Assembly: GCA_014376695.1 (NCBI GenBank)
Contig: JACMRA010000002.1
Location: forward strand, 7,323-71,322
Length of the DNA stretch: 64,000 bases
Direction of reading: 5' to 3'
Source: Minisyncoccota bacterium
Lineage (GTDB): Bacteria > Patescibacteriota > JACMRA01
Shown: piece after piece, positions 1 through 64,000 of the stretch
How positions within the stretch are numbered: the first letter of the stretch is position 1
Layout of the letters: the number at the start of each line of letters is the position of its first letter
The notes under the pieces: generated by a model
Database searches by the model: none
What the model was told of the DNA's origin: nothing
What the model saw: the letters and a program-made list of their open reading frames with translations, nothing else
Made by a program: the position numbers and the translations under genes

Positions 1-130
1 TGAATTAAGTCCGTTCGGAATGTCGTAGTTGTAATTAACGTACAATAAGAATTATAACACTGTTGACAATTTAATGTTATTTGAATTTCTTTTATCAAAG
101 TTCTAATTTAGGAGGAGCTTTATAAAATCT

Positions 131-2749
131 ATGAAAATTCAGTACACGCAATTTAAATTAGTTGTAGTTACAGGGATATTGCTAATTTCAATTTGCCTCA
201 TCACAAACCAGCTCAGCAGTCCAAAGGCGAGCCTTATAACAAAAGCCGCGGGTAATATTATTTACCTTTCACCGGGCGGATTAGACTCCAATCCTGGAAG
301 TCTCGATTCCCCAGTCAAGTCTTTGGTAAAAGCTCGAGATCTATCTCGCTCAGCCAAGGTAAACGGCCTTACTAGCCAAGTTAATTTATTGCCGGGTTCT
401 TATAAGATGGATTACACGCTAAATTTGAACGGAAGTGATAGCAGTACACTCTGGAAGTCCGCAAGCATAGGCACCGTAAAAATTGTAGGCAGTTCGATTA
501 TTTCTAATAACTGGCAAAGTTTGGGTAATAATCTATACAAGAATATCCTACCTCAAATCACTAACTATCCGCGGCAGCTTTATGTAAATGGTCAAAAAGC
601 CATTCGATCTACAAGCCAAAACGGGCCGGCCATGAATTTGTCAGCTAATAGTAACCAAATTTTCGGTGTCACTGGGGCGAGTAACTGGAGTAATCCAACT
701 GATATTGAGGTCAGTGGCTTTAACAAATCATACTGGAAACATTCGCGACAAAAAGTCTCATCTGTCAACGGTACAACTTTAAACCTAAATCAAAATTGGA
801 CTAATATACCCAACTCAAATGCCTGGGGATTAGGATTTGTTGCGGATAATATCACGGTCGAAAATGCTAAAGAGTTAATCAATGTGGATAATGAATGGTA
901 CTACGACCGCAGCGAAAAAGCACTTTACTACCAATCTAGCACAAACCCAAATGAGAAGTCGTTCAGCCTGCCGATTCAAGAAAAATTGATTGATATAACA
1001 GGAGCCTTCGATATAGAATTTAACGGAATAAGCTTTGAAGAGGCAAGCTGGGAGCGGCCGAATATTAGCGGAACTCAGGATTACCAAGGCGGGGTAATGT
1101 TCACGAGTCCCAATAGTAGCTGGAGCACCTCGGATGAACAGGTGGTCCCAGGTCATATTACTATGAATAATGTAAATGGGGTCAAATTTATTAACAATCA
1201 ATTCAAGAATCTTGGCGGGGCGGCTTTTAGTTGTTTTGAGAATTGCGTTAATAATATTATAGAAAAAAATTCCTTTGGCGATATTGCAGCCAACGCCATC
1301 ACAATTGGCAATCACAGAAATAAATATAGCAGCAATAATAACAACAAGTTCAACTTTAACACTTTGACAAATGTAGGTAGCGAATATTATAGTACGGTGC
1401 CAATATTTGTAATTTACGCTGGAGGGACGGAGATTGCTTACAATACGATATCCAACACTCCATATTCAGCAATTAGCGTTGGCTGGGGCTGGGCGGATCA
1501 GGATTCTAATTTAAGTAATAATTTAATCCACCACAACCGTATCACTAATTTTAACCAAAAAATAGGGGATGGCGGCGGTATTTATACATTGAGCCGACAA
1601 ACGGGGACGATTATTAGCGATAACTATTTGGATAACAGCAGGTCCACTGATAGAGGTGGGAATACTTTGCTACTTGGATTATACACCGACGAGGGGAGTT
1701 CGGATATGGTTATCGCTAATAATGTAGTTGACCTACCGTATCAATATGCTGTGTATGTATGGAATTCAGCAGGTGGCAGCAACAATATGCGAAATCAAAA
1801 TATTAATAATAATTGGTTCAAGCAATACCCCTGCGACACCAAAAATGGCTGGGGCCCCGAGGAGCCAACAAACGCACCTAGCGCACCAACAAATACCTGC
1901 GTTTTGGTAAGGGGAGTTGGGACAACCTATTATTCTAATAACGGGTATAGTGGAGCGGAGCCGGCAGCAGCCCAGCTTATCGTAAATAATAGCGGTACCG
2001 GGAGCAATGAATCATACTTTGTGGCTAATCCTGATATCGTAACTGGAGGAGTTGCAAGCTCAAGCGCTACTATTTCTACACCGCCGTTTATACCGCCACG
2101 CCTAATTCTAAAAGTGCTACTTCAGGGAGCTTACTCAACAGGTACCAATACGATGAGACCTCAACTAAAATCCAAAAATTTGATACCGGCATCTCAACCT
2201 TATAATATTAGTCCGTGGGCTTATACGGACTCCGAAAATATTAATCAAAGCACTTTAACAAGCGAGGCTATTGATTGGATCTTGATTGAATTCCGCAGCG
2301 AAACAGGTCAAATACTTTCTAAAAAAGCTGGTATTTTAAAATCTAACGGCGAGGTCATCAATGGAGATCAAGACTATTTGACACTCCCAACAAATCTGAC
2401 TTCTGGAAATTACAATCTTGTGATTCGTCATCGAAACCATCTTGCCATCAAAACTTTGAACCCAATTCCAATCAATGTCATAAGCGGCAGTCTTAATAAT
2501 TTGGATTTGACAGCTAATTTAAATGTCGCGGGCAATAATCAGGCATCACTCGGCAACGGAAAATACGGTCTCAAGCTTGGCAATGTTAACAGCGATAATG
2601 TTATAAATTCGATTGATAGAATTAGAAGTAGGCTTTCGCCAGACAGAATTAATAGCTACGCAATAGAAGATATCAATATGGATGGAAATCTTACATCCGC
2701 GGATAGAATACTTTCTCGGCTCAATTATGACTCAATAGAAATAGTGTAA
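131..2749 (+). CDS. Secreted right-handed beta-helix (pectate-lyase-fold) protein with C-terminal dockerin-like repeat pair
   Basis: 872-aa ORF with an N-terminal hydrophobic signal/anchor (FKLVVVTGILLISICLI). Beta-helix-type repeats are present (NNQFKNLGGAAFSCFENCVNNIIEKNSFGDIAANAITIG, NLIHHNRITNF, GGGIYT). Two Ca-loop dockerin-like segments sit near the C-terminus (NVNSDNVINSIDRIRSRL, DINMDGNLTSADRILSRL). Confidence 0.6.
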   Translation: MKIQYTQFKLVVVTGILLISICLITNQLSSPKASLITKAAGNIIYLSPGGLDSNPGSLDSPVKSLVKARDLSRSAKVNGLTSQVNLLPGSYKMDYTLNLNGSDSSTLWKSASIGTVKIVGSSIISNNWQSLGNNLYKNILPQITNYPRQLYVNGQKAIRSTSQNGPAMNLSANSNQIFGVTGASNWSNPTDIEVSGFNKSYWKHSRQKVSSVNGTTLNLNQNWTNIPNSNAWGLGFVADNITVENAKELINVDNEWYYDRSEKALYYQSSTNPNEKSFSLPIQEKLIDITGAFDIEFNGISFEEASWERPNISGTQDYQGGVMFTSPNSSWSTSDEQVVPGHITMNNVNGVKFINNQFKNLGGAAFSCFENCVNNIIEKNSFGDIAANAITIGNHRNKYSSNNNNKFNFNTLTNVGSEYYSTVPIFVIYAGGTEIAYNTISNTPYSAISVGWGWADQDSNLSNNLIHHNRITNFNQKIGDGGGIYTLSRQTGTIISDNYLDNSRSTDRGGNTLLLGLYTDEGSSDMVIANNVVDLPYQYAVYVWNSAGGSNNMRNQNINNNWFKQYPCDTKNGWGPEEPTNAPSAPTNTCVLVRGVGTTYYSNNGYSGAEPAAAQLIVNNSGTGSNESYFVANPDIVTGGVASSSATISTPPFIPPRLILKVLLQGAYSTGTNTMRPQLKSKNLIPASQPYNISPWAYTDSENINQSTLTSEAIDWILIEFRSETGQILSKKAGILKSNGEVINGDQDYLTLPTNLTSGNYNLVIRHRNHLAIKTLNPIPINVISGSLNNLDLTANLNVAGNNQASLGNGKYGLKLGNVNSDNVINSIDRIRSRLSPDRINSYAIEDINMDGNLTSADRILSRLNYDSIEIV

Positions 2750-2821
2750 GCTACCATTTAGCTGATCTTGACTATTTTGAGAATAATTGGCAACTTATTG
2801 CCATGTAACCGATTTAGACAT

Positions 2822-3127
2822 ATGCCAGATTTTGATACAGAAACTAATAATAATTACTCCAAACCAAAAAGTCAGTTTGAAATAGCCCTCGATCAAAAAG
2901 AGCTGTTAGTCAGGCAAGAATTTGAGATTAACAGCCTCCGCAAAAAAGTCGAAAAAATTGAAGTTGAAACGCGTGACAAAACCATTGAAGAATGGAAAAG
3001 CAAACTCGTAGAAGTCGAAAAAGAAGTTACAGCAAGGCTAACTTCGCAGTCTTTTTGGACTGGATTTGTAATGGGATTAATACTGACAATAATTTTTTGG
3101 GCCGTAGCCGGTAGTATTCGAGGTTAG
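2822..3127 (+). CDS. Small coiled-coil protein with C-terminal transmembrane anchor (hypothetical)
   Basis: First ATG inside ORF 2768..3127. The middle is charged and heptad-like (LRKKVEKIEVETRDKTIEEWKSKLVEVEKE). The tail is hydrophobic (FWTGFVMGLILTIIFWAVAG). No family recognised. Confidence 0.4.
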   Translation: MPDFDTETNNNYSKPKSQFEIALDQKELLVRQEFEINSLRKKVEKIEVETRDKTIEEWKSKLVEVEKEVTARLTSQSFWTGFVMGLILTIIFWAVAGSIRG

Positions 3128-3603
3128 TCTTTTGGCAACCCCTTAACAAATTTAATCACTTCTTGATTGTCTTGCTGACCCTGCTTGATATAGATTATTT
3201 TGCCGTTCGTATCAATAAGAATTACCCCGCGTTTGACTGTTGGATTGCCAAAAAACGATCCGATTTGACCGAATTCTCGGCTAATTATTTTGTCGGTATC
3301 AACTAATATATCGAATTGATACTTATGCATATCTATAAATTTTTGGTGACTTTTTTGGTCGCCGTGATTAATACCCAAGACGGTTACATTAAGTTCCCGA
3401 TATTCTTGGTAGATATCTCTAATACCACAAAGCTGGATTGTGCAGCCAGGCGTCATATCGCTCGGATAGAAAACAAGTAAGATTTTTTGGCCGGATTCTA
3501 GGAGCTGCTTCGAAGAAATAATTTGACCTTTTTGGTTTGGCAGGTCAAAGGTTGGGGCTTTGTCGCCCACTTGAAATACTGGTTTTGGGGTTGTATCAGT
3601 CAT
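3124..3603 (-). CDS. bcp: Peroxiredoxin, Bcp/AhpC-TSA family
   Basis: 159 aa. The peroxidatic-Cys context FYPSDMTPGCTIQLCGIRD matches the Bcp FYPKDxTPGCTxE motif. The fold is thioredoxin-like over its length. Confidence 0.85.
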   Translation of the reverse strand: MTDTTPKPVFQVGDKAPTFDLPNQKGQIISSKQLLESGQKILLVFYPSDMTPGCTIQLCGIRDIYQEYRELNVTVLGINHGDQKSHQKFIDMHKYQFDILVDTDKIISREFGQIGSFFGNPTVKRGVILIDTNGKIIYIKQGQQDNQEVIKFVKGLPKD

Positions 3604-3810
3604 AGACTAGGAATATATTATCTACGGGATTTTGGCAAGTAGTTTTTAATTTCAGATAAAATAATTTTTGGAAATATATTGAATCACGATTGTTATCAGT
3701 GATTTTGACAAAGTACAGCTTATAGGGCATAATTATTGAGACTGGACAATCCAAGTAGCCTCCAACTACAATCGGCCTACTAAATACAAAACACAAAATA
3801 ATACAAAAAT

Positions 3811-5418
3811 ATGCTTTCCTCCATCTTTGCCAAAAAGTTCAGTATTTGTTTCGCTTTTTTGTTTACAATAATAGCCCTGACTACTATTATTTTTACTGAC
3901 ATCCGAATTTTTGCACAGATAACAGTTCCAAAATTTACTCCGGACTACGTTCTCGGTGATGACAGTTTTCGCTCAACTAGGGCATTTCCAAACCAGGATA
4001 GCGTTCAAAATTTTTTGGATCGGGTTAATTCACCGCTAAAAAACTTTCGCCAAAGTAATAAACTGGCCAGCCAAATAATTTTTGAGGCAGCCCGAGGTGT
4101 AAGTAGCAGTCAATACGGCTTCACACCACAAATTAACCCTGGGGTAATACTGGCCTACCTCGAAAAAGAGATGAGTTTAGTCAGTGACACTAACTATAAC
4201 ACCAGTACAGATCCCCAAGGTCGTATCCAAAAGGCCATGGGATATGGATGCCCCGACATTGGAGGCTGCGACCTTGAATATCAAGGTTTTACTAACCAGC
4301 TTAATTGGGGCGCCTTACAATTAGAAATCAACTTTGTCACAGCTAATCCTAATTCACTCAAAAAGATCCAACCATATGTTAGTGGCTCAAAAATTACTAC
4401 TCTTGATGGATATACATTTGTGATTAGCAACCAAGCAACTGCCGCATGTTATAGATACACTCCTCATGTATTTTATGGCTGTTATAATTTGTGGAAAATT
4501 GTTACTGCAAACGGCTGGGGTGTAAGTGATCAACGCTACCTTTATGATGATTTGGACAAGGCCAATATTGGCAAAACCCCAACAACTGCCGTATCGGTAG
4601 AGAATATATCGGAACAGGAGGGTCAAAACCTAATCTTCCAATCTTATGGCCTAGGACAAAACGATGTAACTATCCGAAATCTCCAAAAATATCTAAAGCA
4701 AAACAATTATTTTAACGGCCAAAATATCAGTTCAATCTTTGATCGTTCCACGGGTGACAGTTTGCGAAAATTTATAATGGACAAGAATTTAGCCAATCCA
4801 GAATTCAAAATTGAGTCTAATCCAACTTGTAAATCTCTCCTACTTCTGGATTATTCTATAGGAACGGAAAACTCAAACGTAAAACAAATGCAAATGTGCT
4901 TGATTGAATATAGAGTTTTTGATACTTTTAATAACACTGGTTATTACGGTGAAATAACTAGTAAAGCACATAAATATATCCAAAGTCTAATTCAAAAGAC
5001 AGCTACAAATCCCAATGTCAACGGTCAAGGTAATTCACCTACTCCAGTTCCGCCTGTGAGCGTCGAATCAACCAATAATCAACCAACTCAAGCCAATTGT
5101 GAGGTAATTGGGCGAAATTTCGTTGTGGGCCAAATGGATGATGACGTAATCAAACTACAAGGATGCCTGAAAGCTCGAGGAATATTTCAATGGCCGGCTG
5201 GTGTAACTGGCTACTACGGTGAGTACACCAACGGGCTCTACAGTAAAATTGTTAGCCAGCTTGAATGTCCTACAATAAAATCCCAAAAGTGGGGATTTGG
5301 CGAGAGGAGTGTGCGAGTAAAAAGACTCCAAGAGTGTTTAAAAGCCGAGGGCAAATTTGATTATCCGTCCATCACTGGATACCTTGGGCCAGTCACTTGG
5401 CGAGGGTTAAGAAGTTAG
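3811..5418 (+). CDS. Secreted protein with four peptidoglycan-binding-like (PG_binding_1-type) repeats
   Basis: Signal/TM segment at the N-terminus (FSICFAFLFTIIALTTIIF). Four similar repeats are present: VTIRNLQKYLKQNNYF.., VKQMQMCLIEYRVF..GYYGEIT, VIKLQGCLKARGIF..GYYGEYT and VKRLQECLKAEGKF..GYLGPVT. Confidence 0.55.
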   Translation: MLSSIFAKKFSICFAFLFTIIALTTIIFTDIRIFAQITVPKFTPDYVLGDDSFRSTRAFPNQDSVQNFLDRVNSPLKNFRQSNKLASQIIFEAARGVSSSQYGFTPQINPGVILAYLEKEMSLVSDTNYNTSTDPQGRIQKAMGYGCPDIGGCDLEYQGFTNQLNWGALQLEINFVTANPNSLKKIQPYVSGSKITTLDGYTFVISNQATAACYRYTPHVFYGCYNLWKIVTANGWGVSDQRYLYDDLDKANIGKTPTTAVSVENISEQEGQNLIFQSYGLGQNDVTIRNLQKYLKQNNYFNGQNISSIFDRSTGDSLRKFIMDKNLANPEFKIESNPTCKSLLLLDYSIGTENSNVKQMQMCLIEYRVFDTFNNTGYYGEITSKAHKYIQSLIQKTATNPNVNGQGNSPTPVPPVSVESTNNQPTQANCEVIGRNFVVGQMDDDVIKLQGCLKARGIFQWPAGVTGYYGEYTNGLYSKIVSQLECPTIKSQKWGFGERSVRVKRLQECLKAEGKFDYPSITGYLGPVTWRGLRS

Positions 5419-5427
5419 GTTTGAAGC

Positions 5428-5901
5428 TTACTCCAATATCTCCACAACTTTAACAGTGAATTTATTATTTTTGATACGGATAACTACTGAATCTCCAGCT
5501 TTTTTGCCGAGGATACCTTGGGCAAGCGGTGAATCGTTAGCTATTCTGGCTGGAATATCTAGGGCATTAGCCTCTGAATTACCTGTAATATGCACGCTAA
5601 ATTCTTTTTTTTCGTCTGGATAGGCAATTTTGACAGTGCTTCCGATACGGATTGTCTTGCTAATTTCGGCGTTTTCTTGGATGATTTCGTAATCATTAAG
5701 TATTGATTCGATACGAACTTTTTCGGCGTTTAACCTTTGTTGTTCGACCAAAAGCACATCTCGGGCCGAGTTTTCTTTGAGATCTCCTGCGGACAAAGCC
5801 TCGGTCAAACCAGTGAGGACTTCAGGGATTCTGACGTTTACAATAGCTTCGTATTCTTTTTGTATGTCTACAAGTCCTTGGGTAGTAATGTAATTGGCCA
5901 T
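5428..5901 (-). CDS. greA: Transcription elongation factor GreA
   Basis: 157 aa. The N-terminal coiled coil carries GDLKENS (the GreA acidic tip region). The C-terminal FKBP-like domain shows ISNDSPLAQGILGKKAGDSV-type sequence (ANDSPLAQGILGKKAGDSVVI). Confidence 0.9.
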   Translation of the reverse strand: MANYITTQGLVDIQKEYEAIVNVRIPEVLTGLTEALSAGDLKENSARDVLLVEQQRLNAEKVRIESILNDYEIIQENAEISKTIRIGSTVKIAYPDEKKEFSVHITGNSEANALDIPARIANDSPLAQGILGKKAGDSVVIRIKNNKFTVKVVEILE

Positions 5902-6005
5902 ATTATTAGTCTTGTTTAAGTCTTATTAGTTGTCTTGATATATATCTTAATATAAGAATAGTTAAGCCAGCTTTTGTCAAGTTGAATTCCAGGTTTTGAG
6001 ACTTC

Positions 6006-6034
6006 TTGACAAAAAAGAGTTTGACCGTTCTAAT
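6006..6034 (+). promoter_or_regulatory. Sigma70-type promoter upstream of rplX, implying a leaderless or near-leaderless mRNA
   Basis: TTGACA (6006-6011), a 17-nt spacer, then TCTAAT (6029-6034). The ATG of rplX is at 6043, only 8 nt after the -10 element, and no SD is present. Confidence 0.4.
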
Positions 6035-6042
6035 TAGAACAG

Positions 6043-6438
6043 ATGTCTACAGCAAAAATTCAAACAGGCGATACCGTTCAAGTTATATCAGGCAATTACC
6101 GTGGCACGGTCGGAGTCGTAACTAAAGTTATCATAACAAAAGCACGCAATGGATTAACAATGAAGCGTGCTAGTGTAAGTACTGTACCCAAAATCGCAAA
6201 ATATCGAAAGAGCCAGAGCGTGCAAGGAACAACTTACCCAGGTCAAAAATTTGATATTGACCGAACAATAGACCTATCCAATCTTAATTTATTTACTGGA
6301 TCAACAATCTCTAAATCCATGATAGAATTAAAGGACGGCAAAAAAGTTCGCGTTTATAAAAAAACTTCTGAAACTGTCACAAAAGAAAAAGTCGCCAAGA
6401 TCAAGGTAGGCCCACAATTAGAAACAGATTCCAAATAA
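6043..6438 (+). CDS. rplX: 50S ribosomal protein L24 (extended)
   Basis: KOW motif IQTGDTVQVISGNYRGTVGVVTKV. Lies immediately upstream of rplE, as in spc operons. Confidence 0.85.
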   Translation: MSTAKIQTGDTVQVISGNYRGTVGVVTKVIITKARNGLTMKRASVSTVPKIAKYRKSQSVQGTTYPGQKFDIDRTIDLSNLNLFTGSTISKSMIELKDGKKVRVYKKTSETVTKEKVAKIKVGPQLETDSK

Positions 6439-6502
6439 CTAGATTAAGCAATCTTAGTTTATATTATACAAGTACCAATTAAACTCTTTTCATTTTTAAA
6501 AT

Positions 6503-7060
6503 ATGGCTAGCAATATCCCACCCGTCAAATTAGATACACAAGCTCTTTTTGATACAGCTTTTAATACTGTAGCTAAAACCAGCCCCAAAATAAACAAATT
6601 TTCACTCCCTTCTGTTGATTCTGTAGTAATCAATGTAGGGGTCGGAAAAAACGACAATAAACAAAAACAAGATATAGCAGATTATCTACAAAAACTCACT
6701 GCTCAAGTTCCAAAAAAAGTTTCCTCTAAAGTATCCATCGCCTCTTTTAAGGTTCGAAAAGGAGATACTGTTGGTTTAGTTGTTAGTCTTCGCGGTCAAC
6801 GGGCCAGAGATTTTCTTTTGCAATTAATCTATATCGCATTGCCTCGAACAAGAGATTTCAAAGGTGTCAAGGCAACTGCCTTCGATAAGGATTTTTCAAC
6901 CTATTCATTAGGTATTGATTCTTCGGCAATTTTCCCTGCGGTTGGTTTCGATACTTCCATTAATTTTGGGATGCAGATGAATATCAAATTCAAACACAAA
7001 ACTCCGCTTAACCCAAGCTACCTAACGGCCCTGAGCTTCCCTTACAAAAAAGTAGCATAA
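6503..7060 (+). CDS. rplE: 50S ribosomal protein L5
   Basis: VVINVGVGK..., KVRKGDTVGLVVSLRGQRARDFL and ALPRTRDFKGV are typical L5 blocks. Confidence 0.9.
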   Translation: MASNIPPVKLDTQALFDTAFNTVAKTSPKINKFSLPSVDSVVINVGVGKNDNKQKQDIADYLQKLTAQVPKKVSSKVSIASFKVRKGDTVGLVVSLRGQRARDFLLQLIYIALPRTRDFKGVKATAFDKDFSTYSLGIDSSAIFPAVGFDTSINFGMQMNIKFKHKTPLNPSYLTALSFPYKKVA

Positions 7061-7107
7061 TCATAAATTTAACCAACTAGAAAATAAGAATAATATAATT
7101 AAATAAT

Positions 7108-7293
7108 ATGGCTAGAAAAGCAATGATTGTAAAAGCGCTCAAGGAGCCAAAATTCAAAACAAGGACAGTTCGCCGATGTAAGGTCTGTGGTCGAAATCGC
7201 GGATATTTACGATACTTCGATATGTGCCGAATCTGTGTGCGAGAGCTAGCTATGAAAGGTGAGCTAAACGGCTTTTTCAAAAGCAGTAAATAA
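7108..7293 (+). CDS. rpsN: 30S ribosomal protein S14, zinc-type (type Z)
   Basis: 61 aa: MARKAMIVK...[33 protein letters not shown]. The CxxC...CxxC zinc knuckle is intact. Confidence 0.9.
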
Positions 7294-7335
7294 TAATTAA
7301 AAGATAATTTCAAACCAAGTAAATATAAAATACCT

Positions 7336-7707
7336 ATGTCAATGTTCGACCTAATGAGTGATTTCGTAGCCCGAGTCAACAACGCTGTAACAGCACAAAA
7401 ATCTACTGTGAAAGTACTAAAAAACAATTTAGTAACTCAAGTATGTAAAAAACTAGTTAAATTGAACTATTTTGAATCCTTCGCTGAAGGTGAAGACTAC
7501 GAGTTAGAAGTCGTTTTAACCAAAAATATTACTAAGCTTACCAGAATTTCCAAACCAGGAAAGCGGGTTTATACAGGTTTCGAAAAGTTCCCACGTGTAA
7601 TCGGCGGTAAAGGATGGAATATTATCACATCATCAAAAGGTGTTCTTACTAACTTCGAGGCTAAAGAGCAAAAAGTAGGAGGTGAATTACTTTTTCAAAT
7701 CATTTAA
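7336..7707 (+). CDS. rpsH: 30S ribosomal protein S8
   Basis: N-terminal MSDFVARVNNA (the S8 DxIxDMLTRIRNA-like block) and C-terminal GGELLFQI. Follows S14 in order. Confidence 0.9.
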   Translation: MSMFDLMSDFVARVNNAVTAQKSTVKVLKNNLVTQVCKKLVKLNYFESFAEGEDYELEVVLTKNITKLTRISKPGKRVYTGFEKFPRVIGGKGWNIITSSKGVLTNFEAKEQKVGGELLFQII

Positions 7708-7771
7708 TACTATCCAAAAACTCTTTCTGTCATCACCAGTGGCAGATTTTTGGTAAATATTTTCTTTTGTT

Positions 7772-8665
7772 ATGACTCATACAGTTCTACTTTTTTATAA
7801 ATTTGTTAATATCTCGAACCCACAACAAGTATTAAATTCTCAGCAGAATCTCTGCAAATCCTTAGGTCTCAAAGGTAGAGTTATTATATCTGGCGAGGGG
7901 ATTAACGGCACGCTAGAAGGCCTGAATTCCGATTGCGGCGAGTATATAAGACAGATGCACCAGATAGATGTTTTTAGGGATATAGCGTTCAAGCAGAGCG
8001 TAGGCAGCGGATCGTGCTTTCCAAGGTTATCAATTAAGGTTCGAGAGGAGATTGTCACGACCAAGCTACCTTATACAAAAGACCTTGGTCCTCATTGCGG
8101 CTTTACCGGGAAATATTTATCCTCTGAAGAATTAAATCAATGGTATGGCGATGGTCGCGAATTTTATATGGTTGATATGCGTAATGACTACGAGTACAAC
8201 ATTGGGCATTTTAGAGGTTCTATTTTGCTCAAAAATCTAAAAAACTTTAGGAATTTACCCGATATATTGCCTGAATTAGAACATCTCAAGGGTAAGACAA
8301 TAGTAACTTGCTGTACCGGCGGAGTCCGCTGCGAAAAAGCTTCTGCTTTCTTGATGTATAATTATTTCAAAGACGTTTATCAATTACAGGGCGGTATTGC
8401 AACCTATGTAGAGAAGTACCCCAATCGAGATTTTCTTGGTAAGCTATATGTCTTTGACGGGCGGCTTGCCCTCGGGATCGATACTGACAAACCAGATCAT
8501 ATTATTGTTGGCAAGTGCAGTATCTGCGACGTCCAATCCGAAAATATTACTGATTATTGGTATCTGAATAAGCGTCACCACGGTGTTGTTTGTAGTGATT
8601 GCGTTCTTCGGGACGATGTTAAACTAACTAAAGAAATAATTAACCCGGAACCAATTAAGTGTTAG
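7772..8665 (+). CDS. trhO: Rhodanese-domain tRNA uridine(34) hydroxylase (TrhO/YceA, UPF0176)
   Basis: N-terminal LLFYKFVNI...GRVIISGEGINGTLEG. Rhodanese active-site loop CCTGGVRCEKASAFL. C-terminal Cys-rich tail. Confidence 0.8.
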   Translation: MTHTVLLFYKFVNISNPQQVLNSQQNLCKSLGLKGRVIISGEGINGTLEGLNSDCGEYIRQMHQIDVFRDIAFKQSVGSGSCFPRLSIKVREEIVTTKLPYTKDLGPHCGFTGKYLSSEELNQWYGDGREFYMVDMRNDYEYNIGHFRGSILLKNLKNFRNLPDILPELEHLKGKTIVTCCTGGVRCEKASAFLMYNYFKDVYQLQGGIATYVEKYPNRDFLGKLYVFDGRLALGIDTDKPDHIIVGKCSICDVQSENITDYWYLNKRHHGVVCSDCVLRDDVKLTKEIINPEPIKC

Positions 8666-9954
8666 ATTGGTAGTCTCTTGACGATGGCTTTTGTATTTGG
8701 TTGTAGGAGATAATAATTAGGAAAGCCAGATTTTCGGCGATCATATTCTTTTTGGTTACTGCTTTTGACCTTGGCAATCTCGCCTTCAAATAATGCATTT
8801 TGAACCTCAATATCTTTGAACAGCCTGTCCATCTGAACTCGTCGCCCGATAAATTCATCATAATCTAGGTCAAATTGCTCTTGCCAGACTGTCATTAATA
8901 CCGATCCTTTAGCAAGGCGTCCGTTGGTACCGAGAGTTGGTTTATTGTTGCATTCTTGAATTGACTTGGCTATTGAGGTTGACAATTTAGAATTGCTCGG
9001 TATATCTAAGCTAGTGAAGTATTTAATGGTCTCGGTCTTTTTTGGTTCGAGGCTTGCGCAAAATTGGTTAATTGTTTCGACATTAAAACCTTTGTTGACT
9101 AAGGCTTGGCAGCTTTGGATGTAGTTATTTCTGTATTGAATTAGGGAAGGAATATAAGAAACAGATTCAAGGTTTTGTTTTAGGATTTTTAGGGAATCCT
9201 CGTATGAAAGCACAATGTTATTCAAATTATTATCAAAATATTTATAAGTTAGGATATTAGATTCGTTGGTTATTTGCGAGTAATTGCCATTTACAACAAG
9301 CTTTTTGCTCAAGTAGTCGTCCATCGAAGATTGTTGCGAGCTGTCATCGGTAATAATAGGCTGCATGCTGCAGCTACTGGCAACATTTGTGTTAATGTAT
9401 TTGTCCAAACTCTGGGTATAAGTGAGTAGGTTTGTCACTGTATTGCTGTGGTCAATTTTAATTTTATTGATTTGATTTTGATTTGATAAATGTATAATCT
9501 CTAGCCCAGCTGGCTGAATTGATATCAGATACCATCCTAATCCGCTTATAACTAGGCCAAAAGCTAGTATCCAAACGAATCTATTTTTCCAAGATTTTTT
9601 TCGCAGAACTGGAGCGGGGGGTAGGATCTCGGCTTTATCTTTTTTGGAACGGCCGAAACTGAACCAAGAATTTTTAGCTTTTTCAAGGTCTTGATTTTCG
9701 GATTTTGAGGAAGTTTGGCTTGAATTTGAGTAAAAATTATCATCTGGATTCTTTTCTGAACTCGGTGATTGATAATTATTGTAAATGGCTTGAATTTTGG
9801 CAAAGTCATTATCGTCAGTAGGCCGGTTGGGTTGCTCGCTCATAAAATTGTTAACGATATTGGCAGCCTGATGTTTGTTTTGGTCGTTTTTGGATATGTC
9901 GTTAGAGCTCTTGTTGTAGTCGTCTAGTAAAGGATTCGGTTTATAATTAGACAT
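8662..9954 (-). CDS. Hypothetical single-pass membrane protein
   Basis: 430-aa ORF. The N-terminal region is low-complexity and polar, followed by one TM (FVWILAFGLVISGLGWYLISI). No recognisable family. Confidence 0.45.
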   Translation of the reverse strand: MSNYKPNPLLDDYNKSSNDISKNDQNKHQAANIVNNFMSEQPNRPTDDNDFAKIQAIYNNYQSPSSEKNPDDNFYSNSSQTSSKSENQDLEKAKNSWFSFGRSKKDKAEILPPAPVLRKKSWKNRFVWILAFGLVISGLGWYLISIQPAGLEIIHLSNQNQINKIKIDHSNTVTNLLTYTQSLDKYINTNVASSCSMQPIITDDSSQQSSMDDYLSKKLVVNGNYSQITNESNILTYKYFDNNLNNIVLSYEDSLKILKQNLESVSYIPSLIQYRNNYIQSCQALVNKGFNVETINQFCASLEPKKTETIKYFTSLDIPSNSKLSTSIAKSIQECNNKPTLGTNGRLAKGSVLMTVWQEQFDLDYDEFIGRRVQMDRLFKDIEVQNALFEGEIAKVKSSNQKEYDRRKSGFPNYYLLQPNTKAIVKRLPI

Positions 9955-10032
9955 ATTTTGTGTTGGCTAATAGTTCTATTATACTGTTAACTAAGTTTTG
10001 CATAATATCCAGTATTTCGTCAAATTAAGAAT

Positions 10033-12348
10033 TTATCTATCTCTCGGGACTTTGAGATAATCTAGAGAAAAACTCATCATTTCTTTGAATCCAGGCATAA
10101 GCGTTGTGTCCGCAAAGTTGGTAACGACACCTGGACGGGGTTCAGAGATTTTTATAACTATCATTACTTCAGCGTTGGTGGTAGGGCCGTAACCGATTAA
10201 TGTATGGTCGAATAAGCCTTTTTCGGTGTTGCAGGTGTAATCGCAGGGTTTATCGTCGTGTTGCCTCGTGATTTGAGCGGTACCAGTTTTGGCCGCGACG
10301 CTGTATCCAGGAATGCTATTACGGCCGACTTGCTGACCTAAATACCCTTCGTCAATTACAGCTTGCATATATCCTGTAGTTAGTTTTGCACTTTTTTCGG
10401 TAAATATGGATTTTGGTTCTGGTCGATTTAGAATTGAGTCACTCCCGTGGCCATCGTCAATTTTGCCATTTTGATCTACTATCTTTTCGACGAGAAACGG
10501 CTCTACCATCTGACCTTTGTTCGCTAAGGCTGTGTAGGCCCGAGCAAGTTGAATGGTACTAATAGCAATCCCTTGACCAAACCCGTGCTGAGCAAAGCAA
10601 TATTGACAGTCCATATTCTTTTCGAGGCTACTTAAATTACCATTACCGCCCCCTGCAAAGGTGGCCTCAGTTGGCTTGTTAAACTCGAACTTGTTGACAA
10701 AATAGTCTCGGAGCTTGACATTGCCCAAGCTGTCTGTAATATCAGATATCATAGTATTAATAGAATCTCTAATTGTGAGCTTGAGGTCGTTTTGCCTGCC
10801 TGAATAAGAAATATTTTGGGAATTACTAATTCGTAGCTCCGCACCGTTTAATTCTTTGTAAATTTTGCCATTTTTATCATAATCGGCTTTTTTCCAGTCT
10901 TCTGGTACTCCGATACGCTGGCCTTGGCTCCCTGTGGTACCTTTTTCATATTCGGTTAGTGCAGCGGCCACCGTAAGCGGTTTCATAACAGACCCGACTT
11001 CATAATCTTCGCTAGTTGCGACATTTCGATAGGTGGATACCTCGCCTTGACCGTATAAATTTGGATCGAAGCTTGGAGCTGAGGCAAGGGCTAAGATTTT
11101 TCCGGTCTTGGGGTTCATTACTACCATAGAGGCGTTGCGAGGTTTGCCGTTGGCGTTGGTATTTTCTTTTATGGCTTTTGCTAGTATTTCCTCGGCTTTT
11201 TGTTGCATTGTCATATCTAGAGTTAGGTAGATATCGGAGCCATTTTGGGCTGGGAGAGAATCTTCGTTATTGAGCTTGTTGCCAAGAATAACCGTACGCC
11301 CGTTTCGCCCGGCCAGTGTTGAGCAGTATTTTTGCTCCAGCCCGTAATAGCCAATAGCATAATCGAGGCTTGAGGCGCCGCTTCGGTCGTTATCTTCGAT
11401 CATTTGCCTGCACTCAGTTTTGACGCCCTCTTGGCGGCTAACATTGTATTTGGGGATGTAACCAAGAGTTGCACCGAGTAGGTCGCCATAGGGATAGGAA
11501 CGAGTTATATTTTCGCGAACTCCGAGCCATGTAAAATATGCCATTTTGTTGTCGCTTTGATCTATGAGATAGTTTGCCACTTTTTTTTGAAATTCAGTAA
11601 TACCTTTGACCAAAATTACGTACCGCGATGGGTTTTCTTTTGTGGTTTCTAGATTGATTAAGTCCAACACGGTATTATATGGAAGGTTGAGATTGCCGGC
11701 CAGCCCCGAGGCCAAATCTTCAGTTTTGAGTTTATTTTTGTTAATTATAGACTTGAGAGCTAGAGGGTCGATTGAGAGATTGGCTGTATTTTGAGTGCTA
11801 GTTAACGAAATCTTTGGCTGGTTTCTAGCGAAATCTTGAATGTATATTTGGCCTTTTTTTTGATTTTCGATAATGCTTCGCCTGACAACCCCGCTTCCAG
11901 CGTCAATTGTATTATTGGCAGACACATAATAATTAAAAATTTGGAGATTGGCCAAATGCAATATAAGTAATCCAAAGATCACAAAAGTCCCAAATTTAAC
12001 TACGTTTATTCGGCCCCTTGTAGCTATCCACGCGTAAATTGCCGACACCAATATAGAAATTTGCATCTTGAGGCTCTTGCCAAAAATGGAGAATATTCCG
12101 CTTGGAGCCGTCTTTTTGGTAGTTGTCCTAGTTTTTGCTTGCTTGCTTTTTGGTTTTTCAAATTCCCGATAAATTGACTTAGTGCTAGGTGAGGTAAAGT
12201 TACTATTTTTGGTACTTTTTGTTGGTCGGGTATTAGAATCAGTTAATTGAGCAAAGCTTTCGTGAATTTTTGTGGTCAATTGTTTCAAATTAGACTGTTC
12301 ACGGGATATAGTTTTTAGGTTATTTATGTTTAATTTTATTTTTGCCAT
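10033..12348 (-). CDS. Class B penicillin-binding protein (PBP2/FtsI-type transpeptidase)
   Basis: N-terminal TM, SxxK (GSVMKP), SxN (SQN) and KTG (AAKTGTAQ) transpeptidase motifs in the canonical order. Confidence 0.85.
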   Translation of the reverse strand: MAKIKLNINNLKTISREQSNLKQLTTKIHESFAQLTDSNTRPTKSTKNSNFTSPSTKSIYREFEKPKSKQAKTRTTTKKTAPSGIFSIFGKSLKMQISILVSAIYAWIATRGRINVVKFGTFVIFGLLILHLANLQIFNYYVSANNTIDAGSGVVRRSIIENQKKGQIYIQDFARNQPKISLTSTQNTANLSIDPLALKSIINKNKLKTEDLASGLAGNLNLPYNTVLDLINLETTKENPSRYVILVKGITEFQKKVANYLIDQSDNKMAYFTWLGVRENITRSYPYGDLLGATLGYIPKYNVSRQEGVKTECRQMIEDNDRSGASSLDYAIGYYGLEQKYCSTLAGRNGRTVILGNKLNNEDSLPAQNGSDIYLTLDMTMQQKAEEILAKAIKENTNANGKPRNASMVVMNPKTGKILALASAPSFDPNLYGQGEVSTYRNVATSEDYEVGSVMKPLTVAAALTEYEKGTTGSQGQRIGVPEDWKKADYDKNGKIYKELNGAELRISNSQNISYSGRQNDLKLTIRDSINTMISDITDSLGNVKLRDYFVNKFEFNKPTEATFAGGGNGNLSSLEKNMDCQYCFAQHGFGQGIAISTIQLARAYTALANKGQMVEPFLVEKIVDQNGKIDDGHGSDSILNRPEPKSIFTEKSAKLTTGYMQAVIDEGYLGQQVGRNSIPGYSVAAKTGTAQITRQHDDKPCDYTCNTEKGLFDHTLIGYGPTTNAEVMIVIKISEPRPGVVTNFADTTLMPGFKEMMSFSLDYLKVPRDR

Positions 12349-12363
12349 CGCGGACTTGATTTT

Positions 12364-14550
12364 TTATTTGTCTTTGAATCTATAAAAATATTCGTCTTTT
12401 TTGTCCAGTCGGCAATCAATTATTGCGTATTTACGCCCAAGATATTGCATAAATGTAGACTTTTTGAGAAGTTTTTCTGGCCACTCAACGAAGGCAATAT
12501 TATCAACATTGGTTAACTCTTCTTCAATCCAGCTAAGGTCGTTATCTTCAATTGGGTTAAGCCGGTGTAAATCTAGATGGGTGATTTCTTGATAATTTTG
12601 GCTACTTGCCATTCCAGCTGCTTTGAGCGGGTATTTTTGCATCAGGGCAAAAGTTGGCGAGCTGGCCTCTATTTCAGTACCCAGAATTTTACATAGTTCG
12701 GTTACCAAATGAGTTTTTCCGCTTCCCATTTCGCCTCGAAGGAAGAAGAGGGAGATTTCTTTATTGGTGATTAAGGTGCTTGCTATGTCGAGAAGCTTGT
12801 CGAGATAAATCTTTTTATTCATCGGGACAGATAAGGTTTTTGGCTTATCTTTTTTGCCGCCGCCGCCCATAAAGCTTTGGGGTTGCACACCTTCGAGGAA
12901 ATCAACTAATTTGTAGCTGTCGGGATGCTGGCGGACTTTATTTAGGGCTGCTTCCTCAATTTGTCGTACACGTTCTCGAGTTACGTGAAACACATAGCCA
13001 ATTTCTTCAAGCGTGTGTCCGATATTAGTACCGTCGAGCCCAAATCTTAAGAGGACAACTTTTTTCTCCCTTGGTTCTAAGCAGTCTTCAATAATCTTCA
13101 TAATGTGGTGATGGAGAAGTTTATTGGATGCTTCGTCAATAGGTTGAATTGTTGATTCGTCCTGAATCATATCTACCATTTGAGTGTCAGTTTCGTCGCT
13201 AAAACCGACCATAGTATCAATCGAGATAGTGTCTTGGCTAATTCGTTTGAAGTAATAAATTGTATCTACATCGACTTCTAGGCGTTCGGCCATTTCATCG
13301 TCAGTTGGATCTCGGCCTAATTCATCGACCAGCATTTTTCTCTCTTTTCTAAATTTGTTTAGTTTTTCTTCAACGTGAACAGGTAGTCTAACGGGCTTAC
13401 TTTGGTCAGCCAAGGCACGTTTTATGCTTTGATCTATCCAGTAGTTGGCATAAGTACTAAATTTATATCCACGTCGCCAATCAAATTTTTCTACGGCACG
13501 GAGTAATCCCATATTCCCTTCTTGAATCAAGTCCAAAAAGGCTAGGTTTCGTCCCATATATCGCTTTGCTAAGTGGACAACCAATCGCAGATTAGCGTTA
13601 TTTAACTCTCGTTTGGCAGCTTGGTCGCCTTGCTCGATGCGTTTAGCTAACTCAACTTCCTGATCTTTGGTCAAGAGCGGATATCGATAAATATCTCGAA
13701 TGTAGTTCTGGGCAGCGTCGTCAGATAATTCACTAGAATCGAAGTCAAATCCGTTATTGTCAGTGAGTTTTTCGGCCAGCTCTATTTCGAGTGAGGAGTT
13801 CCCAGCCTCGTCATTGATACTGTTCCAAAGGTTGTCTAAAGTGTTGACATAATTAATTGGCGATCCGGAGTCCTCACATAAATCGATAATATCTTCGACC
13901 AGTTCAATGTTATTTTCTGGAAAAGGAATAGCGTAAAGCACCTCGTCTTCGGTAACGAAACCTCGAGAAATCCCCTGTTTGATCATATCAACAATTTTTT
14001 GCTGAAAATTCAAATCTTCCATCTGGAAGTCAGGATAGAGGGAAGCATCGTTATTAATGAATTTTTTTAGGGTTTTGTTTTTGTTTTTACTTTCTCTAAT
14101 TTTGGCCTTTTTTTTCATTTTGACTTTAACTCCGTCATCTCTAGTTAAATATCGGCGACTGCCTTTTTCCTCGATGTTTTCGTTATCGAGGGCTTTTAGC
14201 CTATTCATCTCAGCTGCCGAAACCAGGTTAAGTCCAAGAATACCTTTGCGAGTAACTATTTCTTCTGAGTTGGTATTTTTTTTGTTGTCGAGATCCAAAA
14301 AATCATCCCCTTTACCTTTTCCGCCGTCTTTTTTGCCAAGCTTTAGTTTATCACCAGAATCCGAGTCCTCTTTTTTTGGAGGCTTAGTGTTCATAATCTT
14401 AGTGATTTTTGGGGCGCGGACTTTTGCGGTTTTAGCAGATCCTATCGTCAATCTTTTACGGTCCGATGACGATCGTTTTTGGATTTGAGCACCTTCTTCT
14501 ACTTCTCCAATATTGTGTTTGAGTGTTTCTGCGATGGTCTTCCTTGGCAT
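12364..14550 (-). CDS. rpoD: RNA polymerase sigma-70 factor RpoD fused in frame to tRNA t6A ATPase TsaE (YjeE)
   Basis: Sigma regions 1.2-4.2 are present ([86 protein letters not shown]). [11 protein letters not shown] linker follows. The last 152 aa are TsaE-like ([37 protein letters not shown]). There is no stop between the two parts. Confidence 0.85.
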
Positions 14551-14889
14551 ATTTGGTAGTTAAAATAATTATAAAAATTTGTAAAAATATGTTACTATAT
14601 TAAAAAACTTAATTGAAATAACTAAAAATTATAATTTATTTATGGAGTTTCTTGATTTTATTTGTTTCGACTTGAAGGTTGAGACTTATTTGACTAAAAT
14701 TGTATTGCCCGATAGATTATGATATAATATGATTGTATTCTAATAATATCGAGAGTATATAACAATTAATAGTTTTGTACTATTTTTTAAAACAGATAGC
14801 CCAGAATTAGCTTTTGCAATGTATCAAATCAAATAAAAAAGTATTAATCAAAAAACGTCAAGCCAAATTAATTTTTAAAAAACAATTTT

Positions 14890-15636
14890 ATGCTGATAAT
14901 CGTCGAGTCTCCCGCAAAAGCCAAAACAATATCTCAAATTCTCTCAGGTTTCAAAGAGTTTCAGGGGTCCTATGTACGCGCCTCTAAAGGACATATTAGA
15001 GTAATCAGCGATACAAATAAAACCGTTGACGGCAAAAAACTCGAAATTAGCGGAATAGATATTGATAATAATTTTAACCCGATATATGACATTGACGAGT
15101 CTAAAAGAGATGTCATTTTAGAACTAAAAAAATTAGCCAAAAATTCTGACGTTATCTTGTTTGCAACCGATGAAGATCGAGAAGGTGAAGCTATTAGCTG
15201 GCATTTGTCAGAAATTCTAGGTATTAAAGATAAGTCGCAAGTCAAGAGGATGGTATTTCACGAAATTACCAAAAACGCCATTCTCAAAGCCATTAAGGAA
15301 CCACGAGACTTAGATCTAAATTTGGTTGCGGCCCAAAAAGCTCGACAAGTCCTCGATAAGTTAGTCGGGTACAAATTGTCGCCAATACTTTGGAAAACCC
15401 TCGGCAATTACAGTCTTAGTGCAGGCCGGGTTCAATCACCAGCGCTTCGGCTGATCTGTGGACGCGAAGGAGAGATTAATATATTTGTACCTCAAGAATA
15501 TTGGGAAATACGCGGGAAATTTGTCCCCTTTAGTTCTGGGATCAGTATTAATAAGCCGAACAGCCAGAGAACTACGTCGACAGACTTTGAAAAGCTGATT
15601 CAGGCTTTTGACAGCCAGCGGCTACTCCCAGTATAG
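14890..15636 (+). CDS. topA: DNA topoisomerase I, N-terminal TOPRIM fragment only (truncated)
   Basis: MLIIVESPAKAKTISQIL, FATDEDREGEAISWHL and SAGRVQSPALRLICGREGEINIFVPQEYWEI match TopA residues about 1-210. The ORF stops at 248 aa, before the catalytic Tyr domain. A convergent gene overlaps its 3' end. Confidence 0.8.
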   Translation: MLIIVESPAKAKTISQILSGFKEFQGSYVRASKGHIRVISDTNKTVDGKKLEISGIDIDNNFNPIYDIDESKRDVILELKKLAKNSDVILFATDEDREGEAISWHLSEILGIKDKSQVKRMVFHEITKNAILKAIKEPRDLDLNLVAAQKARQVLDKLVGYKLSPILWKTLGNYSLSAGRVQSPALRLICGREGEINIFVPQEYWEIRGKFVPFSSGISINKPNSQRTTSTDFEKLIQAFDSQRLLPV

Positions 15637-16362
15637 TCCACCAATCTCGCTGATTATTTTGTCTAATTCTTTTAATTGTTCAGGGTTTTTACTGCTGGCA
15701 GTTACCCGAAACCATCCCTGTCCTTCAGGAGAGTTAATACCGGCGTTTGGTTGGAGTTTGGTTTTTGTAAGTGCGGTATAAAGTTCTGCGCCGCAGGAAT
15801 CAGCTTGGGCGTAATCTTGCTTCTCGCCTGGACTTGATTTGCTTAGATCTGCTGACTTGATAATATCATTGTACTTTTGGCTGTCTTTGAGATGGATACT
15901 TGAGCTTGGAAAGTAGATATAATCAGTTCGCCCAATTGGAAGAACGCGAGTAACTTTGTCGCTAACTTTGACGGTATTGGTATTGCAGGTGATATTGGTT
16001 AATCCGCTGACACTAGGAACTTCAAGCGTAATAACGGCCTTAGTTTCGGCTTTTGATAATGAAAATTGTTTAGTTGAAATACTTCCCACTTGCCAATCAG
16101 TTGGATAAGCTAACTGAAAGTTAGGAAAATCGCCGTAGCTATAAGTGGTTTTTTTAATCTCGGACTTAACGCTATTTTGGTTAGTAGCGCTACTTGGAGT
16201 CATATTGGTTTTTTTGGATATGTTCTTGATTAGCTCTGGGTTAAGACTTATAAAGGCGATACTAATGACTAAGATTAATATTAATCCGACAATTGGAATA
16301 ATCAGTTTTTTGAGTTTTTTGTTAAATGTTAGTTCGGATGTCTTTTTGTTTGGTTGAGTCAT
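15622..16362 (-). CDS. Hypothetical membrane-anchored extracytoplasmic protein
   Basis: 246-aa ORF with one N-terminal TM (LIIPIVGLILILVISIAFISL). No family recognised. Confidence 0.45.
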   Translation of the reverse strand: MTQPNKKTSELTFNKKLKKLIIPIVGLILILVISIAFISLNPELIKNISKKTNMTPSSATNQNSVKSEIKKTTYSYGDFPNFQLAYPTDWQVGSISTKQFSLSKAETKAVITLEVPSVSGLTNITCNTNTVKVSDKVTRVLPIGRTDYIYFPSSSIHLKDSQKYNDIIKSADLSKSSPGEKQDYAQADSCGAELYTALTKTKLQPNAGINSPEGQGWFRVTASSKNPEQLKELDKIISEIGGLYWE

Positions 16363-16460
16363 AGCTTGTTTTAATCACGATTTATTTGCTAGTTTTTATT
16401 GTTATGATTTTTATATTTATATATGTTATTTTTTTAGTCAAGAAATTTTTTGAATTAATT

Positions 16461-17384
16461 TTATTTTTGGAATAGCGAGGCTTCAAGATTACTGGCATCT
16501 CCTGTTTTGTTATTGAATGAGGCCATGGTTATCGCAAGCCTTGCTCGAACGGCCGTCATAGATTGTTTGATCTGCGTACCGAACTGCCCTTGCAGTTTTT
16601 TTAACATCTGGGTAATGGGATTTGGCTGAGTCGGATCCTCGGTCAAGGTCAATGGGTATCTACCGTCGCTTTGAGTAATCTCCAATTTGTCTAAATCAGG
16701 GATATTAGCATTAATTTCGGGTTTGAGTTGAATTTGGTCGACTAATTTGGGTAATGGAGTTGACACACTGGCCACCGCGGTGATTGGAACAAACTTGGGT
16801 TCAAAAATTTCGAATGGTGGGACAAAAAACTCGCTACTGTCTTCGAGTTGAGGAATAGATATATCGGGTAGGGCTTGGCTAATTCGCTGATTTAGACCGC
16901 TTTGAAAAATATCATCTTGGTTGATTGGAGGTAGGAAGCTTGGAAACTCTTCGACTGGGGAGTCGTCAGAATCATCGACATTTAATGTAGGGGCTGAAAC
17001 TATGGGGAGCGGAACTTGGTCTTGGAACTCAGGAGGCGGGGATAAATTTGGAGATGCGATTTGTGGGGGATTTTTTTTGGCAGTGGCTTCAAGGAATAAG
17101 CTCTCCCAATCAACCTGGTCTTCTACGGGTGCCTCAATTGGGCTAGGGGGAACTGGCGTGGCGGTCGAAACGGGACTTGGTTGAGTGGTATTGCCAAAAA
17201 AGTCATCCTCAGGTAAAGCCTCGAGGCTTGTAAATGGCTGTAATATCGGCTCAATGGGAAGGAGGGGCTTTTGAGCAGAAGAAACTCGAAGAGCTTTTAA
17301 ACGAGCCATCGCAGGGCTAACGGTTGGAAGTGAAGCATCTTGATCAACTTGATCATCCGATAGGGTTGAATTAGGATTGGACAC
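16461..17384 (-). CDS. Hypothetical Pro/Asp/Glu-rich, probably disordered protein (GTG start)
   Basis: 307-aa ORF rich in P, D, E and Q. It opens on GTG, and an ATG alternative lies 25 codons in. No family recognised. Confidence 0.4.
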   Translation of the reverse strand: MSNPNSTLSDDQVDQDASLPTVSPAMARLKALRVSSAQKPLLPIEPILQPFTSLEALPEDDFFGNTTQPSPVSTATPVPPSPIEAPVEDQVDWESLFLEATAKKNPPQIASPNLSPPPEFQDQVPLPIVSAPTLNVDDSDDSPVEEFPSFLPPINQDDIFQSGLNQRISQALPDISIPQLEDSSEFFVPPFEIFEPKFVPITAVASVSTPLPKLVDQIQLKPEINANIPDLDKLEITQSDGRYPLTLTEDPTQPNPITQMLKKLQGQFGTQIKQSMTAVRARLAITMASFNNKTGDASNLEASLFQK

Positions 17385-17559
17385 TGGTTAAATTGTGCTA
17401 AATTTCTGATATAAATCAATATAATTATCCATATTATATATAAGCAATAAGTTATTGTCAACCAAAAATCAATGGCTAATGTTGACAAAAATCCAGCGAC
17501 TAATAAGTATAAGAGTATTAATCAATAAAACAAATCACAGATTTTTAAGCAAAATAAAT

Positions 17560-18489
17560 ATGACAAACAAAATTACAGACAATAATCAATTACCCAAAAA
17601 TCCTAAGAATCCATCATTAAATCCAGTTAGCGCTAACAGCGAATTTGATTTTAGCTTTGACGTGACCAAAATTAGCCTACTTGCCGTTTCTCTCTTAGCA
17701 ATTCTGGGTATATTTTTGTTTGGGTTTAGCGGCGTACCGGCAATTCTTGATAACACTTCTGACTCTCAGCTTGCACGTAGTCAATCAACGGCAAGTGTCA
17801 AGGCAACGGCGGACAAGAAAAAAGCAGATGAATTGATTAAGCAAGAAAGCAGTAAACTGACCTTCGTTGATAAAAAAGCTATGATGAAAATTGCTAATTA
17901 TGGCGACCTGGAGATTAAACTTCTGGACAAAATTGCCCCAAAGAGCGTCGAAAACTTTATCCGATTAACAAATCGTAAATTCTACGACAATAAAATTGTC
18001 CATAGGATAGTTAAGCAACCAACATTTACTGTCCTACAAGGCGGTCAGGCAGTTGGCCAAGATCCCAAAACCTCGGCGGATGGAACCACGGTTATGGATG
18101 AATTATGGGAGGTAGCGCCAGATCAAGTCCAGGATCAACAAACAGGTACTTTTACCGTCAAGAATACTCCTAAATTCAAATCAACAGAATATTACAAAGA
18201 TTACATTGCTGAAAAAGGATTGGTAACTTATCCAAAAGGAACGATCTTAATGGCAAAAACCAAAGAAGCCAACTCCGCAACTACTGAATTTTTTATCTCG
18301 CTTGCTGACACAACTCTGCCGGCTCAATATACCGTTTTTGGGATAGTTAACCCAAGTAATTTTGGGGTATTAGACAAGATTAATGCTGAAGTTGGAGTTG
18401 AGGCTACTGTTACCAGTCAAGGTCAAGCTGATCCAACTGACGGAAAGCCTAATAAAGAGATTAAGTTTACATCGGTAACTATCGAATAG
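17560..18489 (+). CDS. Membrane-anchored cyclophilin-type peptidyl-prolyl cis-trans isomerase
   Basis: First ATG in ORF 17455..18489. One TM (ISLLAVSLLAILGIFLFGF), then the cyclophilin core (GDLEIKLLDKIAPKSVENFIRLTNRKFYDNKIVHRIV, GTILMAKT, EFFISL, TVFG). Confidence 0.8.
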   Translation: MTNKITDNNQLPKNPKNPSLNPVSANSEFDFSFDVTKISLLAVSLLAILGIFLFGFSGVPAILDNTSDSQLARSQSTASVKATADKKKADELIKQESSKLTFVDKKAMMKIANYGDLEIKLLDKIAPKSVENFIRLTNRKFYDNKIVHRIVKQPTFTVLQGGQAVGQDPKTSADGTTVMDELWEVAPDQVQDQQTGTFTVKNTPKFKSTEYYKDYIAEKGLVTYPKGTILMAKTKEANSATTEFFISLADTTLPAQYTVFGIVNPSNFGVLDKINAEVGVEATVTSQGQADPTDGKPNKEIKFTSVTIE

Positions 18490-18573
18490 TTCGCGAGCCT
18501 CTTGACAATTTGCAATGATTTGGATTACTTTTTAGTCAATTAATCCTTATATTATATAACACCATCTTAACCT

Positions 18574-19185
18574 ATGTCAAAACCACAAAAACAACGAACA
18601 TTTGTAATGCTAAAGCCAGACGCAGTGCAACGCTCACTGATTGGAGAAATGATCAAGCGAATTGAGCGTACAGGCCTAAAACTAGTCGGTCTAAAATTGG
18701 CAGTTTGCGATGAAAAAAGGTTACTCGAGCATTATGCCAAAGACGACGCCTGGTATCTCAAAAAAGGACTTGGAATTGTCGATGGAATGAAAAGTCGAGG
18801 CGAAGAAATTACACGAGAACCTATCGAATACGGTAAAGACATTGTTCGGGCCTTAGTCAAGTTTATGATGGTTGGTCCAGTAGTTCAGATGGTTTGGGAA
18901 GGTAATGAGGCCATGGTCGTTGTCAAGAAGATTGCTGGGACAACTGAGCCATCCACAAGCGATGTAGGTACACTTCGGGGAGATTTCACTATCGATTCTT
19001 ATAATCTGGCCAATATGGATAATCGAGCAGCTCGAAATCTTATTCACATCACCGATCCAGCTGACGGGGCCGAAGAAGCTAATCGTGAAATTGCTATTTG
19101 GTTCCAAGAGTCCGAGTTGCTTAGCTATCGATTGCTAGTCGACGAAATGCTGTACGACGTAGATCTTAACTCAACGTTAGAATAG
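18574..19185 (+). CDS. ndk: Nucleoside diphosphate kinase (with internal insertion)
   Basis: QRTFVMLKPDAVQRSLIGEMIKRIERTGLKLVGLKL, GTLRGDF and NLIHITD (active-site His context). At 203 aa it is longer than typical Ndk. Confidence 0.85.
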   Translation: MSKPQKQRTFVMLKPDAVQRSLIGEMIKRIERTGLKLVGLKLAVCDEKRLLEHYAKDDAWYLKKGLGIVDGMKSRGEEITREPIEYGKDIVRALVKFMMVGPVVQMVWEGNEAMVVVKKIAGTTEPSTSDVGTLRGDFTIDSYNLANMDNRAARNLIHITDPADGAEEANREIAIWFQESELLSYRLLVDEMLYDVDLNSTLE

Positions 19186-19227
19186 TTAAAAATCCACAAT
19201 TACAAATCTAATCACAGCTCGCTTTAT

Positions 19228-19479
19228 ATGGTCAACAATTTTAGGAATAAAAACAAAAAAATTTGGTACTCTATAATCTTATTCGCGATACTTTCGGTTG
19301 TCGTAATCGGCCTTATAGTCTACAATAAACTAGGTGAAAACAGAAGCGTTAATCGAGTTAATATGGCTGGGGATTCAAGTCAGTCGATGACCAGTAGCCT
19401 CCCTAATTCGGCTAGCTCCCAAAGTTTCGGGGATAAACCTATGGATATTATGCCACCGGCATTAACCATCCCAAAATAA
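19228..19479 (+). CDS. Small single-pass membrane protein (hypothetical)
   Basis: 83 aa with TM IWYSIILFAILSVVVIGLIVY. No homology recognised. Confidence 0.35.
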   Translation: MVNNFRNKNKKIWYSIILFAILSVVVIGLIVYNKLGENRSVNRVNMAGDSSQSMTSSLPNSASSQSFGDKPMDIMPPALTIPK

Positions 19480-19510
19480 AATTATAAAATAACATTAACT
19501 TCTAATTATT

Positions 19511-19864
19511 ATGTTCAAAATTTTATGTCATTTAATCGCTAACATTGCTGTAATTTACATTTTAGCAGGTATTTTTGGGAACTTCATTTTGGGAGACGTG
19601 GTTCAAGTAGGCATTTTTATAGTCGTATTATCTCTACTGAATTGGCTTGTCGTACCTCTTGTCAGACTTATTTCATTTCCGGTAACATTTTTGACCTTTG
19701 GGCTATTTAATATTGTAATAACTTTGCTTGCCGTGCTTACTGCCCTTAATCTGACTAAGGGGGTCTTAATCTATGAGACTGGCATTGCTTATTTTATACT
19801 TTTGATAATTTTGACGCTTGCCCTTTCGCTTAGCAATACTTTGATTAGTAATTTTGTTAAGTAG
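19511..19864 (+). CDS. Four-TM membrane protein, phage-holin-4 superfamily-like (PF04020/YvlD-like)
   Basis: 117 aa. The pattern LSLLNWLVVPLVRLISFPVTFLTFGLFNIVITLL resembles the YvlD/PF04020 LGLVNAIIRPILKLLSLPITILTLGLF core. Confidence 0.6.
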   Translation: MFKILCHLIANIAVIYILAGIFGNFILGDVVQVGIFIVVLSLLNWLVVPLVRLISFPVTFLTFGLFNIVITLLAVLTALNLTKGVLIYETGIAYFILLIILTLALSLSNTLISNFVK

Positions 19865-19868
19865 CTAT

Positions 19869-21362
19869 ATGATTGACCTATCTGATGAAAACGACCTGAA
19901 CACACAACGATCTCTGTTTGTGACGGGCGACGACGGTCAAAGCATCTATGGATTTAGAGGCAGTACGGTCGATCTTATCTTGAACTTCGAAGAATTTTAT
20001 CCAAAAAGCCGTGAAATTATTCTTAATCAAAACTATCGCTCCACGAAGGCAATTTTGGACTTAGCAGAAAAAATCCTCTCTCTCAACCCGAGGCAAAAAT
20101 TCAAAGAATTATTTACAGATAACCCAGACACAAATTTGGATGTCAATTACTATATTGCCCGAAACCATCAAGACGAAGGGCGTTACATTGTACGGCATAT
20201 GTATAATTATTTTGTCCAAAAAGATACCTCTCGCGTCTCCACAATAAACACTGATTTAGGCAAGTCTAATCAGGTGAGGATAGAATCATTCGATGATGAA
20301 TATGTGCGTGAGCAAGCCCAAATCAATAACCGACCAAAATCGGGCATATCCAATATGTTTGATACCTATTTAGAGACCTCCACGACTTCGTTTTCTACTG
20401 GAAATCTCTGGCAAAGTAGCGATAGATTTAATCACTATAATCCTAATAGTTGGAATATCCCAACTGTCGATTGGGAAAAATACACCGGTCTTAATAGTGT
20501 GGCTGTTCTCTATCGAACGCATGCCCAGTCACAGGCATTAGAGGCCGTTTTTAATAGTAATCAATTGCCATACCGGTTAGTTTCAGGGACTAGATTTTTG
20601 GATAGAAAAGAGGTTAAAGACGTAATTTCCATTCTTCGATTTGCTTTTAATAGTCAGGACAAACTGGCCATAGGGCGGTTCCTTCCTTTGATTTTGGATG
20701 GAGTGGGGCCAAAAACTCTCGAAAAAATTATCGCTTTTATGGAGGATAGTAACTATCCCTTGGCACCAAAATATCAAGACCTAGTGACCAAAACATTGGG
20801 ATCTATCAGTCAGGCCTGGTTATCAGATTTTCCATTAATTGATTTTTGTAAGTCGTTGATAGAGAGTTTGGGATATCTTGCCCACCTCAAAAAGAATTAC
20901 CCAGTCAAAGAAGAGTACGATTCAAGGCTCGAAAATATACAAGAATTGTATTCGCTAATGCTTCCATTCGACACCGAGGAGTCAGCTGGCGAACCCCTGT
21001 ACACAAAATTAGGACTATTTCTTGAGCGCGTAAGCCTAATGTCTAATATGGACAACAAGCAGGACGATAACACCCCAAAAATCAACCTTATGACACTCCA
21101 CCAGAGCAAGGGGCTAGAATTTGACATAGTATTTTTAGTTGGTATTGAGGATGGTCTATTACCTCACCAAAATAGCCTGTACGAGCCTAATGGATTGGAG
21201 GAGGAAGTTAGACTGGCTTATGTAGGGGTTACTAGGGCCAAAAAACAATTACATTTAATATCGGCGGAGAGTAGGGTTTTGTTTGGGCAGATTAAAGCAA
21301 TGCCAGTTAGCCGTATATTTAGGCCGTTTCTCGATCGGTACAGCAAGCGCGTAATAGATTAG
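19869..21362 (+). CDS. UvrD/PcrA-family helicase, C-terminal part only (begins at motif II/III; Walker A domain absent)
   Basis: Starts MIDLSDENDLNTQ..LFVTGDDGQSIYGFRGS (degenerate motif II plus motif III). Continues with NYRSTKAILD (motif IV), YRTHAQSQALE, TLHQSKGLEFDIVFL (motif V/VI region) and LAYVGVTRAKKQLHL. An upstream in-frame stop and the preceding membrane-protein gene leave no room for domain 1A. Confidence 0.8.
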   Translation: MIDLSDENDLNTQRSLFVTGDDGQSIYGFRGSTVDLILNFEEFYPKSREIILNQNYRSTKAILDLAEKILSLNPRQKFKELFTDNPDTNLDVNYYIARNHQDEGRYIVRHMYNYFVQKDTSRVSTINTDLGKSNQVRIESFDDEYVREQAQINNRPKSGISNMFDTYLETSTTSFSTGNLWQSSDRFNHYNPNSWNIPTVDWEKYTGLNSVAVLYRTHAQSQALEAVFNSNQLPYRLVSGTRFLDRKEVKDVISILRFAFNSQDKLAIGRFLPLILDGVGPKTLEKIIAFMEDSNYPLAPKYQDLVTKTLGSISQAWLSDFPLIDFCKSLIESLGYLAHLKKNYPVKEEYDSRLENIQELYSLMLPFDTEESAGEPLYTKLGLFLERVSLMSNMDNKQDDNTPKINLMTLHQSKGLEFDIVFLVGIEDGLLPHQNSLYEPNGLEEEVRLAYVGVTRAKKQLHLISAESRVLFGQIKAMPVSRIFRPFLDRYSKRVID

Positions 21363-21435
21363 CTTGACAGAATTTGCAACTTTGGGTTTATTCTAAACAG
21401 TACTAATAATTAATTATTAAGCTTATTACATCGCT

Positions 21436-21765
21436 GTGCCAAAACAATCAGGAAGAAAACCATCTAAAAAAAGACGACAAAGAGAAACCAAGTTTCAAGA
21501 TGACAAGATATATTTCGAGGGCAAAGTTGTAGAAACTTACCCAGCCACAGTGTTCGGAGTTGAAGTCCAGAGAAAAAATGGATTAGAACCAATACTAGTT
21601 CGAGCTGGTTTAAAAACTATCCTGAAGCTTCGAAAAGTTATGGTCATCAAAGGCGACACTGTAAGACTTGAAATGAATCCTGAAGATATGGCTAGTGAAG
21701 ACGGTGCACTCAAAGGAACGATTATCGGTCGAGCCATTGTGCCACCCAGACTTCCACAAGCATAG
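21436..21765 (+). CDS. infA: Translation initiation factor IF-1 with basic N-terminal extension (GTG start)
   Basis: S1-like core FEGKVVETYPATVFGVEV...VRAGLKTILKLRKVMVIKGDTVRLEMNPED. Sits upstream of rpsM, as in alpha-operon leaders. Confidence 0.8.
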   Translation: MPKQSGRKPSKKRRQRETKFQDDKIYFEGKVVETYPATVFGVEVQRKNGLEPILVRAGLKTILKLRKVMVIKGDTVRLEMNPEDMASEDGALKGTIIGRAIVPPRLPQA

Positions 21766-21834
21766 CGTGTAATTTACGGGCGAATAAATATTTTAATTAT
21801 TAACATCCTATAGCCATTTAACAAATTTGATTTT

Positions 21835-22023
21835 ATGAAAGTATTAGTTTCTTTAACAGGACGAGGGAAAAAATTAGCTAGACGCGGTCGCATGGCACAG
21901 GGCTACTTTGCTAGACGCAAAGGAATCCTTAGGTTCTATGCATTTGCTGAGAGTTCAATCGGTAATAGGATTAACTCTAGACAAGCTATCCCAAACAGCA
22001 AAAAACGTGCAAAAAAATATTAA
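21835..22023 (+). CDS. Small basic protein in the L36 (rpmJ) position; possible highly divergent Cys-less L36
   Basis: 62 aa between infA and rpsM. Starts MKVLVS (L36 starts MKVRxS) and has ARRKGILRFY (compare L36 RRKGRVxVIC). All zinc ligands are absent and the C-terminus is extended. Confidence 0.3.
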   Translation: MKVLVSLTGRGKKLARRGRMAQGYFARRKGILRFYAFAESSIGNRINSRQAIPNSKKRAKKY

Positions 22024-22044
22024 TTTAACCAGTGTATTATAATT

Positions 22045-22425
22045 ATGATTCGTATCGCAGGTGTTGTCATTAACACCAATAAACAAGCAAGATTTGCACT
22101 TACACCTATCAAAGGAGTCGGGAAATCGAATGTCAAAAAAATCTTAGAGGTGATGAATATTGATCCCACCAGTAAGCTCGGAGAATTGTCTGATGAAATT
22201 ATAGTAAAACTCCGTAATCACATTGAGGATACCTATATTTTGGAAGCCGATCTAAGACGACAAGTTCAAGCAAATATCAAGCGATTGATTGAGATCAGTG
22301 CGCATCGAGGGCTTCGACATAAGGCAGGTCTTCCAACTCGAGGACAAAGAACTAAGACTAATAGTCGAACTGTTCGAGGTAACAAGAGAACTTCACTCGG
22401 AAGCGGCCGTATCAAACCAAAATAG
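22045..22425 (+). CDS. rpsM: 30S ribosomal protein S13
   Basis: MIRIAGVVINTNKQARFALTPIKGVGKSN, YRGLRH-like (HRGLRHKAGLPTRGQRTKTN). Confidence 0.9.
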   Translation: MIRIAGVVINTNKQARFALTPIKGVGKSNVKKILEVMNIDPTSKLGELSDEIIVKLRNHIEDTYILEADLRRQVQANIKRLIEISAHRGLRHKAGLPTRGQRTKTNSRTVRGNKRTSLGSGRIKPK

Positions 22426-22467
22426 ATTAAGTAATTTCAATCGATTTGATTTCAGTTATTATCTTAA

Positions 22468-22494
22468 GTCCTACATTTGTAGGGCATTTTGTTT
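22468..22494 (+). terminator. Intrinsic terminator after rpsM
   Basis: Stem gtcctac/gtagggc with loop attt, followed by a T-rich tract (cattttgttt). Confidence 0.5.
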
Positions 22495-22506
22495 GGATAA
22501 ATTAAC

Positions 22507-22534
22507 ACAAAAAACCAACTCAGTGAGAGTTGGT
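22507..22534 (-). terminator. Intrinsic terminator after the surface-protein gene
   Basis: On the minus strand: stem ccaactc, loop tcact, gagttgg, followed by TTTTTT. Lies about 25 nt after the stop at 22559. Confidence 0.55.
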
Positions 22535-22558
22535 ATAAAAATATATAGGTCAACTAGA

Positions 22559-25492
22559 TTATTTTTTTTGTTTGGCTAATGATAGAGACATTGTTAAAGC
22601 TAAGCTAAAACTTGTGGCCATTAACGCGGCCAAACCAAATATGAATCCGATATTATTTCCTGTTTTGGATAGCATACCTGAGGCATTAACCATAATCTTC
22701 TTGCCAGTATCAAAAGTAGATCCGCCGTCAATTCTAGCATTAAGTCCTTGTACACCTAGTTTAGATCCTGTTGGGGTATTGACACAGGTGATTGTTTTAT
22801 CTTTTAGTGTGCAAATACCAGCTGGTTTGGAATCTCCAATTCCGAATAATAATTCTTTTGGAAGGATCTTATTGTCAGGGAGTTGGAAGGTACAAGTGGT
22901 TGTAGAATTTACGGTTACGGCCTTGCCACCGTTGCATTGAATGTCAATGTTCTTGAGATCCCCGATGGTCAAACCGCTCCTTGCAAAGTTTGACTTGACT
23001 CCTGGTAAATCGACATTACCGCCAGCCTTAATCACTCCGTTGGATAAACTTCCAACTGGGCAGTCTCCTGGGACTAATGAGCCTTGAACAGGGGAGAAAA
23101 TACCTAAACTCATCACTCCAGTTATATTACAGCTTGTTCCGTTGCTATATGCGGCTGGACCAGAATAGGTAGAACCAGTAGTTGTAATATATCCACTGAC
23201 TAGCTCGCCTATTTTACCGCTTAGCTCTCCCATAGGGTTTGATCCAAGAGTGGTAGTCGCCGCTTTTAGAGTAACGGGGGCTGAGCTCATCTCCCCGACT
23301 AGGTTTAATTTAGCAGTTTGGCTACCTGGAGTTGCACCGCTGGTTGGAACTTGTGTACATGTTAAACTTGCATTAATTGTACCATTGTTAGAAATTTGAC
23401 ACGGAGTGCTTAAACTATTAGCTGTTGAAATCTGGGCGTTGATCCCTGAAATTGGCATTGCATATGTATTGTTCATTGCGCCTGTCAAAGGAAAGTCACA
23501 TAGAGTAAGGTTCCCGATGGTAATTGTGACTGGTGTACATGTACCGTTGCCAGTTTGATCTGCTGTGATAACTGTGCTCATAGCTGTACCTGCGGCTAGG
23601 TTGATTGGGGCTGAATTGGTTTCTCCGGTTAGATTTAGAGTTGCAGTTTGAGCACCTATGGTTCCACCAAGACTTGGTACGTTGGCACACACAAGAGAGG
23701 CGTTAGGGGTAGCATTATTGAATATTTGACAGTCGGCAGAGCTATTAGTTACTGTGCTTATTTTGGTTTTTATCGGAGCTAGCGGTAGTGTATACTGACT
23801 CATTACATCACCAGTGAGTGGATAGCTACATGTTGTTAAGTTTCCAACGGATATTTGGCTAGGGCTACAAGTGCCGTTGCCGGTATTTGTTTGAGTAATT
23901 TGAGTTCCGTTAGTTATGACAGTCCCAGCTTGTACATTTACAAACCCTTTGTTCATCATCCATTGTACAGTAGGTTGCAAAATAGCAATTTCGCGAGCTC
24001 CTATTTGGGTATTTGATGGAACTGGAATATTGTTACAAGTTAGAGTAGATCCTGATACGGTACATGGATTTGATTTTCCGTAATCTGAGGTAGTATTTCC
24101 ACCTGTTACAAGTAATGCAGCCATTAGTCCTTGACTTGGAAGCGTGTACAGACTTGTAGGTGAACCTGTTAGAGGAAAGCTACAATTAGCAGTAGAGCCT
24201 TGAAGTGCAATGTTGCCTGTTCCACAATTACCAGTTCCAACATTAGAATTGGATATGGTAGTGCTGTATCCACATTGAGCAGGACTTAAAGTAAAGCTTT
24301 TTGGTGACCCATTCAATAATGGATTGGTCACATAAGCTGGAGCATCAATCCCGTATGCATACAAAGTATGTGGGTTATTGTCACAGTAAGCTTCTGGAAT
24401 TCTAAAGTCGTAGCCATTTTTACCAGTGTTGTATGGAGCTGGTAAATCAGGTCGTACATAGCTAGCTGTAGTTTTGCCGATATATGTTCCATTTGATGTT
24501 GATCCGTCGATATAAAAATGTACATCAAGTGAAGTATTAGGAACATCTGCGTCAGTAGCCCAACCGCTGGCAACGCCAGTACTGGAAATACCATCTAACC
24601 AGCCATCAGGGGAGTTAGAGGTTATAGTTGCTGGGGTGGACAGTGTAGTGCCAACGACAGCAGCTGGCCTAGGAGTAGCAGGGATGCAGAGAGTCTCAGC
24701 TTCGGCATCTCCGCCATTTAAATCAGTTGCGTAAAGCTCGACAAAACCAAGCGTGTTACAGTCTTTTGGTCGGTATCCTGTACTATAAGCAATGGATTGT
24801 AGGCCTGCCGTTGGTGTTCCGTATTTCATACAGAGGGAAGTCAACGCTGGGTTAGAATCCAAATTATGGAATCCTTTGGCCGGTATCATGTAAACTCCGT
24901 ATCCTTGTGGACATGCTCTTGCATTTGTAAGTGCTCCGTATGTAGCGCCGCCGTAACTACCACTTGAAGCTGTGACTGTTGCGACTTGGCACATTTGATT
25001 TTGGACTGTATCATTGGCAAAATTATTCATTATGTTTTCATATTCATTACCCTGACCCGCTAATCCGCTGTAAACATATGAACCATCTTGTTGCCCGACT
25101 GGAGTTGTACCAGTATTAAGTGCATTAACACCAGGGCATCTTCCCATCACGAAGATATTAGGCTTACTGGTACAAAGACCTTGGCTAAATGCTTGATTCC
25201 CGACATAATATGGCTGCATTACTCTGGTTCCGTTAGCTCCATTACAAGGAAATAGGCCGTACTGACTGCTAGTACAATTGCCGCCTATTGGGGCAGAGTT
25301 ATCCAGACAAACTGTTGCTGTACAGTTAGTGCCTGCAAGCACACTCCCCGCTGGACAGGAATACACTGGAGCAGCTTGAGTGCTGATGCTAGTACTAATG
25401 CCAGTAACTAGGCCAAATAGCGAAAAAACCATACCGAGCGCTGCAAAAGAACGTGATAGAGCGAGATTTATATTTTTTTGTTTGGATGACAT
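22559..25492 (-). CDS. Large secreted cell-surface protein with repeated four-cysteine modules and LPXTG-like C-terminal sorting signal
   Basis: 977 aa with a signal peptide (ALGMVFSLFGLVTGISTSISTQA). Four modules of about 105 aa are present (e.g. TGNGTCSPSQISVGNLTTCSYPLTG...DCQIFNNATPNASLVCANVP; TGNGTCTPVTITIGNLTLCDFPLTG...PCQISNNGTINASLTCTQVP). The C-terminus is LSKTG, a hydrophobic stretch (IGFIFGLAALMATSFSLALTMSL), then KQKK. Confidence 0.7.
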   Translation of the reverse strand: MSSKQKNINLALSRSFAALGMVFSLFGLVTGISTSISTQAAPVYSCPAGSVLAGTNCTATVCLDNSAPIGGNCTSSQYGLFPCNGANGTRVMQPYYVGNQAFSQGLCTSKPNIFVMGRCPGVNALNTGTTPVGQQDGSYVYSGLAGQGNEYENIMNNFANDTVQNQMCQVATVTASSGSYGGATYGALTNARACPQGYGVYMIPAKGFHNLDSNPALTSLCMKYGTPTAGLQSIAYSTGYRPKDCNTLGFVELYATDLNGGDAEAETLCIPATPRPAAVVGTTLSTPATITSNSPDGWLDGISSTGVASGWATDADVPNTSLDVHFYIDGSTSNGTYIGKTTASYVRPDLPAPYNTGKNGYDFRIPEAYCDNNPHTLYAYGIDAPAYVTNPLLNGSPKSFTLSPAQCGYSTTISNSNVGTGNCGTGNIALQGSTANCSFPLTGSPTSLYTLPSQGLMAALLVTGGNTTSDYGKSNPCTVSGSTLTCNNIPVPSNTQIGAREIAILQPTVQWMMNKGFVNVQAGTVITNGTQITQTNTGNGTCSPSQISVGNLTTCSYPLTGDVMSQYTLPLAPIKTKISTVTNSSADCQIFNNATPNASLVCANVPSLGGTIGAQTATLNLTGETNSAPINLAAGTAMSTVITADQTGNGTCTPVTITIGNLTLCDFPLTGAMNNTYAMPISGINAQISTANSLSTPCQISNNGTINASLTCTQVPTSGATPGSQTAKLNLVGEMSSAPVTLKAATTTLGSNPMGELSGKIGELVSGYITTTGSTYSGPAAYSNGTSCNITGVMSLGIFSPVQGSLVPGDCPVGSLSNGVIKAGGNVDLPGVKSNFARSGLTIGDLKNIDIQCNGGKAVTVNSTTTCTFQLPDNKILPKELLFGIGDSKPAGICTLKDKTITCVNTPTGSKLGVQGLNARIDGGSTFDTGKKIMVNASGMLSKTGNNIGFIFGLAALMATSFSLALTMSLSLAKQKK
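22690..24260 (-). repeat. Intragenic tandem repeats encoding the four-Cys modules (about 330-nt period for the central copies)
   Basis: Module starts are seen at about 24250 (NVGTGNCGTG), 23890 (TNTGNGTCSP), 23560 (DQTGNGTCTP) and 22950 (IQCNGGKAVT). Conservation is at protein level, and the DNA copies have diverged. Confidence 0.5.
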
Positions 25493-25602
25493 ATTTTATT
25501 TTTGTTTTTTTGTATTTGATAAGATTATACCACAGGTAACAATAATTGACAAACAGAAATTATCAACCCTTGATTTTGGTATATTTAGAGGAGAAATTGT
25601 GT

Positions 25603-25773
25603 ATGATAAAATTAGAGAATCAGGTGAGTAATCAATACAAAAAAAATCTAAAGGAAATCAGCTTATTGCCAAATGTGATTATAGGGCTACTTTTTGCCAT
25701 CGTAATTGCTGCTGTTTTGTACTTTACACAAGGGGTTTTGTTGAATATCTTCTCTTCGTGGATTTTTCGATAA
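25603..25773 (+). CDS. Small (56 aa) single-pass membrane protein, hypothetical
   Basis: ATG preceded by GAGGAG at about 9 nt. TM is LLPNVIIGLLFAIVIAAVLYF. Confidence 0.3.
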   Translation: MIKLENQVSNQYKKNLKEISLLPNVIIGLLFAIVIAAVLYFTQGVLLNIFSSWIFR

Positions 25774-25785
25774 ATATAAGTTAGT

Positions 25786-27759
25786 TTATTTTTGGCCAAT
25801 TTGGGTATTCCAGAAGGTTTGAAATAGGTTCGGATTAGTTGCTTCGATTAGGGCTTGAGGGTTGCCTATGGCTTTTATTTGACCTTCATCGAGGACAAGA
25901 ACCTGGTCACATTTGAGGCAGGTAGTCATTCTATGTGTGATAAAAAGAACGATTGAGTCTTTGGCTAGTTCGCGGATTAGACCCATAATTTTGCTTTCTT
26001 TGATAGCGTCAAGTTGGTTGGTACCTTCATCTAAAATAATGATAGATTTTTTGGAAATCAGGATTCGAGCTATCTCGAGAAGCTGAGCTTGGCCGCCGCT
26101 GGTTTGGGTATTTTCGCCGATAATTTGATCAAGGCTCTCGAAATGACCCTCTAGTTCAACTTTTTTGAGTGCGTCCCAAATTAGCTGATCCTCAATATTT
26201 CTATCTTTTAACCCAAGAGTTAGATTGTCCCGAATGCTCATTCCGTCAATCAAAAATGAACTTTGTTCCATAGCGCCGATATAGCTTTTCCACTCGAGAG
26301 GATCGATATTAATCAAATTATACTGATTATTGATTATGATTTGACCGCTGGTTGGATCGAGAATTCGTTTGATTAATCGCGTCAAAGTGGTTTTACCAGC
26401 TCCGTTATAACCGACAATACCGTAAATATTCCCTTTGTTGAACTTAATGTTGAGGTTTTGGAGTATGATTTTGTTAGTTTTGGTCTGTTCAAAAATTTCT
26501 ATCAATTCCTTGAATTCTTTTTGGAGTTGTTCTTTGGTCCAGGAGTTTTGAGTTAGGCCGATAAGTTTGCCGATCCAGTTTAGATTTTCGCCATTAATCA
26601 GGCCGAGACGTGATTGAATACGATTAAAATACTCTTTTTCATCTTCATAAAATTCTGGATATTTAAAGTGAAGATTGCTAATTTCTAGTGTATCTATTGA
26701 GTCTAGTTTGATAGGTCGCAAATCGCTCAAGTTAAGTTTGGACTCGAGGGTCAAAATAAATTCTAGTTTAAAAATCTGGAATCTCAAGTCAACCACCTCG
26801 CGAAAAATCCCACTTATCGAATACAAAAAACCTTCGACTTGACCGATATAAGTCCGAATAATAGTAAAGGTTCCGAGTGTAATTTGGCCTGCAACAACCA
26901 AAAACCCAGTCATTGCGTAAGTTAGGCAAAAGAGTCCCTGATTTAGCCATTCTTGAGCTAGGTTAAGACGCTCATTGCGGTTAAATTGTTTGCGCTCAAC
27001 CCTAAAATAATCGCTGCGGGCTTTTTGATATATAACGTGAAGTCGCGAGACCCAGCCGTTGGTTAAGAGAGTGTTAAAATAATTAATTAGCTTGTATTTG
27101 AGGTTATTTTTTTGTTCGTTGACACGATTTTCTCGGAGTTCACCAACTCGCCAAAAGCTACTTTTGAGATTATCGAAAGCGATATTAAATATTGCCGTTA
27201 TGAGTATAGCGACTAACAAATATGGATGGAGGAGTGGAATAATAAAGGCTAAGGAAATTATTTTGGCAGGGATTTGGATTAGGGAAATAATTAGCTTGAG
27301 TAAGTTTTCTTGAATCCCAACGAATCCCCATTGAAGGTTTCGAATGATTCGCAAGTTATTTTCTGAACCAAGAAATGAGGCGTCAAATCGGGTTAAAAAA
27401 TTGATAAATCTATCTTCTAGGCTTGCTTCGGAGTCTTGCTTGATATTGTGAAGATATGTGTATTCGGCCCAGCGAAGCGTCTTATCGAGTATATTTAGGG
27501 TAAGATAGCCCAGGAGAATGGCCAAAAATACATTAAAAGTCGTCCCGAGCTGAAATCCAAACAAAGTAGTCCATTTTTCGTTGACGGCGTCAATTATATA
27601 CTTCCAAAATAATGGCAAGACAGTAGACAGAGCAACGCTCCAAATAGTCAGCGGCACGATAAAGAGAAGTCGGAAATAAAAAACTCTTCTACTTACGATT
27701 AAGAATTCTACGGTTTTGATTGAGGTGCCAAGTAATTTGGCTAAGGCTTGAATTAGCAT
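25786..27759 (-). CDS. ABC exporter, fused permease/ATP-binding protein (MsbA/type I exporter-like)
   Basis: N-terminal six-TM region. Walker A GYNGAGKTTL, signature SGGQAQLLEIARIL, Walker B IIILDEGTNQLD, H-loop ITHR. Confidence 0.85.
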   Translation of the reverse strand: MLIQALAKLLGTSIKTVEFLIVSRRVFYFRLLFIVPLTIWSVALSTVLPLFWKYIIDAVNEKWTTLFGFQLGTTFNVFLAILLGYLTLNILDKTLRWAEYTYLHNIKQDSEASLEDRFINFLTRFDASFLGSENNLRIIRNLQWGFVGIQENLLKLIISLIQIPAKIISLAFIIPLLHPYLLVAILITAIFNIAFDNLKSSFWRVGELRENRVNEQKNNLKYKLINYFNTLLTNGWVSRLHVIYQKARSDYFRVERKQFNRNERLNLAQEWLNQGLFCLTYAMTGFLVVAGQITLGTFTIIRTYIGQVEGFLYSISGIFREVVDLRFQIFKLEFILTLESKLNLSDLRPIKLDSIDTLEISNLHFKYPEFYEDEKEYFNRIQSRLGLINGENLNWIGKLIGLTQNSWTKEQLQKEFKELIEIFEQTKTNKIILQNLNIKFNKGNIYGIVGYNGAGKTTLTRLIKRILDPTSGQIIINNQYNLINIDPLEWKSYIGAMEQSSFLIDGMSIRDNLTLGLKDRNIEDQLIWDALKKVELEGHFESLDQIIGENTQTSGGQAQLLEIARILISKKSIIILDEGTNQLDAIKESKIMGLIRELAKDSIVLFITHRMTTCLKCDQVLVLDEGQIKAIGNPQALIEATNPNLFQTFWNTQIGQK

Positions 27760-27866
27760 AATAAACTAATTATTGGATATGGCTTAGGATCTGTCAATTG
27801 ACAAAAAACCTATTATCAAACTTGCTTAATATACTGCTTCTAAGCCCTTATTAAAAAACAACTATT

Positions 27867-28289
27867 ATGGCTAAAAAAATTAAATCAATCATCAAACTTG
27901 TGATTGGAGCCGGCAAAGCCAATCCTGCCCCTCCTATCGGATCCGCCTTGGGACCCCAAGGTGTCAACTTAATGCAATTCTGTAAGGACTTTAACGCTCA
28001 GACAGCTACTATGTCAGGATCTATTCCTTGTGTAGTTACTATTTGGGACGATCGAACTTTTGAGTTTGTTCTAAAGACTCCTGCGGTTAGTGAGCTAATC
28101 AAACAGTCTCTAAACATTCAAGCTGGGTCTAAGGATCAAGCTCGTGTCAAAGTTGGAAATCTAACTGACGCTCAAGTCACGGATATTGCAACTCGAAAGA
28201 TGGAAGATCTTAACTGCTACACAGTAGATCAGGCCAAAAAAACAGTTATGGGAACAGCAAAAAGTATGGGAGTCACTATTTCCAACTAG
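27867..28289 (+). CDS. rplK: 50S ribosomal protein L11
   Basis: KLVIGAGKANPAPPIGSALGPQGVNLMQFCKDFN is the canonical L11 N-terminal domain. Confidence 0.9.
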   Translation: MAKKIKSIIKLVIGAGKANPAPPIGSALGPQGVNLMQFCKDFNAQTATMSGSIPCVVTIWDDRTFEFVLKTPAVSELIKQSLNIQAGSKDQARVKVGNLTDAQVTDIATRKMEDLNCYTVDQAKKTVMGTAKSMGVTISN

Positions 28290-28370
28290 TTGTAAATCAC
28301 CACACAATTGAAATTATCAAAATATCTCTCCCCTTCTGGGAGTTTTGTTTTGGGATATTAGTTTGAATTT

Positions 28371-29474
28371 ATGACATTGCCACTTCAATCAGAACTTAAT
28401 AACTGGAAATTATTTGCAAATCAGCGGGTTAATCTCAATTTTCTACCCGTGCAAAATTCCCAAGGTCTTATTCTCTTAGGGCCTAATGGCAGTGGCAAAA
28501 CTTCGATACTTGAAGCTTATTACAGTTTACTAACATCGAAACCGTGGCCAGGTACAAAATTTAACCAAAGTATTTCTTTTGAGGCTAATTATTTTGGGCT
28601 GCGGAGTTCTGATAATCAGTGGTTTCTCAATGGGCAGATCAATCCCCGTGGACGCGTAGTAACCAAGTGGGAATCCCCCGAAAATCAAATTCAAAAGCCT
28701 GCTGTTTTTTGGTATCAACCGAATTTTAATTATTGGCTCGGATCAAGCCGCGCCGACAAGCTCAAAATTTTGGATATGTTAATTGTTATGTCTGGTGATA
28801 GTGATTATAATCGGGCACTGGCCAAGCTTAATCAAAGTATCAAAGGCAAGCAAAATCTTATTAAGCAGTGTGAAATTAATCCAGAGGTTGACGATATTAT
28901 CTTAAATCAGCTGAATAACTCAATCTACGAGGCTTCCAAAAGTATTTGGTCAGGGCGTAAAAAATTTTTTGATAAAATTACTTGCCAAATTGGCGATTAT
29001 GGTTCGATGATTGAAACGGATCTGAGTAGTTTTGCGGTAAGATGCCAATATAGCAACATTTCTGGTTATCGAAGTCTGATAGAGATTGGATTACCTAGTC
29101 TTCCAACGGCAACGCAATGGGCAAGTATCTGGAACAAAGAATTGATTATGGGTCAAGTGCTATTTGGCGCCCATCGCGATGATTTTGATTTTGAGATTCG
29201 GCGACGAAGCATTAACACCACTTTATCAAGAGGTGAGAAAAGACTTTTTACCTTTTTTGTGATTGAGCTTGCTATTAAATCTCATCGAACAATTAATCCC
29301 GAAAAGTCAATCATTTTTTTGGCGGACGATATATTTAATGAGCTTGACACAAAACGCAATCTCTTGCTATTTGATACGATTGTAAATTGCGTTGACTTTT
29401 TTTTGATAACTTCAGCTCAAGATATAGCGGGTCTTGAGCCGTGGTCAACTTCTATTGACACGATTTTGGTTTAA
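28371..29474 (+). CDS. recF: RecF-like SMC-family ATPase (DNA replication/repair protein RecF, divergent)
   Basis: 367 aa. Walker A LLGPNGSGKTSILEAYYSL (RecF GxNGxGKTNxLEA), signature-like LSRGEKRLFTF and Walker B IIFLADDIFNELD, at RecF-like spacing. Confidence 0.6.
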   Translation: MTLPLQSELNNWKLFANQRVNLNFLPVQNSQGLILLGPNGSGKTSILEAYYSLLTSKPWPGTKFNQSISFEANYFGLRSSDNQWFLNGQINPRGRVVTKWESPENQIQKPAVFWYQPNFNYWLGSSRADKLKILDMLIVMSGDSDYNRALAKLNQSIKGKQNLIKQCEINPEVDDIILNQLNNSIYEASKSIWSGRKKFFDKITCQIGDYGSMIETDLSSFAVRCQYSNISGYRSLIEIGLPSLPTATQWASIWNKELIMGQVLFGAHRDDFDFEIRRRSINTTLSRGEKRLFTFFVIELAIKSHRTINPEKSIIFLADDIFNELDTKRNLLLFDTIVNCVDFFLITSAQDIAGLEPWSTSIDTILV

Positions 29475-29480
29475 GTCTAT

Positions 29481-30500
29481 TTAGAGTGATTCCAGCCAAT
29501 TCTGGGCGTCAATCGAAGCCCGACAGCCGTCGCCTGCAGCGGTAATTGCCTGTCTATAAGTCTTGTCTTGAATATCTCCTGCCAAGAATATCCCCTCAAT
29601 ATCTGACATTGTGTTAAATTTTGCCCAAGCGATATCCAATTGAGGATTCAAGGACAACTTGCCTGGCAAAAGATTTTGGCGATTGATAAGGTATCCAGCT
29701 TCATCAGTAGTGAGTTGCCCCGCGACTAGTTGAGAGTTGGGGATGTGGCCGATTGCCACGAATAATCCATCCACGGTTAGTTGGCTAAGAGATTGGTCGA
29801 TTTGGCTTTGGAGTTTAACCCCTGCAAACTTATTCGAGTCATTAATCACAAATTCTGTAACAGTATAGAATGGCATAAATTCAATTTTGGGATTGTTTTT
29901 AACTCGCTCTAACATGATTTTGGAGGCTTTATATTGGTCGGTGCGGTGAATTAGGTAGACTTTTGAGGCGAACTTGGTCAAAAAATTAGCCTCTTCCATA
30001 GCGCTGTCCCCACCGCCAACTACAGCCAAAATCTTGTCTTTATAAAAAAATCCATCACAAGTAGCGCAGGTATGATATCCTTTGCCGACCCATTTCATTT
30101 CGCCGTCAAGTCCTAGGTATCGACTGGTTGCACCCGTGGCAATTATCACCGCGTCGTATTCTTGAGTTGTATCACCTTGCAGGCTAAAAACCCGTTTGGT
30201 TCTGTTACTAGCCATTGTATCGCTCCAAGTAATTGTTTCAATGGCTTCATAAATCACCTTGGCACCAAAATGCTCGGCCTGGGCCTGAATATTATTCATT
30301 AGATCTGGACCCATTCGACCTTCTTTGTCCGTGGGGTCCCATGCTCCTGGAAAATTTTCAATTTCGGTTGTGGTTGTAAGTTGCCCACCAGGGGTGAAAC
30401 CTGTATAAATGGTTGTATCAATATCAGCTCGAGAACTATATAGCCCAGCAGTTAGCCCAGCAGGTCCGGCTCCAATTATAGCAATTCGGTGATTGGTCAT
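29481..30500 (-). CDS. trxB: Thioredoxin-disulfide reductase
   Basis: Start taken at MTNHRIAIIGAGPAGLTAGLY (FAD GxGxxG). Redox-active CATCDG and NADPH site VVGGGDSAMEEA are present. The longer ORF up to 30632 overlaps the prfA start and was trimmed. Confidence 0.85.
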   Translation of the reverse strand: MTNHRIAIIGAGPAGLTAGLYSSRADIDTTIYTGFTPGGQLTTTTEIENFPGAWDPTDKEGRMGPDLMNNIQAQAEHFGAKVIYEAIETITWSDTMASNRTKRVFSLQGDTTQEYDAVIIATGATSRYLGLDGEMKWVGKGYHTCATCDGFFYKDKILAVVGGGDSAMEEANFLTKFASKVYLIHRTDQYKASKIMLERVKNNPKIEFMPFYTVTEFVINDSNKFAGVKLQSQIDQSLSQLTVDGLFVAIGHIPNSQLVAGQLTTDEAGYLINRQNLLPGKLSLNPQLDIAWAKFNTMSDIEGIFLAGDIQDKTYRQAITAAGDGCRASIDAQNWLESL

Positions 30501-30603
30501 ATAATTTAAAGTAAGGTAGTAGGGTTTTTTTGTCAATTGGCTGGATTGGTCGTTTGACAGTAAGTCAGGCTTAAAATAGTATCTTAATATACACCAATTT
30601 ACT

Positions 30604-31665
30604 ATGTCCCAATTCCCAGTTAATAATATCATAGATCAATATCAAGAGGTCAATAATAAGCTTTTGACTACGAACGACCCAAAGACGCTGGCAACACTTG
30701 GTAAACAGTTAAAAAATCTGCAAGTCAAAAACGATCTAGCTCTCGAGATTCTGAAATTAGAGGGCGAAATTAGCGGCAACAAAGAGTTATTAAAAGACGA
30801 AAATGATACCGATTTAGTAGAGATGCTTCAAGATGATATTGACAATTCGACCCTCAGAATCAAAAGCTTAGAAGAGGATTTGCTGACATATTTGGCACCT
30901 AGCGATCCTCGAGATAGTGAAAATATTTTGCTTGAGATACGGGCTGGAGCTGGCGGAGACGAAAGCTCGCTTTTTGCGGGGGAGATACTTCGAAGCTATA
31001 ATATGATGGCTGGCGAATTAGGGTTTAATTTTCGGATTGTAGATTGTAATGTTGGGACAGTCGGCGGCTACAAAGAGGCGATTATTGAGGTTCGAGGCGA
31101 CGGGGCTTACAGCTGGTACAAGTACGAGGGCGGCGTTCATCGCGTGCAGAGAGTTCCGGCCACCGAAAAGCAGGGACGAGTGCACACTTCCACTATCAGT
31201 GTTGCCATAATGCCGCTGCTCGAAGACAACAGTGAGTTCAAGCTTGATTTGAGTGAGGTAGATATTATTGCTTCTACTTCCCAAGGCGCTGGCGGTCAAT
31301 CGGTCAATACGACATATTCGGCTATTCAAGCTACTCACAGACCAACTGGAATAAAAGCCCAGTGTCAAGACGAGCGAAATCAGCAACAAAACAAGGTCAA
31401 GGCACTTCAGATTTTGACTTCGCGGGTATTCGATCACTATGAACAAGAGCGTCTGGCCAAAGAGATTCAGGAACGGCGTGATCAGGTTGGTTCGGCTGAC
31501 CGTAGCGAAAAAATTCGTACTTATAATTTTCCTCAAGATCGAGTTACCGACCACCGCTATAATAACAATTGGAATCAGCTACCGCAAATTATGAATGGCG
31601 GAATTTACAAAGTAATCCAAGAAATCAAAAAATTGGAAGCGAAGAGGGTGATTGGGAATTTGTAG
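30604..31665 (+). CDS. prfA: Peptide chain release factor 1
   Basis: RF1-specific PAT tripeptide context (RVPATEKQGRVHTST) and GGQ motif (GAGGQSVNTTYSAIQATHRPTGI). Confidence 0.9.
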   Translation: MSQFPVNNIIDQYQEVNNKLLTTNDPKTLATLGKQLKNLQVKNDLALEILKLEGEISGNKELLKDENDTDLVEMLQDDIDNSTLRIKSLEEDLLTYLAPSDPRDSENILLEIRAGAGGDESSLFAGEILRSYNMMAGELGFNFRIVDCNVGTVGGYKEAIIEVRGDGAYSWYKYEGGVHRVQRVPATEKQGRVHTSTISVAIMPLLEDNSEFKLDLSEVDIIASTSQGAGGQSVNTTYSAIQATHRPTGIKAQCQDERNQQQNKVKALQILTSRVFDHYEQERLAKEIQERRDQVGSADRSEKIRTYNFPQDRVTDHRYNNNWNQLPQIMNGGIYKVIQEIKKLEAKRVIGNL

Positions 31666-31704
31666 TTTTTGAGCAGGGGGGTAGTTGATAAGTCCCACTT
31701 TTAC

Positions 31705-31733
31705 TTGACATAGCTATGATATGGTTGTAAATT
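31705..31733 (+). promoter_or_regulatory. Sigma70-type promoter upstream of the SDR gene
   Basis: TTGACA (31705-31710), a 17-nt spacer, then TAAATT (31728-31733). The start codon is at 31766. Confidence 0.35.
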
Positions 31734-31765
31734 GTATTATCGGGTCAAAATGAAATAATCTAAAT

Positions 31766-32581
31766 ATGAAAAAGACATCTTACTACACAATAATTACTGG
31801 GGCTAGCAGTGGAATTGGACTAGCTTTAGCTAATGAATTTGCCAAAAATGGGCACAATCTTATTTTGGTAGCTAGGCGAGAAGAATTGTTAAAGGAGATA
31901 TCAGCTCAAATTAGTCTCAAAAATAAAGTAAGCGTTGAATACATAGTGGCCGATTTGACTAAGCCTTCAGATATGGTTAATCTCCAATCCGAATTACAAA
32001 AAAAAGACTACAAAATAAATATTTTGGTTAATAATGCAGGTTTTGGATTAGTTGGTGAGTTCTCTGAATTGGAGTTAAAGGTCCAACAAGATATGATAGA
32101 TCTAAATATCAAAGCCTTGGTGGATCTTAGTTATTATTTCGCTAGGCAATTCAAAAATCAAGGTTTTGGGTGGATAATGAATGTTTCAAGCGTGGTTGGG
32201 TTTTTGCCTGGGCCTTATATGGCCGTATATTACGCTTCGAAGAATTTTGTGACTAGTTTTAGTTTGGCCCTTGCCCAAGAATTGAAACAATATAATATTG
32301 TAGTTACGAGCCTCTGCCCTGGTTATACCGATACAAAATTTCAGGAAACTTCAGGTATGGATAAGCTTTCGAAGTTCGGTAAAAGTAATTTTGTTGCTAC
32401 CACTGAGCAAGTTGCCCAGAGTGGTTACCAAGGATTAATCGAGCGGTCGGAGCTTATTACAATTCCAGGATTCGGTAACAAGCTTATGCTGTGGTTAATT
32501 AAATTTGTTCCGGTGCGGATTAAGCTTGCTCTAGTGGACTATCTCCAAAATTCCAAAACAGCAACCCCCAACTCTCACTAA
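31766..32581 (+). CDS. Short-chain dehydrogenase/reductase (SDR)
   Basis: TGASSGIGLALA cofactor motif, NNAG, and catalytic S...YYASK. Confidence 0.8.
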   Translation: MKKTSYYTIITGASSGIGLALANEFAKNGHNLILVARREELLKEISAQISLKNKVSVEYIVADLTKPSDMVNLQSELQKKDYKINILVNNAGFGLVGEFSELELKVQQDMIDLNIKALVDLSYYFARQFKNQGFGWIMNVSSVVGFLPGPYMAVYYASKNFVTSFSLALAQELKQYNIVVTSLCPGYTDTKFQETSGMDKLSKFGKSNFVATTEQVAQSGYQGLIERSELITIPGFGNKLMLWLIKFVPVRIKLALVDYLQNSKTATPNSH

Positions 32582-32584
32582 TCG

Positions 32585-33100
32585 ATGACTACCAACCATT
32601 ATAGCCTTTGGCTGAATCAATTTGGTAAGACTATATACTTTGAGGTGTTAGTTGCCACAACCCTGATTGCCTTTCTTGGGTTGCAAATTGTTAATACTTA
32701 CAGTATCTGGAATCACGTAAAGTACTATGATAGTTACGTCAAACAACTCGACAACGCCAAACAAAAAACAAAATCGTTAATGTCTAAGGTTGATTATTTA
32801 AATAGTCCAGAATACAAAGACGAGGACATAAAAAACCAAGGTTATAAGTATCCCAGTGAGCAAGTTTGGGAATTAAATCAAAAAGAAGTCTCAAGGGTAT
32901 CAAAAAATCAATTAGATATGATTAAGTATCCTGTGCAAAGTAACTTTGGTAATTTTGATAGGTGGCTGATTTGTCTGAACTTGACTGATAGAAACTCGTT
33001 TTGGATTGAACTAGAAGCCAAAAAATTAAATCTTACAATAGATAATAATCAGAACAAACCACTTTTAAATGAGAGTAATTTATGCAAAAAAAGTAAATGA
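32585..33100 (+). CDS. Membrane-anchored coiled-coil protein, possibly FtsB/DivIC-like septation protein
   Basis: One TM (IYFEVLVATTLIAFLGLQIV), then a coiled coil and YLNSPEYKDEDIKNQGYKYPSEQVW, which resembles the DivIC/FtsB C-terminal block. One of only two CDS here ending in TGA (ATGA overlap with the next gene). Confidence 0.35.
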   Translation: MTTNHYSLWLNQFGKTIYFEVLVATTLIAFLGLQIVNTYSIWNHVKYYDSYVKQLDNAKQKTKSLMSKVDYLNSPEYKDEDIKNQGYKYPSEQVWELNQKEVSRVSKNQLDMIKYPVQSNFGNFDRWLICLNLTDRNSFWIELEAKKLNLTIDNNQNKPLLNESNLCKKSK

Positions 33101-33546
33101 CATCTTCTAGTAATTTTTTGAAAAACCTGGCAAAATCGAATCAGCCGTATTCAAAGTTTGGCAACCAAAGCGTTGTTAAAAAAGGGGTAAAGTTCGATTC
33201 TAAGCTCGAAAGTAGTTTTGACGATTTTATATTAGCCCATCCACAACTCAAATTAATTGAGCGCCAAGTAAAGATCAAATTATTAGATGCTCAGGATCAC
33301 CCGCTGACAGGCGAGAAGATACGAGCGATTTATTATATTGCAGATTTTTTGATTAAGTTTGATGATAGTTTTTTGCTAGTTGATTCAAAGGGCTTCGAAA
33401 CGGCAGATTTTGTTATCAAACACAAGTTAATGATCGAGAAATATCGCCTCGGGGAGTGTCCTATGCTAATCGTAGCCAAAACAACCAAAGAATTAGTAAG
33501 GCAATTAGAATTGACTCCAAAATTAAAAGCCAGCTCGGAAGTTTAG
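33097..33546 (+). CDS. DUF1064-like protein (phage-associated, restriction-endonuclease-like fold)
   Basis: SKFGNQSVVKKGVKFDSKLES...IYYIADFLIKF...LLVDSKGFETADFVIKHKLMIEKY follows the DUF1064 pattern (KYxNKKV..G..FDSK.E; Y.ADF; D.KG..T..f.lK.K). Confidence 0.5.
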   Translation: MTSSSNFLKNLAKSNQPYSKFGNQSVVKKGVKFDSKLESSFDDFILAHPQLKLIERQVKIKLLDAQDHPLTGEKIRAIYYIADFLIKFDDSFLLVDSKGFETADFVIKHKLMIEKYRLGECPMLIVAKTTKELVRQLELTPKLKASSEV

Positions 33547-33555
33547 CTCGGGGAT

Positions 33556-35583
33556 TTAGTTGATGATATGTTCAACTAGGGCGTTAAACTCCTCGTATTC
33601 TAGGACTTCTTTTTCTATTAGTTCGGTGGCAATAAGTTTGAGTTCGGCAGTATATTTGTTGATGATTTGCTTAGTTCTGACGTAGCTTGCATCTAGAATT
33701 TTGCGAATTTCCATATCGATTAATTTGGCGGAATCCTCGCTGTATTGCGGCTTGTTCATCATATCTCTACCCAAAAAGCTCATTCCACCTTGACCCTGAT
33801 CAAACGAAATTGGTCCAAGACTTGACATGCCATACTTGGTAACCATGTCACGAGCCATTTCAGTGGCTTTTTGCAGGTCATTACTTCCTCCGGTTGAGAC
33901 ATCTCCAAAAATTATTTCCTCAGTTACATACCCGCCGAATAAGGCGCATATTTCGGCTAAAAACTCTTTTCGACTCTTTGTCATGGCGTCGTTATCATTT
34001 TCGGCGCTGAAAGTGTACCCACCAGCTCGACCACGCGGGATAATTGTTATCTTTTGGACTTTACGAGCTTCGGGCAGAACTGTTTGAACCAAAGCGTGCC
34101 CAGCTTCGTGATAGGCGGTAAGCTTTTTTTGGCTGTCGGTGATTAGTTTGGACTTAAGACTTGAGCCAAGAAGACTTTTTTCGATAGCTTCTCTCAAGTG
34201 GAGGTTACTAATCTTGGTGGATTTTTCTCGCACCGCCATAATCGCCGCTTCGTTGAGTAAGTTCTGGAGGTCGGCTCCGCTAAAGCCCGCTGTTCGTTTG
34301 GCGATAATTGTCATATCAACATCACTCTCAAAAGGTTTGTTGCTAGAGTGTAGCTTAAGAATTGCTTCCCGTTCACGCTTGTCTGGGGCAGTTACCGTGA
34401 CTTGTCGGTCAAACCTTCCAGGTCGCAAAAGAGCAGGGTCGAGTACATCTGGTCGATTGGTGGCTCCAACTACAATAATGTAATCTAGTGGTTCAAAACC
34501 ATCCATTTCGACTAAGATTTGGTTCAAGGTCTGTTCCCGCTCGTCGTTTCCGCCGCCAAGTCCAGCGCCACGTTGTCGCCCAACGGCATCAATTTCGTCT
34601 ATAAAAATTAAGCATTTGCCTTTTTGTTTGGCTTGCTCGAATAGATTTCGCACGCGGCTAGCTCCGACACCAACAAACATCTCAACGAATTCCGATCCGG
34701 AAACATACATAAATGGGACTTGAGCTTCGCCCGCAATGGCCCTGGCCATAAGAGTTTTACCGTTACCGGGGGATCCGTTTAATAGAACACCTCGTGGAAT
34801 TTTTGCCCCCATTTTGGTGTAGTCTTCAGGTCGCTTGAGAAAGTCAACTATTTCGGCTAGCTCTTGTTTGGCCTCTTCGTTACCAGCGACATCAGCAAAA
34901 GTCACTTTTTTGGCACTGGCTTTATCGTAAAATTTACTCTTGGAGTCGCCGAAGGCAATTGATTTACCGTTGACTTCGCTTAGTTTTTTGAGGAGTATCG
35001 CCCCAATTAAAAGCGTTCCACCAAGTAAAATAAAGGTTTGAAAGGTTGGGCTGTTAAGAATTTTTTCCCAAATTGGGATTGGTTTAATATCAAAAATAAC
35101 TTCGCCCTCCTTGTTACCAATTTTGACTCCAGAGTCTTTGATATCATCTTTGAGAACCACATAAGCTGGGGTATTACTTCCTTGGGTGATTGCCAAATAG
35201 TTTTCTTTGGTTACACTTTCGCGATTTTTTTCGTTGTTCTTGTAGATTTCGGCTATCAAAACATCGCCAGTTTCAGTGGCTTGGATTTTGCTGACTTTAC
35301 CCTGTTTGACTATGCTGATTAGCTCTGAGTAAGGCTTTTTGTCGGTGACAGTGTCGCGGTCACTAAAAATTACCGCAAAGGCAACCGCACTCAAAACTAT
35401 CAAAGCCAAAATAACAAAGATCCCGCTTCTTGCACTTTGTTGGGGTTTTTTGCCTGATGATCTGTTTGAGCGATTCGAATTTTTTATGTCTACTGTTTTT
35501 TTTAGTTCAGTTTTTTTATTGGAATTCGGTTGATTATTACTAGAATCTGATTGCTCAGGAGTATTGGAAGCCAAAAAATGCAT
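33556..35583 (-). CDS. ftsH: ATP-dependent zinc metalloprotease FtsH
   Basis: Two TMs, AAA+ Walker [19 protein letters not shown], Walker [13 protein letters not shown] ([20 protein letters not shown]) and the zinc site HEAGHAL. Confidence 0.95.
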
Positions 35584-35838
35584 ATAATAGATAGCCGGTT
35601 TAATTATTTATTAGTGTTGGCGCTACTTAGGCCCGATAAGGCAAAGTTTCCTCTACTTAATTGATATAGACAAGGTAAATAGTTTATAATTCTTTGTCAA
35701 ATATATACCAAATATCCAAATAAAATTAGACAGTCGAAATACGTGCGCCGAAACGATTAGACAAAAATTAATTTTTTATTCTTGATTATAATAAATAACC
35801 AGTCTAACATTGTGTTAGAAACCTAAATAGAGAAAATT

Positions 35839-36519
35839 ATGCCTTTTGTGATTCAGTCAGGTTCAAAACAATATACAGTAACCCCAGGACAAAAATTTGT
35901 AGTAGATAGACTAAAGAATGACTTAGGAGAAGTTGTCGAACTTCCATTAGTCTACAGCTACGGAACAACAAAGGGAGCCACTTCCGTCCAAGCCAAAGTC
36001 GTACTCCACCAAAAAGGAAAGAAAATTCGAGTAGTTAAATACAAGAACAAAAATAACTATCATAAGCAATCAGGATATCGACACTATGAAACTATCTTAG
36101 AAATTCTCGGCGATAAAGAAGCGGTAGTCGCTCCAGCCAAAGTCAAAGCTGAGAAAATTGAGAAAGTTGCAAAAGATTCTGTTGAGGTAGTCGAGCCAGT
36201 TAAAGCTGTAAAAACAGCAGCAAAGACTGTAACTAAAGAAACCGTAAAGAAGTCCCCAGATAATTCCGATGATCTAAAGAAAATCGAGGGAATTGGAGCA
36301 AAAATTGAAGAAATCATAAAAGCTGCTGGGATAAATACCTATTCAGAACTAGCCGCAGCCAGTGAGGAAACTCTCAAAGAGATTCTTAGCGGCGCAGGTC
36401 CACGGTATTCTATTCATAATCCTTCATCTTGGCCTAATCAAGCATCTTTGGCTCGCGACGAGAAGTGGGACGAATTAGCAGCCCTTCAAAAAGAGCTTAA
36501 CGGCGGTAAAGTTGAATAA
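35839..36519 (+). CDS. rplU: 50S ribosomal protein L21 with about 130-aa C-terminal extension containing a helix-hairpin-helix-like domain
   Basis: The first ~95 aa are L21 (MPFVIQSGSKQYTVTPGQKF...KIRVVKYKNKNNYHKQSGYRHYETILEI). A Lys/Ala/Val-rich linker follows. The tail reads DDLKKIEGIGAKIEEIIKAAGINTYSELAAASEETLKEILSGAGPRYSIHNPSSWPNQASLA. Confidence 0.85.
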   Translation: MPFVIQSGSKQYTVTPGQKFVVDRLKNDLGEVVELPLVYSYGTTKGATSVQAKVVLHQKGKKIRVVKYKNKNNYHKQSGYRHYETILEILGDKEAVVAPAKVKAEKIEKVAKDSVEVVEPVKAVKTAAKTVTKETVKKSPDNSDDLKKIEGIGAKIEEIIKAAGINTYSELAAASEETLKEILSGAGPRYSIHNPSSWPNQASLARDEKWDELAALQKELNGGKVE

Positions 36520-36582
36520 TCTTGACGAAAGTTTGTAAATCATAGTTAGTAGTAGCGTTAAGCCATTAAACTCAAGAAAACT

Positions 36583-37110
36583 ATGTTCTCAAATAACAAC
36601 AAAAATCAGAAAAAAAATATTTTAATCACTGTAATTGCAGGAATTGTACTTATAACTATAATTGGAGTATCAATATATTCACAAAATCCGGCCAACAAAC
36701 CACCGAAACCAAGCAATAATATGACTTTAACAAAACTAACACTGCCAAGCGGCCTAATCGTAGAAGATCAAGAAGTAGGTACTGGAGAGGCCATAGTCAC
36801 TGGACAAGCGGCTACTTTTAATTATAATGGAACATTAGAAAACGGGACGGTCTTTGATTCGACTAACAAACCTGGGCGAACTCCGTTCACAGCTACAGTT
36901 GGTGTCGGGCAACTTATCAAAGGTTGGGATATCGGTATTGCTGGATCTACCCAAGAAAATATACCCCCAATGAAAGTCGGAGGTAAACGCAAGTTGACTA
37001 TTCCATATCAATTAGCTTACGGTGAAACTGGAACTCAGGGCATCCCGCCAAAATCCACACTTAAATTTGATATTGAATTACTTGCTTTGAAGCCAATGTC
37101 GCCAAAATAG
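36583..37110 (+). CDS. FKBP-type peptidyl-prolyl isomerase, membrane anchored
   Basis: TM at the N-terminus, then NYNGTLENGTVFDSTNKPGRTPFTATVGVGQLIKGWDIG...MKVGGKRKLTIPYQLAYG...LKFDIELL. Confidence 0.85.
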   Translation: MFSNNNKNQKKNILITVIAGIVLITIIGVSIYSQNPANKPPKPSNNMTLTKLTLPSGLIVEDQEVGTGEAIVTGQAATFNYNGTLENGTVFDSTNKPGRTPFTATVGVGQLIKGWDIGIAGSTQENIPPMKVGGKRKLTIPYQLAYGETGTQGIPPKSTLKFDIELLALKPMSPK

Positions 37111-37147
37111 TTTCTGGGATTGATTTCTAGGTAAGTTTATATCTATT

Positions 37148-37173
37148 AAAAGTCCATCCTGTGGATTTTTTTT
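37148..37173. terminator. Bidirectional hairpin terminator between convergent genes
   Basis: 9-bp stem aaaagtcca/tggattttt (one G-U pair) with loop tcctg. It has an A-run on the 5' side and a T-run on the 3' side, so it is usable on both strands. Confidence 0.4.
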
Positions 37174-37327
37174 ATTTATCTAGATTGGATTTTATCTTCT
37201 TCCATTGCTCAACAAACTTTGGAACGTTTTTCTTTTTCTTTTTTTTGTTGATTTCTCTGAAGGTTGCAAAAGAACTAAAGCTAAACAATCCAACTAGCAC
37301 GGAAAGGATAATTATAAGTAAAGGCAT
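37172..37327 (-). CDS. Unlisted 51-aa ORF: small membrane protein with polybasic tail (hypothetical)
   Basis: Hand-translated as MPLLIIILSVLVGLFSFSSFATFREINKKKKKKNVPKFVEQWKKIKSNLDK. It is below the ORF-track length cut-off. The overlapping plus-strand ORF 37161..37349 looks spurious. Confidence 0.3.
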   Translation of the reverse strand: MPLLIIILSVLVGLFSFSSFATFREINKKKKKKNVPKFVEQWKKIKSNLDK

Positions 37328-37535
37328 AAATTTGTGGGTGTTATATTAATATAAACTATATTTAATAATTAATGTCAAAATAAGTCAAAAGTTACAAAGG
37401 ATTTGCCAAAAATTAAATTCTTTGATACAGAAATATAACAATTACGAAGTATTAATCCAATATTATTTAGATTGTTGGCTATTGCTTAATTATTTATTAT
37501 TGAAACAAGATCTATTATTGGAAACCCTATCAGCT

Positions 37536-38726
37536 ATGACAGTCCTTAACATCCGCCAAAACGAAATATATAGTGAAAACCTTACCTTTATTCAAGAATT
37601 GATTAATGGATCTCCTCAGTTATTAGATTTATCAGTTTTCCCTTTTGAACTTGGTCAAGTCCTAATGCAACTCCCCTCCCCAAAGCTTAAATTAGTCGCC
37701 AAAGAGCTTGCAGGAGCCACCGATCTCTACAAAAATCCCGAGCAATTACAGCAACTACTTAGTGAGTTAGAGCTTGAAAATGTCGAAAACTTAGCCAATG
37801 GAGAAGGCTTATATCAGGGACATTTAGAAACATTAACTAAGACAATCGCTGAAGAAGTAGATGGTCAAACCGAATTACTAAACCAATTAAACAATCTCAC
37901 TTTTTTCTATCGTTCCCTTGGCTACGCTCTATATAGTCAACTTAGCCATCAAGTAACGTTGGACGCTGCTTTGAAAAACTTTGGGATTATTACTTTTAAG
38001 ATTGGTCTACTTGGTTTTATAAACGCTCGACTCGGTAAAAATTTAGGTGATTATTACGTCAGAAAAACCTTTGATATCGCAATTGAATGGGCTAGTCAAA
38101 ATCAAATGACTTTGGTGCATAGATTTGGGGTCAAAGGCAGCATCCTTATTGTTGATAGAACTCTCGAAGGGCTGACAAAAGAGAGGAACCAAGCAATTGA
38201 AAAGTCGTTCAAAGATTATGTAGGTAGCAAAATAAAAGATCTAATGTCCGAAAAATTAGAAGAATATAATTTTGACTTTGAACCAATGATTGTCACAGGG
38301 ACAGCGACCATTCACACGGCCATAAGTAATCTAAAAATTAGCAAAACTAGCACGCGAAATAAAACTTATTTTGAAATCTCAAAAGTTATTGGGGATCTTT
38401 GCCATTTTTTGTGTGATGCTAGAATTGAAAAAGAAACCAAAAAAGTTCATTCAATTTGGCTGGAAAAAGGTGGCGATACATCTAAATTCCTAACAAAAGA
38501 GTCTGATAACAAAATTCTAAATGCTCAATTACCCAAATTTCTGGAGGGGAATCGCAAAAATAATATCTCTTTTCTTAATTATTTATACCAGCAGAGTATT
38601 TTTTTGAATGCTCAAATTGCCAATAGTACAGATGGGGAATTGACAAAATATTTTAAAGAACGGAAGGGTGAGGGTTTTATTCGCTCGGGAGTAATCTTGG
38701 CCGATCTTCAAAGGTTAAGAGGTTAA
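37536..38726 (+). CDS. Ribonucleotide-reductase-large-subunit-like protein, N-terminal half, active-site residues degenerate
   Basis: KIGLLGFINARLGKNLG aligns to RNR GIGINAGRIRALGSPI/GGIGFxFSxLRPxG. QNQMTLVHRFGVKGSILIVD aligns to QGGVRGGAATLFYP. QIANSTDGEL sits at the position of the SNLCLEI/TNPCGE radical-Cys finger loop, with Cys replaced. The start (ATG 37536 versus TTG 37422) is uncertain. Confidence 0.4.
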   Translation: MTVLNIRQNEIYSENLTFIQELINGSPQLLDLSVFPFELGQVLMQLPSPKLKLVAKELAGATDLYKNPEQLQQLLSELELENVENLANGEGLYQGHLETLTKTIAEEVDGQTELLNQLNNLTFFYRSLGYALYSQLSHQVTLDAALKNFGIITFKIGLLGFINARLGKNLGDYYVRKTFDIAIEWASQNQMTLVHRFGVKGSILIVDRTLEGLTKERNQAIEKSFKDYVGSKIKDLMSEKLEEYNFDFEPMIVTGTATIHTAISNLKISKTSTRNKTYFEISKVIGDLCHFLCDARIEKETKKVHSIWLEKGGDTSKFLTKESDNKILNAQLPKFLEGNRKNNISFLNYLYQQSIFLNAQIANSTDGELTKYFKERKGEGFIRSGVILADLQRLRG

Positions 38727-38831
38727 TATGTCAAAAAACTGCCTAAAATAGCTTGACTTAATCTCAAAACTTAATTAGAACTCTTTCAGTCCTTGTGCGC
38801 ATAGCTATTTCTAATTACCAGCTACTTTTTT

Positions 38832-41678
38832 ATGAACTCTCCAAAGAACTCTAATTTTTATCAAGATAAAGTATATCAATTACTATCAAAAGTAGCTAGA
38901 ACCGAGCCAACCGTTGAGTTAGAGCTGTATTGGCTTAAGCGTTATCAAGAAATCACCCAAAACCTAAGCTTTAGCCTGAGTGAGCATACCGTGGAAATGG
39001 CCTTTGAAGACATAGTTACACGACCAAGTACTCCTAGCGGACTGATTAATATAGAACAGATAATTGACGACAAAAATCAAATCCAAGAAGCTAACCTTCA
39101 AAATATTATAGAAACAGCGATCCGTTTACTAGACGCTATCTTGGATATAATTAATTTTGATGATGTTGCCAAAAAAACCGTTAAGGAATTTCGCAAAATT
39201 GCCATTGGCATTGAGAATTTAGATAGCTATTTAACAATCCCTGAGCTACTGATTGACCAAGTAGATTACCTAGGCGAGTTGATAAGTAATAGTGTTTATC
39301 GAGCCTCGGAGTCGCTAGCTGAAGAGAAAGGAGCCTGCCTTCGATGGGAGGATATCAAAAGCGAAATAAGTTCAAAAAGCTTCGAATACTGGTTTAATCC
39401 TGATAGTGGCGAAATTCGAACTAGCCTTGAAATACAAGAATATATCAATAACAATCCGGAATCACGGCCTAAAATTATGGGCGAGTTTGAGATTGTAGCA
39501 CGACGCGGTAGCCATTTGTTATTATATGCCAATACTCCAGAATGGTTAAAATGGTCAGATCGAAAGCCCTCTCAATCACCGCCAGCTGGCGAATCTAATA
39601 TCGGGAATGAAGAAATCGAGGACGAGCTTGCCTTGGAAATTATTGACGAGCCTATCGAATCTGAGTCGGAAGATGAAATTCAATCAGAAATTCAATCTGA
39701 GCTTGAAGCCACGGTAGAAGATGAGATAGAATCGGAGGAGGAGATTAAAACAATATTAAAAGATGAACAAATTGAATTACCAGAGTTCCTCCAAAAAAGT
39801 GCCCCTCTAGTAACTCCAACAGCTCTAATTGACCAGGAAAAGCTGAGCTCAAGTTTGGCTCAAGAAATAGACTCGCTTAATCAGCACATCATTAAGGTAA
39901 ATTCATCAAAACCAATTACGAATACCAATGACGCACCTGTTTCCAAGCTCGGAAAAGACCATAGTAAAAATTTTGCGTTTCCTGATATGATTGATATGGA
40001 AGACATTTTGCCAGGTTTGATAGGTGATACAAAAAAATGGGACAAAGATGAGGACGATTTTAATAGTATTTTTGGACTGGGTAAACTGACCACTCACCCC
40101 GTAAAGCCAAATAACAGCAAGGCGCAAATTCAACAGATTGAAGAAGGTCGGGTTCAGCCAATAAAGGTGGAAATGGCTAAAGATCAAGAAATGGTTAAAA
40201 ACCAAGAAACTGACTCCGAAAACCAAACCCCTTTACCTACCGAAGAGATTTCGGGAGCTGAGATTGCCGAAGAAGATTTGGAAATTGCTAAAATTTTACC
40301 ACAGATTACAACTATTTTTGGAATAGGGGAACTGGTCAAGGTCATATCGACAAGTGGAGTTTCTGATTTTTATCAGATTGTAGAAATTTTACTTGATAAT
40401 AATATACTATGTTACCATCTTACTGATCGGGACGATGCTCAAGTTGTCAAGATTTGTTCGGAGGGCGAAATACAGCCGGCCTTGCTCGAAGAATTAATTC
40501 TGTCAGCCAATATCGGTACTAGAATTAAGAATAATGAGACCGAGGAAAACAATATCCCCGAAATAACTCAAGATAAAGTCGAGGTCAAGCCCGTGAGCGA
40601 GTACTTTGCGCAAGCAATTGTCTTTAATCAAAATGGCCAAGTGTTGCTTTCTGGTGATAATTTGCCGCAGATTCTCATACCGCAAGATGCAAGTAATGCA
40701 GAAACTCTGAATAATTATTTGGCAAATAGCCACAATATTGCCATCAAAGATGTTGAGGAGATTGGGACATTTGCTAGCGACGATTGCATTAAGACAATTT
40801 TTTTGGGGCAGTTAGATGATGAGTCTAATCAAACTAAAGCCTTAGGTTTATCCGTTGTAGATATTGATCAGGCTCTGGTTCTAGTACCTAATCTTGAAAA
40901 GTACCTATCCAAAGCATCCGAAAAAGAGATGCAGGCCAAGAAAAGGTTTGCTCAATTAAACAACCAGCTTAAAATCGCGGTTGGTGAAAATCAAAACCTC
41001 AAGCAAAAAATTCGATTGCTAGGCCTAAATTTGCAAGTAATTGCAGACGAAAATGGCGGTAGTCGCGTAGGTGATTCGAACAATATCCAAAAAGCAATCA
41101 ACACTCGAGGAGATTATAAATATTTACATATTACCGAACATTCAAGGTTTTCCAAATTCTTTCCGGTGATTGAACAGGTGATTGAAGATGATGAAATTGG
41201 TAAAATTACTCTCAATATCCAGTACGATAGTTTCGGGGCCAAAAAAGCCTCTATTGTAGTAGATAGCGAGAAGCTTCGGGATAAAGACTATACGCTTTTG
41301 ACTAGTTATCTTAATTTGGTCAATACTTCACTGGCTAGTGGAGCTAGTCTTGCCGATGTGTCTTACGTACTTGAGCATCAGGGAAAAGGTAAGCTGGATT
41401 TTGGGAATAATTTAATTAATAAGATTTTATTGATACTGTCGCTGTGTTTCTTAGCGATGCCGCGATCTATCGAACAGATTAATTCCTCCGATATAATTAT
41501 TGTAACACTGGCTAAGGTGCTCGATTCGCTAAATCGTAATCAATCGTTATTGGAAATTGTCCTAGAGGATGACATCCGACCGGAGAGCAAAACAGAGGTT
41601 ATTAGTCATTCTAATCAATCGGCCGCGGAGAAATCAAGTCCAAAAAGTAGCCGCTTCCAAAAAAAAGCTAGAATCTAA
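38832..41678 (+). CDS. Ribonucleotide-reductase-large-subunit-like protein, C-terminal half, with a roughly 500-aa acidic/novel insertion
   Basis: TPSGLINIEQI...AIRLLDAILDIINF...FRKIAIGIENLDSYL...ASESLAEEKGACLRWE parallels E. coli NrdA LCTLSAFNL...AVRALDALLDYQDY...RRTLGIGVINFAYYL...ASNELAKEQGACPWFN. The conserved Cys is replaced. An acidic repeat follows (ESESEDEIQSEIQSELEATVEDEIESEEE). The C-terminal block is GKITLNIQYD...LLTSYLNLVNTSLASGASL. Confidence 0.45.
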   Translation: MNSPKNSNFYQDKVYQLLSKVARTEPTVELELYWLKRYQEITQNLSFSLSEHTVEMAFEDIVTRPSTPSGLINIEQIIDDKNQIQEANLQNIIETAIRLLDAILDIINFDDVAKKTVKEFRKIAIGIENLDSYLTIPELLIDQVDYLGELISNSVYRASESLAEEKGACLRWEDIKSEISSKSFEYWFNPDSGEIRTSLEIQEYINNNPESRPKIMGEFEIVARRGSHLLLYANTPEWLKWSDRKPSQSPPAGESNIGNEEIEDELALEIIDEPIESESEDEIQSEIQSELEATVEDEIESEEEIKTILKDEQIELPEFLQKSAPLVTPTALIDQEKLSSSLAQEIDSLNQHIIKVNSSKPITNTNDAPVSKLGKDHSKNFAFPDMIDMEDILPGLIGDTKKWDKDEDDFNSIFGLGKLTTHPVKPNNSKAQIQQIEEGRVQPIKVEMAKDQEMVKNQETDSENQTPLPTEEISGAEIAEEDLEIAKILPQITTIFGIGELVKVISTSGVSDFYQIVEILLDNNILCYHLTDRDDAQVVKICSEGEIQPALLEELILSANIGTRIKNNETEENNIPEITQDKVEVKPVSEYFAQAIVFNQNGQVLLSGDNLPQILIPQDASNAETLNNYLANSHNIAIKDVEEIGTFASDDCIKTIFLGQLDDESNQTKALGLSVVDIDQALVLVPNLEKYLSKASEKEMQAKKRFAQLNNQLKIAVGENQNLKQKIRLLGLNLQVIADENGGSRVGDSNNIQKAINTRGDYKYLHITEHSRFSKFFPVIEQVIEDDEIGKITLNIQYDSFGAKKASIVVDSEKLRDKDYTLLTSYLNLVNTSLASGASLADVSYVLEHQGKGKLDFGNNLINKILLILSLCFLAMPRSIEQINSSDIIIVTLAKVLDSLNRNQSLLEIVLEDDIRPESKTEVISHSNQSAAEKSSPKSSRFQKKARI

Positions 41679-41745
41679 GATTGACAACACATTCCTTTGT
41701 AGATAATAGTATAACTGAATTTAATTTGATATTTTTCCTTTGGGT

Positions 41746-43377
41746 ATGACTTGGTATAATAAATATAGGCCACTGAGCTTCGATGATGTAGTAGGGCAAG
41801 AGTTAGTAAAACAGGTGCTTCAAAATTCCTTACAAACCAGTAAGATTAAGCATTCTTATCTGCTAATGGGGCCAAAAGGTACTGGTAAAACTACGATGGC
41901 CAGAATCTTTGCTAACTCCTTGAATTGTGTTAGTGAGAACCCCCAAGCTAGTCTGGATATTATCGAAATGGACGCTGCCTCCAATACTGGTATCGACGAC
42001 ATTCGGTTTTTGACTGAGGTGGCCCAGGTCCCGCCAATTTCGGGCAAATACAAAATCTATATTATTGATGAGGTGCATATGCTCTCCAAGAACGCGATGA
42101 ACGCCTTGCTCAAAATCCTGGAGGAGCCGCCCAAGTATCTTATATTTTTGTTAGCGACTACTAATCCCGAAAAGCTACTTCCGACCGTAATGAGTCGGCT
42201 GACTAAGCTGAATTTGAGTTCCCACACTATCGAAGGCTTGGTAGGTAGGCTTCGATATATTGCAGATCAAGAAAATATTAATATTAGCGATCAGGCCTTG
42301 GAGATTATTGCTGGCAGGAGTTCTGGCGGTCAAAGAGATGCCATTAATCACTTGGAGACAGTGGCAAGCTTCGATTTGGAGTCTTATGACCAGGATAATG
42401 TTAGTGAGTTGCTGGGGCTAGTTAATCAAGCTCTAATCGGGGATATTGTGGATAGTTTGGTTGGTCAATCAATCAATAATCTGCTTACTCAGCAATTAGC
42501 AGGCTTAAGCGTGGACGGCCAGTTGTTTCTTGGCCAAATTTTTGAGTTTGTACTTGATAAAAGTCTAGGTGGAAATAGCGATTATGATAGTTTAATCAAT
42601 CCTATGGCCGAAGTAATTAGTTATCATTTGCCGATATTAACGCCTCTTTCTGTATTGGCAATTTTGCAATCTAAGTTGGGGCTTCGAGTATTTCAAAAAG
42701 CTCCTGCTAATTCGCCAAGCGTCGCAACTAGCCCAATTGAATTAAAAAAAAAGCCTCAGCCAGTAGCATCTCCAGCTCTTGAGCAAGAAGTCAAATTGCA
42801 ACTTCCCCCAGCTCCAATAGAGATAAAAAGTCAAATACCCGCCCCGATTGAACTCAATTTGAGTCAAATTCAAAAATTTCTACAAGAGCTTAATCGACTT
42901 GGAAATACACCACCAACGCTTAAGATGTGCCTCCAGGATATTCAGGTCATGAATATTAAGGACGATATAATAAGTCTCACAGTTTCTAATGGTTTTTTCT
43001 TGGGGCTTATTAATAACCCGATTAATCAAAAATTTTTGAAGTCAGAATTGATGATTAGATTTGGGGCAGGCTTTGTAATGGTTTTTGGAATACGGGACAA
43101 TCAGGTGCCGATTCAAACCATTTCGGCAGACTCGACTTCGCCTAAATCCATAGAACCAGAACTAGCACCAAAAGAAATAAAACAATTGACAAGGATGGAA
43201 AACCAACTTCCAGCTGACGGTATATTCTACGAAGCTTTCAAAAGCCTAAAACCAGGAATGGAAAATATGGGGATAAAAATTCATGCACCCGCGGTTGAAA
43301 CAACCTTGCCCACCGCCTCAAACAACCCTGATTTAGATATGTTCGATAACTTGATTAGTGATTTAGATCTGGAATAG
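41746..43377 (+). CDS. dnaX: DNA polymerase III subunit gamma/tau
   Basis: MTWYNKYRPLSFDDVVGQELV, Walker A GPKGTGKTT, zinc-module position NC, Walker B IYIIDEVHMLS, and SRC (MSRL). Confidence 0.9.
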   Translation: MTWYNKYRPLSFDDVVGQELVKQVLQNSLQTSKIKHSYLLMGPKGTGKTTMARIFANSLNCVSENPQASLDIIEMDAASNTGIDDIRFLTEVAQVPPISGKYKIYIIDEVHMLSKNAMNALLKILEEPPKYLIFLLATTNPEKLLPTVMSRLTKLNLSSHTIEGLVGRLRYIADQENINISDQALEIIAGRSSGGQRDAINHLETVASFDLESYDQDNVSELLGLVNQALIGDIVDSLVGQSINNLLTQQLAGLSVDGQLFLGQIFEFVLDKSLGGNSDYDSLINPMAEVISYHLPILTPLSVLAILQSKLGLRVFQKAPANSPSVATSPIELKKKPQPVASPALEQEVKLQLPPAPIEIKSQIPAPIELNLSQIQKFLQELNRLGNTPPTLKMCLQDIQVMNIKDDIISLTVSNGFFLGLINNPINQKFLKSELMIRFGAGFVMVFGIRDNQVPIQTISADSTSPKSIEPELAPKEIKQLTRMENQLPADGIFYEAFKSLKPGMENMGIKIHAPAVETTLPTASNNPDLDMFDNLISDLDLE

Positions 43378-43467
43378 GGCCAAACCTTGTCCGATCCGAT
43401 ACCTCGATGACAAAAAACTACATTGGTAAATACCTAAATTATAAACAGCGAAACTTAATTAATATTT

Positions 43468-43908
43468 ATGAAACATCAAACCTTAACTCCAACCGAAATT
43501 CAAAATCAAGTACCAAGCGACTTACAAGAATCTAATTACCTTGAGATTGGTGAGCGACCGTGGGGATTTTATTATGTACTTGAGGACAAGCCAACTTTTA
43601 AAGTCAAAAAAATTATTGTTAAGCCTAATTCGCGCCTTAGTCTTCAGAGCCATAAGCACAGAAGCGAACATTGGGTGGTCGTCAGTGGTCAAGCAACAAT
43701 AGAGATACGCAGTCAAGACAACAAAAATCAACCAGAAAAGTGGGTCAACACAATGAATCCTAACCAAAGCTGCTATATCCCGCTAACCGCAACCCATAGA
43801 CTGAGCAATGAGGGCGTAATTCCGCTGGTAATTATCGAAGTTCAGGTTGGTGAATACACTGGTGAGGACGATATTGTCCGGTATGAAGACGACTTTGACA
43901 GGAAGTAG
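43468..43908 (+). CDS. Cupin-domain protein, type II mannose-6-phosphate isomerase (ManC C-terminal domain)-like
   Basis: RPWGFYYVL...KVKKIIVKPNSRLSLQSHKHRSEHWVVVSGQA...CYIPLTATHRLSNEG..PLVIIEVQVGEYTGEDDIVRYEDDF closely matches the ManC cupin consensus. Confidence 0.8.
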   Translation: MKHQTLTPTEIQNQVPSDLQESNYLEIGERPWGFYYVLEDKPTFKVKKIIVKPNSRLSLQSHKHRSEHWVVVSGQATIEIRSQDNKNQPEKWVNTMNPNQSCYIPLTATHRLSNEGVIPLVIIEVQVGEYTGEDDIVRYEDDFDRK

Positions 43909-44000
43909 GTTTCGATAGGGAGCGGGCTTATAATTGGGTTGACGAAAAAATTAACTCAGGCAAATATAAGGTATATATTAGTTTAATACAAAAATAAATA

Positions 44001-45287
44001 ATGTCTATTCCTGCCTGCTGTCAATACCATCTTCAAGAAGCTGAACACGATTCCAAACTGACTTTTAAAGAGAGGTTGATAAAAAATTCTAAGCAATTAG
44101 GTATTTCCTTTTTTGTGATTTTTGTAGTTTTTGCAGGTTTGATCCTGACTATGCCGACTAAGCCAAAAATTGATAACTTGCCAGTAGCTGCCAAAGAATA
44201 CCACGTTGCCACTATCAAGTCGGTTGTCGATACCCAGAGCGGAGGCAATCGCCAGACAGGCCTTCAGCAATTCGGCCAGAAGATTGAAGCTGAGTATTCG
44301 TTTATTAGTAGCAAACCGAACCAAAAGGTATCTCTAGATTATGAAGCCGTCTCTAATTCTAATAATCAAAATAAATTGCAAGTGGGTAATTGGGTTATTG
44401 TCGGGGTCCAAACTAGCCCGCAAACGGGTGAAGATATCAAATATATCGTTGATCCAAGTTTTAGAATTGGATGGATTGGGGTTATAATTTTGGTTTTTTG
44501 CGTGCTGTGTATTTATCTAGCTGGGTTCAAAGGCTTTGGGGCGCTTTTGGGGATGATTTATTCAGGTGGAGTTTTGGCACTATTCACTATCCCTCAAATC
44601 GTCAACGGTTTAGATGCGACCATAGTGGCTTTGATTACTTCGATTTTGATTATTTCTGTCTCGCTTTTTGTTGCTCATGGATGGAATCGCCAGACTGTAA
44701 TTTCTTTTGGGGCGCTCTCCATAACCGTATTGTTTTCGATTGGATTCTCGTTTGCGGCGGTCTATTTGACTAAGCTCTCGGGAGCTGGGACGGAGGACGC
44801 TTTTTATCTCCAGAATATTCCCAATCTCAAAAATCTTAATCTTCAAGGTCTTTTATTAGCGGGTATCATCATCGGAACGCTTGGTGTCTTGGATGATATT
44901 GTGACCGCGCAGGTGGCAATTGTTGAAGAGTTGAGTAAGCTCAATCACCGGCTTAAGTGGCAGGACTTGTTTAAGCGGGCGATGAATGTTGGTCGGGCAC
45001 ACATTGTATCCTTGGTCAATACTCTTATTTTGGCTTATATTGCAACTTCGTTTCCTTTGATGATTTCCCTTTATATGTTTCAAACTGAGCCGTGGTGGAT
45101 TTTGGTCAATCGAGAGATGATAGCCCAAGAAATAATCCGCTCCTTAGCTGGATCTCTCACGCTTTTGATTGCCGTCCCAATTACTACGATTTTGGCCACT
45201 GTCGTCTTTACTTATCTGCACAACCGGCCCAAAGAAGTCGAATTTCGAGAGCGGAGCGGATTTAGCTTTGAGGAAAGCCTGAGATAA
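44001..45287 (+). CDS. YibE/F-family integral membrane protein
   Basis: N-terminal TM plus an extracytoplasmic domain, then multiple TMs with GTLGVLDDIVTAQVAIVEEL (the YibE/F GxxDVAxSIAS-like block). Confidence 0.55.
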   Translation: MSIPACCQYHLQEAEHDSKLTFKERLIKNSKQLGISFFVIFVVFAGLILTMPTKPKIDNLPVAAKEYHVATIKSVVDTQSGGNRQTGLQQFGQKIEAEYSFISSKPNQKVSLDYEAVSNSNNQNKLQVGNWVIVGVQTSPQTGEDIKYIVDPSFRIGWIGVIILVFCVLCIYLAGFKGFGALLGMIYSGGVLALFTIPQIVNGLDATIVALITSILIISVSLFVAHGWNRQTVISFGALSITVLFSIGFSFAAVYLTKLSGAGTEDAFYLQNIPNLKNLNLQGLLLAGIIIGTLGVLDDIVTAQVAIVEELSKLNHRLKWQDLFKRAMNVGRAHIVSLVNTLILAYIATSFPLMISLYMFQTEPWWILVNREMIAQEIIRSLAGSLTLLIAVPITTILATVVFTYLHNRPKEVEFRERSGFSFEESLR

Positions 45288-45300
45288 TCAGGATTAAGAT

Positions 45301-46839
45301 ATGTCCAAAATTTATAATATCACAATTATTGGAGCTGGCCTTGGCGGTTTGGCAGTGGCTTGTCGACTTGCTAAACTCGGGCATAAAGTAACTATTATTG
45401 AGCAAAACAAGCAAGTAGGCGGCAAAGCTTCCGAGCTTTTTATAGACGGATTTAGGTTTGATCGTGGCCCTTCATTTATGACGATGATTGATATTTTTGA
45501 GGATTTATTCAATTTTTGTGGGGCTAGACTTCTGGATTACATACCATACAAGGGGCTTGATGAAACTGTAGAATATCATTGGCCTGACAAAACCCAAATA
45601 ACCGCATATCAAGATTTGGATAAGACGGTACAGGCTTTGTGCGATCACCACGGCGAAGATAAAAAAACCATCCAAAATTACCTATCCAAAATTAAGTTAG
45701 TGTATGACTTATCCAAACCATACGCCCTAGACAAAGCAATTGATTTTACTCAGATTTTTAACCCAGATTTTTTGAAAACGGCATTTAAGCTTAGTGGCCT
45801 TGGACTAAATGGCAGTTTGGCTCGAGTGCATAGCAAAGTATTTTCCAATCCTAAGAGCTTGAATATTTTTAATCGCTGGGCAGCTTATGTTTACAGCGAT
45901 CCCTACAAAACACCTTCAATTCTCGGTAGTGTTGGATGGGCTGAGTTGGGGCTTGGGCTGTATTTGCCTACTCACGGTATCCATTCAATTGCAACCGGTA
46001 TTGCGAGACTAGCTAAGGAGCTTGGAGTCAAAATTATCTTAGATACCAAGGTAGTTGGCCTCGAGCAGCTGCCTGACAAAAGCTGGCAATACGATACAAT
46101 TAGCTTAAATGGGCGATTGGAGTCGAACACGGCCGAAATACTTATTTCGAATTTAGATATCCGCACGACTTACAAACACCTTCTAAAAACCGATTATCCA
46201 ACAGCCAAAAAGACCGGAGGTTCGTATTTGATATATTATTGGGGCATAAAATACCATCCAAAGCTTGCTGGCCTCAAGTTGCATAACATATTTTTTGGGG
46301 ATAATTCTGGGAATCCGCTTGGCGACAAAGCCGAATTTATAGAGCAATTTGATCAAGGTAAAGTCCCAGAAAATCCGATGGTTTATCTTAATATCACGTC
46401 TGGCTTAATCGAGGCCGATAGTCCAATTATCGATGGGCAAAAATCCCAAAATTGGATAGTTATAATCAGCACCCCGCCAGATAATGACAAAATAAACTGG
46501 GCAAACGAATTAACGAGCAAAAAAACCTATATCGCTAAATTGATCGCTAAATCTCTTGAAATTGACCCTTCGGAGCTTTTGGATTTGATAGTTTGCCAAA
46601 AAATTATCACCCCGCCAGATATTCAGGACTGGACAGGTTCCTACAACGGCGACTTGAGTGGCATGCGAATTGAGTCAATTTGGGATGTTTTATCCCGCCC
46701 AAAAGTCAAATCCCCAAACTTCGATAATCTCTACTTTGTTGGCGGGTCTATTAATCCTGGCCCGGGAATGCCAATGGTGCTTTTATCGGCTAAGCACTGC
46801 GTGGAGGAGGTTTTGAAAAATGCTAAACTGTTATATTGA
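45301..46839 (+). CDS. FAD-dependent oxidoreductase, phytoene desaturase (CrtI) family
   Basis: N-terminal dinucleotide fold IIGAGLGGLAVACRLAKLGHKVTIIEQNKQVGGKA and C-terminal FVGGSINPGPGMPMV, at CrtI-family length. Ends in TGA. Confidence 0.7.
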   Translation: MSKIYNITIIGAGLGGLAVACRLAKLGHKVTIIEQNKQVGGKASELFIDGFRFDRGPSFMTMIDIFEDLFNFCGARLLDYIPYKGLDETVEYHWPDKTQITAYQDLDKTVQALCDHHGEDKKTIQNYLSKIKLVYDLSKPYALDKAIDFTQIFNPDFLKTAFKLSGLGLNGSLARVHSKVFSNPKSLNIFNRWAAYVYSDPYKTPSILGSVGWAELGLGLYLPTHGIHSIATGIARLAKELGVKIILDTKVVGLEQLPDKSWQYDTISLNGRLESNTAEILISNLDIRTTYKHLLKTDYPTAKKTGGSYLIYYWGIKYHPKLAGLKLHNIFFGDNSGNPLGDKAEFIEQFDQGKVPENPMVYLNITSGLIEADSPIIDGQKSQNWIVIISTPPDNDKINWANELTSKKTYIAKLIAKSLEIDPSELLDLIVCQKIITPPDIQDWTGSYNGDLSGMRIESIWDVLSRPKVKSPNFDNLYFVGGSINPGPGMPMVLLSAKHCVEEVLKNAKLLY

Positions 46840-47340
46840 TTGAGTTTTGGTCTAACCACTCATCTAACCTATTTGGATTATTTCCAAACTCACGAACAGC
46901 ATAATCTAATTTTCTAAAGTAGCTAATATTATCGTACTTGCCCTTGAGTAATTTTACGTAATCTTTTAGATTGATTTTACCTATATCCTCAAGTAAATAT
47001 TCACAGACGATTCTATACTTTGCACTGTGCAAGCTTTCAATCATTAATTCTTCGACACTAAATAAATTCTGTTCTACGGTTTTGGTTGCATCCCAAACCT
47101 TTGGGTTAATTTTCAAATTTTTTATCATAAATTGAGAATCCATCCAAATGTCGATATTTTTATTTTTGAAGTTAAAATCATTTTTGAAGAAATTATATGC
47201 AAGGTGTTCCAATGTACCTTTTTCGAGCTTTTTTTGTCCAAAAGGTTCTTGTTATTACTGTTAAACAAGCCAAAAGAAATGATTTGATTACCTGCATGGT
47301 GAATCCATTTTAACAAGGGCATATACATCCAATTTGACAT
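46823..47340 (-). pseudogene. Hypothetical gene split by a frameshift at an A7 (plus-strand T7, 47229-47235) homopolymer
   Basis: ORFs 47125..47340 and 46823..47212 overlap. One extra A in GACAAAAAAAGC would join them into about 195 aa (MSNWMYMPLLKWIHHAGNQ...LDKKKLEKGTLEHLAYNFFKND...). No family recognised. Confidence 0.45.
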
Positions 47341-47570
47341 ATATATGTCAATCTTAAATTATTTTCTAGTAGTCTATTAGAAGTAGTTTACTTTTGAAAT
47401 CTTGGAGACAAAAAATGGGTACCAAATGGGTTTATGATGGAAATAGCGACAGGTACAAAGCACCAAAAGACACCGAAAGGACAGATTGGTTAGAAAAACC
47501 AGCTCCTTATCCAAACGGTGACAGTAGCTACCCTCACACACATCCACCCTGACTCTGTGAACAACGGAGC

Positions 47571-47717
47571 CTATTCTCTCTCACACGTGAATACCGATGG
47601 TTCGATTGGACACTTTAACGAGTACCAAACGATCGCTATCAGTACTATCGCCGCCGAGGTTAACCGAAGCAATGAGACCGATAGTTCTTCGTAGTTACAA
47701 TAGCGATTGATACGCAT
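47571..47717 (-). CDS. Unlisted 48-aa hydrophobic mini-ORF with strong Shine-Dalgarno (type-I-toxin-like candidate)
   Basis: GGAGGAGG (47723-47730, minus strand), 5 nt, then ATG. The product is MRINRYCNYEELSVSLLRLTSAAIVLIAIVWYSLKCPIEPSVFTCERE, with one predicted TM. Confidence 0.3.
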   Translation of the reverse strand: MRINRYCNYEELSVSLLRLTSAAIVLIAIVWYSLKCPIEPSVFTCERE

Positions 47718-47748
47718 TCTGACCTCCTCCACATCTCAAACTAAATTA

Positions 47749-47775
47749 AGCCGTATAGAAATATACGGTTTTTTG
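47749..47775 (+). terminator. Canonical intrinsic terminator (plus-strand orientation; also follows the minus-strand GT4 stop)
   Basis: ccgtata-gaaa-tatacgg (7-bp stem, 47751-47768) followed by TTTTTT (47769-47774). Confidence 0.6.
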
Positions 47776-47777
47776 TG

Positions 47778-48977
47778 CTAAAGTTTAGTTATTGCTTTAA
47801 TATTATCTCGAAAGGCTTGGGTGCTAAACCTTTGGGCTGATTGGCGTATGTATTCTGTGTCAAAGACACCTTGAGTATTTAACTCTTCGAATTTAATTAT
47901 CGACTTTTTGAGGCTCTCCACTTCTGGCTTGTCAAAAAATACACCATTTTTATTGTCGATGACATATGTTAATGCCCCGCCCTCAGCTAAGGCAATCAGT
48001 GGTATGCCAGCTGCCAAGAACTCAATTGGCGCAATCCCAAAGTCTTCTTTGCCTGGGAACAAAAAGGCCTTGCAAGTAGTCATAAGTTCGCGTAGCTGTG
48101 CGTCGGTAGTTCGCCCAAGAATTTGGATATCGACTTTTTTGCTCGGATTGGCTATTTTAAAATCATCGATTTGCTTTTGAAGGGTTATTCTGTCGGATTC
48201 TAGACCGAAGCCGCCGCTAATAACAAGCTTTTTTTCTAATTCTAAGCAGGCTTGAATGGCCATATCTATGCGTTTATGGAAGCTGATACGACCGTGGGAT
48301 AAGTAAAAATCTTGGATTAATTCGCGTTTCCTCTCAATTGTATTGAATTTGACTGTGTCAACTGGAGGGTAAAGAACTTGAGATTGGGTAGTGTATTTGT
48401 CCCAAACTTGAAATTGGATATACTCCGAATTGGCCAAGGTGATTACTTTTTGTTTTTTTAGATAGTTTACGGCACTTAAATCGAGTGGCTTGAGTAGAAA
48501 GGCGAAAATTGGTAGTAAAAAACGCTGAAATAAACCCAGATGGTTATAGTTATCTGGTGGAACTAGTCCGTTAAGATAACGGGTTGGAGTGTGGATATAG
48601 TGGATAATTTTGTAGCAGTTTTTGAATCTGACTTGTTTGGCGCAGTCAGTTGAGCTGATTAACACGCAGAAATAGTCTTTGATAGTTACGAGTCTCATCA
48701 TTAGGGGATATAACCAAAATAAATGCTTGGCAAATTGCCCAAAGAGACGTTGATTTTTTGAGTTTCGAATATTGAATAGTTTTTGGATTAGACTTGTTTT
48801 GATCCGACCTTCTGATTCGGCCAGTTTAATTGCTGGAGAGTCCTCAAATTTTTCGGGAAAATAAAAGGCTGTGTAAAGATCTGCCTTGGGGTACATTATT
48901 AGCCACTGCTCCACTACTTTCTCAGCTCCTCCAAATTGGAACAAAAAATCATGGACAAGAGCAACTTTGAGATTCAT
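47778..48977 (-). CDS. Glycosyltransferase family 4 (GT-B, GT4/GT1-type)
   Basis: Start at MNLKVALVHDFLFQFGGAEKV. C-terminal EDFGIAPIEFLAAGIPLIALAEGGALTYVIDNKNGVFF (the E-x7-E region). The upstream part of ORF 47778..49094 overlaps the tRNA and was trimmed. Confidence 0.8.
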   Translation of the reverse strand: MNLKVALVHDFLFQFGGAEKVVEQWLIMYPKADLYTAFYFPEKFEDSPAIKLAESEGRIKTSLIQKLFNIRNSKNQRLFGQFAKHLFWLYPLMMRLVTIKDYFCVLISSTDCAKQVRFKNCYKIIHYIHTPTRYLNGLVPPDNYNHLGLFQRFLLPIFAFLLKPLDLSAVNYLKKQKVITLANSEYIQFQVWDKYTTQSQVLYPPVDTVKFNTIERKRELIQDFYLSHGRISFHKRIDMAIQACLELEKKLVISGGFGLESDRITLQKQIDDFKIANPSKKVDIQILGRTTDAQLRELMTTCKAFLFPGKEDFGIAPIEFLAAGIPLIALAEGGALTYVIDNKNGVFFDKPEVESLKKSIIKFEELNTQGVFDTEYIRQSAQRFSTQAFRDNIKAITKL

Positions 48978-49024
48978 AAAGCAAAAAAAATACAGGTCGA
49001 ACCTGTAAACAAAAAAATTAATAT

Positions 49025-49108
49025 TGGTGCGCGAGAAGGGACTTGAACCCTTATACCTTGCGGCGCTAGCTCCTAAGGCTAGTGTGTCTACCATTTCACC
49101 ACCCGCGC
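49025..49108 (-). tRNA. tRNA-Leu (anticodon UAG), type II with long variable arm, CCA encoded
   Basis: Minus-strand sequence: GCGCGGG-TG-GTGAAATGGTAGACAC-A-CTAGC-CTTAGGA-GCTAG-CGCCGCAAGGTAT-AAGGG-TTCAAGT-CCCTT-CTCGCGC-ACCA. The 7-bp acceptor has one G-U. The anticodon loop is CT-TAG-GA. Confidence 0.9.
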
Positions 49109-49219
49109 GTCTTACAACTTATATTCTAATTATAAGACAATATAAGTTTTTTTGTCAAAGTCCTTGTTGGGAGTTATTTTTAAACGGATTTGAAAGTATT
49201 TTGACCGTTACTAACTTTT

Positions 49220-50341
49220 TCAATTAATTTCTTCGGAACTATAAAACAAAATGTGAGAATCACTTGCTAATTTATAAGCATAGAGTGTGCCGCCTCTATA
49301 TTTTATATCAGTCAAATATTTCACTCTAAAATACAGCCCGTCAAGGAGAGTTACGCCATGATAAGGTAAAATGAAATTATTTTTGTCTATAGGTAAAAAA
49401 CCAAGATTAAGAGGTTTGGGAGAAAGTGCTAATCTAAGATGGTGCGGGGCCAATTTTTCTAAAAAATCTAACTTTTCCCGCAAGGCTAAGAAACCTAAAA
49501 ACTTTAGAGTGGTATTTTTAGCTTTTTTACTGAGTTTAGCTCTTAAAAACTCCACACTATGATCTTCTTTATACTTACTAAAGTTATAGATTTTTTTTAG
49601 AAGTTTTGTATTTTTTGTAGGAGGGGGAACTATTCTTAAGACTGAGCTCATTACCGTATTTAACTTATCTGTAAAAACTTTATCCCCCTCATCAAGTTTA
49701 GTTTTAAGATATCTGGTTTCTTTGTCCCATTGTTTATAAAAAGATGGGTATAAAGATGTAAGAATATCCAACTTAATCAGCTTAACACCTGTTATACCTA
49801 GATTCTTTATATACTCAGAAACTTTATTGACATAAGCGTCAGATCTATAATTTCGTATACCAAGGCTTCTGCGCAGAATACCTTCGCAAAAAAGATTGAC
49901 CAGAGCTCATGGTTTATATATTTGTCGAATAGCTAAAGTTAACCTCTCTACCTGTTTCAAAAAAAGTACCTCAGACAAATCTGGATAAATGGATTCGGTC
50001 TTTAGAGGGTTTGGAATTTTGAAAGGCAATGTCATTATCCCAAACTCAATAGGTAAATTTTTACTGGTAAAATAATCGATTTGCTTTAGCCAATAATCTT
50101 TATGATCCAAGGCAAACTCTCCAGCTCCAGATAAAAATTCACTGCTTATCAAAAGTAGAAACACTTTATTATTAAGGATTTCTTTATGTAATAATTCCGA
50201 ATTTACGTAAGTGCAGGTTTTAGCCAAAAGTTTTTTAACCTTATCGAAAGATATAGACTTATAAATTATTTTTGTCTTAGAATTCGATTCCAAAGTTTCA
50301 AAATCTTTAAAACCGTAAATATAGCTAGCTTTATTACTCAT
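49220..50341 (-). pseudogene. PvcA/DIT1-like (isonitrile-synthase family-like) gene interrupted by a single in-frame TGA (49907-49909)
   Basis: ORFs 49907..50341 and 49220..49771 are in the same frame with only one stop between them (..IRQIYKP-TGA-ALVNLFCEGILRR..). LPFKIPNPLKTESIYPDLSEVLFL...IYKP*A resembles the FPFKSxN..K....PDxAE...Y.PGA blocks I recall for PF05141. The family call is tentative. Confidence 0.4.
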
Positions 50342-50608
50342 TTGATGTAGGCATCCTTAATTATAATTTTATCTCTCGGTTTAGTACCGCTCAATCCTTT
50401 TGTAGAAATTAAAAACCATATTGCTTTAGCCTTACGGAGAGTTTTGGGATTAAACATTGTTTCTAAAGATGGATCTTAATCTTCTTCTTTTTTACCAAGA
50501 CTTGCTTCAAAACCTGTCCTTAGTTTATCTAAAGATGGGTTTGGCAAGTTTGGGGTTTGTGTTTCGGTCATATGATATAAAATGTTATTAAATTATAATT
50601 ATTTTGGT

Positions 50609-50636
50609 ATAAAAAAATCTCCCGACAGACGGGAGG
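50609..50636 (-). terminator. Intrinsic terminator about 180 nt downstream of uvrA'
   Basis: Minus strand: cctcccg-tctgt-cgggaga followed by TTTTTTT (plus-strand A-run 50611-50617). Confidence 0.5.
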
Positions 50637-50819
50637 AAATGGGTTTAAAAACTCTTCTGTGTGCAAAAAGACAAAAAAGAAAACAACTAAACACGCCGCA
50701 AAGCACTCCCATAAGTATAGAAGGTTTGCCACCATTGCCGCGTTATTGTTTTGAACATATAATGTTCTATAACCCTATTTCTCGGTTATAGTCAAGTTGT
50801 AGTTTTTTATAGAAAGCTA

Positions 50820-52814
50820 CTAATACCCCTTAATCACCCGCTCGATTTGATTTGACCAATAAATTTTGGTTTGAGCTTGGTTGTCGTCCATATTTTCTTT
50901 GGTGATTATGCTTTTGAGCAGGACTTTTCGACGCTTCTTTGGCAATTCGATATGGTCAATCCCGGCTAAGAATCGCCCTGTTGGTGAGTTATTGTTTTTG
51001 ATAATTTCTTGCGGGGTTCCAGTCGCAACAATCTGACCGCCGTTTATACCAGCTTTTGGTCCGACATCAACGATATAGTCACTGTTCATAATGGTTTCTT
51101 CGTCGTGTTCGACCACCAAAACCGTGTTACCAAGGTCTCGCAGTTTTTTGAGCGTGTTAAGCAGCTTAGTGTTGTCTCGTTGATGTAAGCCAATAGATGG
51201 CTCATCAAGGATGTAAAGAACACCCGTCAAGCCTGACCCTATCTGAGTGGCAAGCCTAATACGTTGAGCTTCTCCGCCTGACAAAGTGTCGGCGCTACGT
51301 GAGAGAGTAAGATATTCGAGGCCTACATCTTGGAGGAATTTGAGGCGGATTTCCACTTCTCGAAGAATCATTCGAGAAATTTCAGCTTCGGTCTTAGTTA
51401 GGCTAGTGCCCGTTCGAAGAGCTGTAAACCATGCCAAAGCGTCCTTGATTGATAAGTGGACAATATGATTAATTGATTGGCCACTCAGAGTTACTGAGAG
51501 AGCTTCTGGCTTAAGTCTGGCTCCTTTACAGTCGGGGCAGGCTTTTTTATTCATATAGCTTTCTATATCTCGGCGGGCTGCGTCAGAAGTTGTGTCTTTG
51601 TAGCGTCTTTTTAGATTAATTATTATCCCCTCGAAGCTTTCGTTACCGTAAAGAACGATATCACGGACTTTTTGAGGTAGTTTGTTCCAGGGTTGCTCTA
51701 GTTCAAAATTATATTTAACCGACAGGGTTTGAAAAGTCTTAGTCAGCCATCCGCCGCTCAAGCTCATACGAGAGATAGGTTTGAGACACCCTTCTAAGAT
51801 ACTCAAGGTCTCGTTAGGTACAATCAGCTTATCGTCAATTTCTGTGATTACGCCAAGGCCGTTACAAGTGGTACAAGCTCCGTGGGGGCTGTTGAAACTA
51901 AAGAGTCTTGGTTCGAGATTATCTGGAGTTCCGTGTCCATTTGGGCAGGCTCGGTTTTTATTGACGTGAATTAATTGCTTGGACTTATCTTCTTCTTCTA
52001 TTTTGAAAATCAGGGCTTTGCCATTACTGTATTTCATTGCTGTCTCTAGCGAGTTCATTAGCCGAATTTTGTTATCGTCGTTGAGAGTGACTCGATCTAT
52101 GACTACTTCAATAGTGTGTCTGAGCTGCTTGCTAAGTTGAATTTTTTCGGCTTCCTCGATTAAGATTATGTCACCATTGACCCGAATCCTTCTAAAGCCA
52201 TTCTTTTTTGCCTCGCTAATATGTTGCTTATGAACACCTTTTTGATCAGTTACTACTGGGGACAGAACGATAACCGTCTTGCCGTCCAATTCCTTAATAA
52301 GTCGACTGCAGATACTGGTTACTGATTCGTTGGCAATTACAGCATCACAAACCGTGCAGTGTTGCTGTCCTATTTTGGCGAATAAAAGACGTAAATAATC
52401 GTATATTTCGGTGATTGTCCCGACCGTAGAGCGTGGATTTTGAGATGTAGATTTTTGATCGATAGAAATAGCGGGGGATAGGCCGTCAATGGACTCAACA
52501 TCAGGTTTTTCTTTTAGGCCGAGGAATTGACGTGCGTACGAACTTAGGCTCTCGACGTAGCGACGCTGGCCTTCAGCGTAAATTGTGTCAAAAACTAAGC
52601 TAGATTTACCGCTGCCGGATAGACCACTAAAAACAACTAATTTGTTCTTTGGGACAATTACCGAAACATTCTTGAGATTATGCTCTTTGGCTCCCCGTAC
52701 TGTTATATAAGAGTTTGGATTAGGGACAAAGGTTGTATTAGCAAGGATTTCTGGCGAATTTAGCTCGGCTAATGTTAGGTTATTTAGATGATTTAGTTCG
52801 GAGATAGTCGTCAT
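50820..52814 (-). CDS. uvrA: Excinuclease ABC subunit A, first ATPase module only (C-terminal NBD-II missing)
   Basis: ITVRGAKEHNLKNVSVIVPKNKLVVFSGLSGSGKSSLVFDTIYAEGQRRYVESLSSYARQF, zinc modules, LSGGEAQRIRLATQIGSGLTGVLYILDEPSIGLHQRDN and VVEHDEETI are present. The ORF ends at 664 aa (UvrA is about 940 aa), just where the second Walker A should begin. Confidence 0.85.
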   Translation of the reverse strand: MTTISELNHLNNLTLAELNSPEILANTTFVPNPNSYITVRGAKEHNLKNVSVIVPKNKLVVFSGLSGSGKSSLVFDTIYAEGQRRYVESLSSYARQFLGLKEKPDVESIDGLSPAISIDQKSTSQNPRSTVGTITEIYDYLRLLFAKIGQQHCTVCDAVIANESVTSICSRLIKELDGKTVIVLSPVVTDQKGVHKQHISEAKKNGFRRIRVNGDIILIEEAEKIQLSKQLRHTIEVVIDRVTLNDDNKIRLMNSLETAMKYSNGKALIFKIEEEDKSKQLIHVNKNRACPNGHGTPDNLEPRLFSFNSPHGACTTCNGLGVITEIDDKLIVPNETLSILEGCLKPISRMSLSGGWLTKTFQTLSVKYNFELEQPWNKLPQKVRDIVLYGNESFEGIIINLKRRYKDTTSDAARRDIESYMNKKACPDCKGARLKPEALSVTLSGQSINHIVHLSIKDALAWFTALRTGTSLTKTEAEISRMILREVEIRLKFLQDVGLEYLTLSRSADTLSGGEAQRIRLATQIGSGLTGVLYILDEPSIGLHQRDNTKLLNTLKKLRDLGNTVLVVEHDEETIMNSDYIVDVGPKAGINGGQIVATGTPQEIIKNNNSPTGRFLAGIDHIELPKKRRKVLLKSIITKENMDDNQAQTKIYWSNQIERVIKGY

Positions 52815-52882
52815 ACTAATAATTTGGTTATTACAATTACTGTGGCCAACTTTGGCCAGATTGTCAAAGTATTAACAGCGTA

Positions 52883-53050
52883 TTACTTAATAACCCATCT
52901 ATGCTCCCCTAGGTTGACGACAATTGAGTGATTATATCGATGGAATATTAGATACAAAAGAAGAGAAATTGGCACGCTGATTAAAACGGGAAAATAGTAA
53001 TCTGTGACAAGCGTCCAGATAGTATTCATTAGTTCGTTGATATTGAGCAT
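52883..53050 (-). CDS. Unlisted 55-aa ORF, small membrane protein (hypothetical)
   Basis: Hand-translated as MLNINELMNTIWTLVTDYYFPVLISVPISLLLYLIFHRYNHSIVVNLGEHRWVIK. Lies upstream of and co-directional with uvrA'. No SD. Confidence 0.2.
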   Translation of the reverse strand: MLNINELMNTIWTLVTDYYFPVLISVPISLLLYLIFHRYNHSIVVNLGEHRWVIK

Positions 53051-53236
53051 ACGGAAGGTTAATATAAATCAATTTTGCCTATTTTTCTGATTATAGTCAA
53101 TAGAGTTTTTCGGTTTGACAAGACGGCTATATTAACCAAATGTTACTACAAGTACCCAGCACAAAAAAATATTACTCAAAGCTATATCTTACTTTTGACT
53201 CTCGTCATTTGGTATAGTTTTACTTAGGTCCGTACA

Positions 53237-54151
53237 ATGCTCAAACACTCGGTCACAGAAGGTCTCAAAAATTTAATCAGATCATTTTGGTTATCTATTA
53301 CTGCTATTTTTATCATATTCGTCAGCCTCTTGTCAGTTGCAATGATGAGCAGTATTTGGGTTGTGGTTGGATACACTCTCAAAAGCTTTGATAATCAATC
53401 TGTAGTTTATATCTATATCAAAAAAGATACTCCAACAGCTGATAGAATGCAGATGGAACAAGACCTCAAAGCACAAAACGAAGTCAAGGAACTGACCTTT
53501 ATCGATGCACAAAAGGCTGAGGAAGAGTACAAGAATAACCCGTTTACTTCAGCCTCATATGATAATTTAATCAAGGCCCAAGAAAAAAACGGCAACAAAA
53601 CCAAAATTCTGAAGGAGTCCTTCAAGGTAATTCCATCGAATGTCAATTTCTACACTAATATCGAAAAATTCGCCAACCAAGATAAGTACAAAAGCGTCGT
53701 AGATAATGTTGACGGCCCAAAAGACTTCATTAGTTTTTTGCAGAAGGCTTATTACTGGACAGCTATTGTTGGATCGGCTTTATTTGTTGTTTTTAGTGCT
53801 ATTTCCACATTGGTTATGGTTAATATTTTGAGAATTGCTATTTATTCAAGGCGGGAGGAGATTGAGATTATGCGATTAGTTGGTGCGACTAATAATTATA
53901 TTCGTGGTCCGTTTATCGCTGAAGGGATATTATATAACTTTATCGCCTCAGTTGTAGTTTTTTTGATATTCATTCCAATGTTCAATTTTTTGGCTCCGAG
54001 TTTGTCAGCGCTTTTTAATTTTAATATTGCTAAGGATTTGGCGGAGTTATCCAGTAGCTTGTATATCAGTCTGACAATTACCAATATTATTGGCTTGATT
54101 ATCGGGGGGTTATCAGCTATGCTGGCTACTCAAAGATATCTAAAACTATAA
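53237..54151 (+). CDS. ftsX: Cell division permease FtsX
   Basis: N-terminal EGLKNLIRSFWLSITAIFIIF (FtsX N-terminal block), a periplasmic loop domain, and three C-terminal TMs with EIEIMRLVGATNNYIRGPFIAEG. No ftsE is adjacent. Confidence 0.85.
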   Translation: MLKHSVTEGLKNLIRSFWLSITAIFIIFVSLLSVAMMSSIWVVVGYTLKSFDNQSVVYIYIKKDTPTADRMQMEQDLKAQNEVKELTFIDAQKAEEEYKNNPFTSASYDNLIKAQEKNGNKTKILKESFKVIPSNVNFYTNIEKFANQDKYKSVVDNVDGPKDFISFLQKAYYWTAIVGSALFVVFSAISTLVMVNILRIAIYSRREEIEIMRLVGATNNYIRGPFIAEGILYNFIASVVVFLIFIPMFNFLAPSLSALFNFNIAKDLAELSSSLYISLTITNIIGLIIGGLSAMLATQRYLKL

Positions 54152-54169
54152 TAATTTGCTATTTGCACT

Positions 54170-54532
54170 ATGCCGACAACAGACTATAGTAATTACAAAT
54201 TAGGTCGCTTTTTGGTTATTATTTTGGTGCTTTGCTTACTTTCACTGCTAATTTGGCCGTATCTAAAAGCCGAATATTACACCCAGAAGTACGAAAAGCA
54301 ACTAGATATCGTAGCTATTTGTCAATCAGAAAACACAGGCCTTGGAGTAACTGGGTATAAAATACTTAATCATTCCCCAGAGTCAAGAACCTTGGAAATA
54401 TACTGTTTCTACACAAACTCCGAGCTAAACAATTATCTCAAACTAGAAAAGCAAGCAGACAATTGGAAGTCAATTTACTCCAACCGGTTAGTCAAGGACA
54501 GTTATATGTACTACCCATTTTATTATTACTAA
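54170..54532 (+). CDS. Hypothetical membrane-anchored protein
   Basis: 120 aa with one TM (FLVIILVLCLLSLLIWPYL). No family recognised. Confidence 0.4.
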   Translation: MPTTDYSNYKLGRFLVIILVLCLLSLLIWPYLKAEYYTQKYEKQLDIVAICQSENTGLGVTGYKILNHSPESRTLEIYCFYTNSELNNYLKLEKQADNWKSIYSNRLVKDSYMYYPFYYY

Positions 54533-54549
54533 ATTTATTTTTTGAGATT

Positions 54550-55029
54550 ATGAAAGTTACCGAATTTTTAACTAAATTGAGACAATTAAACCAAGAGGAG
54601 TTAGCTCAGACCAGCGGCATTGGCCAAGTAATTATAGATTCTTTGAACAGTTTTTTGACATCGAAGCGGTATTTGGATTTGATTGATGGGTTTGGGGAGC
54701 TTGAGAGAGAGGATCAAGGGTTGAATTTGCTACTGAGGCAAAGCCTTGGGGTGTCTAACTTGGTAGGTGGACAGGACTTATCTGGCCAGACGATGGTAAT
54801 AACCGGTACAATGGAGATAAGTCGAACTCAACTAAAAGAGAAATTAGAAGAATGCGGGGTGAAAGTAACAAGTAGCGTTACCAAAAAAACTAATTATCTT
54901 TTGGCGGGGCAAAATAGCGGCTCAAAGTATAAAACGGCCAGCGAACTTGGGGTACCGATTATTGAAATGTCCACGTGGCAGGATCTAAAAAAATATTTAG
55001 AGACTGACAACGAAATCAAGCCTAGTTAG
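54550..55029 (+). CDS. Stand-alone HhH + BRCT protein equivalent to the C-terminus of NAD-dependent DNA ligase LigA
   Basis: From the first ATG: LAQTSGIGQVIIDSLNSFL (HhH) and LSGQTMVITGTMEISRTQLKEKLEECGVKVTSSVTKKTNYLLAGQNSGSKYKTASELGVPIIEM (LigA BRCT pattern GKTxVxTG...R......GAKVxxSVSKKTxxxxxGxxxGSKxxKAxxLGxxxxxE). There is no adenylation or OB domain. Confidence 0.7.
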   Translation: MKVTEFLTKLRQLNQEELAQTSGIGQVIIDSLNSFLTSKRYLDLIDGFGELEREDQGLNLLLRQSLGVSNLVGGQDLSGQTMVITGTMEISRTQLKEKLEECGVKVTSSVTKKTNYLLAGQNSGSKYKTASELGVPIIEMSTWQDLKKYLETDNEIKPS

Positions 55030-55677
55030 ATTATTGCCGATAGACTTTTTTTTGAGGATTTGGAATTTGCCGATTTGATTGGTGTTCTCAATGTGTGGCC
55101 CACCGCAAAACTCCCTAGAATAGATTGTTTGACCGTCTGCGAGGGTATAAATAGTTACTTTGTCGCCGTACTTCTCACCGAATAATCCAATTGCATCCAA
55201 CCCTTTTGCTATGTCAGGAGTTGTTTCAATTTTGGTCATTGTAAGGTGCTTGTCGATAATGGCTTGGACCTGCATCTCGATATTTGTTATAGTTTCTGGA
55301 GTGAGATCGCTCGAATTTAGATTAATATCAAAGCGGGCTTTATCTTCCAAAATGGCAGACCCCATTTGGTGCAGCTGCGTCCCGAAGATACTTCTCAACA
55401 CTTGGTGTAGAATATGCGTCGCCGTGTGCATTGCAATCGCCTTGGGGGAGTTGCTACCTAGGCCTGATTTGAATTGGGCAGTGGAGCTGCTTTGAGACAG
55501 GGTTTGATGACTCTCGATGAGTTTTTGTAGGTAATCCACATCCAAAATAAGCCCCTCTTTTTCGATCAGGTATTCGCTGATTTCAATAGGGACTCCATGA
55601 GATTGATATAAATCAAATGTTTTATTGGCTAGCCACTGGGGATCTAGCTTGGTAGCTTTAGGATTATTTGCAGTCAT
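54997..55677 (-). CDS. AlaX-like trans-editing protein: AlaRS helical linker plus editing (second additional) domain, no aminoacylation domain
   Basis: FDLYQSHGVPIEISEYLIEKEG (AlaRS FKLYDTYGFPxDL block), HTATHILHQVLRSIFG (HxxxH), GLFGEKYGDKV and CGGPHIENTNQIG (CxxxH zinc site). 226 aa. Confidence 0.75.
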   Translation of the reverse strand: MTANNPKATKLDPQWLANKTFDLYQSHGVPIEISEYLIEKEGLILDVDYLQKLIESHQTLSQSSSTAQFKSGLGSNSPKAIAMHTATHILHQVLRSIFGTQLHQMGSAILEDKARFDINLNSSDLTPETITNIEMQVQAIIDKHLTMTKIETTPDIAKGLDAIGLFGEKYGDKVTIYTLADGQTIYSREFCGGPHIENTNQIGKFQILKKKSIGNNLTRLDFVVSL

Positions 55678-55766
55678 AGTTTTTTTTGGTTCTGAATTCC
55701 AGAACTAGCTGTATTCATTATATACAACCTAAACTATATTTTCCCGTCAAGCTACCTTTGTATGAG

Positions 55767-56081
55767 CTATTTAGACTCTTTAAGGTCTTTGTCTTCCTTT
55801 TTTTTGAAGTATTGGACGATATCATCGATTGTAAAGTGCTTTTGATGTTTTAGAGTGTCGATTTCTTTGAGTCGTTTGAGCGCTTCAACGCGGTTAAATT
55901 TGCGGTTAAGACCGGCTCCGGCTTGGTGGAATGGAAGGATGCCCATTTCACAGTAAAACTTGAGGGTGCTTTGGCGAAATTTGTCAGTGGAATTAAAGAC
56001 GTCTTCGCATAAAGTTGCAAGTTCTCCGATGTTAATAAATTCTAGTTTTACGATTTGAGTTAGTGTACGTTTTCTTCCCAT
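55767..56081 (-). CDS. MerR-like helix-turn-helix protein
   Basis: INIGELATLC...STLKFYCEMGILPF...RKFNRVEALKRLKEIDTLK follows the MerR pattern (tIgElA...TlRyYe..GLl......R.Y....l.rL..I..Lk). Confidence 0.45.
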   Translation of the reverse strand: MGRKRTLTQIVKLEFINIGELATLCEDVFNSTDKFRQSTLKFYCEMGILPFHQAGAGLNRKFNRVEALKRLKEIDTLKHQKHFTIDDIVQYFKKKEDKDLKESK

Positions 56082-56334
56082 AGGTTTTGATATATAAATA
56101 TTATTTTTATAATAGATGTAATATTGGATAACATTGTGTTTTTGTCAAGTTTATGCGAAAAAAAACCTAAAAATACTTGAAATAGATTTTACAACATAGT
56201 TATTATGTACGATTTGAATGCTTGCTCTAACAGGGGGCTTGTTAAAATTGACAAAGGTACAAAGTTTGGTTTTATTTAACATAGTTTCAGTATCAAATCA
56301 AAAAATTAACCACGATTTAACATATAAAATTAGG

Positions 56335-57366
56335 ATGGCATTAGGCAAAAAATTAGGAAATATTTTGGAAAGTTACTTTGGTGAGGAGAGTCTCCAATCC
56401 CTGAGCAACAATTACGAACCCATAAGCAATCTACCGATTAAGGAAATAAAGCCCAAGGCCAAAATAAATATCACGCCGTATCCAGCTTTGATAGGCAGCC
56501 TAGCCAAAGACCAGGGCGATACCTCTAACCAAAAACCCTCTGCATCTGACCTTGTTCAAACGGTAGCCCCAAGTGACAACGATTACTTGGATCAAGTTCC
56601 TATTAACCGAATTGAGGTTAGCAATCCGTTCCAGACGCGGGAATACTTCGATGTCGAAGCGCTTAACAATCTGGCCGAGGATATTGGGCGAAACGGTCTA
56701 ATCCAACCAGTCATACTTATCAAAAGTCCCACCCCTGCCGAAGATGGAGGCCCTAGGTATATATTGGTTGCCGGTGAGAGGAGGCTTCGGGCTTTTAAAC
56801 AATTGGCCCGAGATACTATCCCAGCAATAGTTAAGTCGCATACAAGTCTTAATAATAAGCAGCAGTCGATTATTACGGTAATGGAAAATCTGCAACGCGA
56901 GGACCTCTCGGCTCTGGAAATGGCCAAGACGATTCAGATGCTAATGCGGACTCACAATTCGACTGAGGCTGAGGTAGCCGGTATTCTGTGTAAATCTCTC
57001 CAATACGTCAAAAATTTTCTTAGATTGCTCACCCTCTCGCCCTACATTCAGGATCTGTTGTCGACCAAACAGCTTACGGAATCCCAAGCGAGGTATCTTG
57101 TCAATCTCGATGAATCGACTCAGGTAATTGTGGCTCATAAGATTATTAGCGAAGAACTAACCGTCAAAGAGATTGTCCAGCTAGTCAAGAGCATAAATAG
57201 CAAATCTCATCCAGTTCAAAAGAGCTATAGCCCGAGACTGCAACATAATCTCCCGCACGAATTCGTCAAACGGGCAATTAAGTTTAGCGACGACATTCCT
57301 AATGCTAATCTCAAGTGTTTTGGAGATGATTTGCGTGGTAGGATTGTTATAAGCTGGGGAGTGTAA
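56335..57366 (+). CDS. parB: ParB/Spo0J-family partition protein (no adjacent ParA)
   Basis: Start at MALGKKLGNILESYFG. ParB box VPINRIEVSNPFQTREYFD, GLIQPVILIKS, YILVAGERRLRAFKQL, and an HTH (SLQYVKNFLRLLTL). Confidence 0.75.
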   Translation: MALGKKLGNILESYFGEESLQSLSNNYEPISNLPIKEIKPKAKINITPYPALIGSLAKDQGDTSNQKPSASDLVQTVAPSDNDYLDQVPINRIEVSNPFQTREYFDVEALNNLAEDIGRNGLIQPVILIKSPTPAEDGGPRYILVAGERRLRAFKQLARDTIPAIVKSHTSLNNKQQSIITVMENLQREDLSALEMAKTIQMLMRTHNSTEAEVAGILCKSLQYVKNFLRLLTLSPYIQDLLSTKQLTESQARYLVNLDESTQVIVAHKIISEELTVKEIVQLVKSINSKSHPVQKSYSPRLQHNLPHEFVKRAIKFSDDIPNANLKCFGDDLRGRIVISWGV

Positions 57367-57371
57367 TTTAT

Positions 57372-57722
57372 TTAAGGTCGCTTCCACAGCAAAATTTTAT
57401 CCCGTGCAATTTCTTTGGCAAAAATTGGGTCAGTAATTTGACTCAACTCTTTAATATCAACTGAATACCAAAAGTCAGATTGATCAATTGCGTAATCCAA
57501 TTCGTTGATGGTAGGATGTCTAGTCTGGGGTGTATCGGTCGTAAGAATCAGCAGGTCAAAATCACTTTTGAGTTTGTAATCGCCTCTAGCTCTTGAACCA
57601 AATAGCCAGACTTGGCATAGGCTCGGAATATTTGCAAAGACTTCAGTCAACGTATTGATATGCTTTTGCGTAACTCCGTAGGTATTGGCAGGCCTACTTG
57701 GCGTTTGGGTACTCGTTGTCAT
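57372..57722 (-). CDS. Minimal nucleotidyltransferase (MNT) antitoxin-type protein
   Basis: WLFGSRARGDYKLKSDFDLLI is the GSxxxG..x(D/E)xD polymerase-beta NTase motif. It overlaps the upstream HEPN gene by 29 nt. Confidence 0.8.
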   Translation of the reverse strand: MTTSTQTPSRPANTYGVTQKHINTLTEVFANIPSLCQVWLFGSRARGDYKLKSDFDLLILTTDTPQTRHPTINELDYAIDQSDFWYSVDIKELSQITDPIFAKEIARDKILLWKRP

Positions 57723-58134
57723 AGATGGATTTTAGTTTTTGGTATAATTCTGTGAATATTTGGTTGTAAACTCTAATCACGTTTTGGGCAACTTGATTGG
57801 CCGTCCCCTCGTCGTATGTGTGAGCGAGTAAATTTCGACCTTTGATACTGGCTAGCCAATCCTCTTCATCTGTTATTAGATTGTGTTGAAAGGCTTTTTT
57901 GAGTGTAGCTCTTGGTGTGGCCTCGAATTCTAGTCCGGACTCTTGCATATACTCTTTGAGAGTTTTCCAAGCTAGTTCCCAAGTGAACTCATATCTCTGG
58001 ATTAGTGCATCTCGATATAAGTCATTATCAGGCTCGAGTCTAACTGCATCGATAGCTTCTTGTAATCGTTGTAAGGCTTTTTCGTAATTACGGAATTTAC
58101 CAGTGAAACCGGAGATTGGAGGGGTTGGTGTCAT
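57694..58134 (-). CDS. HEPN-domain protein, HI0074 (nucleotidyltransferase substrate-binding) family, toxin-type
   Basis: DALIQRYEFTWELAWKTLKEYM and RNLLAHTYDE (the Rx4H HEPN motif). Confidence 0.8.
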   Translation of the reverse strand: MTPTPPISGFTGKFRNYEKALQRLQEAIDAVRLEPDNDLYRDALIQRYEFTWELAWKTLKEYMQESGLEFEATPRATLKKAFQHNLITDEEDWLASIKGRNLLAHTYDEGTANQVAQNVIRVYNQIFTELYQKLKSIYDNEYPNAK

Positions 58135-58141
58135 AATCTAT

Positions 58142-59908
58142 CTAGAGTAAATTACTATTTTTAATATCAAGAATTTCAGGTATGATAATTTTCTTTAAAT
58201 ATTTATCAACTGATTTTTTAAATTCTGCATTTTTAGTGAACCTTGGAGCGTTTGAGATTATACTAGGCATTTCTTGTACCTTTTTTTTCCAAGCAGGTAA
58301 AAATATTTCGGTTGCACAAACCTTTACAAAGTCTCGGAGGTGATTTTTAATTATAGCCTCTAAAGCATTAAGTCGCTCACTCGGTTCAATCAATGTAATA
58401 ATCCGCGAATTTAAAATGTACAGAAAATAGTACCTAGAGTGTTTAAGTATACTTTCTAAACCTTTATTGGCGCTTTTTTGTTCATTACCACTCAGTAATT
58501 CATATGCTACATTTTCAATAATCTTTTTCTTATCCAATTCTAAGAACATTTGCATTACTAAGTAGTACTCTTTTAGATCGTCTTCCGGTATCTCATCATC
58601 ATCTTTTATATTTAGGATCTCGTCTGGGAATATTGTGGAAAACTTGCTTTGATTATCAAGCTCAATTTTAAACAGTGCGGCTTGACCTTTTTTTGCAATT
58701 TCGGGGAAACCTTTATAAGCTGTATAAGCAAGGATAAAATCTGTAAATTTAACTTTATGCCGAATTGTTAAATTTTGAAATTGTTCGGGTAGCTTTATGC
58801 CTGATTTATATTCTAAATCAATGTAACCATCTCCGCATTGTAGGAAGTATATCCTAATGACGCTCCAAAGTGGTCTATTTGAATAAAACTGCCATAAGTC
58901 TATCTTATTTTGACTATTAGTAAATTTAACAATATTTTCAAGAATATCTGAGTTTTTTTCGATAATTAAAATTTTTGCCAATACTGATACTTTTTCTCGT
59001 TGCATTTTTATAGCGTTTTTAATTGAGTGAATTGTTTGCGCTCCGTTTACTACTTGAGGATTTTCTAGTTTATAAGAGCCTTGATTTTCTGTAACAGAAG
59101 TGCAGACAATTGTAATCCCGTTATTGTAAAACCAGAACAATTCCGGAGTTTCATTAACTGTCATTGTAATATTTTTGTTAATCTTACTATTCCCGAGACC
59201 GAATCTAATATTTTCATCGAAATATTCTTGATCGGATAGCTTGATTACATCAGTACCACTCATAGTCATAATATGAGCTTTATATTTATCATCTTGAGTT
59301 TTATAATCAAATTTTGACATCTTACCTTTATCGACAAAACTGACCATAATCGGCGCTACAGATCCATTTAACTTTCTTAAAATTGATTGCTCACTATAAA
59401 CATTGACATCAATAATTTCACTTCCTTCAATGACGTTATTTAGCTCATCTTGGAAGTCCTTCATTTTAATTTCACCGCAATTAGTTATATATATGTATAT
59501 AATTTTATTACATTCATTAAAATAAGTATATAAATTAGCATCGAGATAGTTTTTTCGGCTTTCAGCCCATTTATTTCTTGATTTTACGGTACTTAATTTT
59601 TCTACGAAATCAATAGAATCTGACTTTTCTTCACTTTGTAGATCTCGTAACTCGCTATTATTTTTATATTTACCCTGATATATTCTAAGGATTTTTTCCT
59701 CATCATTGTAATAGTACGCATCGATACCGCAGTCATTCTTACGGCCACATAATAAATTTTCAATATCTTCTAAATCTTCCTCCGGGATAATGTCATTTTC
59801 AATATTTTTTAAAAACCATTTCACAAATGTATTACCTTGTTCTGTCGTGTTTTTGTTTGTAGAAAAATTTTTATATGCTTTGTCGATGATTTCAATTAGT
59901 TTGCTCAT
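58142..59908 (-). CDS. AIPR-family abortive-infection protein
   Basis: Start at ATG (MSKLIEIID). N-terminal nuclease-like block CGIDAYYYNDEEKILRIYQGKY. Central VVNGAQTIHSI motif, characteristic as I recall of PF10592. Lies 7 nt upstream of the HEPN gene. Confidence 0.65.
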   Translation of the reverse strand: MSKLIEIIDKAYKNFSTNKNTTEQGNTFVKWFLKNIENDIIPEEDLEDIENLLCGRKNDCGIDAYYYNDEEKILRIYQGKYKNNSELRDLQSEEKSDSIDFVEKLSTVKSRNKWAESRKNYLDANLYTYFNECNKIIYIYITNCGEIKMKDFQDELNNVIEGSEIIDVNVYSEQSILRKLNGSVAPIMVSFVDKGKMSKFDYKTQDDKYKAHIMTMSGTDVIKLSDQEYFDENIRFGLGNSKINKNITMTVNETPELFWFYNNGITIVCTSVTENQGSYKLENPQVVNGAQTIHSIKNAIKMQREKVSVLAKILIIEKNSDILENIVKFTNSQNKIDLWQFYSNRPLWSVIRIYFLQCGDGYIDLEYKSGIKLPEQFQNLTIRHKVKFTDFILAYTAYKGFPEIAKKGQAALFKIELDNQSKFSTIFPDEILNIKDDDEIPEDDLKEYYLVMQMFLELDKKKIIENVAYELLSGNEQKSANKGLESILKHSRYYFLYILNSRIITLIEPSERLNALEAIIKNHLRDFVKVCATEIFLPAWKKKVQEMPSIISNAPRFTKNAEFKKSVDKYLKKIIIPEILDIKNSNLL

Positions 59909-60034
59909 AACTTTGAATTTCAAATTTATTATAGTGAACTATAATTCCAATTAACACTAAAAGTCAAGCTCATAATTCAGACTGTTTGTGTAAAAAAGCT
60001 AGTACCAGTTATAGTAATCCTCCTTTATAATAAC

Positions 60035-60928
60035 CTAATCATTCTTCAGCACATTTAAGAATACATCGTTTGGGATATTGACATTTGCAAATTGCTTCAT
60101 ACGCTTTTTGCCTTCTTTTTGCTTGTCTAGGAGTTTCATGCGGCGTGAGACATCTCCACCATAAAGTTTGGCAGTTACATCTTTTCGAAATGGCTTGACG
60201 GTTTCGCGGGCTATTACTCGGGACCCTATTACCGCTTGGATGGCTACTTCTACTTGTTGGCGAGGGATTAGTTCTTTGAGTTTGGTGCAGATTTTGCGCG
60301 AGAGGGCTTCGGAGTTGGCTTTGTGACTTATGGTACTTAGCGGTTCGATTAGCTTGCCGTTAAGGAGGACATCGACTTTTACGAGATTGGATTTCTTGTA
60401 TTGGCTTACTGAGTAGGACATTGAGGCGTAACCTTTTGTGCCTGATTTGAGCTGGTCATAGAAATCAATAATTACTTCACCTAGTGGGATGCTGGCCACA
60501 ATCTGGATTTGACCTAGCGATAGGCTGTTCATAGCAAGCACTTCACCTCGGGCAGTGTTGATTAGCTCAATCACCTTACCAGTAAAGTCATTTGGTGTGA
60601 TAATACTCATCTCGAGATACGGCTCGTAGATAGCCAGGATATTGCTCGGATCAGGTAAATCGGTCGGAGTCTTAACACTGGTAAAGTTGTTTTTGTCGAT
60701 GTCTTTGACATTGATTTGGCTCTGGGAGATGCCTCCGAGTTCTGGTGCTAATATTTCGACTAAAGTCTCTTGCTCATCGGGCGCGGGGTAGTAGTTATTA
60801 ATTAACTCCTTAATTAGACTGAGCCTAGCCTCGGGTCTGATTGGTTGGGTTAGGATTTCTTTGATTTTTGGGTCGAGGTTACTAAGTTCTAAGAACTCCT
60901 TGAATTGTTTGCGTTGGTCGATGGTCAT
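60035..60928 (-). CDS. lepA: Elongation factor 4 (LepA) C-terminal half only (domain V + LepA_C); GTPase domain absent
   Basis: YEPYLEMSIITPNDFTGKVIELINTARGEV, DFYDQLKSGTKGYASMSY, LIPRQQVEVAIQAVIGSRVIARETV and LYGGDVSRRMKLLDKQKEGKKRMKQFANVNIP are near-identical in pattern to EF4 residues about 400-599. The first ~90 aa are at most a degenerate domain III. Confidence 0.85.
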   Translation of the reverse strand: MTIDQRKQFKEFLELSNLDPKIKEILTQPIRPEARLSLIKELINNYYPAPDEQETLVEILAPELGGISQSQINVKDIDKNNFTSVKTPTDLPDPSNILAIYEPYLEMSIITPNDFTGKVIELINTARGEVLAMNSLSLGQIQIVASIPLGEVIIDFYDQLKSGTKGYASMSYSVSQYKKSNLVKVDVLLNGKLIEPLSTISHKANSEALSRKICTKLKELIPRQQVEVAIQAVIGSRVIARETVKPFRKDVTAKLYGGDVSRRMKLLDKQKEGKKRMKQFANVNIPNDVFLNVLKND

Positions 60929-61025
60929 AGGTTTTTAGTTGATAAAGTTTAGAATTAAGTGTATATTTTAATTATAAATTCCCGTTAGGGACGACCCTCA
61001 ACAAAATGAGGGGTTAATTTTTACC

Positions 61026-61523
61026 CTAATGAATTGTTATTAGTGTAAGATAACTTTCTTCTTTAGCAACTTTGAGGATATTCTTAACTTCTTCTAGATC
61101 ATTAATAAAAGGGTTTAATAATTCTTGTGTCCAGATATGATCGTATGGATAAATACCACACTGATTTACAAGTTCAAGATTGGGGTAAGTCTGACTCTCT
61201 ACACTTTGGAAATAACTATAAATATCTTGGATGTGGGTGGCATTGAGGATATGGGCAATACCATCATAGTCAAATTTTTTCAAATTAATTCTATTTTCAC
61301 CAAAAAAAAGCTTAGTTTGAACAGGTAAATCAAAGGGATACTTACCATTTTTCAATCGATCTCTATACTTATGATTGACCAAAAAATCTAAAATATCATG
61401 AGATTTGTAAAATGTAAAACTATTGTCTTTACTATAGAATATAGAATCTAAATACTCCAAAGTCATATTTGTGTGATCGACTCCTTGATCTTTTATTAAT
61501 TGAAAAGTTATGCTAATAGACAT
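61026..61523 (-). CDS. YfbM/DUF1877-like protein
   Basis: 165 aa. CGIYPYDHIW...ESYLTLITIH parallels E. coli YfbM MEIYPGVTF...GNHALTVIVG. The length is similar. Confidence 0.45.
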   Translation of the reverse strand: MSISITFQLIKDQGVDHTNMTLEYLDSIFYSKDNSFTFYKSHDILDFLVNHKYRDRLKNGKYPFDLPVQTKLFFGENRINLKKFDYDGIAHILNATHIQDIYSYFQSVESQTYPNLELVNQCGIYPYDHIWTQELLNPFINDLEEVKNILKVAKEESYLTLITIH

Positions 61524-61534
61524 AAAAATAAATC

Positions 61535-62038
61535 TTAAATTATCCCATCAATAAAACCATATTCCAATGCCTCTTTTGGTCCAAAAGGGTTTTCTCCACT
61601 TGTTAATTCAGTCATAGTCTCATCACTTAATTTTGTTTTATGAAATAAGTACCCATCCCTAAATAATTTATCTCTAGCTTCTTTAGCGATAATTTTGTCT
61701 ATGTGATCAGTTTTTCCTTGTAAGCCAAAACCGCTACTGTGGGTTAAGAAAGTTGTAAATTTAGTTGCATATCTTTTATGCCCAGATTGCAGGACATATA
61801 CTGCCGCAGATGCACATTGTCCAATTACAACTGTATGAATTGGTTTTGGTGAAGATTCGATAAAACTACCAATAAGCCTCCACGTGCCGTTTCCACCATT
61901 GCAATCAATAAGAATCTCTATCAACTTGACTGACTCGTCTAAAATGGCTAACTCAATTTCTTTACAGATTTTAATAGCAAACGGTCCTGTTATAGTTTCG
62001 ATTAACCAGATTTTTTTGGTACTTGGGTTGAAGTTCAT
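61535..62038 (-). CDS. ClpP-family (S14) serine-protease-like protein, short form
   Basis: Start at ATG (MNFNPS). ILIDCNGGNG (ClpP INSPGG), VVIGQCASAAVYVLQSG (GQAASMG, Ser retained), FLTHSS (MIHQP, His retained) and KEALEYGFIDGI (EAxEYGLID). The third catalytic Asp is not evident. Confidence 0.65.
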   Translation of the reverse strand: MNFNPSTKKIWLIETITGPFAIKICKEIELAILDESVKLIEILIDCNGGNGTWRLIGSFIESSPKPIHTVVIGQCASAAVYVLQSGHKRYATKFTTFLTHSSGFGLQGKTDHIDKIIAKEARDKLFRDGYLFHKTKLSDETMTELTSGENPFGPKEALEYGFIDGII

Positions 62039-62168
62039 ATACACATACAATTACACTTTTATAATTTCTGTGCAACCTCGTTTTTTGTTGATTTGACAGA
62101 ACGGTGAAATATATTTTATATTAGGTTAAATAAGAGTATAACAAGCAATTAAATCAATCAGTTTTTCT

Positions 62169-63336
62169 ATGGATTACAAAAAAGAAATTATCACCTCAGC
62201 GCCTAATCAAAATAGGGGGGGATATACAACCAACTCGATTAATATCTATCGCATTATCAGAAATTTTGTGTAGAATTCAGGAATTGAAAACTGATAAACC
62301 TCTACAGCGGGTCCATATGTGGAATAATATCGGCTCAAATATAAAAGACGGATTGCTCGAAACTAAATACGAATTTTTTAAAAAACATGGTTTAGAATTC
62401 CCAAGTTTAAATTTAGAAATGGACGATTCCCTAGAATTTCAAACTTATTTAAGAAAGGTATTAGAATCACTAGTTTCTACGGGCGTGATATATAAAGACA
62501 GCGACACTTATAGTGCTTGTAGCGATTGTGGTCATTGTATCGGTATTTCGAGTAGTAGTAGAATTTCTAAATGTTCCAAATGTCCGAGTGAAAATATAAT
62601 TATGGAGGCCAGAAATGGATTGTTTTTAGACCTACCAACTGATAAAATATCTCTAATAAAAGGTAAGACGCCAGCGTTTAAAAATATCAAGCAATTACAC
62701 ACACGATTTAATCACCTCCCAAACAGGATAAATTTAGAAAAAATTCGACCAACAGGTTTATCTTTAGATTTTCTGGGATTTGATGGGTTTGTCTTGGATC
62801 CAAAGTTTGGAATCAGCTTATTACCTCACTTCGTTGCTCAGAAATATGAAGTTGATAAAATAACCCAAGTACAAGGCTACGAAACAATAACAAACACTGC
62901 TCCTTACACCAATACTATACTCTCAAATATCGATTTTGAATATATTTTGACAGGATTGGCTGATAATAATTGTCAATTTTTGGACGAAGAGGTTAATTTT
63001 GTATTATTTCATTTGCCGGTTTTTTTGATTGGATTTGACTCAGTCGTTTCCGAGTCGCGAATCGATCAGTTAAAAGAGGATTATAAAAAGACTGTCCGAA
63101 AACTATCGGCTGTAATTAACGGACTTGAGTTAAGTTCGGAGTCAGTTGTTCCATTAGACAGAGAACTATTAAATCAAGCGATTGATTATTTTGCTCAATA
63201 TAAGTACAAAGATGGCATTATTGCAATTAAAGAATTTGTCAAACAACTTAACAAAAATCCCGAACTGCAAAAACAGGTCTCAAAGAGCGATATAAATACT
63301 ATAAATCAAACTTTTGGACTGATCTTTAAAATCTAA
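62169..63336 (+). pseudogene. Class I aminoacyl-tRNA-synthetase-like (MetRS-like) protein lacking HIGH/KMSKS, interrupted at a G7 run (62215-62221)
   Basis: The ATG at 62169 gives MDYKKEIITSAPNQNRG. Removing one G joins it to ..DIQPTRLISIALSEILCRIQELKTDKPLQRVHMWNNIG (compare MetRS [51 protein letters not shown]). Also LVSTGVIYKDSDTYSACSDCGHCIG...KCSKCPS (zinc-knuckle CP insertion) and GLFLDL (HFFFDL). Confidence 0.4.
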
Positions 63337-63341
63337 TTAAT

Positions 63342-64000
63342 ATGTTTTTATTCAAACAAACTACAGCAAATTTTAGAAATATAAATATTTTATTCGCTCC
63401 CGGCCTCCCTGGAGAGATGACTCAGAGACCAATCTTTGATGATTTGTCTGCCCTTGGATGTGATATTTACTCGTTCTACTATTCTGGCACTTACGAACAG
63501 GTCGGAATTTTTGACCTAGAACAGGCAAATAAAGATTTGGTAAACGCTATACAAGAAATGGAGGATAAGAAACTGCCTTTTACTATACTTGGATACTCGT
63601 TTTCGACATATTTTTTACAAAAAATCGATTTGGCACAATATTCCAATATTCTGGGACTCTCTATGTTTTCACCAATTATGGGACTCGATCCGAAGTCTAT
63701 TAAGGCTGATTTTTTTGAAGAATTAGAAACTTTGCACAAGGATTCTACGCAACCGTTTAAATGTAATTTGGAATTATTGAAAACTCAAATACCCGCCTCT
63801 GAGCTTAATTTCGACTACTCATTATCTAAGTTTGCACTGTACAATTTCCCTGTAACTTTTGCGTATTCATTAAATGATACATTGATCAATGTCGACACAA
63901 TTAATTACAAATTACAAAATTATCGAATTCAACATACTTATAACAAGTTTTTAGTATGGGATAGCTCTGAGGGGTATCATAGACTCGATACATATTATAA
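63342..64000 (+). CDS. Alpha/beta-hydrolase-fold protein (partial, runs off the window end)
   Basis: Hand-translated open frame, not in the ORF track: MFLFKQTTANFRNINILFAPGLPGE...TILGYSFSTYF (nucleophile-elbow-like G-Y-S-F-S)...SLNDTLI...EGYHRL. No stop before position 64000. Confidence 0.45.
   Translation, partial: MFLFKQTTANFRNINILFAPGLPGEMTQRPIFDDLSALGCDIYSFYYSGTYEQVGIFDLEQANKDLVNAIQEMEDKKLPFTILGYSFSTYFLQKIDLAQYSNILGLSMFSPIMGLDPKSIKADFFEELETLHKDSTQPFKCNLELLKTQIPASELNFDYSLSKFALYNFPVTFAYSLNDTLINVDTINYKLQNYRIQHTYNKFLVWDSSEGYHRLDTYY

Follow-up and report, generated by a model that had tools for sequence, protein, structure and literature searches.

Conserved partial copies of core genes in a rearranged lineage of Patescibacteria

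Why would one stretch of a bacterial chromosome carry so many core genes only in part? An initial annotation of 64,000 nucleotides of Patescibacteria DNA, here called the window, had listed nine loci with a partial or degenerate core information-processing gene. It offered four causes: split genes like those of Nanoarchaeum equitans, maintained sub-domain proteins, genome decay, and assembly chimerism. To identify the pieces, we used comparisons with Pfam, NCBIfam, and PDB. The observation is largely real and was partly confirmed. Six loci are genuine pieces of core genes (topA, uvrA, uvrD/pcrA, lepA, a ligA-like tail, and an alanyl-tRNA synthetase [AlaRS] editing piece), and the ribosomal-protein operons do lie in four pieces at four separate locations. 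However, the ribonucleotide reductase (RNR) and methionyl-tRNA synthetase (MetRS)-like items were not upheld (Table 1). Every confirmed fragment is an ORF with a separate start and stop and unrelated neighbors, as had been described.

Table 1. Positions of the partial genes, ribosomal-protein blocks, and fusions within the window
Feature	Coordinates	Strand	Remarks
L24-L5-S14-S8 block	6043..7707	+	Isolated; cut from spc operon
Sigma70-TsaE fusion ORF	12364..14550	-	Adjoins TopA-N
TopA-N	14890..15636	+	Toprim (D1) and first part of D4; lacks catalytic-Tyr domain
UvrD/PcrA-C	19869..21362	+	Motifs III to VI and domains 2A/2B; 100-aa insert; lacks Walker A and motif II
IF-1 ... S13 block	21436..22425	+	Isolated; S11, S4, and rpoA not downstream
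L11 alone	27867..28289	+	recF next
L21-HhH fusion	35839..36519	+	Separated from L27
Two ORFs earlier called split RNR	37422..41678	+	434 and 948 aa; weak partial RNR-barrel similarity
UvrA-N	50820..52814	-	Complete NBD-I with UvrB-binding and insertion domains; 35-aa tail; lacks NBD-II
LigA-like HhH-BRCT protein	54550..55029	+	Resembles LigA C-terminal tail
AlaRS C-terminal/editing-domain protein	54997..55677	-	HxxxH and CxxxH present
LepA-C	60035..60928	-	77-aa N-terminal extension, then EF4 domain V and CTD; lacks GTPase domain
ORF earlier called MetRS-like	62266..63336	+	No family support

The topA ORF matched Toprim and positions 2 to 100 of 411 of Topoisom_bac in Pfam, which bears out its description as a Toprim N terminus only. 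In the PDB search, it aligned to residues 5 to 226 of E. coli TopA. It ends directly after the motif EYWEI.G.F, at about E. coli residue 226, which we take to be the D4/D2 boundary. Bacterial TopA has Toprim and domain III, with the catalytic tyrosine, on one protein, but neither this ORF nor the rest of the window contains domains II and III. The acidic residues of Toprim (E6, D94, D96, and E98) are present and, together with SAGRVQSPAL, were invariant across at least 15 aligned TopA-N relatives of 216 to 267 aa. Two of the relatives' copies were confirmed to be mid-contig (contigs of 34.6 kb and 84.7 kb). The truncation is above chance, as 80 TopA relatives from GTDB genomes were full length save for contig-end cuts and two other short ORFs. 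Selection on the TopA-N core is at least comparable to that on intact neighbors (pN 0.071 and pS 0.75 against the relative L191, with pN 0.036 for sigma and 0.112 for PBP2). The tail was unconstrained in the comparison with L191, and therefore it offers no obvious docking module.

UvrA has two tandem ABC nucleotide-binding domains, and this ORF contains NBD-I alone. It matched positions 2 to 622 of the 924 in the NCBIfam UvrA model, so it does stop before NBD-II, and no NBD-II was found within the window. The cut falls at the close of NBD-I. Nine copies of 652 to 677 aa, 58 to 91% identical, end at one shared alignment column and keep Walker A, the signature, Walker B, and the H-loop. Against the relative L087, pN was 0.057 and pS 0.77. 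The tail is conserved in length and moderately conserved in sequence (omega of ~0.10).

The uvrD/pcrA ORF aligned to PcrA residues 245 to 339 and 353 to 639 in the PDB search, in keeping with a beginning near motifs II and III. The alignment opens past motif II, and the ORF therefore lacks the Walker A region. The piece begins at about residue 231, after motif II, and motifs III to VI are present. Four variants, each of 497 aa, were 96 to 98% identical without indels, at the strain level only. For lepA, the C-terminal half alone is indeed present: residues 78 to 297 correspond to EF4 residues 376 to 595 (domain V and CTD) in the PDB search. The piece thus begins ahead of domain V, and the N-terminal translational GTPase domain that marks EF4/LepA is missing. 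The first 77 residues are lineage specific. An orthologue in L089 has 301 aa and shows 56% identity from end to end.

The ligA-like ORF matched positions 528 to 662 of 664 in the LigA model, with one HhH and the BRCT domain, consistent with a tail only. In L177, a BRCT ORF of similar length (167 aa) recurs in the same FtsX neighborhood, with only 31% identity. The AlaRS piece, present as five strain variants each of 226 aa, matched positions 393 to 589 of 595 in the AlaRS model at 152 bits, versus 66 bits for AlaXM. It had been called an AlaRS editing mini-protein. The match to AlaRS stands, but the ORF is possibly just an AlaX-type editing protein. Like AlaX, it is a small, free-standing AlaRS-type editing domain with the zinc-binding HxxxH and CxxxH motifs. 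Unlike AlaX, it fits the last third of a short AlaRS far better and extends into the region that precedes the editing domain. Because it has the features of AlaX yet a higher score with the C-terminal part of AlaRS, the two are not separable, and the protein may be either a trans-editing factor of the AlaX kind or a split AlaRS's C-terminal piece.

The claim of a split RNR with a degenerate active site was not confirmed. The 948-aa ORF gave a weak 33-bit match over 117 residues of the RNR barrel only, the 434-aa ORF had no match in the Pfam and NCBIfam searches, and neither had a PDB match. The relative L083 carries an ordinary NrdA/NrdB pair. The MetRS-like call fell as well. The ORF had no Pfam, NCBIfam, or PDB match, its single-sequence AlphaFold model was unusable (pLDDT of 34), and the class I Rossmann fold with HIGH and KMSKS that marks a methionyl-tRNA synthetase was not seen.

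Fragmentation is a property of the whole clade, which the initial annotation had not anticipated. It extends to the scatter of ribosomal-protein genes and to gene fusions, and relatives have both, as in the window. The isolated four-gene L24-L5-S14-S8 block is also in L091, and in relatives S11 adjoins L31 and S16, and S3 adjoins S17. The sigma70-TsaE fusion is conserved in relatives at 67 to 95% identity and marks this rearranged lineage. Its neighbor in both L091 and L191 is TopA-N, which is not seen on the short contig of L176. Separately, one relative has a C-terminal piece of GluRS fused to NUDIX. LepA-C, UvrA-N, and TopA-N are all on one contig in L089, and UvrA-N, FtsX, and the BRCT ORF occur in the window's order in L177. 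In a tree of S6-S18, the fragment-carrying genomes group together.

The best reading of these data, with a probability of roughly one-half, is that genes were split long ago in a lineage with heavy genome rearrangement, the breaks falling at domain boundaries as in N. equitans. An ancestor of this uncultured Patescibacteria (CPR) lineage would have undergone extensive genome rearrangement. Breakpoints within operons would have scattered the ribosomal-protein genes, and breakpoints within genes would have produced both fusions (sigma70-TsaE and L21-HhH) and fissions. A piece whose break coincided with a domain boundary could have persisted as an independent, putatively expressed gene. The survivors would be TopA D1/D4, UvrA NBD-I, PcrA from motif III, EF4 domain V and CTD, the LigA-like HhH-BRCT tail, and the AlaRS editing part. 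We infer that most are subunits of split enzymes, with complementary halves encoded elsewhere in the genome. The halves would associate noncovalently, like the products of the N. equitans split genes and like the Methanopyrus kandleri reverse gyrase, which is also split. The pieces are intact, their length is fixed in the clade, strong purifying selection acts on them, their catalytic motifs are kept, and the cuts in TopA, UvrA, EF4, and PcrA are at structural domain boundaries.

A split like that of N. equitans is thus plausible, but it is unproven because no complementary half was found. TopA-C, UvrA NBD-II, and LepA-N were not found in the window or in ~120 to 180 kb of related clade DNA. 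We also used the last 542 residues of the nearest intact TopA (L093) as a query, and among the best 120 matches (at least 46% identity), there was no convincing stand-alone TopA-C from the clade. Every match without Toprim had another explanation. P0360 was rejected, as it is cut by a contig end and its first residue is not Met. P0335, P0347, P0348, and P0356 are short-contig matches and probably contig-end cuts. A TAA codon interrupts P0349 (L173), which was rejected, and probably P0341 too. P0275 was rejected because it is from a lineage with full-length TopA. The same database has more than 30 TopA-N clusters, and for this reason the missing TopA-C counts against a conventional partner. Three further points weigh against split subunits: UvrA-N could in principle homodimerize without NBD-II, the TopA-N tail is unconstrained, and a neighbor-joining (NJ) tree of TopA N-terminal parts did not resolve the short forms as one clade.

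The absence of the missing halves from the clade DNA and the TopA-C search also makes a serious rival of stand-alone truncated proteins, a possible though somewhat doubtful explanation. The other domains would have been lost, and the pieces would have reduced or new functions without a partner. UvrA with a single NBD might homodimerize like an ordinary ABC ATPase, the Toprim/D4 protein might be a metal-dependent DNA-binding or nicking factor, and LepA-C might bind the ribosome with a new N-terminal domain. The LepA-C extension and the constrained UvrA-N tail, which replace the missing parts, fit this explanation. However, the Toprim acidic residues and PcrA motifs III to VI make sense only with a catalytic-Tyr domain and a Walker A domain, and TopA, LigA, and AlaRS activities are normally essential. 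Also, the partner searches covered the best 120 or 150 matches and a small share of any one genome. Split genes and maintained sub-domain proteins, both among the options first offered, survive.

The pieces could instead be maintained sub-domain paralogues that act as regulators or decoys, with full-length topA, uvrA, lepA, pcrA, ligA, and alaS elsewhere. We consider this improbable. Such a pattern is known from AlaX, an editing protein that stands alone, and AlaXM is among the models that the AlaRS piece matches. In addition, the source-genome DNA examined amounts to 64 kb, and short and full-length forms are interleaved in the NJ tree of TopA N-terminal parts. However, the pieces are conserved like orthologues (TopA-N is 62 to 68% identical to the intact TopA of outgroups, with an omega of ~0.02), their catalytic motifs are intact, and six unrelated genes would each need such a paralogue. 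Furthermore, the genomes with an intact TopA that were placed in the S6-S18 tree all fell outside the fragment-bearing group.

Pseudogenes from ongoing genome decay are very unlikely. A DIT1/PvcA-like gene in a variable island (49220-50341) does have an in-frame TGA, but plain decay is excluded by several observations. TopA-N, UvrA-N, and LepA-C have the same lengths in relatives that are 56 to 91% identical. In the selection check that had been proposed, run as pN/pS, UvrA-N and the TopA-N core had a pN of 0.06 to 0.07 versus a saturated pS of ~0.75. Indels were almost absent, with one single-residue gap in total among strain variants 91 to 99% identical. We found no relics of the missing parts beside the breaks and none of the relaxed selection, frameshifts, stops, or variable lengths of pseudogenes. 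The pseudogene-rich genomes of recently host-restricted bacteria also have many truncated core genes in one stretch. In those genomes, however, coding density is low, IS elements occur, and selection is relaxed. By contrast, coding sequence takes up 90% of the window, which lacks repeats, IS elements, and introns, and purifying selection on the fragments is strong.

That the fragments arose in assembly or binning, through mis-joins, contig concatenation, or a wrongly read genetic code, has next to no likelihood. The source is a short-read MAG, and other MAGs contain some mis-binned clade contigs, but chimerism is excluded by identical junctions in independent assemblies and related genomes, and no single codon reassignment rescues the genes, because TAA, TAG, and TGA all follow the stops. 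Two unbranched Logan contigs from SRR9661224, with 100% identity to the window along 12.0 and 13.3 kb, cover eight breakpoints and pass through the uvrA, ligA-like, AlaRS, and lepA junctions. The GTDB MAG JAYWGL01 (L191) is colinear with positions 8662 to 17384 through the topA break, and the truncated ORFs recur in assemblies from other samples and studies. The frames past the topA and uvrA stops are rich in all three stop codons. Reassignment (code 4 or 25) was rejected, as homology does not continue in frame there; it runs on through TGA only in the DIT1-like gene, which is unrelated to the fragments.

Reverse gyrase is made as two polypeptides in N. equitans and M. kandleri, and the M. kandleri split is not between the helicase and topoisomerase domains (PMC8185306). 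The M. kandleri enzyme resembles our case as a protein with a type IA topoisomerase module in two polypeptides. It differs in being a single gene, in an archaeon, with both subunits identified. The likeness to N. equitans is broader. N. equitans also has a tiny genome, is probably host dependent, and has several information-processing genes as separate ORFs cut at domain boundaries. The pieces are dispersed over a rearranged genome in which operons are broken, and AlaRS and a type IA topoisomerase module are among the genes affected (PMC8185306, PMC3655853, PMC3491384). There, both halves are known and the reverse gyrase halves have been biochemically tested, whereas here one half per gene was seen. 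The present lineage is bacterial (Patescibacteria), its gene set is different (uvrA, pcrA, lepA, and the ligA tail), and its fragments are densely packed, with six in 64 kb.

Six of the loci in the window proved to be genuine fragments of core genes (see the table). The initial annotation had counted nine truncated or degenerate core-gene loci; its claim that ribosomal-protein genes are scattered also held, with such genes at four unconnected places (L24-L5-S14-S8, IF1...S13, L11, and L21-HhH), but two other items failed when family matches were consulted. The supposedly split and degenerate ribonucleotide reductase is a 948-aa ORF that matches 117 barrel residues at 33 bits, beside a 434-aa neighbor with no match. 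The "MetRS-like" ORF matched nothing in Pfam, NCBIfam, or the PDB, and its AlphaFold model, built from the single sequence, was unusable (pLDDT 34).

Positions and content of features in the window
Feature	Position	Strand	Extent or content
TopA-N	14890-15636		Toprim and first 100 positions of the topoisomerase model; aligns with E. coli TopA 5-226 and ends there
UvrA-N	50820-52814	-	UvrA model 2-622 of 924, exactly NBD-I including the UvrB-binding and insertion domains
UvrD/PcrA	19869-21362		Aligns with PcrA 245-639; Walker A and motif II absent
ligA-like ORF	54550-55029		Sole LigA match is to positions 528-662
AlaRS piece	54997-55677	-	AlaRS model (595 residues) 393-589, 152 bits versus 66 bits for AlaXM
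LepA-C	60035-60928	-	EF4 376-595, preceded by 77 residues without detectable homology
Sigma70-TsaE	12364-14550	-	728-aa ORF; in-frame fusion of sigma70 (regions 1.1-4) and TsaE (tRNA-modification protein)
L21-HhH	35839-36519	+	L21 with C-terminal HhH module
Cupin ORF	43468-43908	+	146 aa; C-terminal cupin of mannose-6-phosphate isomerase alone
977-aa protein	22559-25492	-	Ser/Thr/Gly/Asn rich; internal repeats; C-terminal hydrophobic anchor; no family match
DIT1/PvcA-like gene	49220-50341	-	One frame broken by a single TGA; Pfam domain runs across the TGA
Defense-like island	57372-59923	-	GC 0.305; AIPR abortive-infection protein and HepT/MNT-type toxin-antitoxin pair

More than 30 relatives of TopA-N are ~210 to 290 aa long and 59 to 81% identical to it. 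Their short length was verified by alignment in 15 cases and by a mid-contig position in two (contigs of 34.6 and 84.7 kb), and every aligned copy terminates soon after an EYWEI.G.F motif. These copies do not vary at the Toprim acidic residues or in the SAGRVQSPAL motif. Comparison of the core with an 80% identical relative gave a nonsynonymous change (pN) of 0.071 and a synonymous change (pS) of 0.75 (omega, ~0.02), and this pN is bracketed by those of sigma-TsaE (0.036) and PBP2 (0.112). The 37-residue tail is under essentially no constraint. The nearest intact TopA, that of L093, has an N-terminal part 66% identical to the window fragment. A neighbor-joining tree of TopA N-terminal parts alone failed to bring the short forms together in a single clade. 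We also noticed a related TopA in which a single TAA interrupts the frame where Lys or Arg is conserved (VLD*LVGY); it occurs in two separate assemblies (L173, 9506-11755, and L174, 126-2375), and gene callers split it into ORFs of 151 and 584 aa.

When UvrA-N was used as the query, eight proteins of 652 to 677 aa that are 67 to 91% identical to it stood out amid hundreds of 960 to 1,000 aa. When aligned, the nine copies (these eight and UvrA-N) stop at one common column and show no variation in the Walker A, signature, Walker B, and H-loop motifs. The tail of ~35 residues is conserved in length and moderately in sequence (omega, ~0.10). Against the orthologue with 91% protein identity, pN was 0.057 and pS was 0.77, the latter being saturated. 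A 301-aa LepA-C in the related contig L089 is 56% identical to that of the window over its full length. Strain-level variants of all six fragments, 91 to 99% identical, keep their lengths with one single-residue gap in total. These data establish the fragments as maintained, selected half genes common to a clade of Patescibacteria.

The fragment junctions are real. Two contigs from an independent Logan assembly of run SRR9661224 match the window at 100% over 12,047 and 13,250 bases and continue without interruption across the junctions of lepA, the AlaRS piece, the ligA-like ORF, and uvrA; the sole break between them falls within an intact dnaX. JAYWGL01 (L191), a GTDB MAG from a different study, is colinear with positions 8662 to 17384, straight across the topA break. 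Concatenated or chimeric contigs are excluded by these matches. The frames past the topA and uvrA stops are full of TAA, TAG, and TGA; therefore, codon reassignment cannot restore these genes. Judged from the sequences, split inteins are unlikely, because the tails of TopA-N and UvrA-N are ~35 aa long, variable, and devoid of a conserved Cys or Ser, and UvrD-C begins directly in helicase sequence. A repeat search and Rfam revealed no significant repeats in the window and no mobile elements or introns at the breakpoints. Pseudogenes and artifacts are effectively excluded.

We searched for the missing halves. By tblastn with full-length TopA and LepA, no further piece of either was found in the window. 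Searches that also used UvrA and extended to ~120 kb of clade DNA at seven other loci turned up no TopA-C, UvrA NBD-II, or LepA-N there or in the window. The C-terminal 542 residues of the intact L093 TopA gave 120 listed matches (identity of at least 46%), among which there was no convincing partner, each match without Toprim being otherwise explained. One of these (P0349) is really a TopA with an in-frame TAA, and P0341, which has an identical start point, is probably of the same type. P0360 has no initial Met and is cut by a contig end, and the shorter fragments on short contigs (P0335, P0347, P0348, and P0356) are probably cut in the same way. P0275 starts with the first base of its contig and comes from a genome that clusters with one encoding a full-length TopA. 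A profile search for a free UvrA NBD-II, ranked by summed score, returned mainly multidomain UvrA duplications, with nearly all matches being >1,000 aa.

Genomes of this clade have an unusually scrambled architecture: ribosomal-protein operons are broken, and genes have undergone fusion as well as fission. LepA-C, UvrA-N, and TopA-N lie together on the L089 contig. L091 shares with the window a sigma70-TsaE fusion adjoining TopA-N and an isolated L24-L5-S14-S8 block, and L177 has the same order as the window (UvrA-N, FtsX, a 121-aa ORF, and, further along, a 167-aa BRCT ORF). Elsewhere in relatives, S3 is directly beside S17, S11 is with L31 and S16, and S12 is alone. In a tree of the S6-S18 protein, the genomes known to bear fragments cluster, separate from those with an intact TopA.

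Several fusions and lone domains were seen in passing. The sigma70-TsaE fusion is conserved at 67 to 95% in L091, L176, and L191 and adjoins TopA-N in L091 and L191. The HhH part of L21-HhH resembles a separate ORF in L089. S6 and S18 make up one protein of ~195 aa (L086, 17768-18352; L091, 14517-15107; L175, 2011-2601; and L192 to L212), a fusion present in 21/21 GTDB loci found by an S18 motif. These include MAGs labeled SR1, Peregrinibacteria, and Saccharibacteria and one closed 1.27-Mb genome, so this fusion extends beyond the split-gene clade. A 428-aa protein of L177 (7517-8803) joins C-terminal GluRS segments (gltX model 285-344 and the anticodon-binding domain) to NUDIX without the GluRS catalytic domain and is another split or fused aminoacyl-tRNA synthetase piece in a clade member. 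The mannose-6-phosphate isomerase cupin is the C-terminal domain of a larger enzyme in many bacteria; the cupin ORF, whose counterparts in L194 and L210 are 57 to 66% identical, may have arisen by fission as well.

The window has a G+C content of 38%, is 90% coding, and contains one tRNA (tRNA-Leu), which is its sole Rfam match. Its ~59 ORFs are a typical Patescibacteria/CPR gene set, including ribosomal proteins, RF1, FtsH, DnaX, RecF, PBP2, sigma70, ParB, and small redox enzymes. The closest named relatives of its UvrA and TopA are MAGs called "Patescibacteria group bacterium," and the nearest intact topA genes are in MAGs labeled SR1, Gracilibacteria, Peregrinibacteria, and Patescibacteria. 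Pattern scans of GTDB and JGI for clade genomes were mostly swamped by universal motifs, and two hand-made patterns retrieved such genomes. These organisms occur in glacier-stream and lake samples. Markers of this group also occur on contigs L176, L205, L194, and L202, which are in Lake Mendota MAGs labeled Limisphaerales or Bdellovibrionales and are probably misbinned.

Stop codon usage in the window is unusual (TAA in 29/59 ORFs, TAG in 26/59, and TGA in just 4/59), and the release factor that it encodes is RF1. SR1 and Gracilibacteria, labels found among the nearest TopA relatives, are code-25 groups. The DIT1/PvcA-like gene belongs to a variable island, flanked by uvrA-N and tRNA-Leu, that L087 (UvrA-N 91% identical) lacks; the gene is either a pseudogene or derives from an organism in which TGA is a sense codon. 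The defense-like island lies between parB and LepA-C, and the 977-aa protein is probably a surface protein.

How might these half genes have arisen? We suggest, at slightly under even odds (about 0.45), that an ancient, clade-wide burst of scrambling cut many essential information-processing genes (topA, uvrA, pcrA, lepA, ligA, and aminoacyl-tRNA synthetase genes) and that the pieces now act either as multisubunit forms of enzymes that are normally one chain or, more strangely, as truncated enzymes lacking supposedly indispensable domains (UvrA with a single NBD, for instance, or a TopA module that has lost its tyrosine domain). The cuts would have fallen at permissive domain boundaries, and the pieces would most likely function as noncovalently associating subunits. 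The main rival is that the partners were lost and the pieces act alone; UvrA NBD-I, for example, could homodimerize like an ordinary ABC ATPase. The failure to find TopA-C lends some weight to this, as it weighs against a conventional TopA partner, but preservation of the Toprim metal-binding residues and of PcrA motifs III to VI argues that a catalytic partner exists. Should partners not exist, how do these cells relax DNA, repair UV damage, and charge tRNA(Ala)? It is less likely that the fragments are paralogues beside full-length copies.

If ancient scrambling is the explanation, the breakpoints would be natural split sites for TopA, UvrA, PcrA, and EF4, useful in protein engineering and in testing which domains are essential. 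CPR genome quality estimates and automated annotation are affected, because split markers are either missed or annotated as "partial" and contigs of the clade end up misbinned. In the library of literature searched, neither split core genes nor scattered ribosomal-protein operons were described for Patescibacteria. Reduced genomes with split genes are already known from Nanoarchaeota; as far as we have checked, what is new is to meet them in a bacterium, with this set of genes and at this density. Split subunits have precedents in the reverse gyrases of Nanoarchaeum equitans and Methanopyrus kandleri (PMC8185306). Under the scrambling explanation, the clade might be a bacterial and more extreme counterpart of Nanoarchaeum, in which case the splitting of core enzymes on a large scale would not be peculiar to archaea and could become fixed and be long retained in bacteria with tiny genomes.

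What the first reader, a model, noticed from the sequence alone, without database searches (positions are those of the whole stretch)
12364..14550. In-frame fusion of the housekeeping sigma factor RpoD with the t6A-pathway ATPase TsaE
A complete sigma-70 (regions 1.2 to 4.2, ending ..[20 protein letters not shown]) runs on without a stop. It passes through a Gly/Lys linker ([22 protein letters not shown]) into a full TsaE/YjeE module ([36 protein letters not shown]). I know of no described sigma-TsaE fusion. It would physically couple promoter recognition to an ATPase of the tRNA threonylcarbamoyl-adenosine machinery. An internal ATG (12822-12820, MNKKIYL) could also allow separate TsaE translation.
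Basis: partly seen in the sequence, partly recalled or inferred. Interest (0 to 1): 0.65.

Follow-up and report, generated by a model that had tools for sequence, protein, structure and literature searches.

The report
Housekeeping sigma factor fused to TsaE
One gene in an uncultivated, small-genome bacterial lineage (Patescibacteria) encodes the main promoter-recognition subunit of RNA polymerase joined by a short flexible linker to TsaE, an ATPase of the tRNA t6A-modification machinery; the fusion is real, conserved across the lineage and under selection, but what the coupling achieves is unknown.

Summary
Window 12364-14550 (-) is one 728-aa ORF: a basic N-terminal extension, a complete group-1-type sigma-70 (regions 1.2, 2, 3, 4), a 21-residue disordered linker and a complete TsaE module.

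It is not an assembly artefact. The 120 best-matching protein clusters (52-96% identity, several data sources) and 21 of 21 evaluable species-representative genomes have the same architecture.

The TsaE module looks functional:
- The P-loop, SPT motif and switch I Trp are intact.
- The predicted fold matches only solved TsaE structures.
- It is under strong purifying selection.
- The linker varies in sequence but is nearly fixed in length.
- TsaD, the catalytic partner, lies on the same contig as the fusion in four relatives.

I found no description of a sigma-TsaE fusion in the literature. A related lineage independently fused adenylate kinase to the same sigma C-terminus.

Most likely this is a bifunctional protein with a flexibly tethered TsaE. 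A regulatory role for the tether is possible but untested. TsaB, TsaC and other sigma genes could not be checked genome-wide.

The parts
12364..14550 (-). Whole sigma-70-TsaE fusion ORF (728 aa plus TAA stop)
14568..14595 (-). Promoter-like site GTAACA-16 nt-TATAAT (10 of 12 matches), ending about 18 nt before the ATG, within a 340-nt AT-rich intergenic region; no Shine-Dalgarno sequence
   Evidence: consensus match only
14035..14550 (-). Residues 1-172: basic, mostly disordered N-terminal extension with family-invariant motifs ([14 protein letters not shown], [32 protein letters not shown]); no Pfam match
13813..14034 (-). Residues 173-246: helical domain, weak match to sigma region 1.1 (E = 5e-4, below the Pfam cut-off)
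13396..13728 (-). Residues 275-385: sigma regions 1.2 and 2 (-10 recognition and core binding)
13144..13380 (-). Residues 391-469: sigma region 3 and the 3.2 linker
12886..13143 (-). Residues 470-555: sigma region 4 ([17 protein letters not shown], -35 recognition), ending ..[10 protein letters not shown]
12823..12885 (-). Residues 556-576: linker [22 protein letters not shown]. Predicted disordered (pLDDT < 50 at residues 562-573), variable in sequence but nearly constant in length across the family; Pro557 nearly invariant
12367..12822 (-). Residues 577-728: complete TsaE (YjeE) P-loop ATPase module
12712..12735 (-). Walker A P-loop G606-EMGSGK-T613 (G606, G609, G611, K612 and T613 invariant in 62 homologs)
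12562..12579 (-). Switch II motif H658-L-D-L-H662-R663. The canonical Tyr (EcTsaE Tyr82) is His here, as in 95 of 108 family clusters; none has Tyr
12481..12486 (-). E689-W690: the switch I Trp that contacts the ATP gamma-phosphate in solved TsaE; invariant in the family
12820..12822 (-).
10033..12348 (-). ftsI/PBP2-type transpeptidase gene starting 15 nt after the fusion's stop codon, same strand, probably co-transcribed. This neighbour is conserved only in close relatives

Best explanation
This is a genuine single-polypeptide fusion, fixed in one Patescibacteria/CPR lineage that uses the standard genetic code. NCBI labels its MAGs inconsistently (Gracilibacteria, Peregrinibacteria, Paceibacterota, Patescibacteria group). 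The N-terminal ~555 residues are the lineage's primary-type sigma-70, which binds RNA polymerase core and reads -35/-10 promoters. The C-terminal 152 residues are a catalytically competent TsaE ATPase, hanging from the end of sigma region 4 on a disordered tether of about 12-20 residues. Shown: the fusion is real, conserved and under purifying selection; the TsaE fold and ATP-site motifs are intact; TsaD is encoded in the same genomes. Inferred: the TsaE module still does TsaE's normal job. In that job it binds the TsaB-TsaD interface in an ATP-dependent way and hydrolyses ATP to reset TsaD for the next round of t6A37 synthesis, and here it would do so either as part of free sigma or while sigma sits on RNA polymerase. 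Also inferred: the fusion arose by rearrangement in a lineage with heavily scrambled, split and fused genes, and it persists because it ties the expression of two constitutively needed proteins together. A direct effect on transcription is not required by this explanation.
For: Fusion real and widespread:
- The 120 best-matching clusters all carry Sigma70 plus TsaE at 52-96% identity and about 100% coverage.
- 21 of 21 evaluable species representatives are fused, including divergent ones at 33-42% TsaE identity.
- In 1.84 billion 50%-identity representatives, only one full-length cluster and two fragments span both modules.

Selection:
- Window versus L090 is 80% identical in DNA, 50% identical at third codon positions and 95.6% identical in protein.
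- In the TsaE module 142 of 152 residues are identical, while only 49% of those codons are identical.
- The spacing from the end of sigma to the P-loop is 46-53 residues, and exactly 51 in 77 of 108 clusters. Total protein length varies from 703 to 780 aa because of N-terminal indels.

TsaE identity:
- Pfam scores 71 bits against a cut-off of 26.6.
- The family profile hits only TsaE chains in the PDB.
- The AlphaFold model has pLDDT 88, and its five best Foldseek hits are all TsaE (probability 1.00, TM 0.53-0.62), more than 1000-fold better in E-value than the next fold.
- Walker A, SPT, H-x-D, EW and helix alpha-3 (D671, W674, E677, E678), which docks on TsaB-TsaD in the solved complex, are conserved.

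Partner present:
- An intact-looking TsaD lies on the same contig as the fusion in L019, CBCZCW010000001.1, L093 and the 62,989-bp contig shared by L013 and L092. Three further contigs match by length.
- The lineage's TsaD keeps the Lys that the TsaE switch II residue stacks on.

Tether:
- Linker pLDDT is below 50 and full-length pTM is 0.30, with each domain at 80-90.
- TmTsaE carrying an N-terminal tag was used to obtain the TsaBDE complex, so N-terminal additions are tolerated.
Against: - TsaB and TsaC were not found in the 558 kb of family sequence held, and no whole genome could be searched, so a complete t6A pathway is not demonstrated.
- The switch II Tyr, whose Ala mutant lowers nucleotide affinity about 7-fold in E. 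coli TsaE, is His throughout the family. The TsaD interface may therefore differ.
- The conserved linker length hints at a geometric constraint that two fully independent modules would not need.
- A second, independent fusion of a P-loop ATP-binding enzyme (adenylate kinase) to the same sigma C-terminus could point to a shared functional theme and not a neutral accident.
- There is no protein-level evidence that the full-length product accumulates.
Confidence: 0.6

Rival explanations
1. The TsaE module has been co-opted as a regulatory or recruiting domain acting on the sigma factor it is attached to. Sitting next to sigma region 4 and the -35 element, its ATP/ADP state or its binding to TsaB-TsaD would modulate holoenzyme formation or promoter use. 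Alternatively it would bring the t6A transferase to RNA polymerase. Either way, transcription initiation would be tied to energy state or tRNA-modification capacity.
For: Linker length is tightly conserved while its sequence is free. A related lineage independently fused another small ATP-binding P-loop enzyme, adenylate kinase, to the same sigma C-terminus. The switch II Tyr is replaced by His family-wide. The known precedent is ECF sigma factors, whose fused C-terminal extensions regulate them in cis (PMC7671368, listed; the mechanism is from my own knowledge).
Against: AlphaFold predicts no fixed contact between sigma region 4 and TsaE (pTM 0.30, disordered linker). Every motif needed for canonical TsaE chemistry and TsaB-TsaD docking is retained, and TsaD is present, so canonical function is the simpler reading. 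The adenylate kinase fusion is young and narrow, and its closest relatives are unfused, which fits a fusion-prone genome equally well.
Confidence: 0.17
2. One ORF but two proteins: TsaE is made separately, by internal initiation, by frameshifting or slippage in the linker, or by proteolytic cleavage of the exposed linker.
For: The window has an in-frame ATG at the start of the TsaE module (Met577) and an A6 run in the linker. The linker is disordered and so accessible to proteases. The genuine start codon also lacks a Shine-Dalgarno sequence, so its absence before Met577 is not decisive.
Against: The codon at the Met577 position can act as a start in only 6 of 24 family genes, and Met occupies it in 9 of 108 clusters. 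A-runs in the linker range from 2 to 7 and are not conserved. No promoter-like site lies just upstream of the TsaE module on the coding strand. If separate products were what mattered, a stop codon would be expected to return in some lineages, yet none of the 21 evaluable genomes has one. Cleavage cannot be excluded by computation.
Confidence: 0.12
3. Assembly or sequencing artefact: a missed stop codon or indel has joined adjacent rpoD and tsaE genes.
For: None beyond the prior. One relative (L021) has a frameshift, but it lies inside sigma and not at the junction.
Against: The same junction is found in more than 120 clusters from four data sources with different assemblers. The junction is under purifying selection. 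Non-fused Patescibacteria show no rpoD-tsaE adjacency that could have been mis-joined.
Confidence: 0.01

Closest known systems
Stand-alone TsaE/YjeE/YdiB (PF02367), ATPase subunit of the bacterial TsaB-TsaD-TsaE threonylcarbamoyl-transfer complex (PDB 1HTW, 5NP9, 6N9A, 6S84)
   Same: Same fold. Same P-loop, SPT(F/Y), H-x-D-L-x-R and E-W motifs. The helix alpha-3 that docks on TsaB-TsaD is conserved. TsaD is encoded in the same genomes.
   Different: It is covalently attached through its N-terminus to a sigma factor. Known TsaE proteins are free and about 140-180 aa. The switch II Tyr is His. There is an insertion of about 10 residues between the SPTF..Y and H-x-D motifs. The gene is not next to tsaB, unlike the non-fused Patescibacteria locus L039.
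Group 1 (primary) sigma-70, RpoD/SigA
   Same: Regions 1.2, 2, 3 and 4 are all present. The DNA-recognition stretches are RpoD-like, and the best NCBIfam matches are RpoD equivalogs.
   Different: It carries a 152-aa enzyme after region 4 and a ~170-aa basic N-terminal extension. It scores below the RpoD equivalog cut-offs (353 against 555 bits). Its sigma part is only about 47% identical to the nearest unfused Gracilibacteria-class RpoD.
Sigma-adenylate kinase fusion of 'Candidatus Abawacabacteria'
   Same: A complete primary-type sigma with a small P-loop ATP-binding enzyme fused directly after region 4, in the same CPR class.
   Different: The enzyme is different (ADK, PF00406). The clade is much narrower and younger (11 clusters at 86% identity or more), and relatives at 72-79% identity are unfused. 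The origin is independent.
ECF sigma factors with fused C-terminal extensions (for example groups ECF41 and ECF42)
   Same: A sigma-70-family protein with an extra domain after region 4. In ECFs that domain regulates sigma activity in cis (PMC7671368; own knowledge).
   Different: ECFs have only regions 2 and 4 and are alternative sigmas, and their extensions are not P-loop enzymes. Here regions 1.2 and 3 are present, so this is not an ECF.
Fusions within t6A machineries: archaeal Kae1-Bud32, Mycoplasma TsaC-HemK
   Same: t6A components do occur as gene fusions (PMC4615747).
   Different: Those fusions join t6A subunits to each other or to a translation-related methyltransferase. None involves TsaE or a transcription factor.

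Membership tests
TsaE (PF02367 / COG0802) | Profile match above the curated threshold | tested here: met
   Pfam TsaE 71.4 bits against a cut-off of 26.6, residues 588-696. The family profile hits 7 PDB TsaE sequences at E = 5e-15 to 5e-8.
TsaE (PF02367 / COG0802) | TsaE fold | tested here: met
   AlphaFold model pLDDT 88, pTM 0.83. Foldseek top 5 hits are all TsaE: 6NAK_D, 5NP9, 6N9A_E, 1HTW_A, 6S84_E, probability 1.00, TM 0.53-0.62.
TsaE (PF02367 / COG0802) | Walker A P-loop GxxGxGKT and the switch I Trp (E-W) | tested here: met
   G606, G609, G611, K612, T613, E689 and W690 are invariant in 62 homologs. Their roles are taken from PMC6009658.
TsaE (PF02367 / COG0802) | Switch II Tyr in the H-x-D-x-Y-R motif (EcTsaE Tyr82) | tested here: not met
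   The residue is His in 95, Gln in 4 and Asp in 2 of 108 clusters, and never Tyr. H658, D660 and R663 of the motif are conserved.
TsaE (PF02367 / COG0802) | TsaD partner encoded in the same genome | tested here: met
   TsaD and the fusion lie on the same contig in four relatives. Not seen in the 64-kb window itself.
TsaE (PF02367 / COG0802) | TsaB partner and the TC-AMP synthase TsaC/Sua5 encoded in the same genome | tested here: inconclusive
   None found with E. coli probes or a 14-sequence TsaB profile in 558 kb of family loci. These loci cover only a small part of each genome.
TsaE (PF02367 / COG0802) | ATPase stimulated by TsaB-TsaD; required for multi-turnover t6A synthesis | not testable with these tools
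   Needs biochemistry.
Group 1 sigma-70 (RpoD) | Regions 1.2, 2, 3 and 4 all present | tested here: met
   All four Pfam domains score above their cut-offs.
Group 1 sigma-70 (RpoD) | Region 1.1 | tested here: inconclusive
   Sigma70_r1_1 scores 20.4 bits against a cut-off of 22.5. A confident helical domain is predicted at residues 173-246.
Group 1 sigma-70 (RpoD) | NCBIfam RpoD equivalog score | tested here: not met
   Best hits NF004208 at 353 bits (cut-off 555) and NF006666 at 333 bits (cut-off 572). This is a divergent CPR sequence.
Group 1 sigma-70 (RpoD) | Acts as the essential housekeeping sigma of the genome | not testable with these tools
   No whole genome was accessible. None of the 109 unfused RpoD clusters lies on a contig whose length matches a fusion contig listed, which is only weak evidence.
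ECF sigma with C-terminal extension | Only regions 2 and 4 (no 1.2, no 3) | tested here: not met
   Regions 1.2 and 3 are present.
MzaA (MZA anti-phage system sigma-70 family protein, NF041931) | Equivalog score | tested here: not met
   290 bits against a cut-off of 800, and only the sigma core matches.

The most novel reading that the evidence does not exclude
The TsaE ATPase tethered to sigma region 4 is a working part of the transcription machinery. Its nucleotide state, or its ATP-dependent engagement with TsaB-TsaD, would tune holoenzyme formation or promoter use, or bring the t6A transferase to RNA polymerase. Transcription initiation would then be directly wired to tRNA-modification capacity or cellular energy state. 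The independent sigma-adenylate kinase fusion in Abawacabacteria would be a second instance of a primary sigma that senses nucleotides.
Probability: 0.15. Interest if true: 0.85.

Novelty: new variant of a known kind. Interest (0 to 1): 0.58.

Why it matters
Primary sigma factors are among the most conserved bacterial proteins, and to my knowledge none has been described with an enzyme fused after region 4. In cis regulatory extensions are known only for ECF sigmas.

A clade-wide, selected fusion to the t6A reset ATPase is therefore an unexpected architecture. A second, independent fusion to adenylate kinase in a related lineage adds to that.

If the two halves act independently, the case shows how far gene fusion and fission can reshape core information-processing genes in small CPR genomes. 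It also shows that sigma region 4 tolerates a 17-kDa cargo next to the -35 element.

If they are coupled, it would be a new direct link between transcription initiation and tRNA modification or energy status.

There is also a practical point. Automatic pipelines name this protein either 'sigma-70' or 'TsaE'. One of the two essential functions is therefore missed in metabolic reconstructions of these genomes.

Tried and rejected
- **Alternative genetic code (UGA as Gly or Trp).** One relative is labelled Gracilibacteria, so I checked. The window has many ORFs of 500-977 aa open under table 11, and the fusion ORF contains none of the three stop codons. The conclusion therefore does not depend on the code. 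TGA ends only 1 of 30 long ORFs.
- **Conserved internal start at Met577.** Rejected.
- **Programmed frameshift or transcriptional slippage at the linker A6 run.** The run is not conserved (2-7 A) and is not a canonical X_XXY_YYZ heptamer in frame.
- **P0142 as a distant sigma-TsaE fusion.** It is a sigma with a duplicated region 4 and no TsaE.
- **Origin from an ancestral rpoD-tsaE adjacency.** Three non-fused Patescibacteria have stand-alone tsaE with no sigma gene within 10 kb, and one has the usual tsaE-tsaB pair. No support.
- **Compensatory change in TsaD for the switch II Tyr-to-His change.** The partner Lys (TmTsaD Lys166) is unchanged in the lineage's TsaD.
- **TsaB, TsaC or a second tsaE in the window and family loci.** Searched with Pfam, tblastn, phmmer and a custom TsaB profile. 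None found, which is uninformative because coverage is small.
- **Nei-Gojobori dN/dS.** Synonymous sites are saturated even for the closest pair, so only raw proportions are reported.
- **Looking up the window's own protein in the contig index.** Not on record, so I used the 96%-identical P0001 instead.
- **MzaA anti-phage sigma.** Score far below the cut-off.
Full report
**1.

Window 12364-14550 on the minus strand is a single ORF of 728 codons ending in TAA. It contains no TAA, TAG or TGA in frame, so it is open under the standard code and under the UGA-recoding codes used by some CPR bacteria.

Pfam places the following domains:

| Domain | Residues | Note |
|---|---|---|
| Sigma-70 region 1.1 | 183-229 | weak, below cut-off |
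| Sigma-70 region 1.2 | 281-311 | |
| Sigma-70 region 2 | 318-384 | |
| Sigma-70 region 3 | 395-472 | |
| Sigma-70 region 4 | 489-541 | |
| TsaE (PF02367) | 588-696 | 71.4 bits, cut-off 26.6 |

NCBIfam's best matches for the N-terminal part are RpoD equivalogs, though below their cut-offs. The internal ATG at 12822-12820 encodes Met577.

**2. It is not an artefact and not unique to this assembly**

- A full-length search returned 120 best clusters at 52-96% identity and about 100% coverage. They are 703-780 aa long (two are N-terminally truncated), come from NCBI, JGI, ENA and Logan, and every one carries both the sigma domains and PF02367.
- Two independent ENA assemblies of a 96%-identical relative show the same gene with the same neighbours as window 3,124-17,384.
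- A scan of GTDB species-representative genomes with a TsaE-module profile found 22 Patescibacteria-type MAGs with this kind of TsaE (33-91% identity over its whole length). After those, the results drop sharply to ordinary stand-alone TsaE of other phyla.
- In 20 of the 22 the reading frame through the TsaE match is 714-812 codons long and also matches sigma.
- One of the remaining two is cut off by its contig end. The other is a complete long-read chromosome with a single frameshift inside sigma region 2.4/3.0, while region 3, region 4, the linker and TsaE remain in one frame. That is most simply an indel error.
- An exhaustive search of 1.84 billion 50%-identity representatives with region 4 + linker + TsaE found only one full-length cluster and two fragments spanning both modules. 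The one other candidate, P0142, is a sigma with a duplicated region 4.

So the architecture is confined to one lineage, but within that lineage it appears universal.

**3. Which lineage**

NCBI labels for these MAGs are inconsistent: Gracilibacteria, Peregrinibacteria, SR1, Paceibacterota, 'Patescibacteria group', and some evident mis-binnings. The window is AT-rich (about 39% GC) and densely coding under table 11. I could not obtain a GTDB placement.

**4. Anatomy**

An alignment of 62 family members and AlphaFold models give the following picture.

| Residues | Feature |
|---|---|
| 1-172 | Basic, largely disordered extension with family-invariant motifs and no Pfam match |
| 173-246 | Helical, region-1.1-like domain |
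| 275-555 | Confident sigma domains 2, 3 and 4, ending ..[10 protein letters not shown], which corresponds to the normal C-terminus of RpoD |
| 556-576 | Linker; pLDDT below 50 at 562-573 in the full-length model and at 556-569 in the module-only model |
| 577-728 | Confident alpha/beta TsaE module (pLDDT 88, pTM 0.83 when modelled alone) |

The full-length pTM of 0.30, with each domain at pLDDT 80-90, means no fixed orientation between sigma region 4 and TsaE is predicted.

The linker sequence is free, but its length is not. From the end of DFLEG to the P-loop Gly there are 46-53 residues, and exactly 51 in 77 of 108 clusters. Total protein length, by contrast, varies by about 80 residues because of N-terminal indels.

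**5. The TsaE module looks functional**

- The family profile hits only TsaE chains in the PDB, and the five best fold matches are all TsaE.
- Walker A (G606-x2-G609-x-G611-K612-T613), S631-P632-T, Y640, H658-x-D660 and E689-W690 are invariant.
- According to the TsaBDE structure paper, the Trp contacts the ATP gamma-phosphate and helix alpha-3 docks on the TsaB-TsaD helical bundle (PMC6009658). The corresponding helix here (residues 669-680; D671, W674, E677, E678) is among the best-conserved parts of the module.
- One canonical residue differs. The switch II Tyr (EcTsaE Tyr82), which stacks on TsaD Lys166 and whose Ala mutant binds nucleotide about 7-fold less well, is His in 95 of 108 clusters and never Tyr.
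- There is also a lineage-specific insertion of about 10 residues.
- Selection is strong. Between the window and L090 the gene is 80% identical in DNA, 50% identical at third codon positions and 95.6% identical in protein. Within the TsaE module, 142 of 152 residues are identical while only 49% of those codons are.

**6. The t6A partner is there**

The window itself encodes no TsaB, TsaD, TsaC or second TsaE. An intact-looking TsaD does lie a few kilobases from the fusion in relatives. It has the ETSCDET start, the NH-x-x-x-H metal motif, GGVSAN, and the conserved FDK Lys that pairs with TsaE switch II.

- Direct cases are L019, CBCZCW010000001.1 and L093, plus the 62,989-bp contig shared by L013 and L092.
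- Three more TsaD homologs sit on contigs whose lengths equal those of fusion contigs.
- A loose neighbourhood recurs: fusion, PPIase, an alaS N-terminal fragment, TsaD, a pilin, MiaA, PyrG.
- TsaB and TsaC were not found in the 558 kb of family sequence I hold. That covers only a small, redundant fraction of each genome, so their presence is unresolved.

**7. Separate translation of TsaE is not supported**

- Met occupies the Met577 position in only 9 of 108 clusters. The others are Leu 43, Phe 18, Val 13, Ile 9, Tyr 8 and Trp 6.
- 64 of 108 clusters have no Met anywhere between sigma and the P-loop.
- In 24 family genes with DNA in hand, the codon is ATG in 5 and TTG in 1, and is not start-capable in the rest. 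No Shine-Dalgarno-like sequence precedes it, and A-runs in the linker (2-7 A) are not conserved.
- No promoter-like site lies just upstream of the module on the coding strand.
- Proteolytic cleavage of the exposed linker cannot be excluded by computation.

**8. How it most likely works**

Shown:
- It is one polypeptide.
- Both halves are conserved.
- TsaE keeps its fold and ATP site.
- TsaD is present in the same genomes.
- The tether is flexible.

Inferred, from the established TsaBDE mechanism (PMC6009658, PMC6614819): the TsaE module still binds the TsaB-TsaD interface with ATP and resets TsaD by hydrolysis, while the sigma part acts as the lineage's primary sigma.

The end of region 4 is solvent-exposed in holoenzyme structures (my own knowledge). 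TmTsaE bearing an N-terminal tag was used to obtain the TsaBDE complex. Neither function is therefore obviously blocked by the fusion. I put this bifunctional, flexibly tethered reading at about 0.6.

**9. The more interesting rival**

Using the nearest unfused sigma representatives as a guide, I found that the closest non-TsaE relative (P0143, 47% identical over 360 residues) is a complete primary sigma fused after region 4 to adenylate kinase.

- That fusion forms 11 clusters at 86% identity or more, labelled 'Candidatus Abawacabacteria' or 'Gracilibacteria'.
- Relatives at 72-79% identity have an ordinary RpoD of about 400 aa.
- Several other sigma representatives carry long unannotated C-terminal extensions.

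So within this CPR class, the primary sigma has acquired a small ATP-binding P-loop enzyme at the same position at least twice. Two readings fit. These genomes may simply be fusion-prone, since they also show many split genes (see the side observations). Alternatively, a nucleotide-responsive module next to region 4 may be useful. Together with the conserved linker length, this keeps a regulatory or recruiting role alive at roughly 0.15-0.2.

**10. Novelty**

Full-text searches for TsaE or YjeE with sigma or fusion terms, for t6A enzyme diversity, and for sigma C-terminal extensions found no description of this architecture.

- Two reviews of t6A enzyme diversity mention fusions such as Kae1-Bud32, TsaC-HemK and TobZ/HypF. 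None involves TsaE or a sigma factor.
- The proteins are in public databases, auto-named either 'sigma-70 family' or 'TsaE'.
- Both modules are well known, so I classify this as a new variant (a new domain architecture) of known kinds.

**11. Limits**

- No read-level data.
- No whole-genome access, so TsaB, TsaC and other sigma genes are unverified.
- No GTDB taxonomy.
- No inter-domain confidence (PAE) from the models.
- No experiment.

Noticed in passing
window 14890-15636 (+); L090 8985-9740; L091 2967-3722: topA is present only as a ~250-aa N-terminal piece (Toprim plus the first ~100 positions of the topoisomerase domain), followed by unrelated genes on the other strand. The same truncated ORF appears in two independent assemblies of a 96%-identical relative, so it is not a contig-end artefact.
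   Followed up: partly
window 19854-21362, 50820-52814, 54463-55029, 54997-55677, 60035-60928; L004 1650-2891, 4485-5228, 12537-12944; L019 6207-7127; L088 7523-8380; L092 4166-5080; L093 9068-9997: Many core genes occur as separate, scattered pieces across this lineage. Examples are an alaS N-terminal catalytic fragment (285-309 aa) next to tsaD in four relatives with a separate alaS tRNA_SAD piece in the window, ligA adenylation, Zn-finger and BRCT pieces as separate ORFs (two of them on one 808-kb contig), lepA without its GTPase domain, the C-terminal part of uvrD alone, and a partial uvrA. This looks like lineage-wide gene fission, reminiscent of Nanoarchaeum. A literature search found no description of it for these taxa.
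   Followed up: partly
P0143 and P0416-P0425 (not in the window): A complete RpoD fused C-terminally to adenylate kinase (627-634 aa) in 'Candidatus Abawacabacteria'/'Gracilibacteria' MAGs. It forms 11 clusters at 86% identity or more, and close relatives are unfused. Public records name it plain 'RpoD'.
   Followed up: partly
window 14035-14550 (-), residues 1-172 of the fusion: A strongly conserved, very basic N-terminal extension (invariant [14 protein letters not shown], [32 protein letters not shown]) with no Pfam match and mostly low pLDDT. It could be a nucleic-acid- or polymerase-binding addition specific to this sigma family.
   Followed up: no
window 6043-7707, 22045-22425, 27867-28289, 35839-36519: Ribosomal protein genes are dispersed instead of lying in the usual long operons: L24-L5-S8 here, and S13 and L11 alone elsewhere. 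L21 carries an extra helix-hairpin-helix domain (226 aa).
   Followed up: no
window 57694-59923 (-): A likely defence or mobile islet, made of a HepT-like/nucleotidyltransferase-substrate-binding protein next to an AIPR (abortive-infection-type) protein. It coincides with a GC drop to 0.305 at 58-60 kb.
   Followed up: no
whole window: TGA ends only 1 of 30 stop-to-stop ORFs of 250 aa or more (TAA 17, TAG 12), yet long ORFs are intact under table 11. TGA therefore seems to be avoided as a stop and not recoded. One release-factor gene (PCRF/RF-1 domains) lies at 30604-31665; I did not determine whether it is RF1 or RF2.
   Followed up: partly
L019 11050-13008; L088 1-615 / L089 13493-15622: The GTPase Der/EngA is fused to a HAD-type hydrolase domain (652-709 aa) in relatives, another unusual fusion of a core gene in this lineage.
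   Followed up: no
window 49025-49108 (-) and 47778-49094 (-): The only tRNA gene found in the window (tRNA-Leu, anticodon UAG) overlaps the annotated 5' end of the glycosyltransferase ORF. The ORF's true start is probably further downstream.
   Followed up: no
L090 5930-6478: A 182-aa protein with a faint Sigma70_r2 hit lies about 3.5 kb from the fusion in the 96%-identical relative. It may be a small ECF-like second sigma in these genomes.
   Followed up: no

Follow-up and report, generated by a model that had tools for sequence, protein, structure and literature searches.

ORF2, the second of two adjacent and co-directional open reading frames that lie in a common reading frame (Table 1), belongs to a real, uncharacterised family of pseudoenzymes derived from ribonucleotide reductase (RNR). 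It descends from a class II (NrdJ-type, TSCPD-bearing) RNR, and one complete gene holds the second half of the RNR barrel, a remnant of the N-terminal domain and a TSCPD-like end. The best explanation of the locus, and in our judgement a probable one, is that ORF2 is a single gutted class II RNR derivative without enzymatic function, and that ORF1 is unrelated. A preliminary description of the window (the whole stretch of 64,000 nucleotides that was analysed) had read the two ORFs as a split, active-site-degenerate RNR gene pair with an insertion of roughly 500 aa. Both ORFs and every peptide string quoted there were found in place; as a whole the observation was partly confirmed and its interpretation partly supported.

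Table 1. Features of the ORF1-ORF2 locus (window coordinates)
Feature	Position	Strand	Description or evidence
ORF1	37536-38726	+	396 aa; lineage-restricted, no RNR likeness, not part of the RNR-derived protein
Intergenic spacer	38727-38831	+	105 nt; four in-frame stop codons
ORF2	38832-41678	+	948 aa; last segment includes the stop codon
ORF2 aa 17-53, remnant of RNR N-terminal all-alpha domain (PF00317-type)	38880-38990	+	hhalign, RNR HMM
ORF2 aa 66-245, RNR barrel fragment	39027-39566	+	PF02867, hhalign, AF2, dN/dS
ORF2 aa 246-493, acidic disordered linker of variable length	39567-40310	+	pLDDT, composition, indels, repeats
ORF2 aa 494-560, small beta-barrel	40311-40511	+	AF2 strands, conserved GELV motif
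ORF2 aa 585-687, Nudix-fold domain without Nudix box	40584-40892	+	Foldseek, AF2
ORF2 aa 688-740, long basic helix, probable coiled coil	40893-41051	+	AF2, pI
ORF2 aa 777-890, TSCPD-like domain	41160-41501	+	family profile, alignment, dN/dS
ORF2 aa 891-948 and stop codon, basic poorly ordered tail	41502-41678	+	AF2, composition

Pfam PF02867 matched ORF2 at aa 71-187, corresponding to profile positions 231-354 of 523, with E 3.4e-8 and 33 bits (gathering score 23.9), and the NrdJ_Z model TIGR02504 matched with E 2.9e-7. The same Pfam model was found in 34 of 39 members of the ORF2 family. An alignment of 96 family members was then compared by hhalign with 10 true RNRs, the nearest NrdJ enzymes, and ORF2 residues from about 66 to 240 aligned with residues 321-496 of the true RNR P0116, in the second half of the barrel (99.9%, E 5.6e-32). 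The PF02867 score and the hhalign result establish the homology of ORF2 to the RNR superfamily. Coverage of the barrel by both methods was partial, and no complete 10-stranded barrel was found in ORF2; P0116 spans PF02867 positions 2-523. The fragment runs from the strand of the second active-site cysteine, represented here by Thr67, to the RRN strand, and ends with a family-specific motif, EWxxWSDR. It includes the peptides TPSGLINIEQI, AIRLLDAILD, FRKIAIGIENLDSYL, ASESLAEEKGACLRWE and RRGSHLLLYANTPEW, whose assignment to the RNR barrel in the preliminary description was borne out by PF02867, TIGR02504 and hhalign. The ORF2 family and the nearest true RNRs both have the PRRN strand and a clade-specific FE(x)W insert. 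AF2 modelled aa 10-130 with a pLDDT of about 70-87.

A second segment of RNR homology was detected at the N-terminus. Residues 17-53 of ORF2 aligned with P0116 35-71 (hhalign 89%, E 2.2e-6, over 37 aligned columns; reversed control 0.25%), and P0116 residues 17-75 correspond to PF00317. The segment carries the motif E-x-T-x-E-L-x-x-Y-W-x-x-R-Y; among the 96 members E25 never varies, W34 is present in 95 and T27 in 92. Pieces of the RNR HMM at about 26-69, matched at the N-terminus of the ORFs, and about 265-419 were found colinear in 15 of 18 family ORFs. The distance from W34 to G70 is 35-39 aa in 91 of the 96 members, 81 of them at 36-37, and the remaining five have 21 aa; the equivalent distance in P0116 is about 270 aa. 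Since the all-alpha remnant lies within ORF2, the ancestral gene was gutted internally and not cut in two.

Alignment of the catalytic positions demonstrated that ORF2 lacks the catalytic residues. The NPC of the TNPCGE finger loop was absent from the first 150 aa of all 96 members, and the position of the second active-site cysteine is occupied by threonine in 84 of them. The earlier view that the catalytic cysteines have been replaced holds for the second cysteine; the loop of the radical cysteine has been deleted, not substituted. ORF2 contains five cysteines, none of them in the tail, and has neither the active-site redox pair nor the C-terminal pair that re-reduces it. Nor does ORF2 retain the APTGS phosphate loop or the final strands of the barrel. 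With these barrel parts and active-site residues lost, ORF2 is therefore unable to form a 10-stranded barrel or to reduce nucleotides.

The C-terminal block, already described as RNR-like, is probably a cysteine-less TSCPD-like domain by sequence comparison, equivalent to the C-terminal domain of NrdJ-type RNRs. The ORF2-family profile matched P0116 695-758, inside the Pfam TSCPD domain of that protein (E 2.3e-14), and the TSCPD segment of P0116 used as query picked out the C-termini of family members among 161 sequences, with E values of 1e-8 to 1e-3. Direct searches with Pfam TSCPD (PF12637) matched one of 39 members (E 0.0029) and not ORF2 itself. In the alignment the ORF2 family has other residues at all of the GKxGxD, GIGG and SxPD positions and no longer has the conserved cysteines. 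With the all-alpha remnant, the barrel half and the TSCPD-like domain, ORF2 by itself therefore reaches from one end of the ancestral enzyme to the other.

The AF2 model of ORF2 was confident only within individual domains (pTM 0.31). The linker had a pLDDT below 50, contains 24% D+E (pI 4.1) and is rich in indels in the family alignment. Its acidic repeat, as previously noted, is present and small, consisting of two short tandem repeats (12 nt x 1.9 copies and 18 nt x 2.2 copies). The small beta-barrel was modelled with strands at 501-549 (pLDDT 60-78) and by its shape appears SH3/KOW-like; PsaE or EFP_N gave weak matches in single family members. Foldseek searches of the PDB with residues from about 585 to 700 returned 32 matches at E<=1e-3, nearly all of them Nudix-fold proteins, the top matches being AraR, the MutY C-terminal domain and MutT (E 1.5e-4 to 1e-3). 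The region, modelled with a pLDDT of about 75-85, has a Nudix alpha/beta/alpha fold by these matches. Pfam NUDIX matched none of 39 family members, and ORF2 itself scored below the Pfam threshold. At the position of the Nudix box (GX5EX7REUXEEXGU) ORF2 has LPQILIPQDASNAETLNNYLANSHNI, without any G, RE or EE residue, and the family consensus keeps only LP...PE..L. The suggestion of a motif-less Nudix-like stretch was therefore correct. AF2 predicted a helix at 688-740, with a pI of 9.9.

Searches for relatives of ORF2 gave 297 matches, 99 of them at E<1e-30; the family comprises about 99 clusters at 50% identity with the same architecture. The members begin at a common N-terminus (residues 1-8), and their loci come from Patescibacteria MAGs. 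ORF2 is under strong purifying selection, with an overall dN/dS of 0.11, compared with 0.12 for DnaX. Values were 0.035 for the barrel fragment, 0.04 for the TSCPD-like domain, 0.03 for aa 701-776 and 0.205 for the linker. The size of the family and these ratios uphold the earlier proposal of a retained, non-catalytic function.

The nearest relatives of ORF2 are class II NrdJ enzymes with TSCPD, represented by P0116/P0127, which are 67% identical to an Aphanocapsa sp. enzyme. ORF2 and these enzymes have a common domain order (all-alpha N-terminus, barrel, then a TSCPD or, in ORF2, TSCPD-like domain) and share the helices and strands of the barrel from CNLGS through PRRN, the FE(x)W insert and a motif ASE(x)LA(x)EKG(x)C. 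Unlike these enzymes, ORF2 has a deletion of about 250 residues that includes the first Cys strand and the TNPCGE finger loop, threonine in place of the second cysteine, a TSCPD-like domain that has lost its motifs, and no C-terminal Cys pair. About 530 aa of other domains occupy the place of the last barrel strands and the APTGS loop, so the extra sequence, first described as an insertion, is a replacement and does not interrupt a complete barrel. Split NrdJa/NrdJb of Pseudomonas aeruginosa resembles the locus in its two adjacent, co-directional genes with a C-terminal RNR module on the second; there both polypeptides are RNR-derived and jointly form an active enzyme, split after the complete barrel (PMC4520616). 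Here, by contrast, ORF1 is not RNR-related, and ORF2 alone keeps both ancestral ends with the middle removed. The betaherpesvirus R1 homologues HCMV UL45 and MCMV M45 are catalytically inactive (PMC5469499). They too are derivatives of the RNR large subunit that lost activity and were retained for another role, but they are of eukaryotic-type class I origin with roles in host signalling, whereas ORF2 is bacterial and of class II origin. Both viral proteins keep a full-length barrel, whereas ORF2 keeps a barrel fragment only, fused to Nudix-like and other domains. The effector domain of Bacteroides AraR, the MutY C-terminal domain and the Nudix-like domain of ORF2 are all without the hydrolase motif; the ORF2 domain has no sequence-level relationship to the other two, and no wHTH or glycosylase partner domain.

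If the two ORFs were halves of a split, degenerate RNR, they could reassemble a complemented barrel as a two-chain pseudoenzyme. Besides the arrangement of the genes, this is favoured by conservation of the pair in three close relatives and by purifying selection on both ORFs (dN/dS 0.07 for ORF1). However, ORF1 had no matches in Pfam (including PF02867, which detected ORF2), NCBIfam or the PDB. Its hhalign probability against the RNR profile was 0.13%, compared with 0.22% for reversed ORF1, and with the unfiltered RNR HMM it scored -2.6 bits, a value that falls among those of 20 shuffled versions. Concatenation of ORF1 with ORF2 gave no gain in RNR HMM score (67.6 vs 69.0 bits). The AF2 model of ORF1 was mostly helical and of low confidence (pLDDT 44.8), and Foldseek matches to it (best E 0.1) did not include RNR. 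Homologues of ORF1 form three clusters, from close relatives only, and the gene was not found beside 15 other ORF2-family loci. The spacer stops and the N-terminal remnant already present in ORF2 also speak against a split. ORF1 is thus a clade-specific gene of unrelated origin that happens to lie upstream, its QIANSTDGEL is a chance resemblance to the radical-Cys loop, and a complemented 10-stranded barrel is not possible from the two products. As ORF1 is unrelated to RNR, the locus is not a split reductase; that reading is largely refuted and we consider it very unlikely. It is highly improbable that the half-barrel is completed in trans, to an active reductase, by a protein encoded elsewhere. 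Split NrdJ enzymes are known, but the known splits come after the barrel and not inside it (PMC4520616); ORF2 has lost not only the radical loop and the two active-site cysteines but also the phosphate loop and the last strands, and none of the loci has a candidate partner nearby. The chance that ORF2 is a decaying RNR pseudogene or a fortuitous similarity is practically nil: only 118 residues pass the Pfam model, but the frame is intact over 948 codons, and this reading is refuted by the size and uniform architecture of the family, the hhalign E value and the dN/dS.

Two further readings concern the role of the protein. ORF2 might regulate, or act as a decoy of, a genuine RNR or a redox partner, its retained barrel surface and TSCPD-like module binding the real enzyme or thioredoxin and its Nudix-like domain sensing (d)NTP-related ligands. 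The strongest constraint falls on the retained pieces, TSCPD-type modules dock on NrdJ (PMC4520616), and the best fold matches are non-catalytic Nudix domains (AraR and the MutY C-terminal domain). However, the stretches within 10 kb of the family loci contained no true RNR gene, nor did the large ORFs scanned in the window include one; the dimer-forming part of the barrel is deleted and the redox cysteines are gone; we give this reading a modest chance of being right. A small chance attaches to a DNA-associated accessory protein of replication or repair, which would contact DNA or the clamp-loader through the SH3/KOW-like barrel, the MutY-type Nudix-like domain and the basic coiled coil and tail. 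In its favour, ORF2 in the window and its counterparts at the family loci L004/L007 and L037 are followed directly by dnaX, and at L001 and L016 dnaX lies no more than 10 kb away; the top fold matches include the MutY C-terminal domain, and the helix and tail are basic. Against this, dnaX lies within 10 kb at only 4 of 18 loci, there being no conserved gene neighbourhood that points to a function, ORF2 is strongly acidic overall (pI 4.55), and no match to a DNA-binding family was found for it.

We therefore return to ORF2 as a gutted class II RNR. The ancestor of this family, which is restricted to Patescibacteria, lost about 250 internal residues, and the N-terminal all-alpha remnant was thereby fused straight onto the second half of the barrel. 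With them went the first half of the barrel, the strand of the first active-site Cys, the loops for substrate and effector and the thiyl-radical finger loop. The APTGS phosphate loop and last barrel strands gave way to the acidic linker, the small beta-barrel, the boxless Nudix fold and the coiled coil, and the TSCPD-like domain shed its cysteines. The split P. aeruginosa enzyme offers a precedent for docking, as NrdJb there binds to NrdJa close to its C-terminus and the cofactor cleft rim (PMC4520616). By analogy with this docking of the NrdJ C-terminal module on the catalytic subunit, the RNR remnant and TSCPD-like domain of ORF2 probably still dock within one molecule. The Nudix-like domain, by analogy, is probably able to bind, but not to hydrolyse, a small ligand resembling a nucleotide, and the modelled coiled coil probably drives oligomerisation. 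We infer that ORF2 would serve these bacteria as a non-enzymatic scaffold or sensor.

The RNR homology that the preliminary description proposed for ORF2 was confirmed by profile searches. In Pfam, residues 71-187 match PF02867 at positions 231-354 of the 523-position profile (E 3.4e-8), and the score of 33 bits exceeds the gathering score of 23.9. The NCBIfam profile NrdJ_Z gives a consistent match (E 2.9e-7) with a score far under its equivalog cut-off. HMMER, run exhaustively with a profile of 10 family sequences, returned 297 proteins at E<=1e-3, of which 99 reached E<=1e-30; these numbers refer to representatives at 50% identity. True RNRs rank below the family in this list. The closest of them, the NrdJ-type enzymes P0116, P0125, P0127 and P0129 (E 6e-25 to 7e-11), bear TNPCGE, ACNLGS and PRRNSTVLSIAPTGS. 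P0116, used as the reference, has 67% identity to a gene of an Aphanocapsa sp. genome and is a complete enzyme by its Pfam layout (Ribonuc_red_lgN 17-75, barrel 84-628, TSCPD 699-787). When the N-termini of 96 family members were aligned and compared with ten intein-free RNRs by hhalign, the match scored 99.9% (E 5.6e-32), with ORF2 residues ~66-240 corresponding to P0116 321-496. The insert GNKFE(S/R)W of the nearest true RNRs is shared by ORF2 as SKSFEYW. TSCPD-bearing NrdJ reductases are the closest known enzymes to ORF2.

Homology extends to both ends of the enzyme. The first 62 columns of the family alignment correspond to P0116 35-71, within the all-alpha N-terminal domain (89%, E 2.2e-6; reversed control 0.25%). 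Of 18 family ORFs drawn from different loci, 15 were matched by a true-RNR HMM in two colinear pieces, HMM ~26-69 at residues ~3-54 and HMM ~265-419 at residues ~48-233. Family members start at residues 1-8 of their own proteins, and none contains the N-terminal half-barrel. At the other end, the family profile matched P0116 695-758, inside its TSCPD domain, and in a set of 161 sequences the P0116 TSCPD segment used as query found many family C-termini (E 1e-8 to 1e-3). Alignment of the two showed a common beta3-plus-helices core. The RNR-like C-terminal block described earlier is a TSCPD-like domain, stripped of the GKxGxD, GIGG and SxPD motifs. Since both ends of the ancestral enzyme are present in ORF2, the ancestral gene was gutted from inside.

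The radical-cysteine loop, previously thought to be replaced, is deleted rather than mutated. W34 and G70 lie 35-39 residues apart in 91 of 96 members (36-37 in 81), compared with ~270 in P0116, and NPC does not occur within the first 150 residues of any of the 96. HMMER stretched one alignment, that to the true RNR P0131, toward a reading of TEPTVE (aa 24-29) or SEHTVE (aa 50-55) as a remnant of TNPCGE. This reading was rejected because hhalign gave the stretch zero confidence and placed residues 17-53 on the RNR N-terminal domain. EWLKWSDR was likewise not adopted as a remnant of QxWVDxSISKT, the last barrel strand, its sole support being a third-ranked hhalign hit with a probability of 0.3%. 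The second active-site cysteine, on the CNLGS strand, is threonine in 84 of 96 members. ORF2 therefore cannot act as a reductase: the radical loop and the phosphate loop are gone, as are both active-site cysteines and most of the barrel strands, and no redox cysteine pair is present. Every catalytic feature looked for is missing, and only homology to RNR is kept. The closest full-length RNRs P0125, P0129 and P0131 have inteins exactly within the finger loop (between TNPC and CGE), a site that falls inside the segment deleted in the ORF2 family.

The AlphaFold2 model of ORF2 (mean pLDDT 54.7, pTM 0.31) is confident only domain by domain. Two tiny tandem repeats lie inside the disordered acidic stretch. 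Foldseek against the PDB gave 32 matches for the alpha/beta domain at E<=1e-3, and almost all are Nudix-fold proteins. The list is led by the effector domain of AraR, which is non-catalytic, and the C-terminal domain of MutY; MutT and ADP-ribose pyrophosphatases come next. Inspection of the ORF2 sequence shows no Nudix box, and none of 39 family members matches Pfam NUDIX; the earlier remark that this stretch is Nudix-like but motif-less was therefore right. The 500-aa insertion of the preliminary description is more aptly seen as having taken the place of the last barrel strands and of the APTGS phosphate loop.

Positions of ORF1, ORF2 and the ORF2 domains (AlphaFold2 model), with dN/dS against the relative L037 (92% amino-acid identity)
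Feature	Position	dN/dS	Remarks
ORF1	37536-38726		396 aa counted from ATG; co-directional with ORF2
ORF2, overall	38832-41678	0.11	948 aa; co-directional with ORF1
RNR fragment	aa 8-225	0.035	
Disordered stretch	aa 226-493		24% Asp+Glu, pI 4.1, indel-rich
Acidic linker		0.205	
Small beta-barrel	aa 501-549	0.07	
Alpha/beta domain (Nudix-like)	aa 590-687	0.11	
Long basic helix	aa 688-740		
Coiled-coil region		0.03	
Three-strand-plus-helices domain	aa 779-875		
TSCPD-like domain		0.04	
DnaX (neighbour, for comparison)		0.12	

All peptide strings quoted in the preliminary description were found in the ORF1/ORF2 region; its interpretation of the two ORFs as a split gene pair was not upheld. ORF1 and ORF2 share a reading frame, and fusion by read-through or recoding is ruled out by the 105-nt spacer, which holds four in-frame stops of three kinds (TAA, TGA, TAA and TAG, in that order). 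They are two separate genes. ORF1 is a real gene by its dN/dS of 0.07. It matched nothing in Pfam, NCBIfam or the PDB, and hhalign against an RNR profile gave 0.13%, compared with 0.22% for the reversed sequence. With all HMMER filters off it scored -2.6 bits against the RNR HMM, within the range of 20 shuffles, and joining it to ORF2 brought no gain in RNR HMM score. Its AlphaFold2 model, of low quality (pLDDT 44.8), is largely helical and has a short sheet, and Foldseek with this model found nothing under E 0.1 and no RNR, the matches at E>=0.1 being to ferredoxin-like folds only. Only close relatives (L004/L007, L037) have ORF1 ahead of ORF2. It is missing from 15 other family loci, where the upstream genes differ, for example Fmt (L001, L016) or a divergent unknown gene (L006, L009, L013). 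In the known split RNR, NrdJa/NrdJb, the break comes after the barrel, and the two parts, each derived from RNR, form an active complex (PMC4520616); ORF1 and ORF2 differ from this arrangement. A 12-bit match between ORF1 residues 245-372 (window 38268-38651; STRNKTYFEISKVIGD) and a thermonuclease-like protein adjoining the ORF2 homologue of a Saccharibacteria MAG (L017, 3721-4464, minus strand; STKNKRLFEVTKVIDGD) is weak, and was judged to be probably due to chance.

Word-index homology searches found merely 11 ORF2 clusters and three ORF1 clusters, the latter all close relatives; the exhaustive profile search was needed for the true family size. Among species-representative genomes, the hosts are Patescibacteria MAGs labelled Paceibacterota, Saccharibacteria, Peregrinibacteria and SR1, and two more with other labels, for which mis-binning is possible. 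The nearest locus to ORF2 (61% identity) is in a Paceibacterota MAG. On viral contigs only ordinary phage RNRs were found, and no family copies. Family proteins are named just "hypothetical protein" in their sources. The retained function argued for previously is borne out by this conservation and by the overall dN/dS of ORF2, which is close to that of DnaX (table).

ORF1 and ORF2 are preceded by the housekeeping genes for FtsH, ribosomal protein L21 and an FKBP isomerase, and followed by those for DnaX, a cupin, YibE_F and an amine oxidase. The L21 protein (35839-36519, plus strand; L21 at aa 4-89) has a ~130-aa C-terminal extension bearing a helix-hairpin-helix (HHH_5, aa 144-182). No conserved neighbourhood was found, dnaX lying within 10 kb in 4 of 18 loci. 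No true RNR gene was present within 10 kb of any family locus or among the scanned large ORFs of the window. The family's TSCPD-like C-terminal domain also occurs by itself, as proteins of 110-210 aa (P0117-P0128), and at locus L014 a shortened family gene is immediately followed by a separate 181-aa ORF (11947-12492) that clusters with the family. The ORF2-type protein may therefore have been split in some lineages.

Other genes of the window gave further observations. A 728-aa protein (12364-14550, minus strand) joins a full sigma-70 (regions 1.2-4, aa 281-541) to a C-terminal TsaE (aa 588-696) in an unusual fusion. In the stretch 58142-62050 (minus strand), an AIPR abortive-infection gene (58142-59923) lies within low-GC sequence (GC 0.305) and adjoins an ORF (60035-60928) encoding only the C-terminal half of LepA (EFG_C and LepA_C); the small ORFs 61026-61523 and 61535-62050 may be its broken N-terminal part. 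A UvrA-like protein (50820-52814, minus strand; UvrA_inter, UvrA_DNA-bind and one ABC domain) has 664 aa, far shorter than canonical UvrA, a length kept in L037 (10702-12696). The 502-aa UvrD-like ORF at 19854-21362 (plus strand), in which the N-terminal helicase domain is down to its last ~30 residues before UvrD_C, may be truncated or split. The large ORFs 131-2749 (plus strand, 872 aa) and 22559-25492 (minus strand, 977 aa) had no Pfam match at E<=1e-5.

RNR is regarded as an essential catalytic barrel that cannot be divided. The R1 homologues of betaherpesviruses, which are inactive, keep the whole barrel. These homologues, of class I origin unlike ORF2, are its nearest functional analogy (PMC5469499). 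Large RNR surveys retain full barrels only, and inactive bacterial relatives are not mentioned in 10.1101/2022.04.23.489257. Literature on TSCPD, or on RNR with CPR or pseudoenzymes, yielded no description of the ORF2 family. We conclude that the family is an RNR-derived pseudoenzyme, with a clear and unusual anatomy.

ORF2 would serve as a scaffold or sensor with no enzymatic role. The two parts described as its most constrained, the RNR remnant and the TSCPD-like domain, could form a retained intramolecular docking unit. This is plausible because the matching parts of real NrdJ enzymes are docking partners: in the split Pseudomonas aeruginosa enzyme, NrdJb binds NrdJa close to its C-terminus and to the cofactor-cleft rim (PMC4520616). 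The Nudix-like domain appears closest to ligand-sensing, non-hydrolytic Nudix domains, and the long helix suggests oligomerisation. A recycled shell of a B12-type RNR (N-terminal helices, a quarter of the barrel and the TSCPD module) might be joined to a silent Nudix fold as a new nucleotide-sensing regulator or scaffold, in a family so far found only in Patescibacteria; we put this forward as a speculative and rather doubtful proposal. Such a protein could, for example, tune dNTP supply or replication in nucleotide-scavenging organisms.

A barrel fragment without an active site survives in ~100 diverged Patescibacteria protein clusters, under selection as strong as that on a neighbouring replication gene. 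Partial PF02867 matches in Patescibacteria genomes should not be counted as the presence of an RNR in metabolic reconstructions. RNR-derived pseudoenzymes extend beyond herpesviruses, and the ORF2 family makes it tractable to ask what sub-structure within the RNR barrel can fold and be useful alone. If the interpretation is true, this would be the first described bacterial RNR-derived pseudoenzyme, as far as the literature found goes, and three nucleotide-metabolism folds would have been repurposed together in one protein.
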